A stretch of 64,000 bases of DNA. Source: Candidatus Omnitrophota bacterium. Lineage in GTDB: Bacteria; Omnitrophota; Omnitrophia; Omnitrophales; Aquincolibacteriaceae. A model generated the notes under the pieces. The model made no database searches. It was given only the letters and a program-made list of their open reading frames with translations, and was not told where the DNA came from. Below are positions 1-64,000 of the stretch, one piece after another. The stretch's first letter is position 1. Every line of letters begins with the position of its first letter. The DNA is taken from the NCBI GenBank assembly GCA_022709525.1, contig JAKLIQ010000002.1, positions 197,523 to 261,522 of the forward strand, written 5' to 3'. Position numbers and translations under genes: made by a program.

Positions 1-3000
1 TGATCGGTTTCGATCGCAAAATCTTTTTTTTCACCGGAATGATGAACGTACCAATTTGTGATCTTGAAAAGCTCAACGATCTCTTCTACTTCTTTACTGA
101 TCCATACCTCCGTCATTCCCAACCCCGACGAAGAAGGTCCATGCAAATCCATGACGAGACCGTAATTTTCCAACAGAACAATGAGCTTGAAGGCAGAATC
201 AAAAGCTCCTTCCATAAGCCTAATATCATCGGATTTTACCTCATAAAGACCTGCTCTCTCTTTAAATCTGGGTATGAAATCCTTCATGTATTTCGAGGCG
301 GCCACCAGTTCTGCTTCGATCTGGCGAACCAGTTCTTTGAGAGCTGGAAGGTCCCCTTTTTCAACATTCTTCACCAGATCTCGATGTAGCTTATCGATCT
401 TTTTAATGATGCCGAGCGATCGAATGCCTTTGGAAGATCCCGGCTCGGAAAAAAATCGTTCGTTGAATTCGTTCCCCAGATCTTCGAATCCCTCGATCAT
501 CAAGGCGTACCCCATTCCACCCGTTACAGCATTGCGAAATTTATGAAGGGCCTGCGCAAAGATCTCGGTTTGTAATTTCAAGGCCTGCCGCGCGACAATG
601 TCGCTGGCCATAACCGGAGGCGGAATGGGAAGAACCGTCTCCACGGAAGTACCTTCTCCTGGCTTGCTTGTTAAATGAATCTTTCCACCATGACGCGTTG
701 CGATCGTTCCGGCGATCCAAAGTCCGAGCCCCCTTCTTTTTGCCGGTTCCGTCGTCCAAAAAGCGTGAAAGACCTCGGTTTTATCCTTCTCCTCAATACC
801 TTTTCCGGTGTCTTGAATGGTCACGGAAAACCGGCGAGCATCTATTTTCCGAGTAGAAATGGATATCGTTCCCCCTTTTTCCGTGGCTTGTTCCGCATTC
901 AGAAGGATCTCGGAGAAAGCCCTTTCAAGCGATGTCCTGTCGCTACGGACCCATAACGGCTCGGCGCTATAATTCTCAACAATCCTAATACCCTGCCGCT
1001 CATGGAGCTTTCGTTGCTCGATGACGGTTTGGATAACGCTGTGAATATCAAGGATCTCCGCGGAATCGGAAAGTGGCTGAGAAAATCTTAAGATATCATC
1101 AACGATCCCCGAAGTTTTACGGATCTCGTCTGCAATATGATCGATAGTGATCGTCAAAGCCGCAATTTCTTTTTCATCCAATCTTTGCTGTTTGGTCGAA
1201 GCTTTTTTAACTTCATCCAGTTGGCCTTGCATCTGAGCAAGGCGGTTTTGGAAATTATGGGCCATCCCTTCAGCTAGACGGGCCACAGCGGCTGATTTCC
1301 TCGCCTCAGCCAGATCTCTTTGTGTTTTTTCAAGCTCCTGGAGCTCTTTTTTAAGTCTTTCTTCCAGCTCTTTACGGGCAGTAATGTCTTGTTCTTCCAT
1401 GACGTACCCGACCAAACGGGTCTCTTCGTCCCGGATTTCGGCAATCGTCACGCTCGCGAGATAAATATTCCCGTCTTTTTTCTTGTGATAAAGTTCGCCC
1501 TTCCATTCGCCGCTTCGCGCGACGGTGGCCCACAAGTTCCGATAAAAATTCCGGTCATTACTGTTCGGCTTGAGAATACTTACATGATTCCCTTTGACCT
1601 GGCCAAATTCGTAGCCAGTCAACATCGTAAAGGCGGGATTGACATATTCGATATTGCCATGGGAATCCATGATGATAATACTGGTCGCTGTTTGTTCGCG
1701 GATACGTATTGATCTTTCGACCTCATCCTTCAGGCGATAATTTTCATCTTCGATTTTTTGATAAGCTTTTTTCTCGGCACGGGCCTGAATGGCTTGATAA
1801 ATAAGCCAAAAAACAAACGGCGGTAATCCAAGTAATAAAGAAAGAGTAACGTCGTGAACGCTGGCCGTGACAACGCTGGTGATAAATACGGCCAAACCAA
1901 GCCAGGCGCCGCCAAATCCCTTCTTGATGGCTAGGATTTTCCTTTGATTTTGGAGTTCCGCCAGGGTGCCCGCCGGCTTAAGCTTGATGATATCCGTGGT
2001 GTCCGTGGCGCTAAAAAATCCGATCTTTCTGAAAAATTCCCGGGCCTGGCGCTCATAAGCAGCGCTCCTTTCTTTCGCCATTTTTAGAAACTCTTCCGCC
2101 TCCTGGGAGAACATCATAGAGTCTCCGTTAAGATACTCGGCGATCACCTTTTCGATCTGATCCTCGAATTTCCCGTAGAATATATCCGCCTTAAGATCCG
2201 GGATCCGGGCAAGGTGAAGAAGCGAGCTTTCATTAGTAAGAAAACTATCCCGGATCATAGCTGCGATCACATTCGTGGCAACTTGGGTGTGGTCTTTTTC
2301 CGATGGCTCTTCTCTTGCTTCCGAACGGTTTAGCTTCTCTGAAAGAGCGCGTTCGATAACTAATTTTTCAGTTCCCATAAAGGACAATTCGAGCGCTTTC
2401 TGAGAGTTCTGCGGATTTTTTTCTTTGACAACCATGGGGTTTTTAGCTCCGGCTTGCCCTAAATCGATCTCGAGTTCCACCAAAACTCCCAGAACCTGCG
2501 CCTTTCCTTTCACGACGTTTTCTTTCCGGTAAACATCTTGCATGGTGGAAATAGCCGTCAGTATCCGTTTAAAATCAAACGTTTCCACTTCTTGATGCAA
2601 GAGATCCTGCGCTTTTGCCAATATTTCATATTGCATCCCCCGATCGTCTTGAACGCCGGATTTTTCCATAAGCTTATAAATCCTGGATGTTTTATCGTTG
2701 GGATGCATTATGTAGTCCGCTATTTCATGAATCAGGCTCCGGTTTTTCATGATCGATTGATCGGCATTCCCCAGCTCCGGAGACCGGTCGCTTGGATAGC
2801 CCTTAAAATTCGGTTCTAAACCCAGGATCTTTTGCGCTACTTCTTCAACAACATTCCGCATTTCGGAGCGAGGGTGTTTTTCGAATCGTTCCTTTTGAAT
2901 TCTCTGGAGGCCTTCGGAAACCGCGGATGAAACTCCCATAGCGCTGAATAAAAACCCTTTCATCATATCGCTTTGTTCGGCCTGCTTTGCTTTTTCTCTC

Positions 3001-6000
3001 GCGAAAACCTCATTCAAAGCTTTGGCGATCTTTTCCTCAACGTCCCCAAGCTCTTCCGGATTTCTCTCCGCGATAAAATGGAGCATTTCCACAATGCGAG
3101 TCCGTATCGCCCAACTATCGGTTTGGGGCAATAAAGCGAGAAGCTGATCGAATGTTTCTTGAGTAAGAATGGATTCGGAAGGGCCTTGCAAAATTCTTAA
3201 AACGCCTGCCAGACCGTCATCGTAGAACGTTTCTTCCTTTTGCGCTTCTTCCAAAAATCCTTCTTTGATCTCATCGAGCGTTCGTACTTCCGCGCGCAGG
3301 ACCTGACGGGCCTTCTCAACCAAATCATTCCCCGCTTCTTTCTCCAACGCTTTTCCATTCGACCGGATCTCTAAATAAACATATTGAATATTCGGGATTT
3401 TAGGCCTTCGATCGCCTGAATGAGCGTATCGAATCATGCGCGAATATTGCCGGAGGATCTCGATGCCTTGTTCCTTAAGCCAAGCGTCCACAATTTGTTC
3501 TGTATCCGGAGCGCTTTTAACCGCTATCAAAAGTTCAGTGTGATCCGCCACGGATGAAATGCCCGGCACAATGTCCGAAACGTTATAGATCTTGGATTGA
3601 GGATCACCTTTTTCTTGAGCAGATTTTTTTACCAGCTCCGACAAATCATCCGTGAGACGCCACAGTCTGTCTTCGCCGACGGTGGATGCCGCCATGTGCT
3701 CGGAAGGTAAACCGGCGAGACTTTTCGCTACTAAATTCCTTATGCTTTCTTTCCGGTTTTCTTCAACTAAGAGTCTCCGATTCAGATCCTCTCGCGCCCG
3801 GGCTTCCGGATCATCTTTGACGGGCATCAACTCTTCCCGACCGTGATTTTTTCTTTTATATTCTTCCTGTTGTCTTTTTTGCTGGACTGCATCCCAAATA
3901 GCGCGCCGGATCCGCTGCTGCTCTTTCTCTGAAAGGGCCTTCAGGGTCTTGAATTCCAGCGTGAAAAGAGAAGCGTAAACTTTGGCGCCTTTTGAATTTC
4001 GATAATTAGAATGAAGATAAGGATGCGAAACGACCAAAGGGGCTTGATCTGAAGGTTGCATGCTTTCTATAGCCTCGCCGATCGCTTTTTGAACGGCCTC
4101 ACCAAAGACGATCTCATGCTCATTGGCGGCGGCCACGACGATATCGACATACCCTTCCGGATCAACCAGAAAATCCACGAGAACGGTCCTGTCTTTATTG
4201 GCAGTTTTATCTTTAGGCGCGGTTTTGTCCTCTACCCTCTCTAGCATGGAGCTAACAATTTGATAGAACTTTTCCCGCTCTTGATAGTTGTCTGGAAATC
4301 CGGAATGGTTGATATCTTCAGGAAAATAACGCGAAGGAAGAATGGGGGTAAAATCCGTCGTTCCCCAACGCCTGGATTGGTCAGTATAAACTTTCGCTAA
4401 AAGCTGCTCCGGATCGTTTTGATGCGTTTCGCTTAGTCGCGTCTCAGACCTCAAAATATTCGATTTTTCCGCTCCTGCCCGCATTTCACCGCGCATTTGA
4501 GAATGGTAAGCAAATTGCGCGGGGTTATTTCTATTCAAGATTCTCATTAGGCGATAATAGTTCGCCGCGGGAGGCACATATCTGGCTTCGGGAAAGAATT
4601 GGTTGAAAGCGTTGGTCTTACCGCCGCTTGCCAAACGCGCTTGGACCTTTTTAACAACGCCTGTCGGACCGATATTATTCGCGGCAAAAAGAAATTTGAC
4701 CCACTCAGGTGAACGGGCAAATTGTGCGCCCAAGCCCAGGAAACCTTCCGCGCCAAAATCTTCGACAAGTTCTTGAATCTTTCTTGTAACCTCGGCGGAA
4801 TGCCCTGAAAAAATCAATGCTTCATAACGGATATTGATCTCGGGATCCAGAAGAAGCCGCGTCATTTCATCCCGATCTTTTTTACTATAAAGATTAAAAC
4901 CCTTCTTTGAAGTTCTAAATAGGTTCCTTCTAAGTGCTTCATCCAAAAAATTCTTACTGAAAGCGGTCTTTAAATTGATCTGGCAAATTCCGATGTCCGG
5001 ATAACTATCCCGGCCCTTGTTGGGGCTTATGGCCTGCGCATCAAAATTACTGGTCTCACGAAGAATAACCGTGAGAAGCATTTCAAGAGGAATGTCATTC
5101 TCACGGGCAGCCTGAATAAAAGTTCCCTTTGGAACACCGCTTTTTTTGGAAAACTGCTGTAAAAGATCCTCGGGAGTTATGTTGGAGAGAAACTCGATCT
5201 TTTTTTCAATGCTTATGCTTGGATCGTATCCAAAAAGATTTTTAAAAATGCGGTAATTCTGGTCGTTATCCATTGATGAAAGAACCTGACGAAGGGAGTG
5301 CTCGATATCCTTGGAACCTTTGGCGACCGCGGGTGTCTGGGCTTTTGGTGATGCGGGAGATGCGACTTCAAAATATTCGGGAGCACTACGAAAATTGTTA
5401 CCAACCTGGGAAACCTCAGCAGGCGGATCTTCTTTAGGCGACATATCTGCCAGCCGCTGTTTAAATGATTCCAATAAATAAGGGTAAGCCCAAAGGGTTG
5501 GGGGCAGCAATGCTAGCTCGGTCCAAAAAATGATCTTTATTGACCTGACAAGCCGCGCAATGCCAGCCCTAAGACCACCCTGCGAAGCCCGCGATTCTGA
5601 GCGAATGACAGCTAACTCTTTCGCATCCGTATCAAGCGAGAGTTCGGCACCTCCAATGATCCTGCCAAAACTTTCTTCGCTAATCGTAACGAGGGGAACG
5701 CCTAGATTTTTCGCCAGCGCCCTATTGTGATTTTCGATCTTACCGTCTGGGCTTACCACCACGATCGCTTTTGCCCCGAGATATCGTTCCGGAAAATCGG
5801 AAGGATAGAGAGTTTTTGTCACAACGATCTTATCCTGATAAGCATGCGACTCTGTTTTTTCTCCGGAAAGATTTCGCAGCAGCCTGAAGGTAATATCAAC
5901 AACATCAATAGCTTTATCTTGTAAGTCGGCGATTGCCGTTTTCTGAAACATTTCTGAAAATTTTTTCCCCGTTTCTAAAAGAGCTTGCTTCAAGTCCATG

Positions 6001-9000
6001 TTCTTTTCCAGATTTGGAACCACCGCTTCTTTAATAGCGCTTAAAAGCAAGACGTGACTTTCAAAAACAATTGATGTTTGATCGCTCTTGACAAGAAGGA
6101 TCCATCGCTCCCGAAGCGCTTCGATTTGATTTTTCGATACATCGAAGACGTTATTGAAGTCGGATTGGAAGGTTTTCGGACTCTGAGCAGAACCGGCCGT
6201 AAATAAAAGTGTCTTTCTTGAGTCTACTTGCGCAATACCGTCGACCTTCCCCGCGACGATCACCTGTTCTAGCGACAGCTTTTCACCGTCCCGCAATTCC
6301 GAACGCCTCACTTCCTTTATGAATTTTAGAAATCCCTTGTCATCACCCGACCCAAGCTCTTCATCTCCAAAAAGATACCCTGAATCGTTCTTTTCCAAAT
6401 TAAGCGTCCTAAAAAATTCTTTGGCCTCTTTTTCTCCCGTTTCGGAATCTTTGGGAATGCTGACATAAATACTGACCCCGCTTCCGCGGACAGACTCGGT
6501 CATCAATAGCTGCATGATGCTGTTCATGCTCACATCCTGATCCTTGGTCTTCAGTCGCGGAGAAAGCCCGGAATAACGTTCGGCTAATTTAACAAGGATC
6601 GTTGCTGGGCGAGCGTGAAGACTTGTTCCCCGTATTTCATAAAATGTCTCAAGAATAATTTTTTCCTCTTCCGCCGCTTCAACGCTCGGCGCCTCCTCTG
6701 TCTTCTCTCCGATTACAACATCCTCCGACTCTTCTGCGGTCGCATCCGGAGCTGAAAGAACCGATTCGGCCCCGGACTGGGTTTCCTCAACCACGATGAG
6801 GCCTGTTTCGCCGGGGCTCGTCAGGACCCTTGCCAGCCTGGATGGGGCCGCCTCGGGTTTATCCGAGTGTTCGGCCAATTTCTTCTCTAAATAAGCGCTT
6901 AGTTTTTCCTTAAGCTCTTTGTCGAGCGCATTGCCGTCTTTATCGACAAGAAAAATGCCTCTGGGACTTGTTGCCTTAACATCATCAAAAATAAAATCTT
7001 TGATGCCGACCCCGTCCCCTTTCTCGTATAAGATCGTGCTGATGGCGGCCAATAATCCCTCCCGGTCACTAGTCTCGACAATCAAAACATCCGAATGTCT
7101 TCCTATCTTTTCCTGTTTAAAAGGAATGTCCTCGAAGAGCTCGGAGGGACTCAAGAAACGCACCACGGTCTCAACCCCTTGCCAGTTCTCATAGTCTTTG
7201 TGAAGCTTAAGCTTATTTCCGTAGAGTCTTTTTGTATTGTCGAAGGGGCGATGCCGCACGCCAAAGAGACTGGCAAAAAAATCCGTCCGTCCCGACCCTT
7301 GGCTGTGGTAGATTTTTTGAAGATCTTCTTGGATTTTTTTAACTTTCGTCTCAACCGCCAATTCATCGCCTCGTTCATGCCGAAAATATCCCATGAAGCG
7401 GATCACAGCCCCTTCGTCCCCGAAATGAGGAACAGCTTCCTCCAAAATAAAACCGTTTTCATAAAGAACTCTCGAAAAAATGGGTACTAACTCTGGTTTG
7501 TATTCAGGATATCCCATTAAAATTTCATAACCTTCACGGGCATTGTCCGGTAACTTGCGGAAAAGCGTGAGAACCGTATCCGCAACTTTATTTTCCTTCA
7601 GCAATTGAAGGTGGATATAAAAAACAAGCGTCGTGACAATTTCCTGGATATCCAAAGCGCGTATGTAAGAGTAGCTTATAAGGCGTATACACTTTTCAAA
7701 TATCGAAGTGAAAATCTTTTCATCCTGTTTTTTCTCCTGGATTCCCAACATTTTTGCAATCTGAGTCTTGAGATCCGGGATATTCCCTTGGGAGGTTTGT
7801 TCTAAGTACTTTTCAAATAATTCGCCCGAATTGCGGTGCTCCAACCATTTCCAAGCAACTTCATCAAGGCGCTTTTCATGGAGCGTACGAAATAAATCCA
7901 GGGAATCGAGAGCATTGGGCGTTTGCATCGACCGCTGCATAACATAACCCTGCGTAAAAAGCTGGGTGATATAAAGTAAAGGCGATTGTTGGCCAAGCCG
8001 GATCAAGAGCGGCATTTTTTCCGGCTCTGCCAGAGATGCGCGGATAGAAAAAGTCATTAGATAAAGAAGCGTCCAGCGCTCTTTTGTTAGGCCGGGATTT
8101 GCGCTAAAGCGTCCCCACAGAGAGTCGATCTGTTCCTGAGACAGGAGATCTCTCTTGGAGATCTCCCTTTGACTCATTAACAGCCATACGATATCGTCCA
8201 AGGTTTTAGAATCAATCCCAACGGGATAAAGTGTTTCTTTCACAAGCTCCCGGATACTCCGTTCTGAGGCGCCGCTTCCTATCCTTGCGCGGACAATTCC
8301 ATCCATAAAGATGGCATATCGTAGCGTCAAGATCATCGATTCGTGCTCCGCAACCTCATGCATCACCTGCTTCGGTATGAGAAAGAAAAAGTTTCCCTTG
8401 CCCTCTAAAGTATCCAGGATCTCCAATGCGCGCATGGTCTGAAGATCTACCGAATATCGCTGACCCGCTTCAAAAAACGCTCGCATGGTTTTGTAGGTTG
8501 GAATAAAAATGTCCATAACATCGAGGCCATGCATCCGCCAAAGCGCATAAGAAGCAGGATTTTTAGATTGAAAGATCTCTTGAAAAACATTTTTTAGATG
8601 CGTTGACTCATCCTTTACTTCAGGATCTCCGCTCCGAATGCGTTCCATTAGAAGATCCAGCTGCTGTTTGGTCTGCAAAATCGCCTGCTGTGTTTTTTCG
8701 CTGATGCGAACTCCATAGAGGACCGTCAGCGCAAAAACATCAAAAATGAGTTCCGGCCGACCCGTAAATAATTCGACAGCGTTTTTGATGTGCAACTCAT
8801 GGTCCCTGCCATATCCCCATCCGACATTCCTTCGAAAGGTAAACCCTTCCGTGGTGACAAGTTCGATCTGATCGGAGGCAAAACCTGCCCGTTGAACTCT
8901 CTCACCTAAATCATAGGGCGTGTATTTAGGTGGAAATTGATTCAATAAAAGCCGGCGGCTCATTAAAACAATGTCATCAAAAACACTCGTGGTCGCTTCC

Positions 9001-12000
9001 CGATATTCTTTAAAAAAAGCCTGAAAGGTCTTCTCATCATCGGTCGGCAGCCATTCAACGGTCTGACCCAAAAGCTCATAGTGCCTTCTGTAAAATTTCA
9101 AGAAATCATTCACAAAGGAGGGGTGCAGAATATTCTGCTTCAACTTTTTATCTTTTTGGTATTCACGAAAGACGTCGCGAATGCTTTTAAGAAAATCAAA
9201 ACGCCGGAGAAGAAGCAGGTCCTCCTCGCGAGACTCCAGGAGTTCCTGGTCCTTTTGACCAATAAAATCCTTGATGCGATAATGGCGGATGATCCTTTCT
9301 AGCTCATCGCGGGTCATCTCATCTTTCGGATCAAGGGCTAATCGCTCTCTCAAGGCTCTTAGCTCTTCACTTTCATCTTGCCATAACAGCTTCACGATCA
9401 GGCGCTTCAAAAAGTTGAATTCCTCAAAAGATCCTTCCCCTTTAACCGGATCGATATTGAGACGGTAAAAAGCGTTGTCGAAACCTGCTTTTTGGTACCG
9501 CGACTGCCATTCCTCAAGCACAACCAAAATACTGCTGACTTTCCTAAAAGCATCGGAGGCTTTTTTGGAGGCCCGCTGATCCGCATCTCCGACAAGATGC
9601 TCCAAAAAGGAAAAATCGAAAGAGCTGTCGATATGCCTGGAAACCAACTTAGCATGTGCGATCTTATTAGGAGACATGCTCAAGGTAAGTGTTAAATGAT
9701 TACCAAAACGTTTTTTCAGAAATTTTGAAAAAAGTATGAATTTATCATGAGAGGCGACTTCACCGCAAAAACTTAAACCTACGTTTCTTCCTGTTCTTAA
9801 ATTTAGATCCGCAATGGTTGAAGCGATCTTCAAATAAAGTTCAACGTTGTTCGGATCCAGCCTTTCAATCCAGGGCTGCGCCCAGGCATAGTCGCGATTT
9901 GCATGAACCGAAACACCCGTCTGCTCCAAAAGGAATTTCTCCAAAAGTTTCATTTCTAAATCATTTGTTCCCACGCTAATAAATTTGACGAACGGTTTTC
10001 CATGCCTTTGAAAATTAAGGATTTTTTCGAGCTCCTGGACCGCCTGGGGAGTTTCGACCATAGCGCCATAAGAGATCGTCTCAACGATCTGAGAAACCAT
10101 TTCCTTGGGTTCCTGCGTCCCGCGCTCTTTCAAAACTTGGCTAGCAACCACTTCGGCCTGCTCTAATATTTCGTTGCTAATGAATTCGATATCCGCAAGG
10201 CCGTCAATTTGAGGAAACATGAGTTTGAGACGAGGGGTCTGCCCCTGACGGGATTTCAACAGTTGTTCCTGAACGATAATCAGCGCCGCAACTTGCTGGG
10301 TGAGAATTTCTTTCCCGAGAGGGGTGCGATAGAAATTAAACCCCGAATACTCTTCCGTGAATGCGTTCCAATCCTCCGCCGCATACCCAAAAACTTTGAA
10401 TAGGACATCAAAGAGATCGGTGTTTTTATCCGGCCAAAGATCGAGTGTGCGAAACACTTGGTCTTTGTCGACAAGAGACGGATTATCCAGCTGCGCAAAG
10501 TAGGATTGTTCGAGATGAAGACGGAACAAATCTAGAGACTTTTTGAGACGATCCGGAACCCTGGATAAAATAGCGGTTGATCGCCCAATGGTGTTGTGTA
10601 ATTCGACCAACGAAGGATCGACCTCCAAATGGTTGACGGGTTCGATTGAATATAGTTTCTCAAGGTAAGACCCGAATGTTGCTATGTTGGAATTGAACAA
10701 TTCCGGATGGTCTTTGGAATCGAAAAAATTAAGCACGAAATCGACAAGCCAATCGTCATTTTGAGACGTTTCAACCTTTTTAAGATTGTAATATTTTTCG
10801 AGTTTTTTCTGGACCGAGAGAATGATTTTTTTTACGGCGGCACGACGATTTCTTGGGACCGATGAAATCTTCGCCAGTTCCCTGATTGCGTCCATGAGGA
10901 GCTTTATGACCGTGGAAGTATCCGACGATTCAAAATGATAAGCTCTCTCTAAATACTCCAGCAAAGATTGGACGGCCCTTTGAAGGGCTTGTGTTGATTT
11001 TATTTCTAGCGCCAATGTGGTCGCAATATCTTCGACCATTTTTGTGATAGCTTTGTCAACCTCAGAACGGGTTAGCCCTATCCCTTCTGCTTTTGATTCG
11101 ATAACGCTTTGAGTTTCACCAACAAAAGTATTGGCAAAAAAATTCAGATTGGAATCTTTAATGTGTGCGCTTCCTTTCTCCGCAATCCGCATCAGCTGAT
11201 CCCCGCGTTCTTTTTCTATGGCTCCCTGAATCTCTTTTTTACCGGGATGGAGCAGAAAATATCCTTGAATCCCCTCTTCGCCCAGCGTTGCGGAGACAAT
11301 GACTTCATCCCCCGCACTCAGCTTTTGAAACAATTTTTCGTTTTCATCATCAGGCGAGATCACCAGAACCGGAGGAGGATTCGGATATTGCTGCAACGCT
11401 ACCACCCAATGGGTTGAAAGGTTAGCTTGAGTGGTCACAATGGCCTTAATTTGCGAGCCGAATTGCGTCATAATATCTTCGACTTTGTCGACCCCCATCG
11501 TTTCGGAGATATAAAGAACAACGCCTCCAGAAGATTTTTCCGGCATGGCGATTTGAAAAGTTTTTGCCTTCCCATGTCTGGAAACGAGCTCGGCGATCAG
11601 GCGGTGAGCTATGCTAATGTATTCTTCCCAGTCCTGGACCATGCCAGGCAAACCTTTCGAACGATAAAGCTCTTGCTGATCATAAAGGCCCGCACTTTTT
11701 TTTGAGAGAACATCCTCATAAAAAATGGCGGCAAAATTCTTCTTCTCTTTTTTCATACGTTCTAGCGTTTCTTTCTTGCTTTCCTCAGATTTAAAATAAG
11801 CTTGAGCCGGCTTTAAAACGGTTTGTTGGGCCATCATCTTCATGCTGTCTTTGGCTGCATAATCTAAATAAATCCGTCGGGTCCCTTCTAGGGCGTCTCT
11901 AAGCTTTGGATCCGTGACTGCATTATTTTCAAGCGCCTTTCGTATCTCGTTAAATATCCCGGCCCGTTTTGAAAAGGAGCCCGGCTTAACTGCCTCCTTT

Positions 12001-15000
12001 AGATCGATCAGGGATAAATGCGCAAATGCTTCGGCAGCTCTTTCTGTTTCCTCCATTTTTCTTTCGAGATCCTGAATCCTTTTTTCGTAGTCATTTACAA
12101 AATCGTTCAGGGCGTTTTCGGCGAACTCAAGCTCCTCCTCAGCAGAACCGGAAAATCCCAATTGCTGCAACGCATACATTTTGATTTGATTCATAATGTG
12201 ATCCAGCGATGGTTTCCGCTTCGGATCTTGAATCCCTTTTGTGCGCAACCGCCGCAAAAGACCCCCAATTAAATTGATAGTCCTTGTTTTCCTGTTAAGA
12301 AGTAGATCTATTTTTATTTCGCGCTTAAGCTCATCAGCTTCCTTTTGAAGCAATTTTTGAAGGTCTCGAGAAATATTCTCTGAAGTTTTTTCAATAATAG
12401 AATTTAGCTTTTGAGCTTCTCCTATAAAGCTTTCCTTAGGCGCCTGGTAAAGGATCTCTTCAGGGAGCGCGTTAGCGAAAACAGCGAGAGGAGCAAAGAC
12501 GCTCGCTTCCGCCGTGCTCTCTCCGACAATCCGCATTTCGGAGCGAGGGTCGCCGGGCTTTTTTTGTTCAGTGGAAAGATCTAAAACTCCTTTTTCAACA
12601 ATAACCTGCTTAGTATTTTGCTCAAGGAGGTCTTGGACGGTATCGCTGGAATCACCCAAGATCGGAGTTAAAAGACGGCGGATGCGTTTCATATCGAAGC
12701 GCCCGTCTTTTTCGGCTTCCGCAAGGAGATTGTTCGCGATGACTTTCAATTCCAGGAAGCTCAACTTTTTTGGATCATACTCCCCAACAGTGTCTAAAAG
12801 ATTTGCCACGAGCTCATCGAACTTGGATGCCTGGCCGTTTTTTGGCACTGGCTGAACTTTTTCCATCTCGACGAGTTTCTGGAGATTTTTTTCCAAAGCC
12901 ACCCGGTCAAAGGATTCTTCTGACGTTTTTGTAACCGCTTCGTTCTTCCCTGCTTCCTCCCGCGTTTCGGAGCGAGCTGCGGGCAATTGTCCGTATTCAA
13001 CATGAATGATATCGCTTAGGTTGGCGGTCTGCGGCTCGCTTGAGGATAAAACCGCATGAATCGTCAATGCATCCGCTTTTCCAAAAGTAATGTCCGTAAC
13101 GACAGGTTCGATGCCTTGGCCATAAGCCACAAAAGTCGCGAAAGAGCTGTCGCCTGTTAGCGCTTCCGGCATGACCGCGGCGTTTTGAGAAGTTATGTTC
13201 AAGGGAGAGGTCCGGGTTTGAAATCGAAGCGTCTTGTCTTGGTCTGCGCGAAGCGGTTCCGCGCTCAAAACTTTTGAAAGCACGGGATGAGCGGCGACCG
13301 CTTGTTTGACATGAGCGGCCACTTGATCCGGGGAGTTTTGATATTTTTCAAAAAGCGCCGGAGCGGCGGTCTCAAGTAATTGCCTGAACAGAATGGCTTC
13401 TTGTTTGGTGCTGAAAGGATTTTTGGTTTTGAAATAAGGGCCAAGGTCCGCATTTGCGCCCGTCATGACCTTTTGATAACGTTCCCCGCCATCGACGCCA
13501 CGGATCCTGGGCGACACAACCGCATAACCGATCCCTTCTTCCTGGAGGAGCTTTTCGAGCCCTTCGGTATGAAAGCCGCCGGTCACTAACACGATAACCC
13601 GGGATTTGGGACTCGGGACTCGGGACTCGTTTTGGTTTCTTGTTTCACGAGTCCCGAGGTGCGAGGTATGAGTCCCCGTTGAAAACGCCAAGGCGTTTTC
13701 AAGCATGGCTCGATCACGCTTAGTCGAAGTCGCGTAGAACTGATAGGCCTGCGCAATAAAAGGCTTTATATTCGGGATATTTTTCGCCAGAACTTCCAGA
13801 TCGCCGCGCCGGTCAAGCGCTTGTTCATATTCGGGACGCGCCAACTCAAGATGGAGAAGTTTTGTGAGGAGGGAGAGATCATTCAAACGCTCGATGAATT
13901 GTTTTTCCGTGTCCGTCTTGGCCGATCTTTCCAGGATATTCTCCTCCAAAGAAGCCATTTCATCCAAAAGCCCCGTGATCTCGACTTCGGAACGCAAGAC
14001 AAGGACCTTCCAGCTTTTCATGAAATGAGAATATGCCTTAAGATCCACCGGATGTTTTTGGATAAAAAGCATCAGGCCTTCAAGAAGTTTCCGGGGATAG
14101 AGGGCGCGCTCGACCGGATAGGAGAACTGTTCCCCCTCCGCCTCCGGCAAAAGCCCCTGCTCGCGGCCGTATGTTTCGAGCGCTTTAACGAATTTCAGCT
14201 CCGACTTTTCTTTCGCGGAAACCCGCAAGGCGTCCAGAACATCAGCCCATTCCCTTTTGGCGGCCTCCTGATCGAAACCTTTTTGGGCCTCCTCGGTCAG
14301 AAGAACGCGGATCAGGTTCGGAAAACGCAATTGCTCGATCGTGTCGGTCAGATCGATCTGAAGAACTTTGAGGGTCTGGGACTTTAGATAGCGGATATAA
14401 GCGACAAGATCCGGATCCCCCGACGCCTGCGACATATTGAACTTACCTTCTTTGCGACGCTCCCGCTCCTTGAGAAAATCACGCAGGTCGGGATTCAGGG
14501 CCTTGGAAGATTCTTTTTCGAGTTGAGCGCGCAGGGGATTCAGAAGCGTCCCGATCTCGTCGCGGCGGAATAAAAGATCGCGAAAGGTCTTCAGGTTCTC
14601 GCGGTAGAGTTCGGCGTCTTCAACGCCTTCCACTCGGACTTGAGACTTGAGACTTGAGACTTCAGACACTAGTCTCTGGTCACTAGTCTCCGGTCTGTTC
14701 TGAAACTTGTCCCAAAGATACAATTCCACGCCGTTCAATTCGCCTTTTTGGCGGAGATCGTCAACAACGGCCCGGTTCGCTTCGGGGAATTCAGAGAAAA
14801 ATTCGAAATATTCGGGATGAAGACGGCCTTTGGCCCCTTCAAGGCCGATGGTCAGATCGGGGAATTTTTCTTCCAGGTAACGGAGAATACCCGCAATATT
14901 CTGTTCCGCTTCGGGATTGGAGTGGGCGTCCTGGATCTGGATCACAAACGGTTTTCCGGCCACCGCCCGGCCCGGCTCCCAGGAACGGGTCACCAAACCC

Positions 15001-15191
15001 AGTTCGGCGGGCAACGCCGAAAGATGGGTCTGAAACTCATTTTGTGTCCCGCGCTTGCTTAGGAATTGAAAAGCATCCTCATAGGCAAAGGCGCCGGACG
15101 GATCGATCGTGATCGTGGTTACCGTGAATGCGACGGCCACGAATAAAGAAATTCCCCTAAGCAGGCAGGATCTGGTGTTAGAAACTGTCAT
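1..15191 (-). CDS. Giant multidomain protein (>5063 aa, C-terminus beyond window start): signal peptide, PEP-utilising His and TIM-barrel domains, HPr-like domain, GlnD-like ACT domain, SLT-like segment, TM helices, PAS-HisKA-HATPase_c sensor kinase module
   Basis: ATG at 15189-15191 (minus) is preceded by an in-frame TAA three codons upstream. Hand translation in that frame (codon top coordinate = 2 mod 3) runs stop-free to position 3. The ORF track lists no minus-strand ORF in this frame between 1 and 15200 and would omit an ORF that lacks an in-window stop; every minus ORF it lists here is in another frame. Recognised motifs: MTVSNTRSCLLRGISLFVAVAFTV...AFA signal peptide; AIVTTQANLSTHWVVALQQYPNPPPVLVI (phospho-His swivel domain); KLMFPQIDG / SYGAMVETP / FISVGTNDLEMK / LSFCGEVASHD (PEP-utilising TIM barrel); GTSLHARPATILVKLAERYSG...MNSIMQLLM (HPr); RHSDVLIVETSDREGLLAAISTILYEKG (ACT); GICQINLKTA (SLT-like); GMAHNFQNRL plus DTGKGIEE...GLGLWIAGTIATRHGG (HisKA/HATPase_c). 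Confidence 0.85.
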   Translation of the reverse strand, partial: MTVSNTRSCLLRGISLFVAVAFTVTTITIDPSGAFAYEDAFQFLSKRGTQNEFQTHLSALPAELGLVTRSWEPGRAVAGKPFVIQIQDAHSNPEAEQNIAGILRYLEEKFPDLTIGLEGAKGRLHPEYFEFFSEFPEANRAVVDDLRQKGELNGVELYLWDKFQNRPETSDQRLVSEVSSLKSQVRVEGVEDAELYRENLKTFRDLLFRRDEIGTLLNPLRAQLEKESSKALNPDLRDFLKERERRKEGKFNMSQASGDPDLVAYIRYLKSQTLKVLQIDLTDTIEQLRFPNLIRVLLTEEAQKGFDQEAAKREWADVLDALRVSAKEKSELKFVKALETYGREQGLLPEAEGEQFSYPVERALYPRKLLEGLMLFIQKHPVDLKAYSHFMKSWKVLVLRSEVEITGLLDEMASLEENILERSAKTDTEKQFIERLNDLSLLTKLLHLELARPEYEQALDRRGDLEVLAKNIPNIKPFIAQAYQFYATSTKRDRAMLENALAFSTGTHTSHLGTRETRNQNESRVPSPKSRVIVLVTGGFHTEGLEKLLQEEGIGYAVVSPRIRGVDGGERYQKVMTGANADLGPYFKTKNPFSTKQEAILFRQLLETAAPALFEKYQNSPDQVAAHVKQAVAAHPVLSKVLSAEPLRADQDKTLRFQTRTSPLNITSQNAAVMPEALTGDSSFATFVAYGQGIEPVVTDITFGKADALTIHAVLSSSEPQTANLSDIIHVEYGQLPAARSETREEAGKNEAVTKTSEESFDRVALEKNLQKLVEMEKVQPVPKNGQASKFDELVANLLDTVGEYDPKKLSFLELKVIANNLLAEAEKDGRFDMKRIRRLLTPILGDSSDTVQDLLEQNTKQVIVEKGVLDLSTEQKKPGDPRSEMRIVGESTAEASVFAPLAVFANALPEEILYQAPKESFIGEAQKLNSIIEKTSENISRDLQKLLQKEADELKREIKIDLLLNRKTRTINLIGGLLRRLRTKGIQDPKRKPSLDHIMNQIKMYALQQLGFSGSAEEELEFAENALNDFVNDYEKRIQDLERKMEETERAAEAFAHLSLIDLKEAVKPGSFSKRAGIFNEIRKALENNAVTDPKLRDALEGTRRIYLDYAAKDSMKMMAQQTVLKPAQAYFKSEESKKETLERMKKEKKNFAAIFYEDVLSKKSAGLYDQQELYRSKGLPGMVQDWEEYISIAHRLIAELVSRHGKAKTFQIAMPEKSSGGVVLYISETMGVDKVEDIMTQFGSQIKAIVTTQANLSTHWVVALQQYPNPPPVLVISPDDENEKLFQKLSAGDEVIVSATLGEEGIQGYFLLHPGKKEIQGAIEKERGDQLMRIAEKGSAHIKDSNLNFFANTFVGETQSVIESKAEGIGLTRSEVDKAITKMVEDIATTLALEIKSTQALQRAVQSLLEYLERAYHFESSDTSTVIKLLMDAIRELAKISSVPRNRRAAVKKIILSVQKKLEKYYNLKKVETSQNDDWLVDFVLNFFDSKDHPELFNSNIATFGSYLEKLYSIEPVNHLEVDPSLVELHNTIGRSTAILSRVPDRLKKSLDLFRLHLEQSYFAQLDNPSLVDKDQVFRTLDLWPDKNTDLFDVLFKVFGYAAEDWNAFTEEYSGFNFYRTPLGKEILTQQVAALIIVQEQLLKSRQGQTPRLKLMFPQIDGLADIEFISNEILEQAEVVASQVLKERGTQEPKEMVSQIVETISYGAMVETPQAVQELEKILNFQRHGKPFVKFISVGTNDLEMKLLEKFLLEQTGVSVHANRDYAWAQPWIERLDPNNVELYLKIASTIADLNLRTGRNVGLSFCGEVASHDKFILFSKFLKKRFGNHLTLTLSMSPNKIAHAKLVSRHIDSSFDFSFLEHLVGDADQRASKKASDAFRKVSSILVVLEEWQSRYQKAGFDNAFYRLNIDPVKGEGSFEEFNFLKRLIVKLLWQDESEELRALRERLALDPKDEMTRDELERIIRHYRIKDFIGQKDQELLESREEDLLLLRRFDFLKSIRDVFREYQKDKKLKQNILHPSFVNDFLKFYRRHYELLGQTVEWLPTDDEKTFQAFFKEYREATTSVFDDIVLMSRRLLLNQFPPKYTPYDLGERVQRAGFASDQIELVTTEGFTFRRNVGWGYGRDHELHIKNAVELFTGRPELIFDVFALTVLYGVRISEKTQQAILQTKQQLDLLMERIRSGDPEVKDESTHLKNVFQEIFQSKNPASYALWRMHGLDVMDIFIPTYKTMRAFFEAGQRYSVDLQTMRALEILDTLEGKGNFFFLIPKQVMHEVAEHESMILTLRYAIFMDGIVRARIGSGASERSIRELVKETLYPVGIDSKTLDDIVWLLMSQREISKRDLLSQEQIDSLWGRFSANPGLTKERWTLLYLMTFSIRASLAEPEKMPLLIRLGQQSPLLYITQLFTQGYVMQRSMQTPNALDSLDLFRTLHEKRLDEVAWKWLEHRNSGELFEKYLEQTSQGNIPDLKTQIAKMLGIQEKKQDEKIFTSIFEKCIRLISYSYIRALDIQEIVTTLVFYIHLQLLKENKVADTVLTLFRKLPDNAREGYEILMGYPEYKPELVPIFSRVLYENGFILEEAVPHFGDEGAVIRFMGYFRHERGDELAVETKVKKIQEDLQKIYHSQGSGRTDFFASLFGVRHRPFDNTKRLYGNKLKLHKDYENWQGVETVVRFLSPSELFEDIPFKQEKIGRHSDVLIVETSDREGLLAAISTILYEKGDGVGIKDFIFDDVKATSPRGIFLVDKDGNALDKELKEKLSAYLEKKLAEHSDKPEAAPSRLARVLTSPGETGLIVVEETQSGAESVLSAPDATAEESEDVVIGEKTEEAPSVEAAEEEKIILETFYEIRGTSLHARPATILVKLAERYSGLSPRLKTKDQDVSMNSIMQLLMTESVRGSGVSIYVSIPKDSETGEKEAKEFFRTLNLEKNDSGYLFGDEELGSGDDKGFLKFIKEVRRSELRDGEKLSLEQVIVAGKVDGIAQVDSRKTLLFTAGSAQSPKTFQSDFNNVFDVSKNQIEALRERWILLVKSDQTSIVFESHVLLLSAIKEAVVPNLEKNMDLKQALLETGKKFSEMFQKTAIADLQDKAIDVVDITFRLLRNLSGEKTESHAYQDKIVVTKTLYPSDFPERYLGAKAIVVVSPDGKIENHNRALAKNLGVPLVTISEESFGRIIGGAELSLDTDAKELAVIRSESRASQGGLRAGIARLVRSIKIIFWTELALLPPTLWAYPYLLESFKQRLADMSPKEDPPAEVSQVGNNFRSAPEYFEVASPASPKAQTPAVAKGSKDIEHSLRQVLSSMDNDQNYRIFKNLFGYDPSISIEKKIEFLSNITPEDLLQQFSKKSGVPKGTFIQAARENDIPLEMLLTVILRETSNFDAQAISPNKGRDSYPDIGICQINLKTAFSKNFLDEALRRNLFRTSKKGFNLYSKKDRDEMTRLLLDPEINIRYEALIFSGHSAEVTRKIQELVEDFGAEGFLGLGAQFARSPEWVKFLFAANNIGPTGVVKKVQARLASGGKTNAFNQFFPEARYVPPAANYYRLMRILNRNNPAQFAYHSQMRGEMRAGAEKSNILRSETRLSETHQNDPEQLLAKVYTDQSRRWGTTDFTPILPSRYFPEDINHSGFPDNYQEREKFYQIVSSMLERVEDKTAPKDKTANKDRTVLVDFLVDPEGYVDIVVAAANEHEIVFGEAVQKAIGEAIESMQPSDQAPLVVSHPYLHSNYRNSKGAKVYASLFTLEFKTLKALSEKEQQRIRRAIWDAVQQKRQQEEYKRKNHGREELMPVKDDPEARAREDLNRRLLVEENRKESIRNLVAKSLAGLPSEHMAASTVGEDRLWRLTDDLSELVKKSAQEKGDPQSKIYNVSDIVPGISSVADHTELLIAVKSAPDTEQIVDAWLKEQGIEILRQYSRMIRYAHSGDRRPKIPNIQYVYLEIRSNGKALEKEAGNDLVEKARQVLRAEVRTLDEIKEGFLEEAQKEETFYDDGLAGVLRILQGPSESILTQETFDQLLALLPQTDSWAIRTRIVEMLHFIAERNPEELGDVEEKIAKALNEVFAREKAKQAEQSDMMKGFLFSAMGVSSAVSEGLQRIQKERFEKHPRSEMRNVVEEVAQKILGLEPNFKGYPSDRSPELGNADQSIMKNRSLIHEIADYIMHPNDKTSRIYKLMEKSGVQDDRGMQYEILAKAQDLLHQEVETFDFKRILTAISTMQDVYRKENVVKGKAQVLGVLVELEIDLGQAGAKNPMVVKEKNPQNSQKALELSFMGTEKLVIERALSEKLNRSEAREEPSEKDHTQVATNVIAAMIRDSFLTNESSLLHLARIPDLKADIFYGKFEDQIEKVIAEYLNGDSMMFSQEAEEFLKMAKERSAAYERQAREFFRKIGFFSATDTTDIIKLKPAGTLAELQNQRKILAIKKGFGGAWLGLAVFITSVVTASVHDVTLSLLLGLPPFVFWLIYQAIQARAEKKAYQKIEDENYRLKDEVERSIRIREQTATSIIIMDSHGNIEYVNPAFTMLTGYEFGQVKGNHVSILKPNSNDRNFYRNLWATVARSGEWKGELYHKKKDGNIYLASVTIAEIRDEETRLVGYVMEEQDITARKELEERLKKELQELEKTQRDLAEARKSAAVARLAEGMAHNFQNRLAQMQGQLDEVKKASTKQQRLDEKEIAALTITIDHIADEIRKTSGIVDDILRFSQPLSDSAEILDIHSVIQTVIEQRKLHERQGIRIVENYSAEPLWVRSDRTSLERAFSEILLNAEQATEKGGTISISTRKIDARRFSVTIQDTGKGIEEKDKTEVFHAFWTTEPAKRRGLGLWIAGTIATRHGGKIHLTSKPGEGTSVETVLPIPPPVMASDIVARQALKLQTEIFAQALHKFRNAVTGGMGYALMIEGFEDLGNEFNERFFSEPGSSKGIRSLGIIKKIDKLHRDLVKNVEKGDLPALKELVRQIEAELVAASKYMKDFIPRFKERAGLYEVKSDDIRLMEGAFDSAFKLIVLLENYGLVMDLHGPSSSGLGMTEVWISKEVEEIVELFKITNWYVHHSGEKKDFAIETD
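620..1700 (-). other. PAS + HisKA + HATPase_c sensor histidine kinase module near the C-terminal end of the giant protein, preceded by 2 TM helices (~1800-1960)
   Basis: PAS: IIIMDSHGNIEYVNPAFTMLTGYEF...GEWKGELYHKKKDGNIYLASVTIAEIRDEE. H-box GMAHNFQN. N, G1 and G2 boxes LLNAEQATEKGG, DTGKGIE, GLGLWIA. A second H-box-like segment LHKFRNAVTGGMGYALMI lies further towards the window edge. Confidence 0.7.
6400..6650 (-). other. HPr-like phosphocarrier domain embedded in giant protein
   Basis: GTSLHARPATILVKLAERYSGLSPRLKTKDQDVSMNSIMQLLMTESVRGSGVSIYVSIPKDSE has the GxHARPAxxLV active-site His and the KSIMG-like Ser region of HPr. Confidence 0.55.
9740..10500 (-). other. PEP-utilising enzyme TIM-barrel domain embedded in giant protein
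   Basis: FISVGTNDLEMKLL (antisense of 9960-9990) and LSFCGEVASHDKFILF (antisense of 9745-9790) match the S(I)GTNDL and CGE(L)AgD signatures. The upstream KLMFPQIDG and SYGAMVETP segments match the remaining conserved blocks. Confidence 0.6.
11190..11460 (-). other. PEP-utilising enzyme mobile (phosphohistidine) domain embedded in giant protein
   Basis: AIVTTQANLSTHWVVALQQYPNPPPVLVISPDD...GDEVIVSATLGEEGIQGYF aligns to the GxxTxxGGxTSHAAIxAR...PxVVG consensus of enzyme I / PPDK / PEP synthase. Confidence 0.55.
13604..13676. repeat. Palindromic repeat element (family A copy 1), in frame inside giant CDS; 7-nt unit GGGACTC x3 plus inverted arm CGAGTCCCGAGG
   Basis: gggactcgggactcgggactcgttttggtttcttgtttcacgagtcccgagg. 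Homologous to 29493-29570 and 46716-46790. Confidence 0.7.
14634..14712. repeat. Palindromic repeat element (family A copy 2), in frame inside giant CDS; 7-nt unit ACTTGAG x3(+1 degenerate), CACTAGTCTC x2, GTCTCCGGT core
   Basis: ggacttgagacttgagacttgagacttcagacactagtctctggtcactagtctccggtctgttctgaaacttgtc. Shares the GTCTCCGGT...TTGTTTCAC-like core with 46741-46790. Confidence 0.65.
15084..15191 (-). other. Predicted signal peptide of the giant protein (basic N-region, hydrophobic core, AFA-YE cleavage-like site)
   Basis: Translation MTVSNTRSCLLRGISLFVAVAFTVTTITIDPSGAFA. Confidence 0.5.
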
Positions 15192-15420
15192 GTTTTTTTA
15201 TCTTTTTGGTTCCATTGGTATTGGGAAATAACCTTGAAAATGAACGGTCCTTTAAGAACTTATTTTCAAGATTTATAATCTTTTGAAAGTATAGCCGCTG
15301 ATTTCGAGGTTTGTCAAATGAGGATGGATTTCTTAAGGATTGAAAATAAAGGAGTTACAGCATTTTTTTTGATATCTTTTTAGAACCGTTTGGAACGAAA
15401 CTGAAATTGAGGCCACCGGA

Positions 15421-15429
15421 GGGGGGGGG
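15421..15429. repeat. Homopolymeric G9 tract ~230 nt upstream of the giant gene start, next to a 9-bp inverted repeat (GACTTCCTG...CAGGAAGTC, 15436-15477)
   Basis: ccaccggaggggggggggaggacgacttcctg...caggaagtctttt seen directly. Confidence 0.6.
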
Positions 15430-15493
15430 AGGACGACTTCCTGAGGATAACGCGCTGCCGTGCCGAAGCGCCGCAGGAAGTCTTTTATGCCTA

Positions 15494-17008
15494 TTATTCT
15501 GCCGGTAAGTGTTTTTTTCCTAAACCGGCCGGTTCCAAATTAAAAACGATGGTCTTATATTGTGTCATTTCCTGAATGCTGTATCCCACACCTTCCCGGC
15601 CAATCCCGGAATTGCGCACCCCACCGAAGGGGAAATATCCCACCCCATGGCGAGGTAGGTCATTGATCGTAACGCCTCCTACCTCGAGGCCTTTGGCAAG
15701 TTTCCACATCCGGTAATAATGATTCGTAAAGATGCACGAGTCCAGCCCATAGCGCGGACGGGCGGCGATCCTGAGCGCCTCCTCTTCATCTTTAACACGG
15801 ACCACGGAAACGACCGGCCCGAAAGTTTCTTCTTCGACGATCCTCGCATCGGCAGGAATTTTATCCAAAAGTGTCGGCTCCATATAGGCGCCCCGGCGAT
15901 TCCCGCCCCAGAGGATTTTTGCGCCTTTCCGGACTGCGTCCTCGATCAATTCCTTTACGCGGATTGCCGCGTTCTCGTTAATAAGCGGCCCCACTTTGGT
16001 ATCCGGTTCTTGCGGGTCCCCTCCCCGCCAATGTGCGATCTCCGTTTTAATCCGGCGTACAAGTTCCTCCGCCACCTTCTCCATCACGAGAACCGAACTA
16101 ATCGCGTCGCATCGTTGTCCGGAATTTTTTAAAGATCCCTCGACGCATTTTTTCGCGGCAAGCTCCAGATCGCCATCTTCCGCGACGATGGCCACGCCTT
16201 TCCCCCCGAGTTCCAGATGAAGTTTTTTGATCCCCGCGATTTTGGCGATATGTTGGCCCACCTCCGTCGAACCCGTAAAACTAACCACACGCACTCTGGA
16301 ATCGGAAACAAGCGCGTCCCCGACTTGTGTTGAACCGATGACGACATTGAGAGTACCTGAAGGAAACCCTGCCTTTTCGAGAAGCCGGGCGAAACAAAGA
16401 AGTGTGAGAGGCGCCGCGCTGGCCGGCTTAGCGACTACGGAATTGCCGGCCAAAAGCGCCGGAACGATCTTTGCGGCCGGAATATACAAAGGATAATTAA
16501 AAGAAGTAATGGCGGCCACAACCCCGACGGGCTCCTGTACCACAATGCCGATCTTTCCCATCGTATCATGCGACCAATCTCCCGGAATATATTCTCCGGC
16601 GATATTTTTCGCCTCTTGCATGGTCATCCGAAGACGCTCTTTCGTCGCTTCAACTTCTCCCGCTGCCTCACGTTTTGGCTTACCGGCTTCCCAGAGCAAA
16701 AGATATTCAAAGAAATCTTGATGCTCTTCCAAGAGGGATTGGGCGCGTTCAAAGAGAGCGATCCGTTCGATCGCCGCGATCTCCCGGATAAGGTACCGCG
16801 CCTCGTCTGCGGCAGCGATTGCGAGGGACACTTCTTTTTCGGATGTTTTTGCCGCTCTGGCCAAAAGATGCCCGTCCACAGGGCTGGTGACCAGAAGTTC
16901 GCCGCCGGAAGCTGAAGACAGCCATCGACCGCCGATAAAATTCTTTGCGCGCCATACGCCGTCCGACTCTTTCTGAATCACCTCTTGAAATAGTTCCGGG
17001 ATATTCAT
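15494..17008 (-). CDS. Aldehyde dehydrogenase family protein (NAD(P)+; GapN-like possible)
   Basis: ALDH motifs FTGSTEVG, ELGGK and catalytic GQRCDAISS. Start chosen at MNIPELF (ATG 17006-17008) with GGAG 11 nt upstream, directly after the msrAB stop. The longer track ORF (to 17257) would overlap msrAB. Confidence 0.8.
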   Translation of the reverse strand: MNIPELFQEVIQKESDGVWRAKNFIGGRWLSSASGGELLVTSPVDGHLLARAAKTSEKEVSLAIAAADEARYLIREIAAIERIALFERAQSLLEEHQDFFEYLLLWEAGKPKREAAGEVEATKERLRMTMQEAKNIAGEYIPGDWSHDTMGKIGIVVQEPVGVVAAITSFNYPLYIPAAKIVPALLAGNSVVAKPASAAPLTLLCFARLLEKAGFPSGTLNVVIGSTQVGDALVSDSRVRVVSFTGSTEVGQHIAKIAGIKKLHLELGGKGVAIVAEDGDLELAAKKCVEGSLKNSGQRCDAISSVLVMEKVAEELVRRIKTEIAHWRGGDPQEPDTKVGPLINENAAIRVKELIEDAVRKGAKILWGGNRRGAYMEPTLLDKIPADARIVEEETFGPVVSVVRVKDEEEALRIAARPRYGLDSCIFTNHYYRMWKLAKGLEVGGVTINDLPRHGVGYFPFGGVRNSGIGREGVGYSIQEMTQYKTIVFNLEPAGLGKKHLPAE

Positions 17009-17009
17009 T

Positions 17010-18071
17010 TTATTTTTGCTCCATGTTCGCCGCTGAGGCGGCATCGGTGCCTTTTTCATAAAAAAGTTTTCGATATTCGCCATAGCCCTCTTTTTCCAGA
17101 TCCTGTTTGGGAATAAAACGAAGCGCGGCGGAGTTAATGCAAAAACGAAGTCCCGTCGGCTGAGGACCATCGGAAAACACATGCCCCAAATGAGAGTCCG
17201 CGTGCTTGCTTCGAACTTCCACCCGGGGGGATGAAAGGCTCTGGTCCTCTTTTTCAACTATATTCGCCGGTTCGAGAGGCTTGGTAAAACTTGGCCATCC
17301 GGTCCCTGAATCAAACTTATCGGAAGAGCTGAACAGGGGTTCGCCCGAAACGATATCGACGTAGATACCTTCACGGTGATTATTCCAGTACGGATTATCG
17401 AACGGCTTTTCCGTAGCCCCTTTTTGGGTCACGTCGCATTGCAGGGGGGTCAGCCTTTTTTTCAACTCTTGCTCGGATATTTTTTTATAGAAATGTCCCT
17501 TCGCGGGAGCATCTATCTCATTTGCTGTATCGCCCCATATTTTTGCAAGGTAAGCATCGCGCCCGGAACCTTTCCGGTAGGATGCGTACTGCGCAGGGTT
17601 GAGTCCGCAGAAATTCTGGTGATATTTTTCAGCCTGGTAAAATTTTGAGGCCTTCATGATACCCGTAACGATAGGTTGGGGATAGACGCCGGACGCATCC
17701 ATTCTGGCCTTGGATTGCTCGGCGAGATGTTTTTGCTCTTCATTGTGATAAAAAATAACGGTCCGGTATTGCGGCCCCCGATCCGCAAATTGCCCGCCGG
17801 CATCCGTCGGATCGATCTGTTTCCAGAAAACGTCTAGAAGTTCCGGATAAGTGATCCTGGCCGGATCATAGGTGGTCTCGACAACTTCAATATAGCCTTT
17901 TTGGGCATAGTCTTCATAAGTCGGCTTCTCCCCGGTTCCGCCCATATAGCCGGAAGTGACTTCCAAAACACCGGGAAGTTTTCGAAAAGCGCATTCGACG
18001 CACCAAAAACAGCCGCCGGCCCATGTGGCTTTTTCACGTTGTTTCGATGCGCAAAAAGCGAAATTTGTCAT
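17010..18071 (-). CDS. msrAB: Bifunctional peptide-methionine sulfoxide reductase MsrA/MsrB
   Basis: N-terminal GCFWC (MsrA active site). C-terminal [17 protein letters not shown] with CxxC pairs (MsrB). A possible N-terminal extension to ~18128 is discussed in findings. Confidence 0.85.
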
Positions 18072-18175
18072 AAGAAAAATAAGCGCGATCGCTCCGAAGG
18101 TTAAAAATATTCTTCTAATGAGACGTTCCCTTTCTCACGACCGTTTTTGCCCGAAGCATTTTTCTCGACGATGGT

Positions 18176-18619
18176 TTATCGGCCAAGGAGTAAACACAGT
18201 TCGGTCACATGTTCCTGTTCATCGATGATCACATGGCGAATTTGATGCTCCAAAGTTTCAAATTCGTACGGAAGGGCCTCTTTATTCGCCACGACCTTCC
18301 GGTAAATCTGTTTATAAAAATCGATCGCGTCCTTTTCGCCTTTGAGGTTTACCTCAAGAATCTTAGAGGTTTTCTGGGCGCTGTGGGTTTCCGCGAGGCC
18401 CATGGAAGGCGCTCCGCCAAGATAATTACCGATAAGCTCGCGGAAAATCCCCTCGTGTTTCTGCTCATCCGAGGCGATCTCTTTCAGCCGTTCGATGACG
18501 GGCTCCGCGTCGAGCCCTTGGATCATCTCCGCATGGGCAAGATACTGGATTCTTGCAGCGTGCTCCAGTTCCAAGGCCTGGTTGAGCATCATGATTAATT
18601 CTTTTTTTATTTTGTCCAT
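18176..18619 (-). CDS. Ferritin-like diiron-carboxylate protein (rubrerythrin/ferritin superfamily)
   Basis: Repeated ExxH motifs (ELEHAA, DEQKHEG, DEQEHV) in a ~147-aa four-helix-bundle-like sequence. Confidence 0.55.
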   Translation of the reverse strand: MDKIKKELIMMLNQALELEHAARIQYLAHAEMIQGLDAEPVIERLKEIASDEQKHEGIFRELIGNYLGGAPSMGLAETHSAQKTSKILEVNLKGEKDAIDFYKQIYRKVVANKEALPYEFETLEHQIRHVIIDEQEHVTELCLLLGR

Positions 18620-18668
18620 TCCAATTCTCCTTTTTTAATATTGAGTCGCAAATTCCCTAAAAATATTT

Positions 18669-19160
18669 TTACAAGTAATAATTTTCATCCAGATGTGAAA
18701 ATTCCGCATTCTCCGCCCAGACATCGGGTTTGGTCACAAGCTCGATGATATTTTCCATAATGCGTCGATGCCCTTTCTCTTCGGCGGCGATCCTGAGAAA
18801 TATTTTTTTTAACGAAGGAGCCGCCGTTGCCGCATAAGCTTCATAGACTGAAACACTTTTCTTTTCAACCTCAAGGGCCTTCCGGTATAAAACCACTTGG
18901 GCCGTCGTGGGTTCGATGCAGGGGGTTTTTTCCAACCACTCCTCAAAAATATCCCTCACATCGCGCAAGATCGTGTTTTTCGTGAGTTCAACGGATTTTC
19001 CAGTTTTCATTTCCCTGAAGATCCCATAATGTTCCCGCTCCCTGTCTGCCAGCCAGGTAAAAATGTTCCTCATGCCCTTATTGGGCGCCTCTAATGCGAA
19101 TTGCCGGTAAAGAGCCTCCCCTTTTGTTTCTATTTCCATTGCTTGGTCAAATATATTCAT
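18669..19160 (-). CDS. Rubrerythrin-like ferritin-domain protein (no rubredoxin domain)
   Basis: DREREHYGIF and AEEKGHRRIMENI diiron ligand motifs. Start is 3 nt downstream of the korB stop. Confidence 0.65.
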   Translation of the reverse strand: MNIFDQAMEIETKGEALYRQFALEAPNKGMRNIFTWLADREREHYGIFREMKTGKSVELTKNTILRDVRDIFEEWLEKTPCIEPTTAQVVLYRKALEVEKKSVSVYEAYAATAAPSLKKIFLRIAAEEKGHRRIMENIIELVTKPDVWAENAEFSHLDENYYL

Positions 19161-19163
19161 GGT

Positions 19164-20024
19164 TCACTCCTTGAGTTTTTTGATGATCGCTTCGATCGGC
19201 TCGGGTTGGAAGGCCCTTTGACAGACGGGCGTTCGGTCTTGCTTGTAAGCTGCGAGTTGTTCTTCGAAAACGGCTTTTTCATTCACAAAAAAGATTCCCA
19301 GAGGCATTTTTTTATTCTCAATCGCCTTCTGGAATGCCCGGGTTCTGTCCCTCGGGTCATGGGAATCATCCAAAAGGTAGGTGTTTTCCCGGAACCATTG
19401 GTACGTATTGATCTTGTTGAATGTCACGCAGGGTTGAAAAATATCCACCAATGCATACCCTTTGTGAAGAATGGCTTTTTTGATGATCTCTTTGGCATGT
19501 TCCCGGAATCCGATAAAAACCCGCGCCACAAAAGAAGCGTCGAGCGCGATCGCGACGGCCAGAGGATTGAATGGTTCAAGAATGACGCCGTCCACCTGGA
19601 CCGGCGTTTTAAATCCTTTTTCGCTCGTGGGAGAGGCTTGTCCTTTGGTCAGACCGTAAACCATATTATTATGAACAAGATTCGTGATATTAGGATTACG
19701 CCGGATCGTGTGAAGAAAGTGGTTCCCTCCCTCGCCATACATATCTCCGTCCCCGCTTGTCACGATCACGGTAAGTTCGGGATTAGTCATTTTGATCGCC
19801 ACTGCCGGCGAAAGTGCCCGGCCATGGAGACCGTTGTAATAATGGCATTTCAGGTACTGAGGGAGTTTCGCCGCCTGCCCGATGCCTGAAACAAACACCA
19901 GCTTTTGCGGGTCAAGCGCCAATTCGGACACAACCTCTTTTACAAGGTTTAGGATGCCATAATTCCCGCAACCCGGGCACCAGGCGATATCGCATTTTTC
20001 CAGATCAAAAACCGTTTTGCCCAT
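19164..20024 (-). CDS. korB: 2-oxoacid:ferredoxin oxidoreductase beta subunit (TPP-binding)
   Basis: [11 protein letters not shown] and GDGD TPP-binding motifs; 286 aa. Confidence 0.85.
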
Positions 20025-20036
20025 TTTCTATCCTGA

Positions 20037-21737
20037 TCAGATCTTTTGGGCCAGCTCTTCGACCGAAAAAGGAAGGCCGTTATATTTTAAGATCTTACGG
20101 TGTACTTCAAATCCCGTTTCGCGCCGGATGAGTCTTGCGAATTGCCCGGTCGCGTTATTTTCCACACAAATCACTTCTTTTGCCTTTCGCAGATATTCTA
20201 AAATCTTTTCAGGGAGCGGATACACCTGTTTAAAATAAAGAAAGGCCGTGTCCTTTTCACCTTTCCGGCAAAGCGCTTCGCGGATCGCGTGAAAATTGGA
20301 TCCCCAACCCAGGACCAGCTTTTGATACCCTCCGGTGCCGTAAAATTCAGGCGCCATGGAATCCTCGGGAAGGATCTTTTGTTTTTTAAGTCTCTTATCG
20401 ACCATCGCCGCGCGCACATTGGCATCTTCGGTGATATATCCCCCCTCATCGTGTTCATCGCTATCCACGCAAACGATCCCTTCCCCAAAGCCGGGGATGC
20501 CGCGGGGTGAGATCCCGCCTTCTGTTAAACGATACCGCGCATAATCTAAATTTGTTTTTGCGACAAAGGAGGGCGCTTCCTTCGGAACTTCGGGAAATTC
20601 CTTGACGTTATAATAAGAATCCATCAGACATTGATCAGTTAAAATAAAAACGGGGACCTGGTATTTATCTGCAAGAAAAAAGGCCCTGGAAGCGCAAAGA
20701 AAGGCGTCCTGCAACGTCCCGGGGGCGAGAATAATTCTCGGAAATTCGCCGTGTCCGGCATAGAGCGCGAGCTCAAGGTCTCCTTGCTCGGTCCGCGTCG
20801 GTAAACCCGTCGCCGGCCCGGGTCTCTGCGCCAGATGAATGACCATGGGAGACTCAATGGCGCCGGCAAGACTCAGGCCCTCCGCCATAAGCGCAAACCC
20901 GCCGCCCGAAGTTGTCACCATCGCGCGGCCTCCGGCATACCAACTGCCCAGACCCATATTTATGGCCGCGATCTCATCTTCAGCTTGTTCCACGACGATC
21001 CCGAGCTGGGCCGCGTGTTGCGCTAGAAAAGTCAACACTCCCGTAGACGGCGACATCGGATAAGATGCAAGAAAACGGCAACCCCCGGCCGCGGCCCCCA
21101 AGGCGATCGCTTCGTATCCTTGTATGATGACCTGCCCGGCCACGGAGGGGCATTTTTTTATTTCGAGATGAATGGAGTGTGCGGTGCAGGCTTCTTGCGC
21201 GAGACGGATCCCTTCCAGCGCCGCTTGACGGTTTTTCCCAAGGATCTCTTCTCCTTTTTTTGCAAATATCTTTGTGATCGCCTCAAGAACGGGACCGGAC
21301 TCGACATTAAAAAGGCCCGCAAGAAATCCGGCGGCGATCGTATTTGCAAAGATCGGATCACCGATGGTTGTGGCGAGTTTCGTAAGCGGAATATCCAGGA
21401 TCTCCCGGGAAGATTGCAGCGCCTGAGCTTCTCCGACGATCAGTGTCTGTTCGGTCAGGCGATGCTCGAGATGAGCAAGCGCTTTAGGGTCCAGGGGCAC
21501 GCAAAGATCGATGCGGTCGATAAACGCGGGAACCGGTGAGGCGGCAACACGGATCTCGGTGGAATTCGAGCCTCCGCGAACGCGGGACATATATTCTTTG
21601 GTGCCAAAAACATGGAAACCGGCCCGTTTCAGGATCTGCGTCAGGATCGTTTCAATGGTTTGAATGCCCTGACCCGCTTCACCCGCAAGCACGATCGAGA
21701 CTTCATTTTTAAAGCTGTGCGCAAGAGCCATCGGCAC
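20037..21737 (-). CDS. korA: 2-oxoacid:ferredoxin oxidoreductase alpha subunit (fused gamma/alpha domains)
   Basis: 566 aa, with a gamma-like N-terminal domain followed by an alpha domain. Adjacent to korB. Confidence 0.85.
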   Translation of the reverse strand: MPMALAHSFKNEVSIVLAGEAGQGIQTIETILTQILKRAGFHVFGTKEYMSRVRGGSNSTEIRVAASPVPAFIDRIDLCVPLDPKALAHLEHRLTEQTLIVGEAQALQSSREILDIPLTKLATTIGDPIFANTIAAGFLAGLFNVESGPVLEAITKIFAKKGEEILGKNRQAALEGIRLAQEACTAHSIHLEIKKCPSVAGQVIIQGYEAIALGAAAGGCRFLASYPMSPSTGVLTFLAQHAAQLGIVVEQAEDEIAAINMGLGSWYAGGRAMVTTSGGGFALMAEGLSLAGAIESPMVIHLAQRPGPATGLPTRTEQGDLELALYAGHGEFPRIILAPGTLQDAFLCASRAFFLADKYQVPVFILTDQCLMDSYYNVKEFPEVPKEAPSFVAKTNLDYARYRLTEGGISPRGIPGFGEGIVCVDSDEHDEGGYITEDANVRAAMVDKRLKKQKILPEDSMAPEFYGTGGYQKLVLGWGSNFHAIREALCRKGEKDTAFLYFKQVYPLPEKILEYLRKAKEVICVENNATGQFARLIRRETGFEVHRKILKYNGLPFSVEELAQKI

Positions 21738-21829
21738 CTTCTTTGCTTTATTTCTGAAAATGAAGCATGTAGAATGCCAGCAGCATCATACCTTTTTAAA
21801 TCAACATTGCAACCTCGGGATCTAAAAAT

Positions 21830-23023
21830 ATGGCGGTCCCCGTTATTGAAGATATCTTCTGGGTGGGCGTCAATGATCATAAGACCGATCTGTTTGAGGC
21901 CCTCTGGCCGCTTCCTCACGGGATCTCTTACAATGCCTATCTGGTCCGTGATGCAAAAACGGCGCTTGTTGATGCGGTCAAAAAGAACTATTCGGGTGAA
22001 TTTGCGACGGATCTTCGCGCCCTTTTGGGGAACGGGCAAAAGATCGACTATCTGATCATCAACCATATTGAACCGGACCATTCGGGAGCGATCGATTCCC
22101 TCTTGAGCCAGTATCCGGATCTTTGTGTTGTGGGCAATGAAAAAACACTTCGTTTGCTCAAGGAATTCTACCGGTTCCCGGTCAAGACCCTCTTGATCAA
22201 AGACCGGGAGACGCTCTCTTTGGGAAAACACACCCTCGAATTCTTCGTCACGCCCATGGTCCACTGGCCGGAAACCATGATGACCTATGATCAAACCTCC
22301 AAGACGCTTTTTTCCGGGGATGTGTTCGGTGGTTTTGGAACCTTGGAAAATGGCATTTTTGACGATGAGGTCGATCTTGGCTTTTTTGCCGAGGAAACGC
22401 GACGCTATTTTGCGAACGTCCTCGCGAAATATAGCGTTCCGTTCCAGAAAGCCTTATCCAAGATCGAAAAACTTGAGACCAACGCCATCGCCCCCGCCCA
22501 CGGACCGGTCTACCGCAAGGACCCGAAATTCATCCGGGACCTTTACGGAAGGTGGAGCCGCCAAGAAACCGAAAAAGGCGCGGTCATTGTTTATGCGTCC
22601 ATGTATGAGAACACAAAAAAAATGGCCGAAGCCGTGGCCCGCGGCCTTGCCGAGAATGGCGTGAAGGAGATCCGGCTTCACGACGTCTCCCGCACCCATC
22701 TTTCTTTCATCTTGAGTGATATTTGGCGATTCCGCGCGCTTGTGCTTGCGGCCTGCACCTACAACATGAGATTATTCCCCACGATGGAGCTTCTGATGAA
22801 TTTTCTGGAAAATGACCATGTTGAAAATCATTTGCTGGGGCTCATAGGATCTTACAGTTGGGCAAATACTGCGCTCCTGGCGCTTCGAGACTTCGCTAAA
22901 AAAGGTTCGTGGCAGTTTGTCGAACCCTACGTCGAGGCCCTGTGTGCCCCGACGCCGGAAGTCCTGAAGGTATGTCAGGATCTTGGGAAAAATGTGGCTC
23001 AAAATTTAAACAGCATCCCCTGA
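21830..23023 (+). CDS. fprA: Flavodiiron protein (metallo-beta-lactamase + flavodoxin domains; O2/NO reductase)
   Basis: [10 protein letters not shown] diiron motif, 397 aa, C-terminal flavodoxin-like segment. Confidence 0.85.
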
Positions 23024-23106
23024 ATCCGGAAGAAGAAGGTGTGTTGAATCACGGTTTAAAACTATTAAAAAGACGCGGACTTAACGCGAGTAAGGATGGG
23101 TCTTCT

Positions 23107-23268
23107 ATGAAAAAGTATAAGTGCCTGATCTGCGATTATATTTACGATCCCGCCAAAGGAGATCCCGATCATGGAATCAATCCCGGCACCGCATTTGAAA
23201 ATCTCCCGGCATCCTGGACGTGTCCGGAATGCGGCGCTGCCAAAAGCGACTTCGCACCCGTCGAATAG
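23107..23268 (+). CDS. rub: Rubredoxin
   Basis: [15 protein letters not shown]...[10 protein letters not shown] with two CxxC pairs. ATG at 23107 with AAGGATG 10 nt upstream. This is the C-terminal part of track ORF 22909..23268. Confidence 0.85.
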
Positions 23269-23286
23269 GAAGACCGGATTGTCTTC

Positions 23287-24000
23287 TTAGTAGCCGGCAA
23301 AATTTTCATGTTTGATGTGTGAATCCGGGATCTGCAATTGGGTTTGAAGAAGATCGACCATAGTCTTGACCATGGCAGGCGGGCCGCAAACATAAAAGAT
23401 CCGTTCCGCATAGTCCGGCAGCTCTTCTTTGACCATAGCCGCATTGATAAAACCGCACCTCCCCTTCCACCCGGACGGGCATGCGCCTGGTGTATCCAAG
23501 GAAAAAACGATCTTCAGATTTTGATGGCTTTTTGCCATCGTTTCCAGCTCTTCTCTGAAAACAATATCCTCCGGCGTCCGGTTGCTGTAAAAAAGCACCA
23601 TATCGACCGGCAATCGACTATCAAAAGCATCTTTCAGCATACTGCGGATAGGCGTGATCCCGATCCCTCCCGATAAGAAAGCATGCTTGGGAGCCGCTTT
23701 GTCCAGAACAAAAACGCCCAAGGGCATCTTGATCTTGACCGGGTCCCCCGGTTTTAATTCTGCCAGGGATTTTGAAAATTCGCTCCCCGTCATTTTTTTG
23801 GTGAATTCGATATAATTCTTTTCGGCAGGTGAGTTCGAAAGCGAGAAATATTTCGATTGATCCTGCCCATGGACCTTAAGTGTCAACTGCAGGAACTGTC
23901 CTGCCTGGAAAGGTAAAATCCTGTCCGCCACGAAACGAAAACTCGTTACACAGCAGGTCCTCGGAATGATTTCAGATACCCGGGCATCAAACACCGCCAT
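23287..24000 (-). CDS. FAD/NAD(P)-binding oxidoreductase, ferredoxin-NADP+ reductase family
   Basis: RxYS-like FAD motif (KYFSLSN), GGIGITP NAD(P) motif, C-terminal CGPPAM. Confidence 0.65.
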   Translation of the reverse strand: MAVFDARVSEIIPRTCCVTSFRFVADRILPFQAGQFLQLTLKVHGQDQSKYFSLSNSPAEKNYIEFTKKMTGSEFSKSLAELKPGDPVKIKMPLGVFVLDKAAPKHAFLSGGIGITPIRSMLKDAFDSRLPVDMVLFYSNRTPEDIVFREELETMAKSHQNLKIVFSLDTPGACPSGWKGRCGFINAAMVKEELPDYAERIFYVCGPPAMVKTMVDLLQTQLQIPDSHIKHENFAGY

Positions 24001-24027
24001 AATTCGTTCTCCAAAAAAACTGCCTGG

Positions 24028-24609
24028 TTATGTGCGTAATTTTACTAGCGTGTGGGTCAAGTTCGCGCCAAGTTTTTTGACGGAACTTTCCATTTTAAGA
24101 TCTGCCAAAAGACCCTTCTCATTGAAAGCTTCGCCTGCCTTGATAATGGCGATCTGATCGGGAAGAACCAGTGTGCCTAGATTTTCAAAAATGGAACGGA
24201 CGGCCACAAGGCCGCGCAAACCTCCTAAGGCGCCCGGTGAGGCGCTCATGATCGCGGCGACCTTCCCCACAAAACAAGCTAGAGGGCTTTCTTTGGGAAC
24301 CGGACGAGAGGCCCAATCGATCGCGTTTTTCAACACCCCCGAGATCGAACTATTATATTCGGGAGCGGCGACGAGAAATCCATCATGGGCCAGCATGAGG
24401 TCTTTAAGTTTTCGCGCATTGGAAGGAAGACCTTCTTTATCTTCGAGGTCTTGATCGTACTGCGGAAGCGGAAGATCGCGAAGATCAAGAAAAGTCACTA
24501 CCGCTCCGGCGGCTTGAGCGCCAGCGGCGGCAATTTTTACCAATTTCTTATTAAAGGACTTTTGACGGGTACTGCCCGCGAATGCCAGGACCTTGGGTGC
24601 GTCGCTCAT
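24028..24609 (-). CDS. NAD(P)H-dependent FMN reductase family protein
   Basis: KVLAFAGSTRQKSFNKKL...PEYNSSISGVLKNAIDWASR matches the FMN_red family. Start at MSDAPK (ATG 24607-24609) with GGAGGAGG RBS. Confidence 0.8.
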   Translation of the reverse strand: MSDAPKVLAFAGSTRQKSFNKKLVKIAAAGAQAAGAVVTFLDLRDLPLPQYDQDLEDKEGLPSNARKLKDLMLAHDGFLVAAPEYNSSISGVLKNAIDWASRPVPKESPLACFVGKVAAIMSASPGALGGLRGLVAVRSIFENLGTLVLPDQIAIIKAGEAFNEKGLLADLKMESSVKKLGANLTHTLVKLRT

Positions 24610-24854
24610 GAGCAACCTCCTCCCCACGATCACCATTCTAACAGCGGAAAGGAATAAATAATACTTTTGTCTCGAACTTTAAAAGAAGCTTTGGGGAACA
24701 ATAGGCGGCAAAAAATGAGAAAGTATGAACCTGGATGCCTGCCGGCCGGCAGGGATTCGAGCGCCTACGCCCTGCGGGATCCGGTCGCCTGATTTTCTAT
24801 GTATTTTAACTGGAAATCAGTGCAGTCCCAATACTCATTAAAATCTTTATTGCA

Positions 24855-24932
24855 AATTGGGGCGGCCACCCGTGCTCAAGACATGACATTGGGTCATATT
24901 TTTGAGCAGTGCTCCCGTTCGAATCCCCAATT
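24855..24932. ncRNA. Candidate structured RNA or protein-binding palindrome: three nested helices inside a ~600-nt non-coding gap
   Basis: aattgggg...gtgctcaa..acatgac attgg gtcat..ttgagca...ccccaatt gives nested 8, 7 and 5 bp stems. The region 24610-25208 lacks a convincing ORF. Confidence 0.3.
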
Positions 24933-25208
24933 AGCACAAAACCCCAAGACTGTAGCATATGACATGTATATTAACATTCATATGCAGGCCGGTTCATAGA
25001 TTCCGACACATCCGACCTCCCCCATTGCCCAGGCGTGTCCATATTGTGAAACAATCCGAAAACATGTCTGTTTTGTTCGGACTTTTGGGGGTGATATTTC
25101 TGCAAGATCATATTACTGAATAGAATCAGAAATATCTGGTCCCAAAGGGCGGAAAATCACCTCGTGGGGCGCAACATTATGTCGCAATCTGAGAAAAAAC
25201 AACAAAGC

Positions 25209-25676
25209 TCAAAGATGGTAATCTTTTTTTGCTTCCGGCTGATAGAGCAGTTTTATCACTTTAAACAGCCGATGCCCTGTCGGAACTTCCTGGGCGGCAT
25301 CTTCTCCCACCCGAGCGCCTAGCAGCGCGATCCCCAGCGATGAAAAAATCGACACTTTGTTCCCATCATGGTTGAGAGCTTCCGGAAAACCCAACCAGAA
25401 CAACCGGACCTCTTGCGTGTCAAGCCAGAGTATCTTCCCCGCGGAATTCATTGTAACGATATTTTTTGGCATTTTAGAGGAAGGCATGATCTCGGCATCC
25501 CGCAACGCTTTTAAGAGTCTCCCCAAGACGATGCCCTTTCCGTCGCCGATCTCGCGGGCAATCCTGATCGCTTCCGTTAAACGGTCCAGATCGCTTTTGG
25601 ATACCTGCTTCTTGCAATAGGTCTCCGGGATAAGCCCTTTTGCGCCGGCCCTTGTTTTTCCCTTTTGTTGGCTCAT
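25209..25676 (-). CDS. GreA/GreB C-terminal-domain protein (Rnk-like regulator)
   Basis: IVTMNSAGKI...SSLGIALLGARVGE is a GreA C-terminal FKBP-like signature. Start at MSQQKG (ATG 25674-25676) with GGGGGAGGG RBS, 27 nt after the hss stop. Confidence 0.7.
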   Translation of the reverse strand: MSQQKGKTRAGAKGLIPETYCKKQVSKSDLDRLTEAIRIAREIGDGKGIVLGRLLKALRDAEIMPSSKMPKNIVTMNSAGKILWLDTQEVRLFWLGFPEALNHDGNKVSIFSSLGIALLGARVGEDAAQEVPTGHRLFKVIKLLYQPEAKKDYHL

Positions 25677-25702
25677 CACGACCCTCCCCCGATCAACGGG
25701 AT

Positions 25703-27154
25703 TCAATCTTTAAACAGAAAATTCCGGAAGCTCCAGGGGTTTTTCTTATCCAAACGTAAATTGGGATTTTCGGGGAAAAAAACCTGGTAGTTCTTAAACG
25801 GCGTCCAATCATAGGGCTCCGAAACAAACGTGCCCAAGTAAGGTTTTGCAACAGAAAGAATTTCGCGATGAGGGAGATCATCCGGCAAACAGACGCCCTT
25901 TTTTGGATTTTTGATCATCCACATCGCTGCCGCCACCACCCCGATCGCCACTTGGATCGTAGTTGCATTCTGGTGCGGTACCAACTTGCGCGCCTCCCGG
26001 ATGTCCAGAATACTGCCTGTCCACCAAGAATTATACTTATGCCCCATAATCAGCGCGCCTAAAATATCTTTTCCCTTGATGATCTCGTCGGACATGATCC
26101 GGCATCGGGGTTGGAGCTCATAATTGCGGCAACGAAGCTCATGAAGCGAATCGAGCGTTTCATTGCACGGCATGTAGACATAATGGACCGTGGGACGATA
26201 TACGGCCTTTGTGCTACGCCATACCGTAAGATTCTCGGAAATCGAGAACGCTTCCGCGTGGCGGATCGCCATCCCGACGATCTCATAATTAGGAACCCAA
26301 GACCGGATCCACGTGTTCATGCCCATCTGAGACAAGAAAATCTGGTTTTTGGGGCCGGACTCCGGCACTGCCGCCAAGGAAGGAAGCCCCTTTTCGTGAG
26401 TTCCCCATCCCATTTCGCAGGGAGCCACGGCCTCTTCCCGCAAACCTTCAATGGACCAGGTCCCAACAAATTCTTCGACTTCTTTCGGCTGATCCGTGAT
26501 CTGGGTATCGCGCTCGCTCACATGGATCGTTTTAACGCCGAGCTTCATGGACAGTTCCGCGAACGCCTCTTCACGGATCAAGTGTTCAAGAGCCTTGCGG
26601 TCGCTTTTGCGCGTCGTCTTGTCATGGACCGCCTTTTCTGCAATGTCCAGAAGGCCCTGCTTTGTGAAATGAGAAATAAGCCCCGGGTTCGCGCCGTGGT
26701 CCAGAACGGCGGTAGTGTGACCGTCTTCCCATTTGGCGATCATTTTTCGGATTTCCATTTGTTTAAAATAAAGCGACTTTTCAAAGGGCGTTTTTTTCTC
26801 GATATTGGCGTAAGGATCCCATTCCTCAACCGAGGTATTCACATAGAAAACCTTGTTATCGTGACACCAGCTCAACATATCCAATGAGTCGATGTTCCAG
26901 GACAGGTCGATGATCATCCCTCCGGAAGAAACATACTTAGAAAGGGTTCTTGCGACATTGACCGGGCTCACCCTTTCCTGGGCATACTGAACGCCTTTTT
27001 TGATCCACGGCGAAAGCTCCTTGCGCTTATCCGCAAAATCAAGAACGGTAATGTTTTTATACGGAACGCGGATGTGCTCCAGCAACACGGGCAGCGCACA
27101 TCTCCCGACAGAGCCAAAACCGATACAGAGCACTTTTTGACTGAATTCCATCAT
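25703..27154 (-). CDS. hss: Homospermidine synthase (saccharopine dehydrogenase-like fold)
   Basis: N-terminal CIGFGSVGR Rossmann motif, ~480 aa, and internal/C-terminal blocks (TWSIEGL, HQNATTIQV, NPWSFRNFLFKD) matching bacterial homospermidine synthases as recalled. Confidence 0.7.
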   Translation of the reverse strand: MMEFSQKVLCIGFGSVGRCALPVLLEHIRVPYKNITVLDFADKRKELSPWIKKGVQYAQERVSPVNVARTLSKYVSSGGMIIDLSWNIDSLDMLSWCHDNKVFYVNTSVEEWDPYANIEKKTPFEKSLYFKQMEIRKMIAKWEDGHTTAVLDHGANPGLISHFTKQGLLDIAEKAVHDKTTRKSDRKALEHLIREEAFAELSMKLGVKTIHVSERDTQITDQPKEVEEFVGTWSIEGLREEAVAPCEMGWGTHEKGLPSLAAVPESGPKNQIFLSQMGMNTWIRSWVPNYEIVGMAIRHAEAFSISENLTVWRSTKAVYRPTVHYVYMPCNETLDSLHELRCRNYELQPRCRIMSDEIIKGKDILGALIMGHKYNSWWTGSILDIREARKLVPHQNATTIQVAIGVVAAAMWMIKNPKKGVCLPDDLPHREILSVAKPYLGTFVSEPYDWTPFKNYQVFFPENPNLRLDKKNPWSFRNFLFKD

Positions 27155-27205
27155 GATCGCCCTCCGCTTATTGACTTAAAATGGTTTTATGGTTTGAGGA
27201 ATATC

Positions 27206-27622
27206 TTAAAGCTCATACTGCCCCGCGGCTTCCGGCTGAAACAACACTTCCTCGACCTTGAGCCGTCTCATACCCGCCGGAACTGGCCATTCTACAAGAT
27301 CGCCGACGCGATAGCCCAAAAGAGCCATTCCGATCGGAGCGAGAATGGAAATTTTCCCTTTTTCGAAATCTGCCGCCGCAGGATAAACGATGCTATAGAC
27401 ATAGATTTCTCCGCTGTTCATATCCTTGAATTTGACAAGGGAATTCATGGTTACCACGTCTCGGGGAATTTTCTGAGGATCTACAATCTCCGCCCGAAGC
27501 AGCTCTTCAGCCAAGAGTTTCAAGCAGATCCTTTCATGATCGCCGCCGACTTTGTAGTCTTGGATCAGTTGGCGAAGCCGTTTTGCGTCGCTCTGGGTAA
27601 CGTATATTTTTCTCTCTTCCAT
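27206..27622 (-). CDS. GreA/GreB C-terminal-domain protein (Rnk-like), paralog of 25209..25676
   Basis: VVTMNSLVKFKD...ILAPIGMALLGYRVGD. Start at MEERKIY (ATG 27620-27622) with GAGGTG RBS. Confidence 0.7.
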   Translation of the reverse strand: MEERKIYVTQSDAKRLRQLIQDYKVGGDHERICLKLLAEELLRAEIVDPQKIPRDVVTMNSLVKFKDMNSGEIYVYSIVYPAAADFEKGKISILAPIGMALLGYRVGDLVEWPVPAGMRRLKVEEVLFQPEAAGQYEL

Positions 27623-27656
27623 GAACACACCTCGAAGTGATTTGGCCGGCACGGGC

Positions 27657-28166
27657 TTATCGGAAAATCGCATGAAACGAGCTATGGTCTCCCTTGAACA
27701 TCCCGCCGACCATTTCTCCAATGGCTTTCCCCTCATCCGGAATCACGATTCGGATACTTTTTTTCATTAGTGAAAATTGCTTTAAAAAATCCTCGTCAGC
27801 GGGTGATAATTTCAGGCGTGCTTTTCTGAGCGTTTTGAGGACCTTTTCATAAACAAGGGCGATGCAATAAGCGTCATCCAAATAACCAAAAAACTCATTA
27901 TTTTTCTCCGGAAGAAAATCGTCCGGATGATACAGATAAGTTAATGCAAACCCGATCGATCTTTTGATTTCGGCGGGAATCTCGTCACGCCGGCAATGCT
28001 CTAAGCCCCGGAACAATAGTTGCGGCATCAAACAGATCAAATTTTTCAGCCGCTGTTCAAAAAGACGCGTGGCCTTTTTCCCGATACGAGCCCGAACCCG
28101 GGAATGAAAATCATCGTTGGGATCTTTCGACAGACGCTTCAGTCTTTCGTCTAACGCTTTCAACAT
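27657..28166 (-). CDS. DUF1232 (YkvA-like) domain protein
   Basis: LTYLYHPDDFLPEKNNEFFGYLDDAYCIALV resembles the DUF1232 motif. Start at MLKALDE (ATG 28164-28166) with GAAGGGGGG RBS. Confidence 0.5.
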   Translation of the reverse strand: MLKALDERLKRLSKDPNDDFHSRVRARIGKKATRLFEQRLKNLICLMPQLLFRGLEHCRRDEIPAEIKRSIGFALTYLYHPDDFLPEKNNEFFGYLDDAYCIALVYEKVLKTLRKARLKLSPADEDFLKQFSLMKKSIRIVIPDEGKAIGEMVGGMFKGDHSSFHAIFR

Positions 28167-28271
28167 GGTTCGGCCCCCCTTCTTCAATGAACGGCCCTTC
28201 GAGTTTGAGTATGCCTTAGACTTCATCATAATAAAAATATATAATACTTATCTCTGTGATATATTTATATT

Positions 28272-29165
28272 ATGCTTCCCTTTAACTATCACCACCTCTA
28301 TTACTTCTACGTTGTCGCAAAAGAACGCTCTGTCTCTAAAGCGGCTCGAGCCCTGCACGTTTCCCAGCCCGCTTTAAGCTCCCAGCTAAAACAATTCGAA
28401 AACTATTGGGGGCTGAAACTTTTTAATCGCGACCCCGGGAATATGATGCTCACTGAAGAAGGTCTGATGATCTTTAATTATGCGAAAGCTATTTTTGATC
28501 TGGGACAGGAACTTGCGAATACCGTTGTTAACCGCAAGCATACCGAAGACCTCAGGATCCAGCTGGGCGCTTCAAGCGCGGTTCCCAAGGCGATCGTTGA
28601 GGCCCTTGTGCAGTTTATTTATCGTTGTAAGCCGACGGCAAATCTGATCCTGCGTCAGGACAAGATCGACAATATGATCGAAGATCTCATGGTCCATAAA
28701 CTTGATCTTGTTATTAATGATTTTTCTTATGAAACCCCGTTCGAACAAGGGATTCAAAATCATTTGGCAGGGACGATCCCGATGGTCTTTTGTGTCAACA
28801 AAGATATGGCAAAGCAATTCAAAAATATCCCGAAAGACTTGAATGGGGCTCCCCTGATATTGCCGACCGCGCCCGACCGGACCTATCATGCGATGCAGAA
28901 CTATATTCATACCCATAAAATAAAACCAAAAATTATCGCCGAGATCCAGGACTTGGAACTCGGCAGGATGCTGGTCGCGATGGGAAAAGGCGTGGGGCTT
29001 CTCAATTCCTACGCCGTATTGAACTGCCCCGAACGAAAAAATCTTGCTATTTTAAAAGACCGGTCGAAACTCAAGATCAACGACACGATCTATCTTATCA
29101 ACCGTGTAAGGAAAGTTCCCCATCCTCTTATCACGCGCGTGATCGAGAATTTCCGGCTTGGCTAG
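28272..29165 (+). CDS. LysR-family transcriptional regulator (NhaR-like N-terminus)
   Basis: LNYHHLYYFYVVAKERSVSKAARALHVSQPALSSQLKQFE helix-turn-helix, 297 aa. Transcribed divergently from the DUF1232 gene across an AT-rich spacer. Confidence 0.85.
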   Translation: MLPFNYHHLYYFYVVAKERSVSKAARALHVSQPALSSQLKQFENYWGLKLFNRDPGNMMLTEEGLMIFNYAKAIFDLGQELANTVVNRKHTEDLRIQLGASSAVPKAIVEALVQFIYRCKPTANLILRQDKIDNMIEDLMVHKLDLVINDFSYETPFEQGIQNHLAGTIPMVFCVNKDMAKQFKNIPKDLNGAPLILPTAPDRTYHAMQNYIHTHKIKPKIIAEIQDLELGRMLVAMGKGVGLLNSYAVLNCPERKNLAILKDRSKLKINDTIYLINRVRKVPHPLITRVIENFRLG

Positions 29166-29282
29166 CCCGGGACAGGAATAAATCGAAGAATTGCCGGCAG
29201 GGATTCGCCCCTGCTCCCTATAAGCATGGACGACGCCGTCGGAGCTCATAGTCAGCTCCGCACGGCTACATCCACCCTAAAA

Positions 29283-29325
29283 CACAAAAACCCAAAACCA
29301 TTTCGTTTGGCTTTGGGTTTTTGTG
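29283..29325. terminator. Bidirectional rho-independent-type terminator hairpin downstream of the LysR gene
   Basis: cacaaaaacccaaaacc atttcgttt ggctttgggtttttgtg, with an A-run before and a T-run after the stem. Confidence 0.6.
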
Positions 29326-29403
29326 CCCTGGCTTTTATTTACTCTTTATTGAAAAGCCAGGACAACACTCATTTTCAAATAAAAACTTAATAGAGAATAA
29401 GTG

Positions 29404-29476
29404 TGAGCCCGGATGGATTCGAACCATCGACACCCGCCTTAAAAGGGCGGTGCTCTACCAGCTGAGCTACGGGCCC
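29404..29476 (-). tRNA. tRNA-Lys (anticodon UUU)
   Basis: Minus strand GGGCCCGTAGCTCAGCTGGTAGAGCACCGCCCTTTTAAGGCGGGTGTCGATGGTTCGAATCCATCCGGGCTCA folds as a 7-bp acceptor stem (one G-U), GTAGCTCAGCTGG D-arm, anticodon loop CTTTTAA and GGTTCGAATCC T-arm. CCA is not encoded. Confidence 0.9.
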
Positions 29477-29492
29477 GTAAAAACTAAAATCT

Positions 29493-29570
29493 GGGGACTC
29501 GGGACTTGCCCCTCGGGACTCGTTAGGGTTCCTCGTTTTATCGAGTCCCTAGTCCCGAGGAACGAGTCCC
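29493..29570. repeat. Palindromic repeat element (family A copy 3), intergenic between tRNA-Lys and frr
   Basis: ggggactcgggacttgcccctcgggactcgttagggttcctcgttttatcgagtccctagtcccgaggaacgagtccc. GGGACTCG arms are inverted against CGAGTCCC. Confidence 0.7.
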
Positions 29571-29579
29571 TTACTTCTG

Positions 29580-30152
29580 TTATATGGAGTGGATCTCGGT
29601 CTCTTTGTGCTTCAGGGCTTCTTCGATCTGGGCAATGAATTGATCCGTGATCTTCTGGATCTCTTTCTGCGCCCCGTGGGAAATATCCTCGGGGATCGTT
29701 TTGCCTTTTTCGAGTTTTTTGACCTGCTCGATCGCTTCGTGGCGCGCGTTGCGGATCGAAATACGGCCTTCTTCGGCGGTCTTGCGGACAACCTTCGTTA
29801 ATTCGTTGCGCCGCTCTTCTGTCAGCGCCGGGATCTGGATCCGGAGGATCTTCCCGTCGTTGACCGGCGTCAGTCCGAGATCGGATTTGAGAATGGCTTT
29901 CTCGATCTCCGCGACGGCGGTCACATCCCAAGGCTGGATCTGGATGGTCTTCGCGTCGGGCGTTGAGATCGTGCCGAGATTCTTGATCGGCGTCGGGGTA
30001 TTGTAATAATTGACCTGGATCCCTTCGACCAAGGCAATGGACGCGCGGCCGGTGCGGATATTCTGGAATTCCTTTTTGGTCGATTCCAGGCCCTTGGTCA
30101 TTTTTTTCCTTGTTTCTTCGGTAAGGCGTTTCACGTCAGTAATATCGTTCAT
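29580..30152 (-). CDS. frr: Ribosome recycling factor
   Basis: 190 aa; conserved RRF sequence (IRTGRASIALVEGIQVNYY...ISIRNARHEA). Confidence 0.9.
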   Translation of the reverse strand: MNDITDVKRLTEETRKKMTKGLESTKKEFQNIRTGRASIALVEGIQVNYYNTPTPIKNLGTISTPDAKTIQIQPWDVTAVAEIEKAILKSDLGLTPVNDGKILRIQIPALTEERRNELTKVVRKTAEEGRISIRNARHEAIEQVKKLEKGKTIPEDISHGAQKEIQKITDQFIAQIEEALKHKETEIHSI

Positions 30153-30179
30153 AATGACTCCTCTTCCTTGACAACCTTG

Positions 30180-30893
30180 TTATGAAACTACAGTTCCAAT
30201 CTTCTCCCCCAGGACCACGCGGCGGATATTACCGGGCTGATTCAGATTGAACACCACGATCGGCAGCTGGTTCTCCATACATAGCGACGTAGCGGTCGTG
30301 TCCATCACGCGAAGCTGTTTTTTGATCACATTCAAATAACTCAAGCGGGTGAATTTCTTGGCGTCCTTATGCCTTACCGGGTCCTTATCGTAAACGCCGT
30401 CCACCTTGGTGGCTTTCAAGATCACATCCGCGTCCATTTCCACGGCCCGGAGCGCGGCGGCAGTGTCGGTCGTAAAAAAAGGGTTGCCGGTACCGGCCGC
30501 AAAGATCACGACGCGGCCTTTTTGGAGGTGGCGCATGGCCCGCCGGCGGATATAGGGTTCGCAAAGGGCTTTGATCTCAAGGGCCGATTGAACGCGGGTT
30601 TGAACACCGACTTTTTCAAGCGCGTCGGACATCACAAGCCCGTTCATGACCGTCGCGAGCATCCCGATATAATCGGCGGTCGCCCGGTCGATCCCGTTCT
30701 TCTCACCTTCAACACCCCGGAAAAAATTGCCGCCTCCGATAATGCAAACGACATCGACGCCCAGGCCGCGGACTTCCTTGATCTGCTGGGCGATGGAAGA
30801 GACGATGTGAGGGGCGATCCCGAAACCGCGATCACCTTCGAGGGCTTCGCCGGAAAGCTTGAGCACGATGCGTTTGTAGATGAGTTTTTTCAT
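30180..30893 (-). CDS. pyrH: UMP kinase
   Basis: [12 protein letters not shown]...GGGNFFRG...[20 protein letters not shown]. Confidence 0.9.
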
Positions 30894-30967
30894 ATCTCAG
30901 TTCTCAGCCATCCGCTATCAGCGATCAGTTAAGAACTGACGGCTGATACCTGAAAGCTGCGGGCTGC
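30894..30967. repeat. Short intergenic repeat (family B copy 1) between pyrH and tsf
   Basis: tctcagttctcagccatccgctatcagcgatcagttaagaactgacggctgatacctgaaagctgcgggctg. Shares TCAGTTCTCAGC, CTATCAGC, GGCTGA and GGGCTG blocks with 32888-32972. Confidence 0.6.
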
Positions 30968-31573
30968 TTAGTTGCCACCGACTTCAAAACGCGTGAAACG
31001 GCGGATGATAATGTTCTCGCCGATCTTGGCGATAAATTCGGTCAAAAGGTCCTGCACGGTCCGGCTGTCGTCCTTGATGAATTTTTGGTTGAGAAGGCAG
31101 ATCTCCTCGTAACGCTTTGCGAGCTTGCCTTCGATCACCTTGTTGCGGACCGCTTCGGGCTTGTCTTTGACTTGCTCTAAGAAAACCTCTTTTTCCTTCG
31201 CGAGTTCGGCTGCGGGAATGTCATTCGCGCCGACATACAACGGGTGGGCCGCCGCGATCTGCATGGCGATGTCCCGGATAAACGACTGGAATTGTTCATT
31301 TTTCGCCACAAAGTCCGTCTCGCAATTGACCTCGAGCAGGACGCCGAGCTTGCCGCCCGCGTGGATATAGGAGGTGATCTGCCCTTCGCGGGCTTCACGG
31401 GTGGATTTTTTCTTCGCGATATCAAGGCCCTTTTTGCGGATCACATCCTGGGCGCCTTTCAGGTCGCCGCCGGCCTCCACAAGGGCGTTCTTGCAATCCA
31501 TCATCCCCGCCCCGGTCAATTCCCGGAGCTTGGTCAGGTCCGAACTGCTAAACTTTACTTCTTTCGTTGCCAT
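30968..31573 (-). CDS. tsf: Elongation factor Ts (short form)
   Basis: LRELTGAGMMDCKNAL...LEVNCETDFVAKN...IAKIGENIIIRRF. Confidence 0.9.
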   Translation of the reverse strand: MATKEVKFSSSDLTKLRELTGAGMMDCKNALVEAGGDLKGAQDVIRKKGLDIAKKKSTREAREGQITSYIHAGGKLGVLLEVNCETDFVAKNEQFQSFIRDIAMQIAAAHPLYVGANDIPAAELAKEKEVFLEQVKDKPEAVRNKVIEGKLAKRYEEICLLNQKFIKDDSRTVQDLLTEFIAKIGENIIIRRFTRFEVGGN

Positions 31574-31604
31574 AGGATTGATCCTTTATCGATGACTTTG
31601 AAAA

Positions 31605-32492
31605 TCAAGCGTCGCCGTCTTTTTTCCGGGCGGGCTTTTTGGCCTTGGGTTTTGTTTCGTCGACCACAACGACTTCGGCGAGGACCTTAGGATCGAGTTT
31701 TTCTTCGATCGCTTCCTCGTCGAGGACGACTTCTTCCCCTTCAGCGGAGGATTCTTCGGCAGCGGCTTCGGCTTGAAGCGCCTCTTCCTTATCCTTCGCG
31801 ATCTTCTGAAACCCCCTGCGCCCTTCCGCAACGGCGCCCGAAACGGCTTCACAGAAAAGCTTGATGGCCTTGATCGCATCGTCATTGCCCGGCAAAGGAT
31901 AATCGATGCGGTCCGGATCGCCGTTCGTATCAAGAACGGCCACGACCGGGATCCCGAGCTTTTTCGCTTCCGCGACGGCGATCTTCTCAAGCTCGGCGTC
32001 GATCACGAAAACCGCGCCGGGAAGTCTCCTCATTTCGCGAACACCGAGAAGGTTCTTGATGAGTTTTTCCCGCTCTTTTTTAAGCGAACCCGCCTCTTTT
32101 TTGGTGATGAATTGGAAGCTTCCGTCCTGCTCCATCTTGTCGATCGATTCGAGTTTCTTGATGGATTTGCGGATCGTTTCAAAATTGGTGAGCATGCCTC
32201 CGAGCCAGCGCTGATTCACAAAGGGCATCCCGCAGGATTCGGCGGCTTCTTTAAGCGGGACCTGCGCCTGTTTTTTGGTCCCGACAAAGAGCACGTCCTT
32301 TCCTTCCAGAGCGGTTTGCTTGAGAAATTCGAGCGCTTTTTCAAGGCATGTGAGGGTCAGCTCGAGGTTGATGATATAAATACCGTTGCGTTCCCCGAAA
32401 ATGTATTTTTTCATTTTGGGGTTCCAGCGTTGCGTTTGGTGGCCGAAATGGACACCGGCTTCCAGTAGTTGTTTAATCGTGATCTGAGACAA
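31605..32492 (-). CDS. rpsB: 30S ribosomal protein S2 (with K/E-rich C-terminal tail)
   Basis: [27 protein letters not shown]...; 295 aa. Confidence 0.9.
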
Positions 32493-32887
32493 GATTGAAC
32501 TTCCTCCCTAGGATTATTTTGAAGCGCGACGGATTTAGCGCACCAGAGCACCGGACCATTCCGGAGGGATCAGTATTGTCACCCTCCCTTTCCCTTAGCT
32601 CGGAGGGTCCGTCACTTTCCAACTGCAGCAAAACAACGAGGACTTAAAGCGTCTTGAAGAACTCCAAGTGCTTGGGGCCTCATTACTGCGTTCCCGTTTA
32701 TTTTTATGGGTTCGCAGTATTGCACCGTCCAAATTTTTTACTTCTTTTCCAAAACGGTAATTTGGACGGCCCCAATCTCCGCTTCGCTTCGATTGATCGG
32801 TATTGGGACCGTTAACCCTTATAAATAAAGGAGAACGGTGCTAAAGTTGGCGCGACATTATAGCAAAAAAACTTTTGGTAACAAGTT

Positions 32888-32972
32888 TTTTTCAGTTCTC
32901 AGCTGTCAGCTATCAGCCGTCGGCCAACGGCTAAAAAAGACTTTGTTGATGGCTGAAATCTGAGGGCTGAAG
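32888..32972. repeat. Short intergenic repeat (family B copy 2) between aspA stop and rpsB leader
   Basis: tttcagttctcagctgtcagctatcagccgtcggccaacggctaaaaaagactttgttgatggctgaaatctgagggctgaagac. Confidence 0.6.
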
Positions 32973-32973
32973 A

Positions 32974-34371
32974 CTATTTCGGAGGCCGGGTCAAATTCTC
33001 CGGAGAAAGGATCCTGGCAAGCTCTTTTTCGCTCAGAAACCCTTTGGCGAGAACCACTTCCCGCAAGGTCCGCCTCGTGCGAACGGCCTCTTTGACACAT
33101 TCGGCGGCTTTGGAGTATCCGATATGGGGGTTTAGCGCGGCCGCGATCCCAAAACTGTTCTCGGCATAATACCGGCATTTTTCCGGATTTGCCTGGATCC
33201 CGGCGATACAGCGGGTTTTCAGGACTTTGACGGCATTCTTGAGGATCTCGAAGGATTGCAAGAGGTTATGGACGATCACGGGACGCATCACATTAAGTTC
33301 ACATTCCCCGCCGGCCGCCGCGAAAGCGATCGCGGCATCGTTGCCGATCACCTGATAGCCGACCTGGGCGGTCATCTCCGGGATGACCGGATTGACCTTC
33401 CCCGGCATGATCGAAGAGCCCGGCTGAAGGGCCGGCAGGCGGATCTCGCCGAAACCGGTGTTCGGCCCGGAGCTTAAGAGCCGGAGATCGTTGGCGATCT
33501 GGATCAATGAGAGCGCATAATCGCGTAGCGTTCCCGATATGGCGGCAAAATCGGCGTCGTTTTGCATGACCGCAAAAAGGTCGCGGGACGCTTTGACCGG
33601 AAATTGGGTTATTTGTTTTAAATGCTTGATAACGGCTTTACGATAACGAAGCGAGGTGTTCAGCCCCGTACCGACCGCGGAACCGCCGATCCCAAGCTCA
33701 TAAAGACCGCGCGCCATCAATGTGACCCGTTCCCTGCCTTTTTGAAGCTGTGTCGCCCAACCCGAAAATTCCTGCCCCAGCGTAACCGGGGCCGCGTCCT
33801 GAAGGTGCGTCCGTCCGGCTTTGACGACACGGCGGAATTGTCGGGATTTTTTCATGAGCGCGGCTTCGAGTTCTTTAGATGCGGTGCAAAATTCTTTTGA
33901 AAGCCGGAGCGCCGCGATCCGAAGCGCCGTCGGGATCACATCATTCGTGGATTGCCCCATGTTGACGTGGTCGTGGGAGTGCAGAAAGGCGTGATCGCCG
34001 CGTCTTTTCCCCAAAAGCTCCAGAGCGCGGTTCGCGATCACTTCATTTGCGTTCATGTGCGCCGATACCCCCGCGCCGGATTGGAGGACATCAGTCACGA
34101 ACTCGCCGTGATGCTTCCCCGAGATCACTTCCTGGCAAGCGCGAATGACCGCGTTCGCGCGCCGGGCGTCCAAGCGGCCGAGCGAGCGGTTCGCCATTGC
34201 GCACGCTTTTTTGATCATGGCCAAGGCCTTGATAAATTCGGGATGAAAACGCATACCGGAGATCGGAAAATTCTCGACCGCCCTTAGGGTCTCGATGCCG
34301 TAATAGACATGGGAAGGGACCGGCTTGGTCCCGAGAGAATCTTTTTCGATCCTGAATTTCTTTTTTTTCAT
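32974..34371 (-). CDS. aspA: Aspartate ammonia-lyase (fumarase/aspartase class II family)
   Basis: GSSIMPGKVNPVIPE signature and N-terminal YYGIETLRAVENF, which is aspartase-like rather than FumC-like. Start at MKKKKFRIEKD (ATG 34369-34371) with AGGAG 8 nt upstream. The longer track ORF has no RBS. Confidence 0.75.
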   Translation of the reverse strand: MKKKKFRIEKDSLGTKPVPSHVYYGIETLRAVENFPISGMRFHPEFIKALAMIKKACAMANRSLGRLDARRANAVIRACQEVISGKHHGEFVTDVLQSGAGVSAHMNANEVIANRALELLGKRRGDHAFLHSHDHVNMGQSTNDVIPTALRIAALRLSKEFCTASKELEAALMKKSRQFRRVVKAGRTHLQDAAPVTLGQEFSGWATQLQKGRERVTLMARGLYELGIGGSAVGTGLNTSLRYRKAVIKHLKQITQFPVKASRDLFAVMQNDADFAAISGTLRDYALSLIQIANDLRLLSSGPNTGFGEIRLPALQPGSSIMPGKVNPVIPEMTAQVGYQVIGNDAAIAFAAAGGECELNVMRPVIVHNLLQSFEILKNAVKVLKTRCIAGIQANPEKCRYYAENSFGIAAALNPHIGYSKAAECVKEAVRTRRTLREVVLAKGFLSEKELARILSPENLTRPPK

Positions 34372-34826
34372 GCTGAAACTCCTGTTCCGCCGGTCCGGTC
34401 GCCGTAGTTTTGGGTGATCGCGGTGTTGACCGCGTCTGGGGTGCATAGAACGGTCTTGATCCCCGAAACCTTCGCCATTTCCGCGATTTCCTGATGAGGT
34501 AGTTCAGCGCGAGGATCCCCGACACCGACCACCATGGCCCCGTCCCGCATCTCGATCGGCATGAAGCCGTATTTCACAGCCACGCTGCGGGGCACTCTTT
34601 CGACCGTGCGCGGGTCAATGAACACGCAAGCCAGGTCCACAAAGGGCATCGCGTGCCGCTCCGCCAGCGCCTTAAAAAGCAGGAACTTCGGGATATACTG
34701 TTTTCGTACCAGCACTTCGCCGACGGATTCACGGGTTTGTTTCTGCTCATCCAGCGCTTCTTCCAATTGTTTCCAGTCGATCAACTTCTTTTGGATCAGA
34801 ATCTCGCCGATATGCCAATGCTTCAT
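34368..34826 (-). CDS. Stand-alone T2SS-E N-terminal (MshEN-like) domain protein, putative c-di-GMP receptor
   Basis: Two tandem ~24-aa motifs, HIGEILIQKKLIDWKQLEEALDEQ and VGEVLVRKQYIPKFLLFKALAERH, match the MshEN c-di-GMP-binding repeat. Stop overlaps the aspA start by 4 nt. Confidence 0.55.
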   Translation of the reverse strand: MKHWHIGEILIQKKLIDWKQLEEALDEQKQTRESVGEVLVRKQYIPKFLLFKALAERHAMPFVDLACVFIDPRTVERVPRSVAVKYGFMPIEMRDGAMVVGVGDPRAELPHQEIAEMAKVSGIKTVLCTPDAVNTAITQNYGDRTGGTGVSA

Positions 34827-34848
34827 AAGGTTTGCTTATTCTACAAAT

Positions 34849-35736
34849 TCATGCCGCGCGCGCAAGATGTAGATTTTCATAGATCTGCCGCGTCGCAAGT
34901 GATTGGTTCAAAGTATAGAAGTGAAGCCCCGGAGCTCCGCCGGCAAGTAATTCGCGGCACTGCCGCGTGGCGTACTCGATCCCGAATTTTACGATCGCCT
35001 GTTGGTCTTCCCCGAAACGGCTGATGGCTTCGCGAATCTCGCGAGGGATCTCGGCCCCGCACATGCGGGAGAACTTTTCGATCTGGGGACCGTGTGTGAC
35101 CGGCATGATCCCCGGCACGATCGGAACTTTGATGCCGAGTTTGCGGGCACGATCGACAAAATCAAAATAATAGCGGTTGTTGAAAAAAAGCTGCGTGACA
35201 ACAGCGTCAGCGCCTTCGTCGACCTTGAGCTTGAGATATTCGAGGTCTTTTTTCTTATCCCGGCACTCCGGATGGCCTTCGGGATAGCCGGCTACGTTCA
35301 GGTCGAAGGCATTGCCGAGCATGGGATGCTTGCGGATAAAACGGACCAGTTCGGAGGCATGACGAAAACCGTCGGGCGGCGGATTAAATTGCGCCTCCCC
35401 CTGCGGCGGGTCTCCCCGGAGCGCCACGATATTTTCGATCTTCTTTTCGCGAAGCGTCGCGAGGATCGCTTCGATCTCTCCGCGGCTGTGCGCCACGCAA
35501 GTCAGGTGCGCTGCGACCTCGAGGCCGATCCTATGCTTGATCTCTTCGACGATGCGGAGCGTGTTGGCCCGGGTGTTGCCCATCGCGCCATAGGTCACCG
35601 ACACGAAGGACGGGCCGAGTTTTTTTAGGTCCGTGACGATCTGGAAAAGTTTCGCCTCTCCTTCCGGAGTCTTGGGCGGAAAGAACTCGAAAGAGATCGT
35701 ATGTTTTTGTTTTTTATAATATTCGGAGGTCCTCAT
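34849..35736 (-). CDS. metF: 5,10-methylenetetrahydrofolate reductase
   Basis: ISFEFFPPKT...VSVTYGAMG...HLTC... MetF signature blocks; 295 aa. Confidence 0.85.
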   Translation of the reverse strand: MRTSEYYKKQKHTISFEFFPPKTPEGEAKLFQIVTDLKKLGPSFVSVTYGAMGNTRANTLRIVEEIKHRIGLEVAAHLTCVAHSRGEIEAILATLREKKIENIVALRGDPPQGEAQFNPPPDGFRHASELVRFIRKHPMLGNAFDLNVAGYPEGHPECRDKKKDLEYLKLKVDEGADAVVTQLFFNNRYYFDFVDRARKLGIKVPIVPGIMPVTHGPQIEKFSRMCGAEIPREIREAISRFGEDQQAIVKFGIEYATRQCRELLAGGAPGLHFYTLNQSLATRQIYENLHLARAA

Positions 35737-35750
35737 AGGGCGGTCAGATT

Positions 35751-36467
35751 CTACCTTAAAATCCCGGATATGCTCATAAAATTCCTGAAGATCGCCTCGG
35801 AGCTTTCTTCAAGCTCCCGGCGCGCCGCCTTAAAATCATCGCGCAACGCTTCTGCCTTCATCTTGCGAAGATCCCCGTCTTCGGCAAGCCAGTCTTCGAA
35901 CATTTTTTCGCTGAGCTCCACATGCCCCTGGATCCCGTAAGTTTTTTCTTGGATCCTGACGATCTGGTTTTCGCAGAACCGGCCGCGCGCAAGAAGCTTC
36001 ATGGAAGGACTAAGATTCACGGTTTCCCCGTGCAGCTGGAACACTCGAAAGCGGTCCGGAAGCCCCTCCAAGAGCGGGTCTCTCCGGCCCTCCGCCGTTT
36101 TTTCCACTTCAAACCACCCTCCCGGGGGATCGCGAAATCCGATCTCTTTGACGGGGCTTTTCAGAACAATCCCCTGAGCGGCCTTGACAAGCAACTGCAA
36201 CCCGAGGCAGATACCGAGGCACGGGACCTTTTGATATAAACATTCACGGATCGCGTCAAGTTCGCCCAGGATCTTTGGCGTCTGATCATTTGCGCTGTCC
36301 GGGCCGCCCAAGAGAACAATAGCTTGTCCTGCGACAACCTTTGGGAACGGATCGCCCTTGTGGAGATCCGCGATCTCGTAGGGAATACCGGTTTTCTCAG
36401 CAAAAAAAGAAAAAAGACCCGCGGCCTCATGGGTCATGTTCTTGATGAACCAGACTTTGGGCGTCAT
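35751..36467 (-). CDS. Class I glutamine amidotransferase-like protein with C-terminal extension
   Basis: CLGICLGLQLL nucleophile-elbow Cys and GIQGHVE His. Confidence 0.6.
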   Translation of the reverse strand: MTPKVWFIKNMTHEAAGLFSFFAEKTGIPYEIADLHKGDPFPKVVAGQAIVLLGGPDSANDQTPKILGELDAIRECLYQKVPCLGICLGLQLLVKAAQGIVLKSPVKEIGFRDPPGGWFEVEKTAEGRRDPLLEGLPDRFRVFQLHGETVNLSPSMKLLARGRFCENQIVRIQEKTYGIQGHVELSEKMFEDWLAEDGDLRKMKAEALRDDFKAARRELEESSEAIFRNFMSISGILR

Positions 36468-36491
36468 GGTCTCTTGGGAGGACTTCCGGCG

Positions 36492-36863
36492 TCAGGGCTC
36501 TGTTCCCAAGATCCGTTGGATCTTGGAAAAAAGCTCATCGGGAGTAAAGGGCTTAAAAAGACAGTCCGCCGCGCCGCGCGACAAATAATCTCCCATATGG
36601 ACTCGCCGCTCGTCCGCGGTAAAAATGATCACGGGGATATTTTTGGTCGCCGGATCTTTTTTGAGTTGCTCTAAGGTTTCGTCGCCGTTCATTTCCGGCA
36701 TAATATGGTCCAGGAGAACGAGGTCCGGGACCTCTTGGCGGGCTTTTTTAAGGCCTTGCTCGCCGGAAAGCGCCGTGCTCACGGCGTAACCGCTTGCCTG
36801 AAGACGCGTCGAGGCGACCCACAGGATCTGTGGCTCATCATCGATCACAAGTATTTTTTTCAT
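36492..36863 (-). CDS. Response regulator receiver domain protein (CheY-like, single domain)
   Basis: MKKILVIDDEPQ...LLDHIMPEMNG...KPF receiver motifs; 123 aa. Confidence 0.85.
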   Translation of the reverse strand: MKKILVIDDEPQILWVASTRLQASGYAVSTALSGEQGLKKARQEVPDLVLLDHIMPEMNGDETLEQLKKDPATKNIPVIIFTADERRVHMGDYLSRGAADCLFKPFTPDELFSKIQRILGTEP

Positions 36864-36883
36864 GATTACTCCGCACTGCCGGA

Positions 36884-38419
36884 TTACGTATAGATCTTGT
36901 CGAGAATCTCGTCCAGACTCTTCGCTTCATCGGGAAAACAGACCACACTGCTATGGATCTTGACCGAACCGGTTTTTTTCTCTTTGGTCAGATAATCTTC
37001 CAGGACTTGAGAAAGCCGCCCCAGAACGACCAGGGCTTTTTCTTTAGCGGTGTCGGGTAAAAGCACCATGATCACTTTGGAGTTCTTGACCGTGATGTCA
37101 GCGGCGCGACGAAGCGAAGCGCCGATGATCTGCTCCATTTTCGAAACGGCCCGCTCTACTTGTTTGGCGCCGAATTTTTCCTCTAAGAATTCGAAGTCCA
37201 GGATATTGAAAACAATCACCGAAAGGGAATGACGTTCTTCAACGCAACGAGTCATGGCCTGGCTGATCGCGCTCTTGAAGAAATCCCGGTGCGTGTGCTG
37301 GGGCAAAAGAAAAGAAACGGTCGTGCCCTTCCCCGCCGCGCTTTCGATCTTGATATGGCCGTGATGAAGCTCGATCAGTTTTTTGCAGATCGGGAGCCCG
37401 AGACCGGTCCCGCGGTCCCCCGGTCCTATTTCGCGGCTGAACTGACGGAACTTCTGGAACGCATTTGCCAAATCGGATTTGGATATACCTTTGCCGGTAT
37501 CCGAAACCTTGCATTCCACAAAACTTTCCCGGATGCGCAGATGGACTTTGATGTGGCCTTGCTCCGTAAAAATTAAAGCGTTATGGATCAAATTCGTCAA
37601 AACTTGGGTGATCTTTTCCTGGTCGACATAAAGCTCGATCTTCTCGGGCGCAAACTCTGTCAGGAATTCAAGGCCTTTCTGTTTCGCGGCGTCCTTGAAG
37701 CTCCTGATGACGCTATGCGCGATCCCCACAAGATCGCAACGCGTCCTGTGGAGGTGGATCTTGCCGGCTTCAAGACTTGAGACGTCCAAAAGTTTTTCAA
37801 TGATCCGCCCCAAGCGGTCAGAATTCTGAAGGATCATATCGAGCAGGACTTTTTGATCCGTCGAGACTGGCCCGAGAAGCTCATCCCGGATCTGAGAGGC
37901 CCCTTCCCGGACGACCGTCAGCGGCGTCCTGAGCTCGTGGGAGATGGTGCTAACGAATTCATCTTTGAGCTGCTCGTAATTCCGGTGCAGGGTCACATCA
38001 TGAAATATAGAAAAAAGCGCGAAGCTTTTTTTATCGACCGGCAAACGGCCCACGATGCCTTCCACCGCCAACTCCATGCCGTTTTTAGCGAAAAGCGTCG
38101 CGCGGAACCTCCTGGGCTTTCCGTCCTTTGAAACGACCCGAAAAACCTCCTTGGCTTCTTGTTGGTCTTCGGGGCGGATCATTTTCAAAGCGTTAAGATG
38201 GGCCAGATCTTCATCGGTATATTCAAGACTTTCCTTCCAGGCAAAATTCACCTCAAGGATACGGCCGTCCGGGTCAAAAAGCTGGACCATATCGCCCGTA
38301 AGCTCAAGAAAACTCCGGCATTTGAGATCAAGAAAAGACTTGGCGTGCGAAACGCCCGGGCAGAAAGAAAGAGGGCTTCTTTTAGCAAGACAGAGTGGCT
38401 TCGGGGAGCGTTTTTTCAT
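36884..38419 (-). CDS. PAS sensor histidine kinase with C-terminal degenerate GGDEF-like domain
   Basis: H-box SHELRTPL; HATPase N and G boxes (NLIHNAL, DTGKGI, GTGLGL). C-terminal ~150 aa resemble a GGDEF fold lacking the GGDEF motif. Confidence 0.75.
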   Translation of the reverse strand: MKKRSPKPLCLAKRSPLSFCPGVSHAKSFLDLKCRSFLELTGDMVQLFDPDGRILEVNFAWKESLEYTDEDLAHLNALKMIRPEDQQEAKEVFRVVSKDGKPRRFRATLFAKNGMELAVEGIVGRLPVDKKSFALFSIFHDVTLHRNYEQLKDEFVSTISHELRTPLTVVREGASQIRDELLGPVSTDQKVLLDMILQNSDRLGRIIEKLLDVSSLEAGKIHLHRTRCDLVGIAHSVIRSFKDAAKQKGLEFLTEFAPEKIELYVDQEKITQVLTNLIHNALIFTEQGHIKVHLRIRESFVECKVSDTGKGISKSDLANAFQKFRQFSREIGPGDRGTGLGLPICKKLIELHHGHIKIESAAGKGTTVSFLLPQHTHRDFFKSAISQAMTRCVEERHSLSVIVFNILDFEFLEEKFGAKQVERAVSKMEQIIGASLRRAADITVKNSKVIMVLLPDTAKEKALVVLGRLSQVLEDYLTKEKKTGSVKIHSSVVCFPDEAKSLDEILDKIYT

Positions 38420-38478
38420 CCCTAGTCTTATCGTCCTTTCCCGAAAAGTTCTTCAGCAAAATTTGAACGGAAAAATCT

Positions 38479-39723
38479 CTAAACGGTCTTGGGCTCCGGA
38501 AGCGGAACGATAAACTGGACGCCCCGGTTACGGAGAGGGCTGATCTTGGAAATGATCTCGGTGGCAAAATTCCAGGCGAAGATGAGGACATAATCCGTCG
38601 GGTGGGCGTTCAGGTGGGCGCTTGGAACGATCGGGATCTTGCTCCCCGGAACGAGGCGGCCCTGTTTGAGCGGATTGTCGTCCACGATGTAGTCGATCTC
38701 CTTCGGGGTCAAGCCGCAAAAATTAACGATCGTCGAGGCCTTGGCGGGAGCGCCGTAGCCGGAGAGGGTCTTTCCCTGTTTTTTGATATTTTGGATCATC
38801 CCGCCGAGATTTTTCTTAAAATCCATAACACGATTCCCGAAATCCCGGTAAACCCGCTCCTGGAGGCATCCTTTTTCTTTTTCCTCTTGAAGGAGCCGCG
38901 CTACGTTCGGCGTCCTGGAACAGGGCCCTCCTTTTTTCTGGATAAAAACGCGCAAAGAACCGCCGTGCGTGCCAACCTCGGTAATATCAAAGATCTCCAT
39001 TCCGAACCGGTCCGTGAAAAAGTTAAGCGCCGTCACTCCGATATAGCAGACATGTTCATGATAGATCATGTCGAAGAACATTTTCTCCAACATCGTCACA
39101 AGATACGCGAATTCGATCACGAAAAAACCGTCATCGGCAAGAAGTTCCCGGACGTTCCGGACCACGGACTGGATGTCGTCGATATGGGCAAAGACGTTGT
39201 TGGCGCTCACGGCGTCCGCCTTGCCGTGATCTTTGATGATCTCGCGGACCGTTTCGGCGTCAAAATAGCGGTTCAAGGTCTTGATGCCTTGCCGGTTGGC
39301 TTCCGCCGCGAGATTCTTGGCGGGCTCGACGCCCACTCCGTTCATGCCCGCTTTGTGATAGCAGGAAACAAGCAGGCCGTCGTTGCTGCCGATATCGACC
39401 GCGAGCGACCGTTCTTTTTTAACCAGGCGGCGCTTCACATCCTCCGCGTATCCGGCAAAATGCGTCCGGAAAGTCTGGGTCGTAGAGCTGACATAGAGAT
39501 ATTCATCGAACATCAAGGAAGCCGGAACGGAATGGGTCAGCTGGACCAGATGGCATTTTGAGCATTTGACGACAGCAAGCGGGCAATGGAATTCCGGTTT
39601 GTCCCGATCTTCTTTGCGCGGCAGGTTGTTGGCAAGCGGCTGGGAGCCAAGGTCAAGAAAGGGCTCCCCGAGCGGTTCGTCGCAATAGCGGCAGGTTTTC
39701 CTGCGATAAAGATTTTGGGTCAT
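38479..39723 (-). CDS. Class I SAM-dependent C-methyltransferase (NDP-hexose C-methyltransferase-like, N-terminal zinc ribbon)
   Basis: CRYCDE...CSKCHLVQL zinc ribbon, VDIGSNDG SAM motif, and a C-terminal C-methyltransferase-like domain. Confidence 0.65.
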   Translation of the reverse strand: MTQNLYRRKTCRYCDEPLGEPFLDLGSQPLANNLPRKEDRDKPEFHCPLAVVKCSKCHLVQLTHSVPASLMFDEYLYVSSTTQTFRTHFAGYAEDVKRRLVKKERSLAVDIGSNDGLLVSCYHKAGMNGVGVEPAKNLAAEANRQGIKTLNRYFDAETVREIIKDHGKADAVSANNVFAHIDDIQSVVRNVRELLADDGFFVIEFAYLVTMLEKMFFDMIYHEHVCYIGVTALNFFTDRFGMEIFDITEVGTHGGSLRVFIQKKGGPCSRTPNVARLLQEEKEKGCLQERVYRDFGNRVMDFKKNLGGMIQNIKKQGKTLSGYGAPAKASTIVNFCGLTPKEIDYIVDDNPLKQGRLVPGSKIPIVPSAHLNAHPTDYVLIFAWNFATEIISKISPLRNRGVQFIVPLPEPKTV

Positions 39724-39727
39724 GGTC

Positions 39728-40456
39728 TCAAGGCGCCGGTGGAGGAAAAATTCCGGTGATCTTGCTGTGGCGGATAATGATATGCCCGCCGGAAAGAACT
39801 TCGATCTTTCCCTCCGTGATCCGAGCGATCACATTGGCGACAAAATCAGCAGTTTGCTGGCGAGCCGCATCCTCGGCCCCGAAAAGGCTTTTGCGCATTT
39901 CCGTGTTCATCCCGCCGGGGCACACCGTGATGCACTGAAGGCCGGTTTGCGCGTTCTCTTTAGCGACCGCCTGCGACAGCGCGATCACTCCGGATTTTGA
40001 CGCGGAATAAGCGGCAAGGCGCGGCACCGCGCGCACTCCGGCCATGGAGGAAACGTTGATGATAAGGGCCCAGGATTGTTTTTTCATTTCCGGAATAGCG
40101 TATTTACACATCAGGAACGCTGTCTCGAGGTTTTGCTTGAAGTATTCCCGGAATTCCTGAAGCGGGACCTTTTCAACGGACGCCAAGGGGGCCGAATAAC
40201 CGGCATTGTTGATCAGGATATCGATGCTCCCAGCCTTGCGCCGGATGCGCGCCAGCAGGGCTTTCACGGTTTGTTCGGAGGTAAGGTCGCCGGATAGAAG
40301 CGTAAAGCGGTTTGAAGGAACCGCTTTTTTCGCGGCGGGCCAGTGTTTACGCGTGCGGCTGATCCCGAAGACCGTATCGCCTAAAGCGACGAACTGCTTG
40401 GCTAAGGCAAGTCCTAACCCTCGACTGGCTCCGGTGATCACGACGGTTCGTTTCAC
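39728..40456 (-). CDS. Short-chain dehydrogenase/reductase (SDR)
   Basis: TGASRGLG, NNAG and YSASK motifs. Confidence 0.8.
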   Translation of the reverse strand: MKRTVVITGASRGLGLALAKQFVALGDTVFGISRTRKHWPAAKKAVPSNRFTLLSGDLTSEQTVKALLARIRRKAGSIDILINNAGYSAPLASVEKVPLQEFREYFKQNLETAFLMCKYAIPEMKKQSWALIINVSSMAGVRAVPRLAAYSASKSGVIALSQAVAKENAQTGLQCITVCPGGMNTEMRKSLFGAEDAARQQTADFVANVIARITEGKIEVLSGGHIIIRHSKITGIFPPPAP

Positions 40457-40489
40457 GGTGTCCTCAAGCGGATAACAATACCAAGCGGG

Positions 40490-40903
40490 TTATTTCACCT
40501 TGAGTTCGGGATTCAGATATCCTTCGACCACCTGATAGGCGATCGTATCTTCTTCGTATTTTCCCTCTTCCCGCTCCCGGGTTGTGAGCGATAAAAAGAC
40601 GGAATCTTCGGTGAATTTCTGCGCGTGCGCCACAAGCGGCGGCGTTTTGACGATATCCCCTGCCTTCACATGAAGGACCTGTTTGTTAGAAGGGTTGGCC
40701 ACTTCACAGCAATAACTGTCATAGGCGCCGCTGATGAGGTACATATACTGGACGTCTTTTTTGTGATAATGGTTCGCCCGCACGGAACCCTTCTTGGAAG
40801 TAATGTAAGCGACATGTCCCGTTGTTCCCTCAAAAACATTGATGATCTCCCCGCGCGCGTCCACGAAGGCAGGCTTGATGTGCTTCACTGTTTCTAATTC
40901 CAT
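40490..40903 (-). CDS. Cupin-fold WxcM/FdtA-like sugar 3,4-ketoisomerase
   Basis: 137-aa cupin (RANHYHKKDVQYMYLISG) lying inside a sugar-modification cluster. Confidence 0.45.
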   Translation of the reverse strand: MELETVKHIKPAFVDARGEIINVFEGTTGHVAYITSKKGSVRANHYHKKDVQYMYLISGAYDSYCCEVANPSNKQVLHVKAGDIVKTPPLVAHAQKFTEDSVFLSLTTREREEGKYEEDTIAYQVVEGYLNPELKVK

Positions 40904-40924
40904 GATGACGTTCTCCTTGGATGA

Positions 40925-42004
40925 TTAAACTTCTTGGAACCAGGCGATGGTCCTTCGAAGCCCCTCTTTGAGGGGATATTTAGGTTTGAATCCTGTGGCT
41001 TTTTTGATCTTAGTGATATCCGGACAACGCCGCTTAGGATCGCTTTTGGAATAAACCGCGTGCGGCGGATCGATGTGAAGGATCTTCACCGGATAAGGCA
41101 TGGCCTTCGCGACATGCTCGGCGAGCTCGGCTACCGAGATCTCTTTTTCGGGATTCCCGATATTAAACGATTCGCCGTTCGCTTCCGAAAAAAGGACGCG
41201 AAACAGCATTTCGACCGCGTCGTTAATGTAGCAGAACGCCCGCGTGTTGCGCCCGTCCCCGTGGATCGGAAGCGGTTCTTTGCGGAGCGCATGCTCGATG
41301 AAATTCGGCAGCACGCGATAATCATCGGGGCGGATGCCGGGGCCGTAGACATTAAAAGGACGCACCATCTTGACCGGAACGCCGTAGACATTCCAAAAAG
41401 TCTCGCACATGGTTTCGCCAAACCGTTTGGATTCGTCGTAACAGGCGCGGGGGCCGGTCACCGAGACATTCCCGCGGTATTCCTCGATCGTGGGAACGTG
41501 TTTATTGTCCGGATCGCCGTACACTTCGCTGGAACTTGTAAAAAGAAAACTTTTGACCTTTTTTTCGCGGGCGAGTTCGAGCATATTTCTTGTGCCGATC
41601 GTGCCGACATCCATGGTCTCGACCGGGAATTTCGTGTAATAGACCGGCGAGGCGATCCCCGCGGCATGGATCAGGTAATCGATCTTTTTGTCGGTCTTGA
41701 AAGGTTCGATAACGTTATGTTTCTGGAAGGTCAGATTCTCATCGGAGAAGATCTGTTGTTCATAGCCGGTAATAAAATTGTCAAGCAGGACAGCCGAGAG
41801 TTTCCGCTTAAGGACTTCTTTATTGAGGTAGCGAAGAAGAAGGACGATGTAGTTGCCTAAAAAACCTCCGGCGCCGGTCACCAGAAAGGCCTTTCCCTCG
41901 AAATGCCTCCACTGATCCTTGAGGTTTTTGGCAAGCTGGGCGATATCCTCCTGGATGATCTTGGACTGATAAAGCCGCTTGTGATGCGATTGAGCTTTAG
42001 ACAT
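40925..42004 (-). CDS. NAD-dependent NDP-sugar epimerase/dehydratase (extended SDR; UXS/4,6-dehydratase-like)
   Basis: FLVTGAGGFLGNYIV Rossmann motif and CYDESKRFGETMC catalytic YxxxK. Confidence 0.7.
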   Translation of the reverse strand: MSKAQSHHKRLYQSKIIQEDIAQLAKNLKDQWRHFEGKAFLVTGAGGFLGNYIVLLLRYLNKEVLKRKLSAVLLDNFITGYEQQIFSDENLTFQKHNVIEPFKTDKKIDYLIHAAGIASPVYYTKFPVETMDVGTIGTRNMLELAREKKVKSFLFTSSSEVYGDPDNKHVPTIEEYRGNVSVTGPRACYDESKRFGETMCETFWNVYGVPVKMVRPFNVYGPGIRPDDYRVLPNFIEHALRKEPLPIHGDGRNTRAFCYINDAVEMLFRVLFSEANGESFNIGNPEKEISVAELAEHVAKAMPYPVKILHIDPPHAVYSKSDPKRRCPDITKIKKATGFKPKYPLKEGLRRTIAWFQEV

Positions 42005-42105
42005 AAATAACCGTTTTCCCTCTCCGGAAATAACGCGAAAATTTGAAAAATGAGTTGTGATTATAGCGTGTTTGGTGTAGAAGATTCAACAAGCAAATCA
42101 CCTCT

Positions 42106-43386
42106 ATGGAACTTGTTCAAAAAACTATCGATTTTTTTCTAAGACGCAAATGGCTCGGGATCTTGCTCGTCGCCAGTCTGGCGCTGGGTGTGGGCATTTC
42201 CACCTTCTACCGCGGCGCCATTAGCCCGAAGCAACGCACCGATCTGACGGTATTTTTGATCGCCGGAGAAATGGTCGCCGAGGGGCGCGCGGATCATATT
42301 TACGGGATCGAGAATATCCGGCATTGGCACTATGTCTACCCTCCGATCCTCGCGATCCTTCTGGCCCCTATTTCCCAATGGCCGCTCGGCGTTAATGTAG
42401 CGCTGGCCTACCTGCTTTCCCTGGCATGCCTGGCAGGCACTATCATGCTCTCGCTCCGTTTTAAGGAAAATGCAAAGCCGAAGCCGTGGCAGATCGTTCT
42501 TGCGATGCTTTTTTGTCTTCCTCTGTTACTGAATACGCTCACGCGCGGCCAGCTGGGGACTATTTCGCTTTTTTTTGCCGCCTGGATCTTTTATGCCTAT
42601 TTCGAACAAAAAAAGATCATGGCCGGGGTCCTTCTCGCCTTGGCGGTCACGCTTAAGATCAGTCCCCTGGCGTTCCTTGCTTTCTTCTTTTTGATGAAAC
42701 GGGAATGGAAAATTCTGATAAGCGCGGCGGCCGGTTTTGTTTTTTTCTTTTTCGTTTTTCCTTCCTTTGTGATCGGTTTTGAGACGAATTTTGCTCTACT
42801 GAAAACATGGGTGGAGCTTATGTCTTTTTCGCAAACCAGCGCCGCCCCGCAGCATTATCTTTGGGGTGAGCTTTTTACGCCGTTTACCGATGACAACCAA
42901 TCGATTTATGCGACCGTCACGCGTCTTGCTTGGGGCTCTCAAGAAGCTTTTATCCGCTATCCGAACCATTTCATTAAGATGATGACTTCGGCGATCGGAT
43001 TCATCCTTCTTGCGCTTCCTTTTTTGAAAACAAAAAAGGATGATATTGCGCGCGCCAAAGATCCGCTCCGGTCTTTGACGGAATTTTCGCTTTTTCTTAT
43101 GATCATGCTCTTCGCCTCGCCCGTCACGCAGATCCATCATTACACCGTTGCTTATTTTCTCTTTTTGGCTGCGCTGATGACGGCTGAAAAATGCGAGCGA
43201 CGCTCCTGGAGCCGCCGATCCCTCTGGATAAGCATGTGGCTCTGCGCATTTTGTTTTATCGTCGGAAAGATCTTCTGGCAGGCCGGCGAATGGGGCTTGC
43301 CGCTCTGGGGATCGATGCTTCTTTGGGGGGTTGTCCTTCTGAATCTTCCGGGAAAAAGCGCCGAGGATCCTTTAAAGCAACCCTAA
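42106..43386 (+). CDS. Polytopic membrane protein, DUF2029/GT87-like GT-C glycosyltransferase
   Basis: About 10 hydrophobic segments. YPP/IL motif region (YVYPPILAILLAP) typical of the DUF2029 mannosyltransferase-like family. Confidence 0.5.
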   Translation: MELVQKTIDFFLRRKWLGILLVASLALGVGISTFYRGAISPKQRTDLTVFLIAGEMVAEGRADHIYGIENIRHWHYVYPPILAILLAPISQWPLGVNVALAYLLSLACLAGTIMLSLRFKENAKPKPWQIVLAMLFCLPLLLNTLTRGQLGTISLFFAAWIFYAYFEQKKIMAGVLLALAVTLKISPLAFLAFFFLMKREWKILISAAAGFVFFFFVFPSFVIGFETNFALLKTWVELMSFSQTSAAPQHYLWGELFTPFTDDNQSIYATVTRLAWGSQEAFIRYPNHFIKMMTSAIGFILLALPFLKTKKDDIARAKDPLRSLTEFSLFLMIMLFASPVTQIHHYTVAYFLFLAALMTAEKCERRSWSRRSLWISMWLCAFCFIVGKIFWQAGEWGLPLWGSMLLWGVVLLNLPGKSAEDPLKQP

Positions 43387-43707
43387 CTGCAATTTCGCCG
43401 CTTCGCTCATCCGCGTCTGGTCCCAGGGCGGGTCCCAGACGATCTCGATCGAGACCTTTTTAACTCCGGGCACAGCTTCCGCACGGCGTTCCACATCTTT
43501 TTTGATAAGGTCTCCCATCGGGCACATGGGGCTTGTGAATGTCATCCGAACAAGAACTTCGTGTTCTTCCGGGCCAAGCGCCATGATCTTCACTTCGTAG
43601 ATCAATCCGAGATCCACGATGTTGACCGGGATCTCATAGTCGTAACAAAGCCGCAGCTGGTCCCAGATCTGTTTTTCAAGCGGCGTCTGCGGATCGGCTT
43701 GGCTCAT
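43372..43707 (-). CDS. sufT: Fe-S cluster assembly protein SufT (DUF59/MIP18 family)
   Basis: IPVNIVDLGLIYEV...TFTSPMCPMG DUF59 signature. Start at MSQADPQ (ATG 43705-43707), next to the sufU stop. Confidence 0.7.
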   Translation of the reverse strand: MSQADPQTPLEKQIWDQLRLCYDYEIPVNIVDLGLIYEVKIMALGPEEHEVLVRMTFTSPMCPMGDLIKKDVERRAEAVPGVKKVSIEIVWDPPWDQTRMSEAAKLQLGLL

Positions 43708-43708
43708 A

Positions 43709-44164
43709 CTATTCGGTTGAGACCTGTTTGCCCGTCGGCTCCAGCGCTTCAAGCATGGTATGCCACGCAAGTGAGGCGCATTTAACGCGCGACGGAAATT
43801 CACAAACGCCCGCCAAGATCGCTAATTTCCCGACCTTAGTCGCGTCAAAGGGTTTTCCGATCTCGCGGGAGAGCATTTTCCGGACCTCTTCAAAAAGCGC
43901 CCGGGCTTCTTCGCGGGTTTTTCCTTTAAGCGCCGCTGTCATCATCGACGCGGAAGATTTTGAGATCGCGCATCCGGAACCGTCAAAACTGATATCCCGG
44001 ATCACGTCGCCTTCCAGCTTGAGATAAACTTTGAAATGGTCGCCGCAAAGCGGGTTGTAACCTTCCGCGACGCGGCCGGCATCCGGCATTGGACGGAAAT
44101 TTTTCGGGTTTTTGTTGTGATCGATGATCATCTGCTGGTAAAGTTCGCGAATATCCCCGTTCAA
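43709..44164 (-). CDS. sufU: SufU/IscU-like Fe-S assembly sulfurtransferase scaffold
   Basis: NPLCGDHFKVYL...GCAISKSSAS...ASLAWHTM motifs carrying the conserved Cys residues. Confidence 0.8.
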   Translation of the reverse strand: MNGDIRELYQQMIIDHNKNPKNFRPMPDAGRVAEGYNPLCGDHFKVYLKLEGDVIRDISFDGSGCAISKSSASMMTAALKGKTREEARALFEEVRKMLSREIGKPFDATKVGKLAILAGVCEFPSRVKCASLAWHTMLEALEPTGKQVSTE

Positions 44165-45393
44165 CGGAACACCTCCGTCACTTCGCGCAGAGCTTCGGCC
44201 AACCGGTCGATCTCCTGGCGGGTATTATAAAAAGCGAGCGAGGCCCGCGTGGTGGCCGGCACATTGAAGCGCCGCATGACAGGCATCGCGCAGTGGTGTC
44301 CCGCGCGGATCGCGATCCCCTGCCGGTCCAGGATCGTTCCGATATCATGCGCGTGTGCTTCCCCCAGAACGAACGAAAGAATGGCCGATTTTTGCCGCGC
44401 TATCCCGATGATCCTGAGCCCCGGGATCTCCTGCAGTTTTTGGGTGCCGTATTGAAGCAGCTGCTGCTCATAGGCCTCGATCCTTGAAAGTCCGATGGAT
44501 TGGACGTAATCGATCGCGGCGCCGAGTCCGATCACGCCCGCAATATGTGGGGTCCCGGCCTCAAACTTATACGGCAGTTCATTGTAAGTGGTCTTTTCGA
44601 AAGTTACCGAGCGGATCATATCGCCGCCGCCTTGATAAGGCGGCATTTTCTCAAGCAATTCCCTTTTCCCGTAAAGAACCCCGATCCCGGTCGGTCCGAA
44701 AAGCTTGTGTCCCGAAAAAACATAAAAATCGCAATCGAGCTCTCTGACCGAAACGCTTGTGTGAGCTACCGCCTGAGCGCCGTCAATGAGCACCGGAATG
44801 TTTTTTTCATGGGCTAAACGCACGACCTCCTTAACGGGATTGATCGTTCCCAGCGCATTGGATACATGGACAACAGAAACAAATTTAACTTTGGAAGTAA
44901 GAAGTGCTTTAAATTCCTCGAGGATCAGCTCGCCCCGGTCATTGATCGGCGCCACTTTCAGCTTGATCCCGATCTCGCCGGCAAGGATCTGCCATGGCAC
45001 GATATTCGAGTGGTGCTCCATGTGCGTGATCAGGACCTCATCGCCTTTTTTAAGAAAAGCGCGGCCGTAACATTGCGCAACGAGATTGATGGCTTCCGTC
45101 GCGCCGCGAACAAAAATGATCTCTTTATCAGAGCCGGCGCCGATGAATTCCTGGATCTTATGGCGCGCGCTTTTGAAACGCTTGGTCGCCTGTTCACTCA
45201 AACAAAAAATGCCCCGGTGGATGTTCGCGTTCTCGGCCGCGTAATAATGCGTCAGCGTGTCGATGACGGCCTGCGGTTTCTGCGTCGTCGCCGCGTTATC
45301 CAGATAGACCAGCGGTTTGCCGTAAACCTGTTCTTTCAAAATCGGAAAATCAGCGCGTATTTTTTCGACATCCCACGGCGTTCCAAGGTCCAT
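44161..45393 (-). CDS. sufS: Cysteine desulfurase SufS (class V aminotransferase)
   Basis: PLP-Lys region SGHKLFGPTGIGVLYGK, active-site-loop HHCAMPV, and RASLAFYNTRQEIDRL C-terminus. Confidence 0.85.
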   Translation of the reverse strand: MDLGTPWDVEKIRADFPILKEQVYGKPLVYLDNAATTQKPQAVIDTLTHYYAAENANIHRGIFCLSEQATKRFKSARHKIQEFIGAGSDKEIIFVRGATEAINLVAQCYGRAFLKKGDEVLITHMEHHSNIVPWQILAGEIGIKLKVAPINDRGELILEEFKALLTSKVKFVSVVHVSNALGTINPVKEVVRLAHEKNIPVLIDGAQAVAHTSVSVRELDCDFYVFSGHKLFGPTGIGVLYGKRELLEKMPPYQGGGDMIRSVTFEKTTYNELPYKFEAGTPHIAGVIGLGAAIDYVQSIGLSRIEAYEQQLLQYGTQKLQEIPGLRIIGIARQKSAILSFVLGEAHAHDIGTILDRQGIAIRAGHHCAMPVMRRFNVPATTRASLAFYNTRQEIDRLAEALREVTEVFR

Positions 45394-45396
45394 GGC

Positions 45397-46704
45397 TTAT
45401 CCCTTCCTGTTTCCGAGTTGTTCGGAAAGCTTTTCATCAATAAGAGAGATCAATTCATCTTTATAGCGCTGGACGCCCGACCGCTCGATCACCTCCAAAG
45501 CGAATCCTTGCGCCAGCATACGGCCCGCTTCTTTTTCCCCGATCCCGCGCGACCGCAGATAAAAGATCGCGTCTTCTTCAAGTTGGCCGATCGCGACACC
45601 GTGACTGCACTGGACGTCGTCGGCGAGGATCTCAAGCTGGGGCTGGGCATCCACTTGGGCGGCATCGGAAAAAAGCAACCCCTTATAGGTTTGATGCGCG
45701 TCGGTCTTTTGAGCATCCTGCCGGACCACGACTTTCCCGTTAAAAACACCTCGGGAATTCCCCGCCATCAGCCCCTTGAAGAATTGATGGCTCTTTCCGG
45801 CCGGCTTCCTGTGATCCACAAAAGTTTGCTGATCCAGCAGCTGATCCCCGTCGCTTAGGTAAAGACCGTTCAGCGCGCAGGCAGCGCCTTCTTCGTCTAA
45901 GACCGCATGACATTCGTTCCGCGCCAAACGCCCGCCCGTTAAAAGCGTAAAAGATGAAAAAGAACTGGCGTGACGCAAAAGTGTTCGCGTGGAGGCGAAA
46001 TGAAAAACCTTCGCGTTCTCTTTGGCGATCTTCACATGGTCCAAAATAGCGTTCTTGCCCAAAAAAACTTCCGTGACCGCACTGGAGAAATAACCCCGGC
46101 CGTTCCCTGAAAGATAAGTTTCCGCAAGCGCTGCCTTGCTGCCTTCCCCGATCACGACAAGGTTCCTTAAAAAGAACGTCGCATGCTCTTTGGCCGGATC
46201 GGCAAGAAAAACCACCTGAAGCGGTTCTTTTACGGTCATATCTTCGGGAACGTGGAAAAAAAGACCGGAACGGAAAAAAACCGTGTTGAGCGCATTGAAC
46301 GCTTCAGCGCCGGAAGCCCCGCACTGGCCCAAATGGGGCTCCACCAGTTCCGGTTTCTCACGGATCGCTTCTTCAAGACCCATCACCTCGACGCCCGGTT
46401 CGATCGTGGAATATTCGCGCATCAGTTTTCCGTTCATGACGAGTATAAAGTTCTTGCCGGCCTTGTCCTGAAGAACTTTGAGCTCGCCCGGAGAGATCAA
46501 AGCCGCATCCTCTCCCGGAGTAAACGGAAGTTCCCGGAAAGCCGAGAGATCAGTATGCCGCCAAGCATCATTGTCCGACGCCGGAAAACCGTTTCGGAGA
46601 AAAAAATCTTTCGCGCCGTCACGGAGGATCCGAAGCCAGGAAGGCTCACCTCGTCTGCCCCGCTTCAGTCTCTCATATGCTTCTTGGAATTGTTTTAGTT
46701 CCAT
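45397..46704 (-). CDS. sufD: Fe-S cluster assembly protein SufD
   Basis: SufBD-family C-terminal beta-helix region. Start preferred at MELKQF (46704) with AGGATG RBS; the track start at 46713 is MIFMELKQF. Confidence 0.8.
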   Translation of the reverse strand: MELKQFQEAYERLKRGRRGEPSWLRILRDGAKDFFLRNGFPASDNDAWRHTDLSAFRELPFTPGEDAALISPGELKVLQDKAGKNFILVMNGKLMREYSTIEPGVEVMGLEEAIREKPELVEPHLGQCGASGAEAFNALNTVFFRSGLFFHVPEDMTVKEPLQVVFLADPAKEHATFFLRNLVVIGEGSKAALAETYLSGNGRGYFSSAVTEVFLGKNAILDHVKIAKENAKVFHFASTRTLLRHASSFSSFTLLTGGRLARNECHAVLDEEGAACALNGLYLSDGDQLLDQQTFVDHRKPAGKSHQFFKGLMAGNSRGVFNGKVVVRQDAQKTDAHQTYKGLLFSDAAQVDAQPQLEILADDVQCSHGVAIGQLEEDAIFYLRSRGIGEKEAGRMLAQGFALEVIERSGVQRYKDELISLIDEKLSEQLGNRKG

Positions 46705-46715
46705 AAATATCATCC

Positions 46716-46790
46716 TAGACCAAAGACCACAGACTAGAGACTACAGCAAAAGATTTTAAGTCTTTTGTCTCCGGTTTTCAGTCTTGTTTC
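46716..46790. repeat. Palindromic repeat element (family A copy 4), intergenic between sufC and sufD (3' end overlaps the sufC stop region)
   Basis: tagaccaaagaccacagactagagactacagcaaaagattttaagtcttttgtctccggttttcagtcttgtttcac. AGACT/AGTCT inverted arms and the GTCTCCGGT...CTTGTTTCAC core are shared with copies 1 and 2. Confidence 0.6.
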
Positions 46791-47521
46791 ACCCATTCAT
46801 ACCCTTTTTCTTCCAATTTGAACGCGAGGTCCTTGCCGCCGGAAAGAACGATCTTTCCGCCCATCAGCACATGAACATGATCCGGTGTGATGTAGTTAAG
46901 CATACGCTGGTAATGCGTCACGAGGATAAATGACCTTTTGGGACTGCGAAGGCGGTTCACACCTTCGGCAACGGTTTTGAGCGCATCGATATCAAGCCCG
47001 GAGTCGGTTTCGTCGAGGATCGCGAGCTTAGGGCTAAGCGCCGCAAGCTGCAGAATCTCGTTACGCTTTTTCTCGCCGCCCGAGAACCCTTCGTTCACCG
47101 GGCGATTCAGAAAACTTTCATCCATCTCCACGGTCTTCATTTTTTCCTTCAGGAACTCAAGGAACTCCATCGCGTCGAGCTCTTCAAGGCCTTTGGCCTT
47201 TCTCATCTCGTTGACGGCCGCTTTCAGGAAATAAGCGTTATTGACGCCGGGGATATCGATCGGATACTGAAACGCGAGAAAAAGCCCCTGACGCGCCCGT
47301 TCTTCCACCGGCATTTGAAAAAGGTCTTTTCCCTCATAGGTTGCGCTTCCTTTTGTCACGATATATGAAGGATGGCCGGCTAGAACTCGGGTGAGCGTGC
47401 TTTTTCCCGAGCCGTTCGGCCCCATAATGGCGTGCACCTCCCCGGCCCCGACTTTAAGGTCGATGCCTTTGAGGATCTCCGTCCCCCCGATGCTGACATG
47501 CAAATCTTTGATCTCTAACAT
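46778..47521 (-). CDS. sufC: Fe-S cluster assembly ATPase SufC
   Basis: Walker A GPNGSGKST, ABC signature and Walker B LAILDETDSGLD. Confidence 0.9.
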   Translation of the reverse strand: MLEIKDLHVSIGGTEILKGIDLKVGAGEVHAIMGPNGSGKSTLTRVLAGHPSYIVTKGSATYEGKDLFQMPVEERARQGLFLAFQYPIDIPGVNNAYFLKAAVNEMRKAKGLEELDAMEFLEFLKEKMKTVEMDESFLNRPVNEGFSGGEKKRNEILQLAALSPKLAILDETDSGLDIDALKTVAEGVNRLRSPKRSFILVTHYQRMLNYITPDHVHVLMGGKIVLSGGKDLAFKLEEKGYEWVKQD

Positions 47522-47543
47522 TCATTCCTCCTGATATGCTGAT

Positions 47544-48983
47544 TCATCCCACACTGCCTTCAAGACTCACGCCGAGCAGCCGCTGGGCCTCGACGGCGAA
47601 TTCCATCGGAAGATTTTTAAAAACTTCTTTGCAAAAGCCGTGCACGATCATGGAGATGGCGTTCTCAACGGACATCCCGCGCTGACGGCAGTAAAAAAGC
47701 TGGTCTTCATTGATCTTGGAAGTGGTGGCTTCGTGCTCGGCGCGCGAAGTGCGGTTAGCTACTTCCAGGGTCGGAAAAGTGTTCGCGCTTGAACGGTCCC
47801 CCATTAAAAGTGAATCACATTGCGTGTAGTTGCGCGCGTGTTCGGCGCGCGGCACCATCTTGACCAGGCCGCGATAAGTGTTCTTTCCATAGCGGGCCGA
47901 GATCCCTTTGGAAATGATCGTGCTTTTTGTGTGCTTGCCCAGATGGATCATTTTGGTCCCCGTATCCGCCTGCTGGTGGTTATTGACTACGGCTACCGAA
48001 TAAAATTCCCCCACCGAATGATCCCCTTGCAGGATGCAACTCGGATATTTCCAGGTGATCGCGGAACCCGTTTCCACCTGCGTCCATGAGATTTTGGAAT
48101 GCGCACCCTGGCAAAGCCCGCGTTTGGTCACAAAATTATAGATCCCGCCCTTGCCTTCTTTGTCGCCGGCATACCAGTTCTGGACCGTGGAATATTTAAT
48201 CGATGCCTTTTCATGCGCCACCAGTTCGACCACGGCGGCGTGGAGCTGGTTCTTATCGCGGATCGGCGCCGTGCATCCCTCCAGATAACTGACGGAACTT
48301 CCTTCATCAGCCACGATCAAGGTTCTTTCGAATTGACCCGTATCCATCGCGTTGATGCGAAAGTAGGTCGAAAGCTCCATTGGGCAGCGGACCCCTTTCG
48401 GGATATAACAAAAGGAACCGTCGCTAAAGACCGCGGAGTTGAGCGCGGCAAAGAAATTGTCTTTGACCGGAACAACGGAGCCCAAGTATTTTTGAATCAG
48501 GTCGGGGTGTTCCCGGACCGCTTCCGAGAAAGAACAAAAGATGATGCCGTATTCTTTGAGCTTCTCTTTGAAAGTGGTCGCCACCGACACGCTGTCAAAA
48601 ACCGCGTCGACCGCGACGCCCGCGAGGCGCTTTTGTTCTTCGAGCGGGATCCCGAGCTTTTCATAAGTTCGAAGGATTTCCTTGTCGACCTCGTCAAGAC
48701 TTTTGGGGCCGTCCTTTTTTTGCTTGGGCGCGGAATAATAGATGATGTCCTGATAATCGATCTTGGGATACCGGACGCTCGACCACGCGGGCTCTTTCAT
48801 CTTTAGCCACTGCCGGTAGGCCGCGAGACGCCACGCCAGCATGAACTCCGGTTCCCGCTTTTTCTTCGAAATAAAGCGGATCGTGTCCTCGTTCAACCCC
48901 CGCGGCGCGGCATCCGACTCGATCGGCGTCACGAAACCATAGGGATACTCTTTTTTGAGGAATGATTCGGGATCGTTCGTCAT
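47544..48983 (-). CDS. sufB: Fe-S cluster assembly protein SufB
   Basis: 479 aa with SufB family sequence throughout (e.g. ...NTYRGLVK...). Confidence 0.9.
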
Positions 48984-49438
48984 GTCTTTCCTCCCGCCCC
49001 GATCACCGGATCCGGCGCGGAACCCATAATGTTTTCGGCGATCATTTCAAGCGTGATTTTTTCATAAAAATTGTCGAGCGTTTTTTGGGTTTGATACCAG
49101 ATCGGCTTCAGTTTGCAGAGAGAAAAATGTTTGCACACGATATTTTTGCGCCGTTTGGGCGCGCAAAAAACCTCGAACGTGCTTCCTTCAAGGGCTTCCA
49201 CGATCTCTTTTAAATTAATGTCCTCGGGAGGGCGCGTGAGCATCCATCCTCCTTTATTACCCTGTTGGGAAACAACGATCCCCGCCCGGCGGAGACCTTG
49301 GAGGATCTTTTCCGTAAAAGCCGTCGAAAACCCCTCGTGTTCGGCGATCTCTTTGACCGTGATCGAATCCGGCCAGGCCTTTTTTGCCATATGCGCCAAA
49401 CAGATAACGCCATATTCGGTTTTTGTCGTGAATCTCAT
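48980..49438 (-). CDS. Rrf2-family transcriptional regulator (IscR/SufR-like, three-Cys cluster-binding motif)
   Basis: [18 protein letters not shown] wHTH; Cys triad [20 protein letters not shown] at 49436-49438 with GGAAGGTG RBS. Stop overlaps the sufB start by 4 nt. Confidence 0.8.
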
Positions 49439-49550
49439 GATCCGCACCTTCCTATAGAAGGAATTGTACCAAACCAGACTAATTTTGTCCAGTTTCAATT
49501 GATAATCCGATTCCTTTCTAAGTTATTGGGAAATAATGAGTTAGAAGATG

Positions 49551-49940
49551 CTAGGAATTTCCGCCGAAAATACTCGCGACAAGATCTTTCCAGCCGGAAC
49601 CGAACTTGTGGCTCGCCTGCGCCTGAATAACCTTGACGGTGATCCTGGCTCCGCCCTCCCAGGGCCATAAAAAAACATACTCGAAAAGGTCCCCGTCCTG
49701 GCGGAAATACATGGTCTGGTTCTTGCGGATCCCCCCGTAGGGCTTGGCCAAGCGGTTTGATTCGCCGGACGGCAGTTCCCCTTCGGGTTTAAGCGCGGGA
49801 CCAAAACGGGCGGTTAAAAGGCCGGTCAGGCCGGCAAGGACATCCCGGGCGATGACCACTTCCAGGTAATCCGCGGTTTGGACCCGCTCTTCATCGAGCT
49901 TGAGCTTGCGGATCGCTCCGAGAAATTCGAGAAATGTCAT
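49551..49940 (-). CDS. Hypothetical protein
   Basis: 129-aa ORF whose start overlaps the upstream gene's stop by 4 nt. No recognised motif. Confidence 0.4.
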   Translation of the reverse strand: MTFLEFLGAIRKLKLDEERVQTADYLEVVIARDVLAGLTGLLTARFGPALKPEGELPSGESNRLAKPYGGIRKNQTMYFRQDGDLFEYVFLWPWEGGARITVKVIQAQASHKFGSGWKDLVASIFGGNS

Positions 49941-50488
49941 ACTTTCCCGGCCGTTCCCGCCGGCTCCGGTTTCTCGAAGCGGAATGTCCGGATCGCGGCA
50001 AGAAAGGAAGGGTAGTTCATCGGAAAACTATCTTCCGTATCGCGGAAAGTCACGGAAAAAAGTTTTCCGTTATGGATCGTGACATAGTTGAGGTATTTGG
50101 AGAAGATCTTCCCCTCCATCATGTCCTTAAATTTCCCCGGTTTGATGGTATACATGCAGAATTTGGCTTTTTGCCCGCCGAGGGTCGCCATGTTCTGGAC
50201 CCGGATATCGATCGAATCGAACTCGGGGCTAAAAAGATCCTCCCATCGTAATTGGTCGACGGTCTTGTTTTCATCCAGTTCCCGTTCGGTCACGTGAAAA
50301 GTGGCTAGGGTGTTCTTTTTCCCGTAGGAAACGACCACATTTTGAAGCGGGACCGGCAGCTCGACCCATTCCCCGGAGGGAGAGATCGAGAAATCTCTAG
50401 GCGAAACGCTCTTGGGTTGCGCGGCGAGAAAAACCGAGGGAAACGATAAAAAAAAGACCAGAAAAAGAACGCCGCATCGGCGGAACAT
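49937..50488 (-). CDS. Exported hypothetical protein (signal peptide)
   Basis: MFRRCGVLFLVFFLSFPSVFLAAQP signal peptide. ATG at 50486-50488, directly after the NlpC/P60 stop. Confidence 0.5.
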   Translation of the reverse strand: MFRRCGVLFLVFFLSFPSVFLAAQPKSVSPRDFSISPSGEWVELPVPLQNVVVSYGKKNTLATFHVTERELDENKTVDQLRWEDLFSPEFDSIDIRVQNMATLGGQKAKFCMYTIKPGKFKDMMEGKIFSKYLNYVTIHNGKLFSVTFRDTEDSFPMNYPSFLAAIRTFRFEKPEPAGTAGKV

Positions 50489-50489
50489 C

Positions 50490-51863
50490 CTAGTCGACCT
50501 CGTTGATCGAAACGATGCGGTCAAAAAGCGAGCTGATATAGGAATTCCCGTTCAGGTCAAGATCGGAGACCACCACCTGATTGATCCGGTTCTTTTCATC
50601 TTTTTTCGGGTCATCGCCAATGCGCTCCGCCCACGTAGAGTGGATCGTATAGAATTGGCCGTTCACTGTTCCCAGATAGATCATCTGGTGATGCGGCATT
50701 TTCATGAGCGTGATCCCCGGCCGGGCGGACCTTAAAACCGCTTTTTTCTCGGCTTCGTTCTGAAAAGGTTCAAAGTAACCCAGCTGGGTCCCGACCATGG
50801 CCTGCTGTTTCGAGTCCCGCGGCAGATCGATCCCGAAACTTAAAAAAACATCATGCGCGAACCCGGAACAATCCCGTCCGTTATACATCCCGCCCCAGCC
50901 GTATCGCGCGCCCAACAATTTGAAGGCCTGGCGGATCACATTCGCCTGACTGTAAACGGGAAATCCCTTGGTCACATCGCTTTTCCGGCTAATGAAACAT
51001 TTCTTGAGACCGACATTGCCGCCCTCTTTGCGATAAGGCATCCAGACCGGATATGGCCCTTCGGAAGTTTTGGAAGAAGCCATCGGGATCACGGTCCCCA
51101 TGGTAGGCCGCTGGTAGACTTCCTTCAATCCTTCGTCGCTGAAAACACGAACGCTTTCGCCTGTTACGACAAGAGAGCTCCCTGTTTTCAAGCGGGTCTT
51201 GAGCTCGTCGCGCCCCTCGAAGATCGCAATATCTTTTGCCTTGACCCATCCCCGGACATACGGCGCCTGAACATAGAACCATTTACCGTCGCTGGAGGTG
51301 TGATAAATAGCGACTGGCGTCCAAAGTTTGATCAGCGTGAATTGCAACTGATCGAACTCATAATCCCCCTGCCCTTCGATCATCTTGAACATCGTGGGAA
51401 GCGCCCGCACCGATGTCGCGCGAGTGGCGACGCCCCATTTTACTTTGATCTTGGAGGGGACCTGATCGATCTGCACGAGCGGCTTGATATTGTCCTCAAA
51501 AAAACTTTTGGGGACCACTTTGTCCTGGGCGTCGAAAAGTTTCCGGTTCTTAAGCGTGCTGTATTCGAGCTGGAGCTGATCCGCCACTGCCTTGCCAGGC
51601 CGCGTTTTGTCAAGTTTCAGCACGTCAATATTTTCGGGAACCATGCTCTTGATCTCGTCGTTGAAATGCTTGATCTGATCCATGGTCTTAACGGGTTTTT
51701 CTGCCCCGGGGATGCGCCGGATCCAGTAATCGGGAGACTGCATCGCGGGCGTCGCGCTCGTTAAAATGAGCGGGCCTTTCGGAAGAGGCGGAAGTTCTTC
51801 ATCGGCGTAAACGGAAGTAAAAAGAAAAAAAACAGCGCAAGAGGATAAAAGAATTTTTTTCAT
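50490..51863 (-). CDS. Secreted NlpC/P60 family peptidoglycan hydrolase with N-terminal SH3-like region
   Basis: Signal peptide MKKILLSSCAVFFLFTSVYA. Catalytic RYGWGGMYNGRDCSGFAHDVF followed by a His-containing region. Confidence 0.7.
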   Translation of the reverse strand: MKKILLSSCAVFFLFTSVYADEELPPLPKGPLILTSATPAMQSPDYWIRRIPGAEKPVKTMDQIKHFNDEIKSMVPENIDVLKLDKTRPGKAVADQLQLEYSTLKNRKLFDAQDKVVPKSFFEDNIKPLVQIDQVPSKIKVKWGVATRATSVRALPTMFKMIEGQGDYEFDQLQFTLIKLWTPVAIYHTSSDGKWFYVQAPYVRGWVKAKDIAIFEGRDELKTRLKTGSSLVVTGESVRVFSDEGLKEVYQRPTMGTVIPMASSKTSEGPYPVWMPYRKEGGNVGLKKCFISRKSDVTKGFPVYSQANVIRQAFKLLGARYGWGGMYNGRDCSGFAHDVFLSFGIDLPRDSKQQAMVGTQLGYFEPFQNEAEKKAVLRSARPGITLMKMPHHQMIYLGTVNGQFYTIHSTWAERIGDDPKKDEKNRINQVVVSDLDLNGNSYISSLFDRIVSINEVD

Positions 51864-51986
51864 GAAAACCTCATTATTCAATGTTAACGCGGAAGCGAGA
51901 CCCCCGGACGACATTGCGTAATCTACTCATAAAAACGGCCGCTGGCTACGGATTTTGTATTCTTTAACGGCTAAAACGGCTCCCGC

Positions 51987-53240
51987 TTAAAGGCGGGGTC
52001 GAAACTTCGCCGCGATCGATCTACCGGCGACGGCCCCGCTTGCCCATGCCCACTGAAAATTAAATCCGCCGATCCGCCCATCCACATCAAGGATCTCCCC
52101 GGCAAAGAAAAGACCGGGGCACCGTTTGGATTCGAGGGTTTTGGCGTCAACTTCGTTTAGGTCCACGCCGCCGGAGGTGACTTCGGCTTTTTCGTAGCCA
52201 AAAGCGCCGGCAACCGGAAGCGGCCAGTGGAAAAGGGAGCGGAAAAACGCGTTTTTTTCTTTTTTGGGGATCTGATCAAAACGGGCTTTAGGGTCGATGC
52301 CGCTTTTCTTCAAAAGAACCTCGGCTAAACGCTCGGGCAAATAAAGGGCTAGGACGCGTTTCCATGTCCGGCTTGAATGCTCTGCGGCGTTTTTTTCAAG
52401 CGAGGCCCAAAGGGCCGCTTCCCCGAGATCGGGCAGGAAATCCCCGATCAGTTTTTTATCTTCTTCTTCGCATCGCATCCATGAGCCGCTAATATCGAGA
52501 ACGGCGGGCCCGCTGAATCCGGTGTGCGTCAGAAGCAAAGGGCCGTGACTTTGGGCCACGCTCTTTCCGTTCGTAACGATCGAAAGTTTGACCGGAAGCG
52601 TGATGCCGGCAAGACCTGTCCAGTCGGAGTCGTTGGTCATGAGGGGCGCTAAGGCCGGCGCGGTCGGAACGATCGAATGCCCGAATGAACTTGCCAACGC
52701 GTAACCGGACCCATCGCTTCCTGTTTCCGGGTAAGAAAGGCCTCCCGTCGCGATCACGACCGCTTGGGCGGCATACGTAAAATCGCTGCCGGTAATTTGA
52801 AATCGACCGTCACGGAAAGAAACCGTCCGGACCCTTTTTCCTTTTGCGACCACAACGCCCGCGTCTTCGGCGGCCCGGACCAGCGCCTGCAGCACAAATT
52901 TGGCGGATTGCGCCTTGGGAAAGTATTTGGTCTTTTCTTCAAGGACCATGTCAACGCCGAGTTCTTTAAAAAAATCGAGGGTCCTGTTAGAGGGAAAAGC
53001 GCGGAGGATGTTCCGGACGGTCCGCGGCGCACCTGTCCGATAGTCCTTTTCTTCAGCTTTCAGGCTTGAAATATTGCAGCGGCCGCCTCCCGAGATAAGG
53101 ATCTTGGCCCCGATCGTCTCCTTAGCATCGAGAAGCAATACCCGCACCCCTTCCCGAGCGCAGGTGATCGCGGCCATAAAACCGGACGGACCGGCTCCCA
53201 CGATCACGACATCCCAGTTTTTTTCTCCGGAAACGGTCAT
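51987..53240 (-). CDS. HI0933/BaiN-like NAD(P)/FAD-dependent oxidoreductase
   Basis: DVVIVGAGPSGFMAA dinucleotide-binding motif; 417 aa. Sequence resembles the HI0933-like flavoprotein family throughout. Confidence 0.7.
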   Translation of the reverse strand: MTVSGEKNWDVVIVGAGPSGFMAAITCAREGVRVLLLDAKETIGAKILISGGGRCNISSLKAEEKDYRTGAPRTVRNILRAFPSNRTLDFFKELGVDMVLEEKTKYFPKAQSAKFVLQALVRAAEDAGVVVAKGKRVRTVSFRDGRFQITGSDFTYAAQAVVIATGGLSYPETGSDGSGYALASSFGHSIVPTAPALAPLMTNDSDWTGLAGITLPVKLSIVTNGKSVAQSHGPLLLTHTGFSGPAVLDISGSWMRCEEEDKKLIGDFLPDLGEAALWASLEKNAAEHSSRTWKRVLALYLPERLAEVLLKKSGIDPKARFDQIPKKEKNAFFRSLFHWPLPVAGAFGYEKAEVTSGGVDLNEVDAKTLESKRCPGLFFAGEILDVDGRIGGFNFQWAWASGAVAGRSIAAKFRPRL

Positions 53241-53259
53241 AGTTTAAAAACTACCGAAA

Positions 53260-53928
53260 CTAATCCTCAAGGATCGTGACCTTGGTCATGGCGATCTTCT
53301 GGACCGGTTTGTCCTGGCGATCGCGCGGAGCATGGGCGATCTTCTCGACCACATCCATCCCTTGCGTCACCTGGCCGAAAACGGAGTGGCGGTCATCAAG
53401 CCAAGGCGTCGGCGCGTCGGTAATAAAAAACTGGCTTCCGTTCGTGTTCGGGCCGGAATTCGCCATGGAAAGCACGCCGGGTTTATCATGGCGCAATTTC
53501 TTAGAGAACTCATCGTTGAACTTATATCCCGGTCCGCCCATCCCGGTCCCGGTCGGATCGCCGGTCTGGATCATGAAATCCGGGATCACGCGGTGAAAGA
53601 TGATGCCATCATAAAAACCTTTTTTGGCGAGCGTCGCAAAATTTTCAACGGTCTTCGGCGCTTCGTCCTTGTAAAGGTCGGCGTAGATGTCGCCCATGGT
53701 GGTTTCGATTTTGATCTTCATGATCGTTTCGTCCTTTCTGGTTTCGAGAGTTGAAATTGAAGCGGTAGTGGATTGAGCCGGGGCCGTTACGGAGGCCGTA
53801 GCTACCGAAGCGCCTGAAGCAACCGCCTCCCCGCAATGAAGGCATTCCGAAACCGGCGGCGCAACAGTAGAAGTCCGGGCGCATCCGGCGAGAAGTAACA
53901 TGCAAAAAAACAGGGGCCATTTTTTCAT
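53260..53928 (-). CDS. ppiB: Cyclophilin-type peptidyl-prolyl cis-trans isomerase, lipoprotein
   Basis: Lipobox [16 protein letters not shown]; cyclophilin core [18 protein letters not shown] at 53926-53928 with AGGAAAGGAAAA RBS. Confidence 0.8.
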
Positions 53929-53951
53929 AAATTTTCCTTTCCTGTTTTGGA

Positions 53952-55805
53952 TCAAGAAGAGCCGAGACGTTTGCCGGCGGCAACACGCGCCATAGCCCGC
54001 CGTTCATTTTCTGTTAAGTATCTTTTTCGAAGCCGGATGTTCTTCGGCGTGATCTCGACCAGTTCGTCCTCTTCGATGAACTCCAGGGCGAACTCAAGCG
54101 TCATTTCCCTCGGCGGGACCAGCTGGATCGCCTCATCGGCTCCGGAAGAACGCATATTGGTCTGCTTCTTTTCGCGGATCGCGTTCACGACAAGATCGTG
54201 GCCTTTATTGTTCACGCCGACGATCATCCCTTCATAGAGAATGCTGCCGGGTTGCACGAAGATCTCGCCGCGCTCCTGAAGCCCCCAAAGCGCGTAAGCT
54301 ACCGCTTTGCCGTCCAGTTGGGAGATCAAAACGCCCGATTGACGCTCCGGCATCTCGCCCTTGAACGGCTGATATTCAAAGAAATTCTGATACATGATAC
54401 CCGTTCCGCGCGTCATGACCATAAATTCATTTCGAAACCCCAAGAGCGCCCGGGACGCGACGTGGAATTCCATGCGGACCGTGCCGCCCACCGCGCTCAT
54501 ATTCATATGTTTCATTTCCGCCCGCCGTTTGCCGAGCGATTCGATCACGGACCCCTGGTAAACAGGATCCACCTCGACCGTCACTTCCTCGACCGGTTCA
54601 TAAGTCTCGCCTTCGATCGTCTTGAAGATCACTTTGGGCGGAGAAACCTCAAGCTCATAGCCCTCGCGGCGCATGGTCTCGATCAGGATCGCAAGATGCA
54701 GTTCGCCGCGCCCCGAAACCTTGAAACGCTCGCCGCCCTCTACTTCTTCGACCTTGATCCCGACATTCATCATGGCTTCATGGGCCAACCGTTCGCGGAT
54801 ATGGCGGGACGTGAGGAACCGGCCGCCGTCTTTGCCGGCCAGCGGGCTCGTGTTGTGGGAGAAATTCATAGAGATCGTAGGCTCATCGATCTTCAAAGTC
54901 GGGAGCGCCTCCGGTTTTTCGGGAGAAGCAAGCGTTTCGCCCACCTTAACATCATCGACCCCGCTGATCGAAATAATATCCCCGGCCATCGCCTCCTGGA
55001 CCTCGACCCGCTGAAGCCCTTGATATTTCAGGATCTTGGTCACTTTGCCGCGGACGATTTCGCCGCTGTGTTTGATGACGACCATGGGATCGCCATAACG
55101 GATCTGGCCGTGAACGATGCGGCCGATCGCGATGCAGCCGACATAGTTATCGTGATCAAGCATGGTCACAAGCATCTGGAACGGCTGCTCGGGATCCGCG
55201 ATCGGCGGCAGGACGCGGTGAAGGATCGTTTCAAGAAGCGGCGTCATATCCTTATGCTCGTCTTCCAGCGCGAGCGCGGCCCACCCTTCGCGGCCCGAAG
55301 CGTAAACTACGGGAAAATCGAGCTGTTCTTCCGTCGCGTTCAGCTCGCAAAAAAGATCAAAGGTCATATCCATCACTTCATGCGGCCGGCAATTCGGGCG
55401 ATCGACCTTATTAATGACAAGGATCGGTTTCAGGTGAAGCTCGAGGGATTTACGCAAAACGAATTTTGTCTGAGGCATCGGGCCGTCAAAGGCGTCCACG
55501 AGTAGCAGAACCCCGTCGACCATTTTAAGGATGCGCTCCACCTCGCTGCCGAAATCTGCGTGGCCGGGCGTGTCAACAATATTGAACTGAACGTCCTTGT
55601 AACGGAACGAGGCGTTCTTAGAAAAGATCGTGATCCCGCGCTCGCGCTCCAGGTCGTTGGAATCCATGATGGTGGATTCCCCGGCCTCGAACTTGTAGGC
55701 GCCGCTTTGCTTGAGAAGGGCGTCGACCAGCGTGGTCTTCCCGTGATCGACGTGTGCGACGATCGCGACATTACGGACATCTTTGCGTCTTTTTTGTGAG
55801 GACAT
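53952..55805 (-). CDS. typA: Translational GTPase TypA/BipA
   Basis: [26 protein letters not shown] and NKVD G-motifs; 617 aa. Confidence 0.9.
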
Positions 55806-55866
55806 AAAAACTCCGAAGGGGACAGCCCCTCTTGAATCTTTTAAAGGGACTATCCCCTTCTCGATA

Positions 55867-55895
55867 AAACTAAGGCCCGGCTTTTAAACCGGGCC
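55867..55895 (-). terminator. Rho-independent terminator downstream of cspA
   Basis: Minus strand aaggcccggtttaaaagccgggcctt followed by agttttat. Confidence 0.65.
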
Positions 55896-55913
55896 TTGGT
55901 GTCTTGTGACTGC

Positions 55914-56114
55914 TTAAAGCTTGACGACGTTGACCGCTTGATCACCCTTGGGACCTTTGGTGATCTCGAACTCCACGGCCTGACCTTCTTCCAGAGATTT
56001 ATAGCCTTCGCCCTGGATGGCGGTGTGATGGACAAACACATCACTGCCATTTTCCGGCGTGATGAATCCATAACCTTTTTGATTATTGAACCATTTGACT
56101 TTGCCTTTTGCCAT
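55914..56114 (-). CDS. cspA: Cold-shock protein (CspA family)
   Basis: [33 protein letters not shown], with RNP1/RNP2 motifs. Confidence 0.9.
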
Positions 56115-56259
56115 GCTTCTCGAAGCTCCTTCTGTGGTTGATCATAAACCCCATCCCCTCTTCAGAAACGGGGCGGGTCTTTCCCTAAAAAGCGGCTTAC
56201 TATAACCGATTTTGGCAAGTTCCGCATTATCTTTATGGAGGGGGAGACTTTTGAGGGGA

Positions 56260-56754
56260 TCAGAATTTTTCCCAGTGGATGACTTCGGAAAGGGACCGCC
56301 GTTTCCGTTGTTTGGGCTCCCGGACCGGCCACCCGACCGAGATCAAGCTGATAAGCCTCAAGGCCTCCGGGACACCGAGAAGTTTTGAGACTTCCCCGCA
56401 GTACTCTTTTTTATCGCCCGCGATCCAGCAAGCAGCCAGCCCCAGATCCGTCGCAGCAAGCAGGATATTCTCCGTAGCCGCCGAACCGTCCTCGAGATAA
56501 TATTTGGTGTCCTGACAGAACACCACGATGCAAGCGGCCGCCTGCCGAAGAAAAACGCCCGTGCTGATGGTCTTAGCAAGCTTCTCAAGCATGGCGCGAT
56601 CCGTGAGCACGATAAACTCCCAGGGTTCCACGGCCCGGGCGCTTGGCGCGCGCCGGCCGGCATCGACAAGCTTCTCGAGCATCTCCTTGGAAACCGGCTG
56701 GTTCATGTAATCGCGAACGCTGGCGCGTTTACTTAAGGCGTCGAAAGTTTCCAT
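56260..56754 (-). CDS. Nitroreductase family protein
   Basis: RASVRDY...RAPSARAVEPWEFIV nitroreductase N-terminal signature; 164 aa. Confidence 0.75.
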   Translation of the reverse strand: METFDALSKRASVRDYMNQPVSKEMLEKLVDAGRRAPSARAVEPWEFIVLTDRAMLEKLAKTISTGVFLRQAAACIVVFCQDTKYYLEDGSAATENILLAATDLGLAACWIAGDKKEYCGEVSKLLGVPEALRLISLISVGWPVREPKQRKRRSLSEVIHWEKF

Positions 56755-56755
56755 A

Positions 56756-57949
56756 TTAGTTTTTTTTCACGAGCTCGGCGAACTTTTTGCCGTATTCGTA
56801 ACATTGTTTTAACTGCGTCTCATCGGGCGCGTATTGAACTGAAAGGGCCGGCTGGACGATCTCAACCCCCGAAGCCGCGAGCGTGCTTTGAAGCGACTGG
56901 ATCGCCACGCCCGACCAGCCGTAGGAACCGAAAGCGCAACCGATACGGTTCTTCGGGTGGAGGCCTTTTAAAAATTCCATAAAAGCCGTCATGTTCGGAA
57001 GGATCCCGCTATCGTGGTTGGAGGAACCCACGATGTAACCCTTCGCGCCGAACATTTCCGTGATCGCCTCGGTCCGGTCCGATTCGGCGATATCAAAAAG
57101 CTCATAAGGAACCCCGGCGTCGGCGATCCCTTCGACGATCTTTTCGGCCATTTTTGCCGTGGAACCCCACATGGTTTCATATACCACCACGATCTTGGGT
57201 TCCGTCGCATTGGACGACCAGCGTTTGTAGGCCGCGATGATCTTCGCTGGGTCCTTACGCCAGCTTAAGCCGTGCGCCGTTGCGATCATCTTGATCGGGA
57301 TCTTCATTTTTTCGATCTCTTCGAGCCGTTGCGCGATAAGATGGCTGAAGGGCCAAAGGATATTCGCGTAATATTTCGCGGTTTCCTCCATCAGCGCTTC
57401 CTGCGGCACTTCATCATCAAAACGCTGACTTGTGGCGTAATGCTGTCCGAATGCGTCGTTGGAAAAAAGGATCTGGTCTTCGACAAGATAGGTCATCATG
57501 CTATCCGGCCAGTGGATCATGGGGATCTCGATGAATTGAAGCGTCCGTTTTCCGAGACTTAGCCTGTCGCCGGTTTTAACCTCTTGAAAATCAATCTTCT
57601 GGTGGTAGTAACGATAAAGCCCCTGCCCGCAACGCGCGGTGCCGTAGACTTTTGCTTTAGGGCAAAGCTTCAGGAGCGCGGGCAACGCGCCGGAGTGATC
57701 CGGCTCGACGTGATTAGCGATGATCGTATCGATCTTTTCGACCGGAACGACCGTCTTAATGCGTTCGAACATTTCTTCCGTAAAGGGCGCGTACGCCGTA
57801 TCGATCAACGTGATCTTTTCATCGATAATCAAATAGGCGTTGTAGGTCGTGCCGCGTTTGGTCGTGAAGGTGTGCCCGTGAAAATGCTTGGCGTTCCAGT
57901 CGATCGCGCCGACCCACCAGATATCTTTTGCTATAGGAATCGCTTTCAT
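56756..57949 (-). CDS. Flavodiiron protein, second copy
   Basis: NHVEPDHSGA diiron motif, 397 aa, flavodoxin-like C-terminus. Paralog of 21830..23023. Confidence 0.85.
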   Translation of the reverse strand: MKAIPIAKDIWWVGAIDWNAKHFHGHTFTTKRGTTYNAYLIIDEKITLIDTAYAPFTEEMFERIKTVVPVEKIDTIIANHVEPDHSGALPALLKLCPKAKVYGTARCGQGLYRYYHQKIDFQEVKTGDRLSLGKRTLQFIEIPMIHWPDSMMTYLVEDQILFSNDAFGQHYATSQRFDDEVPQEALMEETAKYYANILWPFSHLIAQRLEEIEKMKIPIKMIATAHGLSWRKDPAKIIAAYKRWSSNATEPKIVVVYETMWGSTAKMAEKIVEGIADAGVPYELFDIAESDRTEAITEMFGAKGYIVGSSNHDSGILPNMTAFMEFLKGLHPKNRIGCAFGSYGWSGVAIQSLQSTLAASGVEIVQPALSVQYAPDETQLKQCYEYGKKFAELVKKN

Positions 57950-57961
57950 GGAAAACCCTGT

Positions 57962-58450
57962 TTACTTCCTTTGACCGAGAATGCCATCGAGAATGAGGAG
58001 CGAATTGCCCGTTTTGCCGCCAATCGCAAGTTTTTGAAGAATATCCGCAAGCTGCGCCTCTTCCTCGACCTGCTCATTCAAAAACCACAAAAGGAAGGAC
58101 TCGGTCGCATAATCGTCTTCCTTTTTAGCGGCAGCCATGAGGTTTGCGATCCGTTGCGTAACTTTTTTCTCATGGGTCAATGATTGCTCAAAAAGTCCGG
58201 CCGCAGAAATGAATTTTACTCCTGGTGCCGCGACATCTTCCAGCGCCACTTCCCCGCCTTGCTCCTGGATGTAGTGATAGAACTTCATCCCGTGCTCCAT
58301 TTCTTCTTTGGCCTGGGTTTTAAACCAGCCGGCGAAACCGTTTAACCCGAGCGAAGAAGCGTAAGCGGCCATCCCGAGATAAAGATAGGCCGAATGGAAC
58401 TCAAAATTAAGTTGATCGTTCAAAGCTGCTGTCATCTTTTTGCTGATCAT
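57962..58450 (-). CDS. ftn: Ferritin (non-haem, FtnA-like)
   Basis: LNDQLNFEFHSAYLYLGMAAY...EEMEHGMKFYHYI ferroxidase-centre motifs. Start at MISKKM (ATG 58448-58450) with AGGAAA RBS. Confidence 0.8.
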   Translation of the reverse strand: MISKKMTAALNDQLNFEFHSAYLYLGMAAYASSLGLNGFAGWFKTQAKEEMEHGMKFYHYIQEQGGEVALEDVAAPGVKFISAAGLFEQSLTHEKKVTQRIANLMAAAKKEDDYATESFLLWFLNEQVEEEAQLADILQKLAIGGKTGNSLLILDGILGQRK

Positions 58451-58452
58451 TT

Positions 58453-60240
58453 TTATTTTCCTTTCTTTTTCTTTGAAGTTGGAAGGACATTGTCCATCAC
58501 GGCGCCCGTATGAGCGCTTAGAACATGGCGGGCATAACGGCCGAGCCATCCGCCCGTAACTTTTGGAACAAATGGTTTCAATTGGGATAACCGTTTTTTG
58601 ATCTCTTTGGCCGGAAGCTCGATATCAAGCGTACGCTTGACGGCGTCAATATTGATCCTGTCGCCGTTTTTGATGATCGCGATCGGACCGCCCGCCGCCG
58701 CCTCGGGCGAAATATGCCCGATGCAAAGCCCGCGCGTACCGCCGGAGAAACGGCCGTCTGTGATAAGCGCCGCTTTGATCCCGCGGCCTTTCAAAGCCGA
58801 GGTCGGTGAAAGCATTTCCTGCATCCCCGGACCGCCCCGGGGGCCTTCATAGCGAATCACCACGACATCTCCGTCGACAACTTTTCCCTTCAGGATCGCC
58901 TCAAGCGCGCTTTCCTGCGAATCATAACATTTTGCGCGGCCGGTAAATTGCATCATATCTTTTTCCACGCCGGCTGTTTTAACCACCGCACCTTCCGGAG
59001 CGATATTCCCGTAAAGAATGGCGAGACCGCCCTCTTTGGAAAAAACTTTTCCGCCTGCGCGGATCACATCGCCATCCGCATTAGGGGCTTTTTCGACCCT
59101 ATCTTTCAAGGTCCCGGTGCACGTTTTCAAGTTCAACTTAAGCGGTGCCCTTCCATCCTGCGCGACCGCTTTAAGGATCGCGGCGATCCCGCCGACTCGG
59201 TCGACGTCTTCAATGTGAACATCCGGCCTTGACGGAGAAACTTTGCAGAAAGTCGGCGTCAGTTTGGCGAGCTGATTGATCCTCTGAAGCGGGTAAGTGA
59301 TCCCGGCTTCGCAGGCAAGCGCGAGCGTATGAAGCACTGTGTTGCTCGAACCGCCCATGGCAAGATCGAGGATGAACGCGTTATCGATCGCTTGATGCGT
59401 CACGATGTCGAGCGGACGGATATTATTTTTAAGAACATACTCAAGCGTGTCCGCCGCGCGCTCGACTAACCTGATCCGTTCGGGATTGATCGTCCAGGTC
59501 ATTTTTTCGCGGTCCACCCAAGCGGCGGCGGGGATGGTGCCGTTACCGGGCTGCGCCAGACCGATCACTTCCGCGAGACAATTCATAGAATTCGCCGTAA
59601 ACATTCCCGCGCAACTGCCGCAGGTCCGGCACGCAGTATTGGCAAGATCTTCCAACTGACTTCCCGACATTTTGCCCGCTGCTTCACTGCCCACGCCTTC
59701 AAAGATGGTGATCAAATCCGTATTTTTCCGGCCGGCTAACATAGGACCGCCGCTGACGTAAACCGAAGGAATATTGAGCCGCACCATGGCATTCAACATT
59801 CCCGGAATGATCTTGTCGCAATTGCCGATCCCGATCCAGCCGTCACAGGGATGCGCGCCGATGATGCTTTCGATCTGGTCGGTAATGAGCTCGCGCGACG
59901 GAAGCGAATATTTCATCCCGAAGTGGCCCATCGCGATCCCGTCGCAGATCGCGGCGCCGATATTGGCGTACCAAACGTTGTAACCCTTGACCTTAAGCGC
60001 TTCGACCAGTTTTTCGCCGAGCACGTTCAGATGGACATGGCCGGGAATATGGGTCGTGTAGGAATTAATGACGGTCACAAATGGCTTCTTACGGTCCGCG
60101 ATCGTCTTGAGCGTCCCCGCCGCGACCATCAGGCCGGCTGATGGAAGCGTGTGCTTCCCTTCGGCCACAACGCGGCTTCCGTATTTTTGTATCGCTTCGA
60201 TCCCGGGATTCACGGCTTTTCTCATCTTGTTCCCCTTCAC
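58453..60240 (-). CDS. ilvD: Dihydroxy-acid dehydratase
   Basis: [29 protein letters not shown] and SGGPMLAGR IlvD/EDD signatures. Confidence 0.9.
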
Positions 60241-61196
60241 TTCGTGGTTATTTTAAGACTGGCGGTGTACTGGAGCATCGCATCGACCGCGGCTTTGGCT
60301 TTGAGGCGGATCTCCGCCGGCACCTTGACAACATACTGCATTTTCTCGAGCGAATCTTTGACGTTCTTCAGCGTGGTCATCTTCATCATGGGACAGATCA
60401 GATAATCCGACGCCGGATGGAACGTTTTATCCGGATTTTCTTTCTGAAGGCGGTGGAGCAGCCCTACTTCGGTGCCTACGATAAAAGAAGCGCCGGCCGG
60501 CTGGGATTTGGCATATTTGAGCATGCCGGAAGTGCTTCCGACAAAATCCGCCAGCTCGAGCGTCTCCGGTTTGCATTCCGGATGCATGATAACCTGAGCT
60601 TCAGGCCATTTCTTTTTCGCTTTAGCGATCGCGAAAGGCGAAAGAAGCGCGTGCGTCGGGCAGCAACCGTTCCAGAGAATGATATTTTTTCCCGTTTTCT
60701 TTGCGGCGTAATGGCCGAGATTGTAGTCGGAGACAAAAAGGATCGGCCGGTTGCCTTCGATCGACTCGACGATCTGGATGGCATTGGCGGAAGTGCAGCA
60801 AATATCCGTTTCGGCCTTTACCTCCGCCGAACTGTTCACATAAGTCACAACTATCGCGTTAGGATACTTTTTTTTCGCTTCGCGGAGCTGTTCGGCCGTG
60901 GCGTAATCGGCCAATGTGCAGCCGGCTTCAAGGACGGGCAAAAGGACCGTTTTGTCGGGTGAAAGGATGGCCGCGGTTTCCCCCATGAACTGAACGCCGC
61001 AGAAAACGATCACCTTGGCGGGTGTCTTGGCCGCGATCATGCTAAGCTCGAGGGAATCGCCGGTAAAATCAGCCAAATCCTGGATCTCGGGCGGCTGATA
61101 ATTATGCGCCAGGATCACGGCCTCCCGCTCTTTTTTAAGGCGGCCGATCTGCTGAAGAAGCTCCTGCGATGTCAGGTCTTTTGGAAGATCATTCAT
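60237..61196 (-). CDS. nadA: Quinolinate synthase A
   Basis: ILAHNYQ...TGDSLELS...[11 protein letters not shown]...[10 protein letters not shown] NadA blocks. Start at MNDLPKDL (ATG 61194-61196). Confidence 0.85.
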
Positions 61197-61256
61197 AAAA
61201 ATGGGGCTCCGAAGAAGGTTTAGTTTACTTGCTTTTCCTCCTGCTGGCAATACACT

Positions 61257-62054
61257 CTAAAGGTTTTCTTTACCTCGACGGCGTTCAGTCGCGGGGCGGC
61301 TAAAGGGTCGGCTTTCCTCGAGTTTCGCCTCATAAACGCTGCGAACTTTGATTCTATCCCCGCACGCCTTACGGAAAATGGCGGTGATCTCGGCGATGTC
61401 TTCCGGCGGCAGCGGCTTTGCCGGTGAGACCCTGAGCGGTGTATTGATCTCGATTTCATCGGGACGGATCTCAAGCGCCATGGCGGCGATCCTCGGCGCT
61501 TCAGCCTTATTTGCGGCCGTGAACATGGCTTGGATCACAAGCTGTCCCTTATAGATCTTGCGAAAACCCGAAAGCCCCTGAAGGATATTTTCAAAAATAA
61601 CATCAAACATAGGGCGATTCACTTTTTTGAATGAATCAGGCGACGCGGCATCAAGTTTCGCCTCGACCCGGTCCGCGAGCAAAAGATCCTGCTGGACATC
61701 CTTACGGTCGATCAAAGACGCGTTCGTGATCACGGCGATCTTTTCACTGCGGACCATTCGAACCGCGCGGATCATTTCCCCGAGATTTTTTGCTAATGTC
61801 GGTTCGCCGTTCCCGGCAAACGTAATATAGTCCACCGCCACATCCGGGACCGAACGAAGCTCGCGAATCACTTCGTCCGTCGGAACAAAGACCTCCCGTT
61901 CGCAGGAAAAAACCTCGGTTCTCCCCGACTGGCAGTAAATACAGTCAAAAGTGCAGGTCTTCTGGAAGGAAGAGATCGGATCGATCCCCAAGGACCTTCC
62001 GATCCTCCAGGAAGAAACGGGACCATAAATGTATTTGTATTTTGACGATTCCAT
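61257..62054 (-). CDS. Radical SAM protein (single CxxxCxxC cluster), function unknown
   Basis: YGPVSSWRIGRSLGID...CTFDCIYCQSG. Start at MESSKYKY (ATG at 62054). Confidence 0.6.
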   Translation of the reverse strand: MESSKYKYIYGPVSSWRIGRSLGIDPISSFQKTCTFDCIYCQSGRTEVFSCEREVFVPTDEVIRELRSVPDVAVDYITFAGNGEPTLAKNLGEMIRAVRMVRSEKIAVITNASLIDRKDVQQDLLLADRVEAKLDAASPDSFKKVNRPMFDVIFENILQGLSGFRKIYKGQLVIQAMFTAANKAEAPRIAAMALEIRPDEIEINTPLRVSPAKPLPPEDIAEITAIFRKACGDRIKVRSVYEAKLEESRPFSRPATERRRGKENL

Positions 62055-62168
62055 ATTTGTCCGCTTTATGAAGAAAACCCCCGCGGTTCTTTCCCGAGGG
62101 GGTTTTGCAAAGCTGTTTCGTATTAAATCACGAAAAACAGCTCTTATCAAACGGATTCCCCTTTGTTT

Positions 62169-63845
62169 CTAAGCCGTGACGCCTCCCAGGATCGTTGCGA
62201 GGTCTTCCTTGGCCGTCGTCACCGGCTTGATATTGAACTTCTCGACCAGCACGCTGAGCACATTCGGGCTCACGAACGCCGGAAGCGAAGGGCCGATCCG
62301 GATATTCTGGATCCCGAGCGCCAAAAGGGTCAACAGGATACAAACGGCCTTTTGCTCGTACCAGGAGAGTATCATTGAAAGCGGCAGGTCATTCACGCCG
62401 CAGCCAAAAGCCTTCGCAAGAGCAACGGCCACCTGGATGGCGGAGTAAGCGTCGTTACACTGCCCCATATCCAAGAGCCGCGGAATGCCGCCGATGTCCC
62501 CAAAATCCAACTTGTTGAAGCGATATTTGCCGCACGCGAGCGTAAGGATCACCGTATCTTTGGGCGCTTGCTGGGCAAAATCAGTGTAGTAATTCCTCCC
62601 GGGTTTGGCGCCGTCGCATCCGCCCACCAGAAAAAAATGTTTGATCTGCCCGGCTTTCACGGCGCCGATGACCTTATCAGCAACACCCAGCACCGCGTTG
62701 TGGCCGAATCCGACCACGATGTTCTTGGCCGGGACATCTTCCTTGAAACCGCCGGTTTCAATCGCCTTCTGGATCACGGCTGAAAAATCCTTTTTTCCGT
62801 CCACGGCAGGAATATGTTTCACTCCCGGCCAGGCCACAAGTCCCGTCGTAAAAATGCGGTCCTTGTAGGTGTCGCGGGGACTCTGGATACAATTGGTGGT
62901 CATCAGGATCGCACCGGGGAAAACGTCAAACTCCTTGGCCTGGTCCTGCCAAGCGCCGCCGTAATTGGCGACAAGATGCTTGTACTTTTTAAGCCCCGGA
63001 TAACCGTGCGCCGGAAGCATCTCGCCATGGGTATAGATATTCACCCCTTTTCCTTCGGTTTGTTGAAGGAGCTGTTCCAGATCAAGGAGATCATGACCCG
63101 ACACCAAGATCGCGGGACCTTTTTTCGTGCCAAGCGATACCGCCGTCGGCACCGGATGACCGAAATGATCCGTATGTGCCTTGTCCAAAAGCTCAAGACA
63201 TTTCAGGTTCACCATCCCGAACTGCATGTTCAGGCCCACAAGATCATTCACGCTCAGGCCGTTATCCGTGAGAGCCTTAAGCCCTTTGTGGAAAAAGGCC
63301 ATCACTTCCTCGTCTTCACGGCCCAACACATGCGCGTGGTCGGCATAAGCCGCCATCCCTTTCAGGCCGTAAAGTAGTAATTCCCGGAGGCTGCGGATAT
63401 CTTCATTGAGGCTCTTATCCGAAAAGATCCCGACCTTGCGTCCCTGTTCCAGAAGCCCCGATAATCCTTCCGCAGGTTTCCAGAAAGCCGCGGCGGGAAG
63501 CTCACCGTCAAAATTATCGGCAAATTTCGACTTATAAGCCTCCAGAAAGATCTTCTTGATCCGTTCCTTGATCTCATAGGCGCGACGCAGGGTGGCCGTC
63601 ATCCTTTCCGGATCAAAATCGACATTGGTCACGGTCGTAAAAAGCCCTTCGACCACGAAAAGATCCGTCTCCCTGTCCCGCACGTCCAATTCCCGCGCGA
63701 GATGCGCGTAGATGGAGATCCCTTTGAGGGCGTGGATCAAAAGATCCTGAAGCGTCGCCACTTCCGGCGTTTTCCCGCAAACTCCGAGATAATCGCAGCC
63801 CTTCCCTTTCGCTGTTTGTTCACACTGATAGCAGAACATGCTCAT
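62169..63845 (-). CDS. hcp: Hydroxylamine reductase / hybrid-cluster protein
   Basis: N-terminal MFCYQCEQT...C...C Cys motif, 558 aa. Sequence is Hcp-family throughout. Confidence 0.9.
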   Translation of the reverse strand: MSMFCYQCEQTAKGKGCDYLGVCGKTPEVATLQDLLIHALKGISIYAHLARELDVRDRETDLFVVEGLFTTVTNVDFDPERMTATLRRAYEIKERIKKIFLEAYKSKFADNFDGELPAAAFWKPAEGLSGLLEQGRKVGIFSDKSLNEDIRSLRELLLYGLKGMAAYADHAHVLGREDEEVMAFFHKGLKALTDNGLSVNDLVGLNMQFGMVNLKCLELLDKAHTDHFGHPVPTAVSLGTKKGPAILVSGHDLLDLEQLLQQTEGKGVNIYTHGEMLPAHGYPGLKKYKHLVANYGGAWQDQAKEFDVFPGAILMTTNCIQSPRDTYKDRIFTTGLVAWPGVKHIPAVDGKKDFSAVIQKAIETGGFKEDVPAKNIVVGFGHNAVLGVADKVIGAVKAGQIKHFFLVGGCDGAKPGRNYYTDFAQQAPKDTVILTLACGKYRFNKLDFGDIGGIPRLLDMGQCNDAYSAIQVAVALAKAFGCGVNDLPLSMILSWYEQKAVCILLTLLALGIQNIRIGPSLPAFVSPNVLSVLVEKFNIKPVTTAKEDLATILGGVTA

Positions 63846-64000
63846 TTTATTTTTCTCCTTTGTGTTTTTCTGATTTTGTTTTCCTTCAAAGTTACTTCAC
63901 TCCGTCCAACATTCAAGTCGGTCCTTTCCGCGGTGCGGCTTCCCGGAAACGGCCCTGAAGACAATTTCACCTGTCCGTGCAACACACATCCTTTTTGAGC

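Follow-up and report, generated by a model that had tools for sequence, protein, structure and literature searches.

The analysis confirmed that the minus-strand frame starting with ATG 15189-15191 of the 64-kb window (the whole stretch of DNA analysed) is a genuine gene. It comes from an uncultivated bacterium of the Omnitrophota, and its product is a member of an Omnitrophota family of giant proteins whose architecture is uncharacterised but not unique. The gene is probably a "head-modules-tail" mosaic, in which a common N-terminal head is followed by autonomous modules, among them a phosphoenolpyruvate (PEP) relay and a separate kinase, with putative cleavage at a pentapeptide motif found at the module junctions. 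Giant genes of Omnitrophota are known, but their functions are not. The junction motif marks both module boundaries and recombination breakpoints and is thus a candidate site of cutting or joining. The head that defines the family has a fold of hydrolase type that also occurs in Tiki/TraB/RRSP proteases. A conserved cassette, in which an Enzyme-I-like unit that uses PEP is linked to a GlnD-like ACT sensor and to HPr, points to a regulatory relay of the phosphotransferase system (PTS) type, none being described in this phylum in the literature searched.

Reality and extent of the gene

The frame runs for 5,063 codons without a stop to window base 3, while the second-longest stop-free run in the six frames of the window is 643 codons; at a stop rate of ~3/64 per codon, we calculate the chance of such an open run as ~e^-240. 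The ATG at 15191 is supported as the start by the segment LRGISLFVA.AFTVTT, which is kept in relatives. In frame, the relative synonymous codon usage of the giant gene follows that of 20 neighbouring genes with r = 0.75; the two other frames give 0.30 and -0.14. GC3 is 0.49 in the giant gene and 0.64 in its neighbours. Sequence 100% identical to the window was found in the JGI assembly 3300010429 (Ga0116241_10000096, 262 kb) over the 21 kb compared and in the ENA assembly ERZ27257456 (k141_620878, 62.5 kb) over the 17 kb compared, the identity covering the first 8.2 kb of the giant gene. The called product is 6,021 aa in the former, from a later GTG start, and 6,038 aa in the latter, from the same ATG as here, which leaves about 975 codons past window base 1. 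The preliminary description had therefore been right about a single ORF of more than 15 kb and about a protein running past position 1, but the length that it left open comes down to ~6 kaa (thousand amino acids), the missing part not being tens of thousands of codons. Exact 50-mer searches for the C-terminal continuation in the genome and metagenome contig sets gave no match, and a protein-based scan of metagenome contigs with aa 4401-5063 returned distant kinases only.

It is exceedingly unlikely that the frame is an artefact, i.e., a chimeric assembly or a decayed pseudogene open by luck. What speaks for it is that contigs from metagenomes can, in general, be chimeric, and that GC3 is below that of the neighbours, but the two identical assemblies agree in product length, the region adjoining the giant gene is 99.9-100% identical in four more assemblies, domain order and catalytic residues are kept across dozens of relatives at 25-50% identity, codon usage is frame-specific, and an open frame by chance has negligible probability. 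Tandem-repeat expansion was ruled out as the source of the length: the gene has only two short repeats, located in one loop.

The ribosomal protein S2 that the window encodes has 100% identity to its counterpart in a MAG named "Candidatus Omnitrophota bacterium", and the named S2 matches listed are from Omnitrophota/Omnitrophica save one labelled only "bacterium", in agreement with the earlier suggestion of a lineage known for giant genes. The genes around the giant gene are housekeeping genes; type II secretion, sugar import and EII permease genes were not found among them.

Modules of the giant protein

The features of the in-window part of the protein are listed in Table 1. The head, which is common to 84 proteins, has the shared alpha/beta fold with the conserved His/Glu/His site that is the mark of the Tiki/TraB/ChaN/EreA superfamily; H90 (IQDAH), E118 (LEGA) and H541 (GGFH) are invariant. 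The giant's own head reached no family threshold in a Pfam scan, and a PDB sequence search with aa 1-1250 gave no match.

Table 1. Features of the giant gene and its product in the window (aa, codon numbers from the ATG at 15191).
Feature	aa	Window positions	Strand	Basis
In-window part of the gene, codons 1-5063 of 6,038	1-5063	3..15191	-	stop-free frame, product lengths, codon usage
N-terminal signal/anchor: R7, R12, hydrophobic aa 9-31, AFA/YE	1-37	15081..15191	-	hydropathy peak 1.94
Head domain: Tiki/TraB/ChaN/EreA-like alpha/beta core with large helical insert	40-640	13272..15074	-	
Junction RSETR, closes head module M1	740-744	12960..12974	-	
Junction RSEMR, closes small module M2 (aa 745-882)	883-887	12531..12545	-	
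M3: swivel-type phosphohistidine domain 1, His1261 in LSTHWVV	1225-1338	11178..11519	-	homologues
M3: PEP-binding TIM barrel, Enzyme I/PPDK type	1360-1860	9612..11114	-	PF02896
M3: GlnD-like helical/HD region	1880-2560	7512..9554	-	TIGR01693, NF003467
M3: two ACT-like domains	~2560-2780	6852..7514	-	alignment to P0141/P0139
M3: HPr domain, His2859 and Arg2861 (SLHARPAT), Ser2891 (NSIMQLL)	2850-2935	6387..6644	-	PF00381
Junction RSELR, closes M3	2963-2967	6291..6305	-	
M4: EIN-type HPr-binding helical subdomain and swivel domain 2	2981-3194	5610..6251	-	TIGR01417, NF008478
Junction RSESR, then signal-like segment ASQGGLRAGIARLVRSIKIIFWTELALLPPTLWAYPYLL	3197-3201	5589..5603	-	sequence
M5: SLT-like (lytic transglycosylase-like) segment	3358-3515	4647..5120	-	PF01464, borderline
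Junction RSETR	3581-3585	4437..4451	-	
Modules M6-M7	3586-4288	2328..4436	-	no Pfam, NCBIfam or PDB match
RAEVR inside M6-M7	3966	3282-3296	-	
RSEMR inside M6-M7	4108	2856-2870	-	
Junction RSEAR	4289-4293	2313..2327	-	
M8: membrane hairpin, two adjacent hydrophobic helices	4427-4470	1782..1913	-	hydropathy 1.68, 1.75
M8: sensor kinase core, PAS aa 4497-4608, DHp His4645 (GMAHNFQ), HATPase_c aa 4751-4857		621..1703	-	
Continuation past the kinase, runs off the window	4860-5063	3..614	-	no family match

Module M3 carries the cassette. Its swivel domain 1 has no Pfam/HMM match of its own and was recognised as homologous to the same segment in the relatives P0001, P0123 and others, with His1261 kept in 80% or more of 19 family members; an HPr-binding helical subdomain was not recognised upstream of it. 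The barrel matches PF02896 (E 6e-11, 42.5 bits; gathering score 22.8) and TIGR01417 (E 2e-7, 29.9 bits) and carries a ~200-aa insert after its first strand. Residues R1375, R1581, D1584, K1589, E1713, N1743, D1744 and C1809, which we take to be the equivalents of the catalytic residues of E. coli EI, are at least 80% conserved in the 19 family members. A PDB sequence search with aa 1151-2850 gave no match.

No part of the cassette is conserved more widely than the GlnD-like region, for which profile A1 gave 73 matches, 32 of them at E<=1e-10 and ~35 being proteins of 1.7-7.8 kaa. Its similarity to TIGR01693 and NF003467 (E 1.5e-5 and 3.9e-5) extends in the case of TIGR01693 over model positions 321-471 only, with 23.4 bits against a cut-off of 519. 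The succession of an HD and two ACT domains is preserved in homologues, and P0141 retains a Pfam HD match, while in the giant the HD motif reads as degenerate (RYSVDLQT at aa 2245, AIFMDGI at aa 2293) and Pfam/HMM scans matched no nucleotidyltransferase domain. The substitution of the metal-binding His and of the HD residues makes the region a sensor or scaffold and not an enzyme. A Pfam scan of the giant gave no ACT match, but the two ACT-like segments align to segments of P0141 and P0139 that score ACT at E 1e-12 and 1e-11, and the ACT-typical beta-alpha start "DVLIVETSDREGLLAAIS" can be read from the sequence. The HPr domain scores 30.6-32.7 bits with PF00381 (gathering score 23), matches PDB HPr chains at E 5e-4 and reaches 25.9 with TIGR01003, below the cut-off of 47.9; its Ser2891 is Ser46-like.

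Module M4 matches TIGR01417 (positions 39-226, E 1.3e-19, 70.1 bits) and is also matched by the DhaM model NF008478 (positions 256-471, E 1.3e-10), PDB 3eza, an EIN structure (E 5.6e-5), and PF00391 (E 0.021). The second swivel His is His3155 in IENHNRA; a TIM barrel does not follow swivel 2. In M5, the segment reading RETS, GICQI and AANNIGP scores 17.9-21.3 bits with PF01464 against a gathering score of 21.3, over profile positions 3-50 of 117 only, and had no match in a PDB sequence search. The sole relative found for M6-M7 is P0122, whose block there also takes in the final ~36 residues of M5.

In M8, PAS_9 (E 3e-17, 63.2 bits) and HATPase_c (E 3.6e-20, 72.9-75.4 bits) are both above threshold, and aa 4497-4857 match the AtoS-type model NF008468 at E 1.7e-49, below its equivalog cut-off. 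The DHp helix, with His4645 in GMAHNFQNRL, scores only 15.7 bits with HisKA (E 0.016; gathering score 26.9).

The preliminary description, which had read these domains from a hand translation, is borne out for the PEP-utilising swivel domain and TIM barrel and for HPr. Its GlnD-type ACT domain holds directly for the GlnD-like similarity and through homologues for ACT, its lytic transglycosylase stays borderline, and its PAS-HisKA-HATPase_c kinase is firm in PAS and HATPase_c with a weak HisKA. A second H-box-like segment was not upheld, having no HisKA match and only a 32-aa similarity to DHp (E 0.007), and the EIN-type domain and second swivel after HPr had been missing from its list.

In the explanation that we favour, M3 and M4 would form a PEP-driven His relay (PEP to His1261 to HPr His2859, the last in exchange with His3155), which a metabolite bound to the ACT domains may tune, much as in the nitrogen PTS and in multiphosphoryl proteins of the DhaM type. 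M8, the kinase, would be a separate, ATP-driven branch.

Junction motif, exchange of modules and proposed processing

The modules are bracketed by the pentapeptide R-S/A-E-(L/M/V/A/I)-R. Strict RSExR occurs seven times in the giant against 0.12 expected (maximum of two in 2,000 shuffles), and an unbiased pentamer scan of 380,000 aa of family sequence found RSE.R 389 times against 9.2 expected. The motif is absent from the other ORFs of the window (13.7 kaa) and from the interior of 49 HPr or REC domains; it lies a median of 4-22 aa beyond HPr/REC domain ends and precedes 28 of the 29 tails. Synonymous codons differ at the motif copies, so that the constraint acts on the peptide and the junctions are unlikely to be recombination sites at the DNA level. 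A literature search for the pentapeptide strings returned noise and no relevant match.

The family comprises at least 114 large proteins, nearly all the named ones being from Omnitrophota, with the head in 105, the tail in 29 and both in 24. The preliminary description could not match the architecture to any characterised family, which holds, but the protein is no orphan. The giant combines the N-terminal head with at least three R[SA]ExR junctions, in the family's layout of conserved signal/anchor and head followed by variable cargo modules. The closer relatives, including the closest, P0122, end in a conserved C-terminal domain (tail) of ~290 aa; the giant itself was read to codon 5063. A scan of genome contigs with the cassette profile found the contig of P0001 alone, and the taxonomic spread of the family therefore rests on source names.

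P0122 shares two blocks with the giant, one of 98% identity over aa 18-2967 and one of 71% over aa 3550-4293, both stopping on the last Arg of a motif. In place of M4-M5 and the kinase, P0122 carries unrelated modules. Blocks that relatives share at 55% identity or more have 93 internal ends, of which 30% fall within 5 aa of a motif end (2.2% at random) and 68% within 30 aa (12% at random). Shared blocks thus have their borders at the motif, and each module is a unit of exchange.

We read the giant as a polyprotein-like train of autonomous modules that are presumably cut apart at the motif. Cutting in or close to the motif would most likely come first, after which the modules would act autonomously, each in its own compartment. 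The conserved motif, the unit-wise exchange and a topology inconsistent for an uncut chain make it doubtful that the modules work as the single polypeptide first described. That said, a signalling megaprotein left uncut, with the PTS-like relay and the kinase wired in cis on one membrane-anchored chain and the motif as a conserved flexible linker or docking element, has its own evidence and is an unlikely, though not far-fetched, reading. All modules share one stop-free frame; siblings repeatedly join the EI-like/HPr cassette to receiver (REC) domains or HATPase_c, which suggests functional coupling (two of them carry the JGI label "PTS system EI component/CheY-like"); and DhaM, whose model is matched here, and FruB-type proteins are fused multi-step His relays. 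The predicted topology, however, is incompatible with it: a Sec-type N-terminal signal is followed by ~4,400 aa with no strong hydrophobic segment that contain PEP-dependent domains, next by an SLT-like module that would need export, and finally by a two-helix hairpin and an ATP-dependent kinase. Signal-like segments stand directly after motifs inside relatives, and the swap of M4-M5 and the kinase in P0122, a closely related allele 98% identical over the first ~2,950 aa, argues against obligatory cis wiring of kinase and relay.

In favour of processing, internal hydrophobic or signal-like segments are enriched within the 20 aa after a motif, although the enrichment is modest, about threefold (12%, 13/111, against 3.8% with randomised motif positions). 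Among these segments are AxA-type signals and one whose end, MMPGC, is lipobox-like; a regular expression for internal lipoprotein signals gave too few cases for use.

The cleavage part of our reading can be taken further, more tentatively: the motif is possibly a dedicated processing signal and the giant genes of this family polyproteins, "operons written as one ORF", whose modules are cut apart (perhaps co-translationally), targeted separately to cytoplasm, membrane and periplasm, and reshuffled between strains at the junctions. The motif could also be merely a conserved inter-module linker. The head, if exported as its signal suggests, could not cut cytoplasmic junctions. Processing at the motif, if it occurs, would largely dissolve the puzzles of domain fusion in these proteins, since cytoplasmic enzymes predicted "outside" and sensors fused to unrelated enzymes would be separate products, and giant genes would be a new way to organise and exchange gene sets. 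Such processing would also imply an unknown protease, self-cleavage or a ribosomal mechanism that recognises the pentapeptide.

Comparison with known systems

Among catalogued systems the closest in kind are the giant proteins of the same phylum. For the "Archaeovorins", SLT, PPDK and HATPase_c domains were listed and cell-wall degradation was proposed (West-Roberts et al. 2023, bioRxiv 10.1101/2023.11.21.568195), and a "multi-enzyme" class of giants with a signal-transduction module has been described (Nielsen & Lui 2026, bioRxiv 10.64898/2026.06.07.730766). The present protein shares with these a very long ORF, a signal peptide with few transmembrane helices, tiling of unrelated enzyme and signalling domains (HATPase_c, REC, PPDK-type and SLT are reported there), poorly conserved sequence and an implausible predicted localisation of some domains. 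It differs in size, its 6,021/6,038 aa standing against thresholds of >=10 kaa (Nielsen & Lui) and >30 kaa (West-Roberts). Text searches of the two papers found no HPr, "PEP-utili", PF02896, PF00381, Tiki/TraB/ChaN-like head or inter-module motif, no recombination terms in West-Roberts 2023 and no mosaic term in Nielsen & Lui 2026.

That the present protein is itself a surface protein of the Archaeovorin type, mostly extracellular and serving prey attachment and cell-wall digestion, a role put forward for Omnitrophota giants at large, with the SLT-like segment as effector, is very improbable. The taxon, the N-terminal signal, the SLT-like segment and the domains reported by West-Roberts et al. 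would all fit, but most of the cargo is made up of phosphotransfer and sensor domains that depend on PEP or ATP and hence on substrates from the cytoplasm, the SLT match is borderline, Pfam scans found no adhesin, HEAT, dockerin, glycosyl-hydrolase or SecA-like domain, the neighbouring genes are of the housekeeping kind described above, and 6 kaa is far below the size of the proteins studied there.

Modules M3 and M4 resemble PTS EI (PtsI), HPr and multiphosphoryl-transfer proteins in a swivel His, in a PEP barrel with catalytic residues and in the HPr His15/Arg17/Ser46 motifs, and they resemble DhaM in the EIN-type HPr-binding domain straight after HPr. In EI-Ntr (PtsP) the sensor fused to EI is a GAF domain, where the giant's counterpart is GlnD-like/ACT. 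Unlike PTS Enzyme I, whose TIGR01417 cut-off is 341.7 bits (best score here 70), the giant has a split and permuted order, with swivel 1 and the barrel (aa 1225-1860) in M3 and the HPr-binding subdomain with swivel 2 in a separate module after HPr; it lacks a contiguous EIN and barrel unit of ~570 aa, and the barrel insert, the absence of EII permease genes nearby and the 6-kaa host protein set it further apart. To GlnD (PII uridylyltransferase) the similarity is weak but specific to the central/HD part, and the giant differs in having no detected nucleotidyltransferase domain. In the Tiki/TraB/ChaN/EreA superfamily (PF04187 and relatives), the head stands out by the ~300-aa helical insert that splits its core; it may act as a protease, as an esterase or in ligand binding.

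The MARTX toxins of Vibrio offer an analogy of design, not of membership: Pfam scans of the 5,063 aa found neither RTX/glycine-rich repeats nor an inositol-hexakisphosphate-activated cysteine protease domain, the cargo is of housekeeping-type enzymes and signalling domains instead of toxins, and the junction is a defined pentapeptide with a putative role in processing. West-Roberts et al. (2023, bioRxiv 10.1101/2023.11.21.568195) stated that the cleavage points of the Omnitrophota giants are unknown; the processing reading, if true, would supply such missing cleavage points for bacterial giant proteins.

Reading frame and genomic setting

The minus-strand frame that opens at ATG 15189-15191 runs for 5,063 codons without a stop to the window edge, as first described, and the longest other stop-free run in all frames of the whole window is 643 codons. 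Synonymous codon usage in this frame correlates with that of 20 neighbouring genes at r = 0.75, versus 0.30 and -0.14 for the remaining two frames. GC3 is 0.49 in the giant gene (window 3-15191) versus 0.64 in the 20 neighbours (window 17010-63845), a low value that weak expression or imported modules could account for; solely in the first 500 codons, encoding the N-terminal head, is GC3 near the neighbours' level (0.60). Tandem-repeat structure is absent from the gene.

Ribosomal protein S2 (window 31605-32492) is 100% identical to a protein of a "Candidatus Omnitrophota bacterium" MAG, and the named entries in its match list are Omnitrophota or Omnitrophica, except one with the bare label "bacterium". 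Four short public contigs match window 24-41 kb at 99.9-100% identity. Two long contigs, Ga0116241_10000096 (262 kb; JGI 3300010429) and k141_620878 (62.5 kb; ENA ERZ27257456), were located via the MsrAB protein adjoining the giant gene, and neither differs from the window across the fetched 21 kb and 17 kb (100% identity). An assembly artefact is, for practical purposes, excluded. On the long contigs the product is called at 6,021 aa, from a start 17 codons downstream, and at 6,038 aa, from the same ATG, so that about 975 further codons lie past window base 1; no Pfam family additional to those within the window is recorded for the full-length product. The ATG at 15191 is supported as the start, since "LRGISLFVA.AFTVTT" is kept in relatives.

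Elsewhere the window codes for the usual housekeeping functions of an anaerobe (ALDH, MsrAB, rubrerythrins, 2-oxoacid:ferredoxin oxidoreductase, flavodiiron proteins, rpsB-tsf-pyrH-frr, suf genes, BipA, ilvD, nadA, hcp), and its 64 kb contain neither a PTS permease nor an HPr kinase nor a secretion system. Two oxidative-stress clusters, typical of an anaerobe, were observed: one at window 17010-24636 (MsrAB, two rubrerythrin/ferritin-like genes, a flavodiiron protein with rubredoxin, NAD(P)H-flavin reductases) and one at 56756-63845 (a second flavodiiron protein, ferritin, hybrid-cluster protein). A PAS-HisKA-HATPase_c-GGDEF hybrid is encoded at window 36884-38419 (minus strand), and its neighbour in the public annotation of identical sequence is a single-domain response regulator. 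Together they form an ordinary two-component/c-di-GMP pair with no relation to the giant gene. At window 15494-17257 (minus strand) the mechanical ORF, of 587 aa from a TTG start, is too long for the aldehyde dehydrogenase gene that it covers and runs into MsrAB; that gene has 504 aa in public calls on identical sequence.

Domain anatomy and a possible phosphoryl route

Features of the giant protein over aa 1-5063, the C-terminal 975 aa lying outside the window (residue n = window 15191-3(n-1))
Feature	Residues (aa)	Strand	Basis
Sec-type signal or anchor	1-37	-	hydropathy
Conserved head	40-640	-	family alignment
Swivel-type phosphohistidine domain 1, His1261	1225-1338	-	family alignment, without HMM match
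PEP-binding TIM barrel, ~200-aa insert	1360-1860	-	PF02896, E 6e-11
GlnD-like (central/HD part) region	~1880-2560	-	E about 1e-5
Two ACT-like domains	~2560-2780	-	homologous segments of relatives P0141 and P0139 score as ACT and HD
HPr	2850-2935	-	"SLHARPAT" (His2859, Arg2861), Ser46-like Ser2891
EIN-type HPr-binding subdomain and second swivel (His3155)	2981-3194	-	Enzyme I positions 39-226, E 1e-19
SLT-like segment, borderline	3358-3515	-	weak SLT profile match
Two adjacent hydrophobic helices	4427-4470	-	hydropathy
PAS, putative DHp (His4645) and HATPase_c	4497-4857	-	AtoS-type match, E 2e-49

Most domains named in the preliminary description were recovered: the signal peptide, the PEP-utilising barrel, the HPr-like domain with its active-site His, the two transmembrane helices and the PAS and HATPase_c parts of the kinase, with a putative DHp between them. 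Its phosphohistidine swivel stands by family alignment and escapes HMM detection, its GlnD-type ACT part is seen through homologues and is unrecognisable in the giant alone, and its lytic-transglycosylase segment is borderline. The second H-box-like segment that it placed after the kinase found no support in family or self-similarity searches of aa 4860-5063, a stretch without an assigned domain, and family searches recognised no domain in aa 3586-4288. The Arg, Asp, Lys, Glu, Asn-Asp and Cys positions of the barrel, which we take to be equivalents of E. coli EI residues, are kept in at least 80% of 19 relatives; the HD residues of the GlnD-like region are replaced in the giant. The EIN-type segment also matches the C-terminal part of DhaM, a protein in which a truncated EIN and an HPr-like domain serve as successive His carriers.

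Module M3 (swivel domain 1 through HPr) has the catalytic set of an Enzyme-I-like unit, and the phosphorylation motifs of its HPr are intact. In the proposed mechanism, His1261 on the M3 barrel would receive a phosphoryl group from PEP, which would then move to His2859 of HPr and onward to, or back from, His3155 of the next module, M4. The GlnD-like/ACT part may gate this flux in a metabolite-dependent manner, as the GAF domain does in EI-Ntr, and the PAS kinase would be a distinct, ATP-driven input. A surface "Archaeovorin" digesting prey wall would suit an Omnitrophota protein that has a signal and an SLT-like part; it is highly improbable, the PEP/ATP-dependent cargo and the gene neighbourhood both disagreeing with it.

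The conserved head has a Tiki/TraB/ChaN/EreA fold, whose members include metal-dependent proteases and esterases. Invariant in its alignment are His90 (IQDAH), Glu118-Gly119 (LEGA) and Gly-Gly-Phe-His541, and 6 of 33 heads match Pfam PF04187 (ChaN, Tiki superfamily). A GGGACTC-heptamer hairpin repeat lies in frame at window 13597-13670 (aa 506-534; RNA fold -35.5 kcal/mol), in a low-confidence head loop directly before GGFH; a kindred hairpin (-43.8 kcal/mol) occupies the spacer at window 29491-29570, between tRNA-Lys (29403-29476) and frr. An 18-mer of the repeat has 6 matches in the window versus 0.03 expected, and the repeat looks like a REP-type element tolerated within a coding loop. The head's other variable loop is encoded by a palindromic heptamer repeat, GAGACTT/AAGTCTC, at window 14637-14695 (aa ~166-185). 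In relatives these two loops are occupied by odd peptides of low complexity (GERGTGNGER, TRNPNESRAPSPESR, DGGWRMEDG), which suggests that in-frame insertions recur there.

Relatives, junction motif and module exchange

Judged from homology searches, the giant is no orphan. The first homologue, P0001, is an Omnitrophota "putative PEP-binding protein" of 27% identity; a profile built from aa 1860-2930 and P0001 matched at least 73 proteins (about 35 with lengths of 1.7-7.8 kaa) in a set of 1.84 billion representatives, and queries with the giant's unannotated parts added at least 84, all matched via the head. These counts are lower bounds, since the indexed 5.8-billion protein database returned none longer than 5,000 aa, nor the 6,021/6,038-aa product, which is present in the gene-position index. 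Named relatives, a minority of the database entries, are Omnitrophota or Omnitrophica, plus one Auribacterota and one Elusimicrobia. Among 114 family proteins the head is present in 105, a conserved ~290-aa domain at the extreme C-terminus (tail) in 29, and both in 24; fold comparison gave no specific structural neighbour for the tail, whose sequence closes with "...AIQ.Y..I..AA". Cargo domains vary (REC, PEP-utilizers_C, HPr, glycogen synthase, UDP-glucose dehydrogenase, PPDK, phosphoglucomutase and others), and two relatives carry the JGI label "PTS system EI component", one of them also "CheY-like". PTS-like and two-component modules co-occur repeatedly, as seen in the make-up of P0123 (PEP barrel, two HPr, four REC), P0001 (PEP barrel, HPr, REC) and P0139 (PEP barrel, ACT, HATPase_c).

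The pentapeptide RSExR was first noticed when the giant was set against its closest relative. It occurs seven times in the giant (aa 740, 883, 2963, 3197, 3581, 4108 and 4289), with RAEVR at aa 3966 in addition, versus 0.12 expected and a highest count of 2 in 2,000 shuffles. In an unbiased "abc.d" pentamer scan of 380,000 aa of family sequence, RSE.R was observed 389 times versus 9.2 expected, outranked only by the head's catalytic motifs, which occur once per protein. Position x is L, M, V, A or I in most copies, and the copies differ in synonymous codons, so the peptide rather than the DNA is under constraint. The motif has no copy in 13.7 kaa of other window ORFs and none inside the 49 HPr or REC domains examined, the nearest copies lying beyond the domain ends at median distances of 4-22 residues; it directly precedes 28 of 29 tails, and the median inter-motif segment is 290 aa.

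The closest relative, P0122, has 5,386 aa and is complete; it lies on a 21-kb contig of a Logan assembly from another sample. Its identity to the giant is 98% over aa 18-2967 and 71% over aa 3550-4293, with no relationship elsewhere, and both homology blocks stop exactly at the final Arg of a motif. P0122, whose C-terminus is the tail, has other modules where the giant has M4-M5 and the kinase module; by eye they include a receiver domain and a stretch that resembles heptosyltransferase-like segments seen elsewhere in the family. This points to a probable recent module replacement inside a near-identical backbone. Across the family, 93 internal ends of blocks of at least 55% identity were compared with motif ends: the distance is at most 5 aa for 30% of them (2.2% expected at random), at most 15 aa for 51% (6.4%) and at most 30 aa for 68% (12%). 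The giant gene is best read as a succession of autonomous modules bounded by a conserved peptide.

Whether the chain is also cut at these junctions is a more tentative matter: exchangeable, autonomous modules are rated much higher than processing, to which we give rather less than an even chance. An uncut chain would have an N-terminal export signal, 4,400 aa without a strong transmembrane segment and then the hairpin; since those 4,400 aa hold domains requiring the cytoplasm and others requiring the periplasm, this topology is inconsistent, which favours cutting. Module M5 starts straight after RSESR with a signal-like segment followed by the SLT-like domain, and in relatives hydrophobic segments starting within 20 aa after a motif are three times commoner than with randomised motif positions. 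They include one with a lipobox-like end ("...MMPGC") and AxA-type signal peptides, and the latter count for cutting because they function solely at a free N-terminus. Against cutting counts that an exported head could not reach cytoplasmic junctions. An uncut megaprotein, with kinase and relay wired in cis, is weakened by the inconsistent topology and by the P0122 allele, in which the kinase has been swapped out, and we consider it less likely than not.

Comparison with known giant proteins

Giant genes are, as the preliminary description stated, already known in Omnitrophota (West-Roberts et al. 2023, bioRxiv 10.1101/2023.11.21.568195; Seymour et al. 2023, PMC10066038; Nielsen & Lui 2026, bioRxiv 10.64898/2026.06.07.730766), where proteins of at least 10-30 kaa were studied, with SP+TM topologies, many tiled Pfam domains (HATPase_c, REC, PPDK, SLT) and implausible localisations. 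The catalogue of Nielsen & Lui 2026 comprises 916 proteins of at least 10 kaa. The present locus is a smaller representative of these genes. In text searches, HPr, PEP-utilizers_C, a Tiki/ChaN-like head and an inter-module motif were unmentioned in West-Roberts et al. 2023 and Nielsen & Lui 2026; recombination was absent as a term from the former and mosaic from the latter, and PTS or phosphotransferase from Seymour et al. 2023. According to West-Roberts et al. 2023, the analysis there was blocked by the lack of known cleavage points. What the giant exposes is a variant architecture of head, RSExR-delimited modules and tail, with a new cassette of EI-like, GlnD-like/ACT and HPr parts. MARTX toxins combine conserved ends, module shuffling and inter-module cleavage. 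Their defining features were not found in aa 1-5063 of the giant, but the design is alike: cleavage between modules, which in the giant we only infer, together with conserved ends and shuffled modules.

Follow-up and report, generated by a model that had tools for sequence, protein, structure and literature searches.

Small palindromic heptamer repeats between and within genes of Omnitrophota

In 25 Omnitrophota loci, a class of small palindromes was detected whose repeats consist of 7-nt units. Two of these repeats lie inside a giant gene in a stretch of 64,000 nucleotides from a Candidatus Omnitrophota bacterium, the whole of which is termed the window here. Both segments are probably copies of two families (GGGACTC and AGAC) of palindromic elements that resemble REP and STRR repeats, and the coding copies would be tolerated passengers and not a switch. 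A sequence-only reading of the window had proposed a REP- or MITE-like family that is able to colonise coding DNA. This proposal is supported by the occurrence of the same families in intergenic positions and in frame in the giant gene, in valyl-tRNA synthetase (ValRS) and in the helicase UvrD.

Six elements and their sequence families in the window

The 7-nt periodicity is not due to chance. Self-match windows scoring at least 17/21 numbered 26 at lag 7 in the window, compared with 0, 0, 0 and 1 at lags 5, 6, 8 and 9, and three occurrences of one 4-mer spaced 7 nt apart were found 18 times, compared with 0-3 times in 20 shuffles. The sequence, the lag-7 counts and the shuffles together verified that the two heptamer-periodic palindromic segments of the giant gene are real. 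The 64-kb window contains six heptamer-palindrome elements, two in the giant gene and four intergenic (Table 1); E5 and E6, which the first reading had not listed, represent a third unit type (TCAGCnn). One architecture is shared, in which an arm of 3-5 degenerate 7-nt units faces an inverted-complement arm. In each unit, a core of 4-5 nt is conserved while the spacer of 2-3 nt varies, and the whole element measures 65-90 nt.

Table 1. Giant gene and heptamer-palindrome elements of the window, and arm sites in the encoded giant protein
Feature	Position	Strand	Location or basis
Giant gene, 5' 15.2 kb	3..15191	minus	ORF, Pfam domains, AlphaFold, identical contigs
E1, GGGACTC-family heptamer palindrome	13601..13677	minus	in frame, ~aa 505-531 (TGTHTSHLGTRETRNQNESRVPSPKSR)
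E2, AGAC/GTCT-family heptamer palindrome	14628..14703	minus	in frame, ~aa 164-188 (QNRPETSDQRLVSEVSSLKSQVRV)
E3, intergenic GGGACTC-family copy	29493..29572	minus	frr / tRNA-Lys spacer
E4, intergenic AGAC-family copy	46714..46790	.	fills sufC-sufD spacer
E5, TCAGCnn-type heptamer palindrome	30897..30966	.	fills 74-nt tsf-pyrH spacer
E6, TCAGCnn-type heptamer palindrome	32892..32975	.	fumarase / rpsB spacer
Five arm sites, window-protein coordinates	66-83, 160-189, 317-360, 459-478, 485-534		loops

On the plus strand, E1 consists of three GGGACTC units (13608-13628), a loop and a degenerate inverted arm, while E2 consists of four GACTTGA units (14637-14664) followed by two copies of ACTAGTCTCyGGTC. 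Both segments were located where they had first been noticed, except that the second ends near 14703 and not at 14712. Among the intergenic copies, E3 begins 8 nt past the frr stop codon and ends 17 nt short of tRNA-Lys, E4 overlaps the sufC stop codon, and E6 extends from the stop codon of the fumarase gene to a point immediately upstream of the rpsB promoter (32884-32857).

Family profiles were built without any window sequence and then searched against the 64-kb window. The only matches of the GGGACTC-family profile were at 29494-29567 (E 5e-19) and 13601-13671 (E 5e-16), and the only matches of the AGAC-family profile were at 46717-46785 (E 5e-13) and 14637-14698 (E 6e-11). These searches support the homology between coding and intergenic copies that had been claimed for both pairs, with the restriction that E2 and E4 share unit type and architecture but no long alignable core. 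The GGGACTC family has a non-repetitive core, GGGACTCG-nnAAACnAGnAACCnnAA-CGAGTCCC, which is common to E1, E3 and the copies found in orthologous genes of loci L001 and L004. The ends of this family read GGGACTC...GAGTCCC, and the flanks are unrelated. Many further unit families were encountered, including AGACnnn, TCAGCnn, GGAGGGC/CTCCATC, CGTACGG, GCGCAAC, CCACGGT, AACGCTA and others.

Such variation by site and lineage might be taken to mean that the segments are local microsatellite-like expansions or ordinary low-complexity linkers which originated independently at each site, as slippage can make tandem units and the encoded peptides are hydrophilic low-complexity loops. Against this stands the non-repetitive core of 18-19 nt, which is common to different sites and genomes and to coding and non-coding copies. 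In addition, one genome has the loop TAAAAGTCGAAG in identical form in UvrD and in a giant-gene copy, and an origin at the protein level cannot explain intergenic copies or inverted arms. An independent local origin is therefore largely refuted and is regarded as very improbable.

Most window elements fold better than shuffled sequence (z -2.7 to -5.2). Folding energies were -35 kcal/mol for E1 (RNA, z -4.45 versus shuffles), -45.9 kcal/mol for E3 (z -5.18) and -32 kcal/mol for E5 (z -4.41), and E6 reached a z of -3.64. In the folded elements the conserved 4-5-bp cores are paired and alternate with small internal loops made up of the 2-3-nt unit spacers, the spacer bases of opposing arms often being non-complementary. 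Some copies are no more stable than shuffles (z -0.2 to -1.0). The comparison of sense and antisense folding energies was inconsistent among copies, so that structure at the RNA level and structure at the DNA level are not separable. RNAalifold on the GGGACTC family returned only the invariant 8-bp core, and since this core was fixed by the search pattern, covariation is uninformative. In Rfam searches only tRNA-Lys reached the gathering score in the window, and at E<=1 nothing credible was obtained on L084, which carries six copies, or on window positions 29200-33100. A simple scan for canonical intrinsic terminators flagged none of the elements on the sense strand. Integron attC-like sites, which have a 7-nt core, were also considered and rejected, as the units do not fit RYYYAAC/GTTRRRY. 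Viral contigs gave no match to two element patterns.

Copies within coding sequences

The minus strand of the window lacks stop codons from 3 to 15197, and translation from the ATG at 15191 yields a signal-peptide-like N-terminus. Translation of the two segments without breaking the frame, as had been stated from the sequence alone, is thus correct; the E1 segment is read as ...GTRETRNQNESRVPSPKSRV... and the E2 segment as ...RPETSDQRLVSEVSSLKSQVRV... on the minus strand. According to identical contigs from other samples, the gene is about 18 kb long and encodes a secreted protein of about 6021-6038 amino acids. The protein begins with a signal peptide and a conserved N-terminal domain of about 650 amino acids, in which the insertion hot spots lie; PEP-utilizer, HPr, PAS and HATPase domains (Pfam) come after it. 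Nearly all homologues of the first 698 amino acids belong to Omnitrophota, and one belongs to Elusimicrobiota. A Foldseek search of the N-terminal domain against the PDB yielded nothing significant; weak matches to erythromycin-esterase-like folds (E about 1-2) provide a lead only.

The AlphaFold model of the first 698 amino acids (mean pLDDT 77, pTM 0.78) has low confidence only at the termini and in three internal segments, 169-183, 352-363 and 507-529. The first and last of these (pLDDT <50) correspond to the E2 and E1 peptides, respectively, and are thus predicted to be disordered surface loops; segment 352-363 falls inside another insertion hot spot. The E1 loop, termed site A, lies directly ahead of a GGFH motif, and the E2 loop, termed site B, follows GELNGVELYLW.

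The comparison of orthologous giant genes, which the sequence-only reading had recommended, revealed sites that are empty or filled by other families. Of 21 orthologues, 10 have a heptamer element at site A, with at least six unit families represented; in 9-10 others the native loop is short. The carriers do not form a monophyletic group, and the three with GGGACTC-type elements are not sisters. L003 is the nearest relative of L004 (70% amino acid identity), yet it has another unit family at this site. Some coding copies (in L001, L004, L007 and L012) are reduced to one arm. The site A element DNA is 84-91% identical between genomes, compared with only 63-68% for the adjacent conserved coding DNA, and a neutral, vertically inherited passenger would not give a higher identity in the element than in the neighbouring coding DNA. 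In-frame copies are not confined to the giant gene. Two were found in ValRS and two in the UvrD/PcrA helicase, where they are insertions relative to the solved homologues 1gax and 1pjr, respectively.

Turnover is documented most directly by the contig of strain L099, which is 98.8% identical to the window. E1 is unchanged there, while the tract 14628-14703 with the AGAC-type element E2 is replaced by a GGGACTC-type element that has the family core, is 15 nt longer and is still in frame. The flanks of the replacement are free of mismatches for at least 165 and at least 750 nt. Beside the replaced tract, three native codons (RVE) differ synonymously, and further mosaic patches of 50-90 nt occur in the same contig. 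Because of these synonymous differences and mosaic patches, short-tract recombination with a diverged allele is the likeliest origin of the exchange.

A 7-nt unit within a reading frame also raises the question of phase variation. In this scenario, slipped-strand gain or loss of one unit would frameshift the 18-kb gene and turn it on or off at high frequency. As in contingency loci, a unit whose length is not divisible by 3 lies within the reading frame, here in three to four perfect tandem copies. Slippage itself does act on an evolutionary time scale, since units of one element share substitutions (in L001, one G-to-A change is common to all three right-arm units). However, only in-frame outcomes of slippage were observed in the assembled sequences. 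No more than four perfect units are present in any of 93 arrays, and 0 of 64 coding arms in the 25 loci are out of frame. Unit number is constant in three contig pairs with 99.6-99.98% identity that hold about eight elements in total, and the sole indel between such pairs is a 30-nt duplication elsewhere. Two independent assemblies (contigs with a nearby window protein) match the window at 100% identity along 15-21 kb, and the unchanged E1 of L099 agrees with this constancy. The same element types occur in ValRS, in which a frameshift switch would be lethal, and in UvrD. Contingency loci thus differ from the present elements, whose tracts have 3-4 units, show no length polymorphism or out-of-frame alleles, and are also found in essential genes. 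The switch that had been proposed for the giant gene is not supported by these assembled sequences and is considered highly improbable.

Distribution and turnover across Omnitrophota loci

The N-terminal domain of the giant protein has homologues in 80 genome loci (1.24 Mb), which were analyzed as a survey set. This set contained 58 lag-7 arrays; lag 14 gave 13, and 8 was the maximum at any other tested lag outside the multiples of 7. At least one element was present in 25 of 83 loci, and none was detectable in the other 58 domain homologues. The arms are distributed very unevenly: 64 arms were located in 156 kb of N-terminal domain (4.1 arms per 10 kb), 2 arms in 419 kb of the rest of the same giant genes (0.05 per 10 kb) and 27 arms in 693 kb of flanks (0.39 per 10 kb), while the lag-8 control gave 0, 0 and 6, respectively. 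The N-terminal domain is therefore about 85-fold richer in arms than the remainder of the giant genes, and passive tolerance does not account for this enrichment.

Scanning of metagenomes with the GGGACTC core pattern identified 13 further loci, 12 of them intergenic, and numerous additional copies emerged from a profile search of these loci. At least six lie on a single 8.7-kb contig, with one per examined spacer of a hisC-aroF-tyrA-rpsA operon. Copies are mostly intergenic and fill spacers right behind stop codons, and the asymmetric GGGACTC core is oriented with transcription in 14 of 15 scorable copies.

Turnover between genes was analyzed by comparing the rpsB-tsf-pyrH-frr-tRNA cluster of the window with those of L003, L105 and L107, whose EF-Ts proteins are 88% (L003) and 92-93% (L105 and L107) identical to that of the window. 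Heptamer palindromes are present in the tsf-pyrH and frr-tRNA spacers of all four lineages and in the post-fumarase spacer of the window and L003; the periodicity of the latter spacer is unclear in L105 and L107. In the tsf-pyrH spacer, L003, L105 and L107 have unit types other than that of E5, and three or four different unit families were counted per occupied spacer of the rpsB-tsf-pyrH-frr cluster. The aro-rpsA operon of L084, L085 and L046 likewise has persistently occupied spacers with differing unit families. As the same spacers are occupied by different unit families, the addresses persist while the sequences are replaced. That sites stay occupied for long although their sequence is wholly replaced is suggestive of function or homing more than of pure junk.

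The elements could consequently be read as functional nucleic acids anchored at fixed sites, which would be the spacers between cistrons and the first 2 kb of giant mRNAs. Hairpins, or protein-bound arrays of cores at 7-nt spacing, might there act in transcript processing, pausing or antitermination, with the sequence being freely swappable while the architecture stays. The filling of the same spacers and the same five loops by different unit families, the enrichment in the N-terminal domain, the bias in orientation and the better conservation of element DNA relative to neighbouring codons all speak for anchored elements. So do the often non-complementary arm spacers, which suggest that the inverted periodic core is conserved and not the stability of the helix. 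On the other hand, about half of the orthologues and the 58 domain homologues mentioned above lack a detectable element, several coding copies have lost an arm, no RNA family in Rfam matches and no partner protein is known. Furthermore, the enrichment could stem from a few ancient insertions that were inherited via gene duplication. Anchored function is judged to be unlikely.

The preferred explanation remains that of REP/STRR-like elements with tolerated coding copies. A single strand of each element would fold into a "beaded" hairpin. Intergenic copies would form stem-loops at 3' ends or between cistrons and thereby influence the ends or the stability of transcripts. Coding copies would be carried as passengers, and their survival would require a length that is a multiple of 3, the absence of stop codons and a position in a surface loop. 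The element at a given site would be exchanged between lineages by short-tract homologous recombination and possibly also by re-insertion, the units inside one element would be homogenised by slippage, and the giant gene would not be turned on and off. A more speculative and in our opinion improbable extension is a site-anchored cassette system of Omnitrophota, in which heptamer hairpins at fixed addresses would be exchanged actively and precisely by machinery of their own, such as a single-strand recombinase or transposase that recognises hairpins.

Relation to known repeats and significance

The closest analogues are REP elements, the STRR heptamers of cyanobacteria and the palindromic elements (RPEs) of Rickettsia. 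By analogy, the behaviour of the Omnitrophota elements is REP/STRR-like between genes and Rickettsia RPE-like within genes. With 65-90 nt, they are longer than REP elements, which usually measure 20-40 nt; they also differ from these by being built from 7-nt units and by residing repeatedly in frame in coding DNA. The REP/BIME/REPIN sequences of proteobacteria are short, imperfect, multi-copy palindromes that are mostly extragenic and belong to several families per genome (PMC3733652, PMC3116915). They are located right after stop codons and between co-transcribed genes, and protection of transcript 3' ends and differential expression within operons were proposed as their roles (PMC3733652, PMC3116915). 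The elements described here are likewise short imperfect palindromes in multiple copies, mainly extragenic and positioned after stop codons. However, REP and REPIN sequences are defined by a GTAG or CGTC tetranucleotide as end tag (PMC3733652), and the ends of the GGGACTC family lack this tag. No RAYT gene was seen nearby in the 64-kb window.

The inverted arms are reminiscent of MITEs, but no consistent direct repeat that would represent a target-site duplication flanks the copies, and Pfam matches for the ORFs of the 64-kb window included no transposase. Filled and empty orthologous sites are highly diverged and offer no clean target-site comparison. No parent IS was identified for the elements, inverted arms being present. 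Small codon-level palindromes (GAAAACGCCTTGGCGTTTTC and GGCGTTGAAGACGCC) flank insertion sites; they were considered as a candidate target motif but are explicable by conserved residues.

Cyanobacterial STRRs are tandem 7-bp intergenic units that are able to form hairpins and whose function is unknown, with transcript stability and translational coupling or termination among the proposed roles (PMC2670836). The title of Jackman & Mulligan 1995, as cited in PMC2670836, refers to "highly variable but structured intergenic regions" in close relatives. Tandem intergenic heptamers, hairpin potential and variable but structured spacers in close relatives are also the characteristics of the Omnitrophota elements, which differ from STRRs in phylum (Omnitrophota versus heterocystous cyanobacteria) and in unit sequence. 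The STRR1 unit is CCCCAGT, the other strand of which (GGGGACT) would match CGGGACT of the Omnitrophota elements at 6/7 positions. In Nostoc, small dispersed repeats reportedly occur within heptamer arrays, as described by Elhai and colleagues in 2008. Since a GTAG/CGTC tag was not found, neither a transposase in the 64-kb window nor a target duplication was seen, and the units and phylum are different, the elements are neither REP nor STRR proper and appear not to be MITEs proper.

Within genes, the resemblance is to RPEs, which Ogata and colleagues are said to have described in 2000 as palindromic elements in frame in unrelated, even essential, genes of Rickettsia and translated as surface peptides. 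In a comparable manner, the Omnitrophota family is in frame in the giant gene, ValRS and UvrD with empty orthologous sites, and its peptide is encoded in a predicted surface loop of the giant protein (AlphaFold). RPEs are 100-150 bp long, not heptamer-built and restricted to Rickettsia, whereas the present elements are composed of heptamers and shorter; similarity in sequence between the two is not expected.

Palindromes, hairpins and heptamers go unmentioned in two papers on giant genes of Omnitrophota. The repeat class is apparently undescribed in this phylum and adds to the small set of bacterial palindromic elements. Rickettsia provided the first clear case in which such repeats are translated within essential genes, and Omnitrophota now provide the second. 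In practical terms, the elements break assemblies, inflate apparent protein divergence and yield spurious low-complexity regions in giant-gene annotations. Fixed addresses with full sequence replacement, observed even at 98.8% identity, make it possible to test an old question, namely whether hairpins of the REP/STRR type are selfish or serve a function. If the cassette system outlined above were true, intergenic exchange would keep a required structure in place, and in giant surface proteins the swapping of exposed N-terminal loop peptides between strains would amount to loop diversification and not to on/off switching.

Giant-protein N-terminal domain and in-frame heptamer hairpins

The heptamer hairpins, small palindromic repeats built from 7-nt units, were also detected within two genes of other Omnitrophota (see table). 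Many assemblies of the giant-gene family (contigs L001, L003, L007, L008 and L012) stop within or shortly past the conserved N-terminal domain, and the heptamer repeats may be part of the reason why giant genes are broken up when assembled from short reads. For this domain, no Pfam family was found and no PDB fold match reached significance. Foldseek returned weak matches to erythromycin-esterase-like proteins (E about 1-2), which are considered a lead only.

Locations of the features analyzed
Feature	Location	Strand	Description
UvrD/PcrA helicase, other Omnitrophota	L069 7533-9716		two in-frame heptamer-hairpin insertions
Valyl-tRNA synthetase, other Omnitrophota	L092 7290-10145		two in-frame heptamer-hairpin insertions
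Conserved N-terminal domain	protein aa 50-660, gene window 3-15191		motifs IQDAH, LEGA.G, GGFH
Near-perfect hairpin	window 29283-29325		18-nt arms, 94% complementary
Mosaic patches vs L099	window 13298-13345, 15299-15430, 18509-18594		dense substitutions
rpsB leader	window 32493-32856	-	~360 nt, between promoter and rpsB start

Strain-level variation

Comparison with the 98.8% identical strain contig L099 revealed short patches of dense substitutions in otherwise nearly identical DNA, one of which alters aa 615-631 of the giant protein. Such mosaic patches are the hallmark of recombination over short tracts with more distant relatives. Contigs L004 and L095, which share 99.7% identity, differ over 12 kb by a single indel, a 30-nt in-frame tandem duplication (L004 3775-3804) located in an unrelated gene.

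The rpsB leader and the tRNA-Lys locus

A strong promoter (TTGTTA-16-TATAAT, window 32884-32857) lies upstream of the rpsB leader, which is kept in the relatives L003, L105 and L107. An Rfam search of the leader matched nothing, even at E<=1, and it is therefore a candidate that may represent an undescribed S2 leader or small RNA. A hairpin built from an 8-nt periodic ACCCAAAA motif is flanked by tRNA-Lys on one side and a LysR-type gene on the other. This hairpin lies outside the heptamer class and probably acts as a bidirectional terminator. In L105 (5990-8500) and L107 (6100-6150), whose EF-Ts is 92-93% identical, similarity ends after the first part of tRNA-Lys (GGGCCCGT), beyond which the sequence is unrelated. 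In L105, genes for a large serine recombinase and a DUF2924 protein are also present at this position. These observations suggest that an element has integrated at this tRNA.
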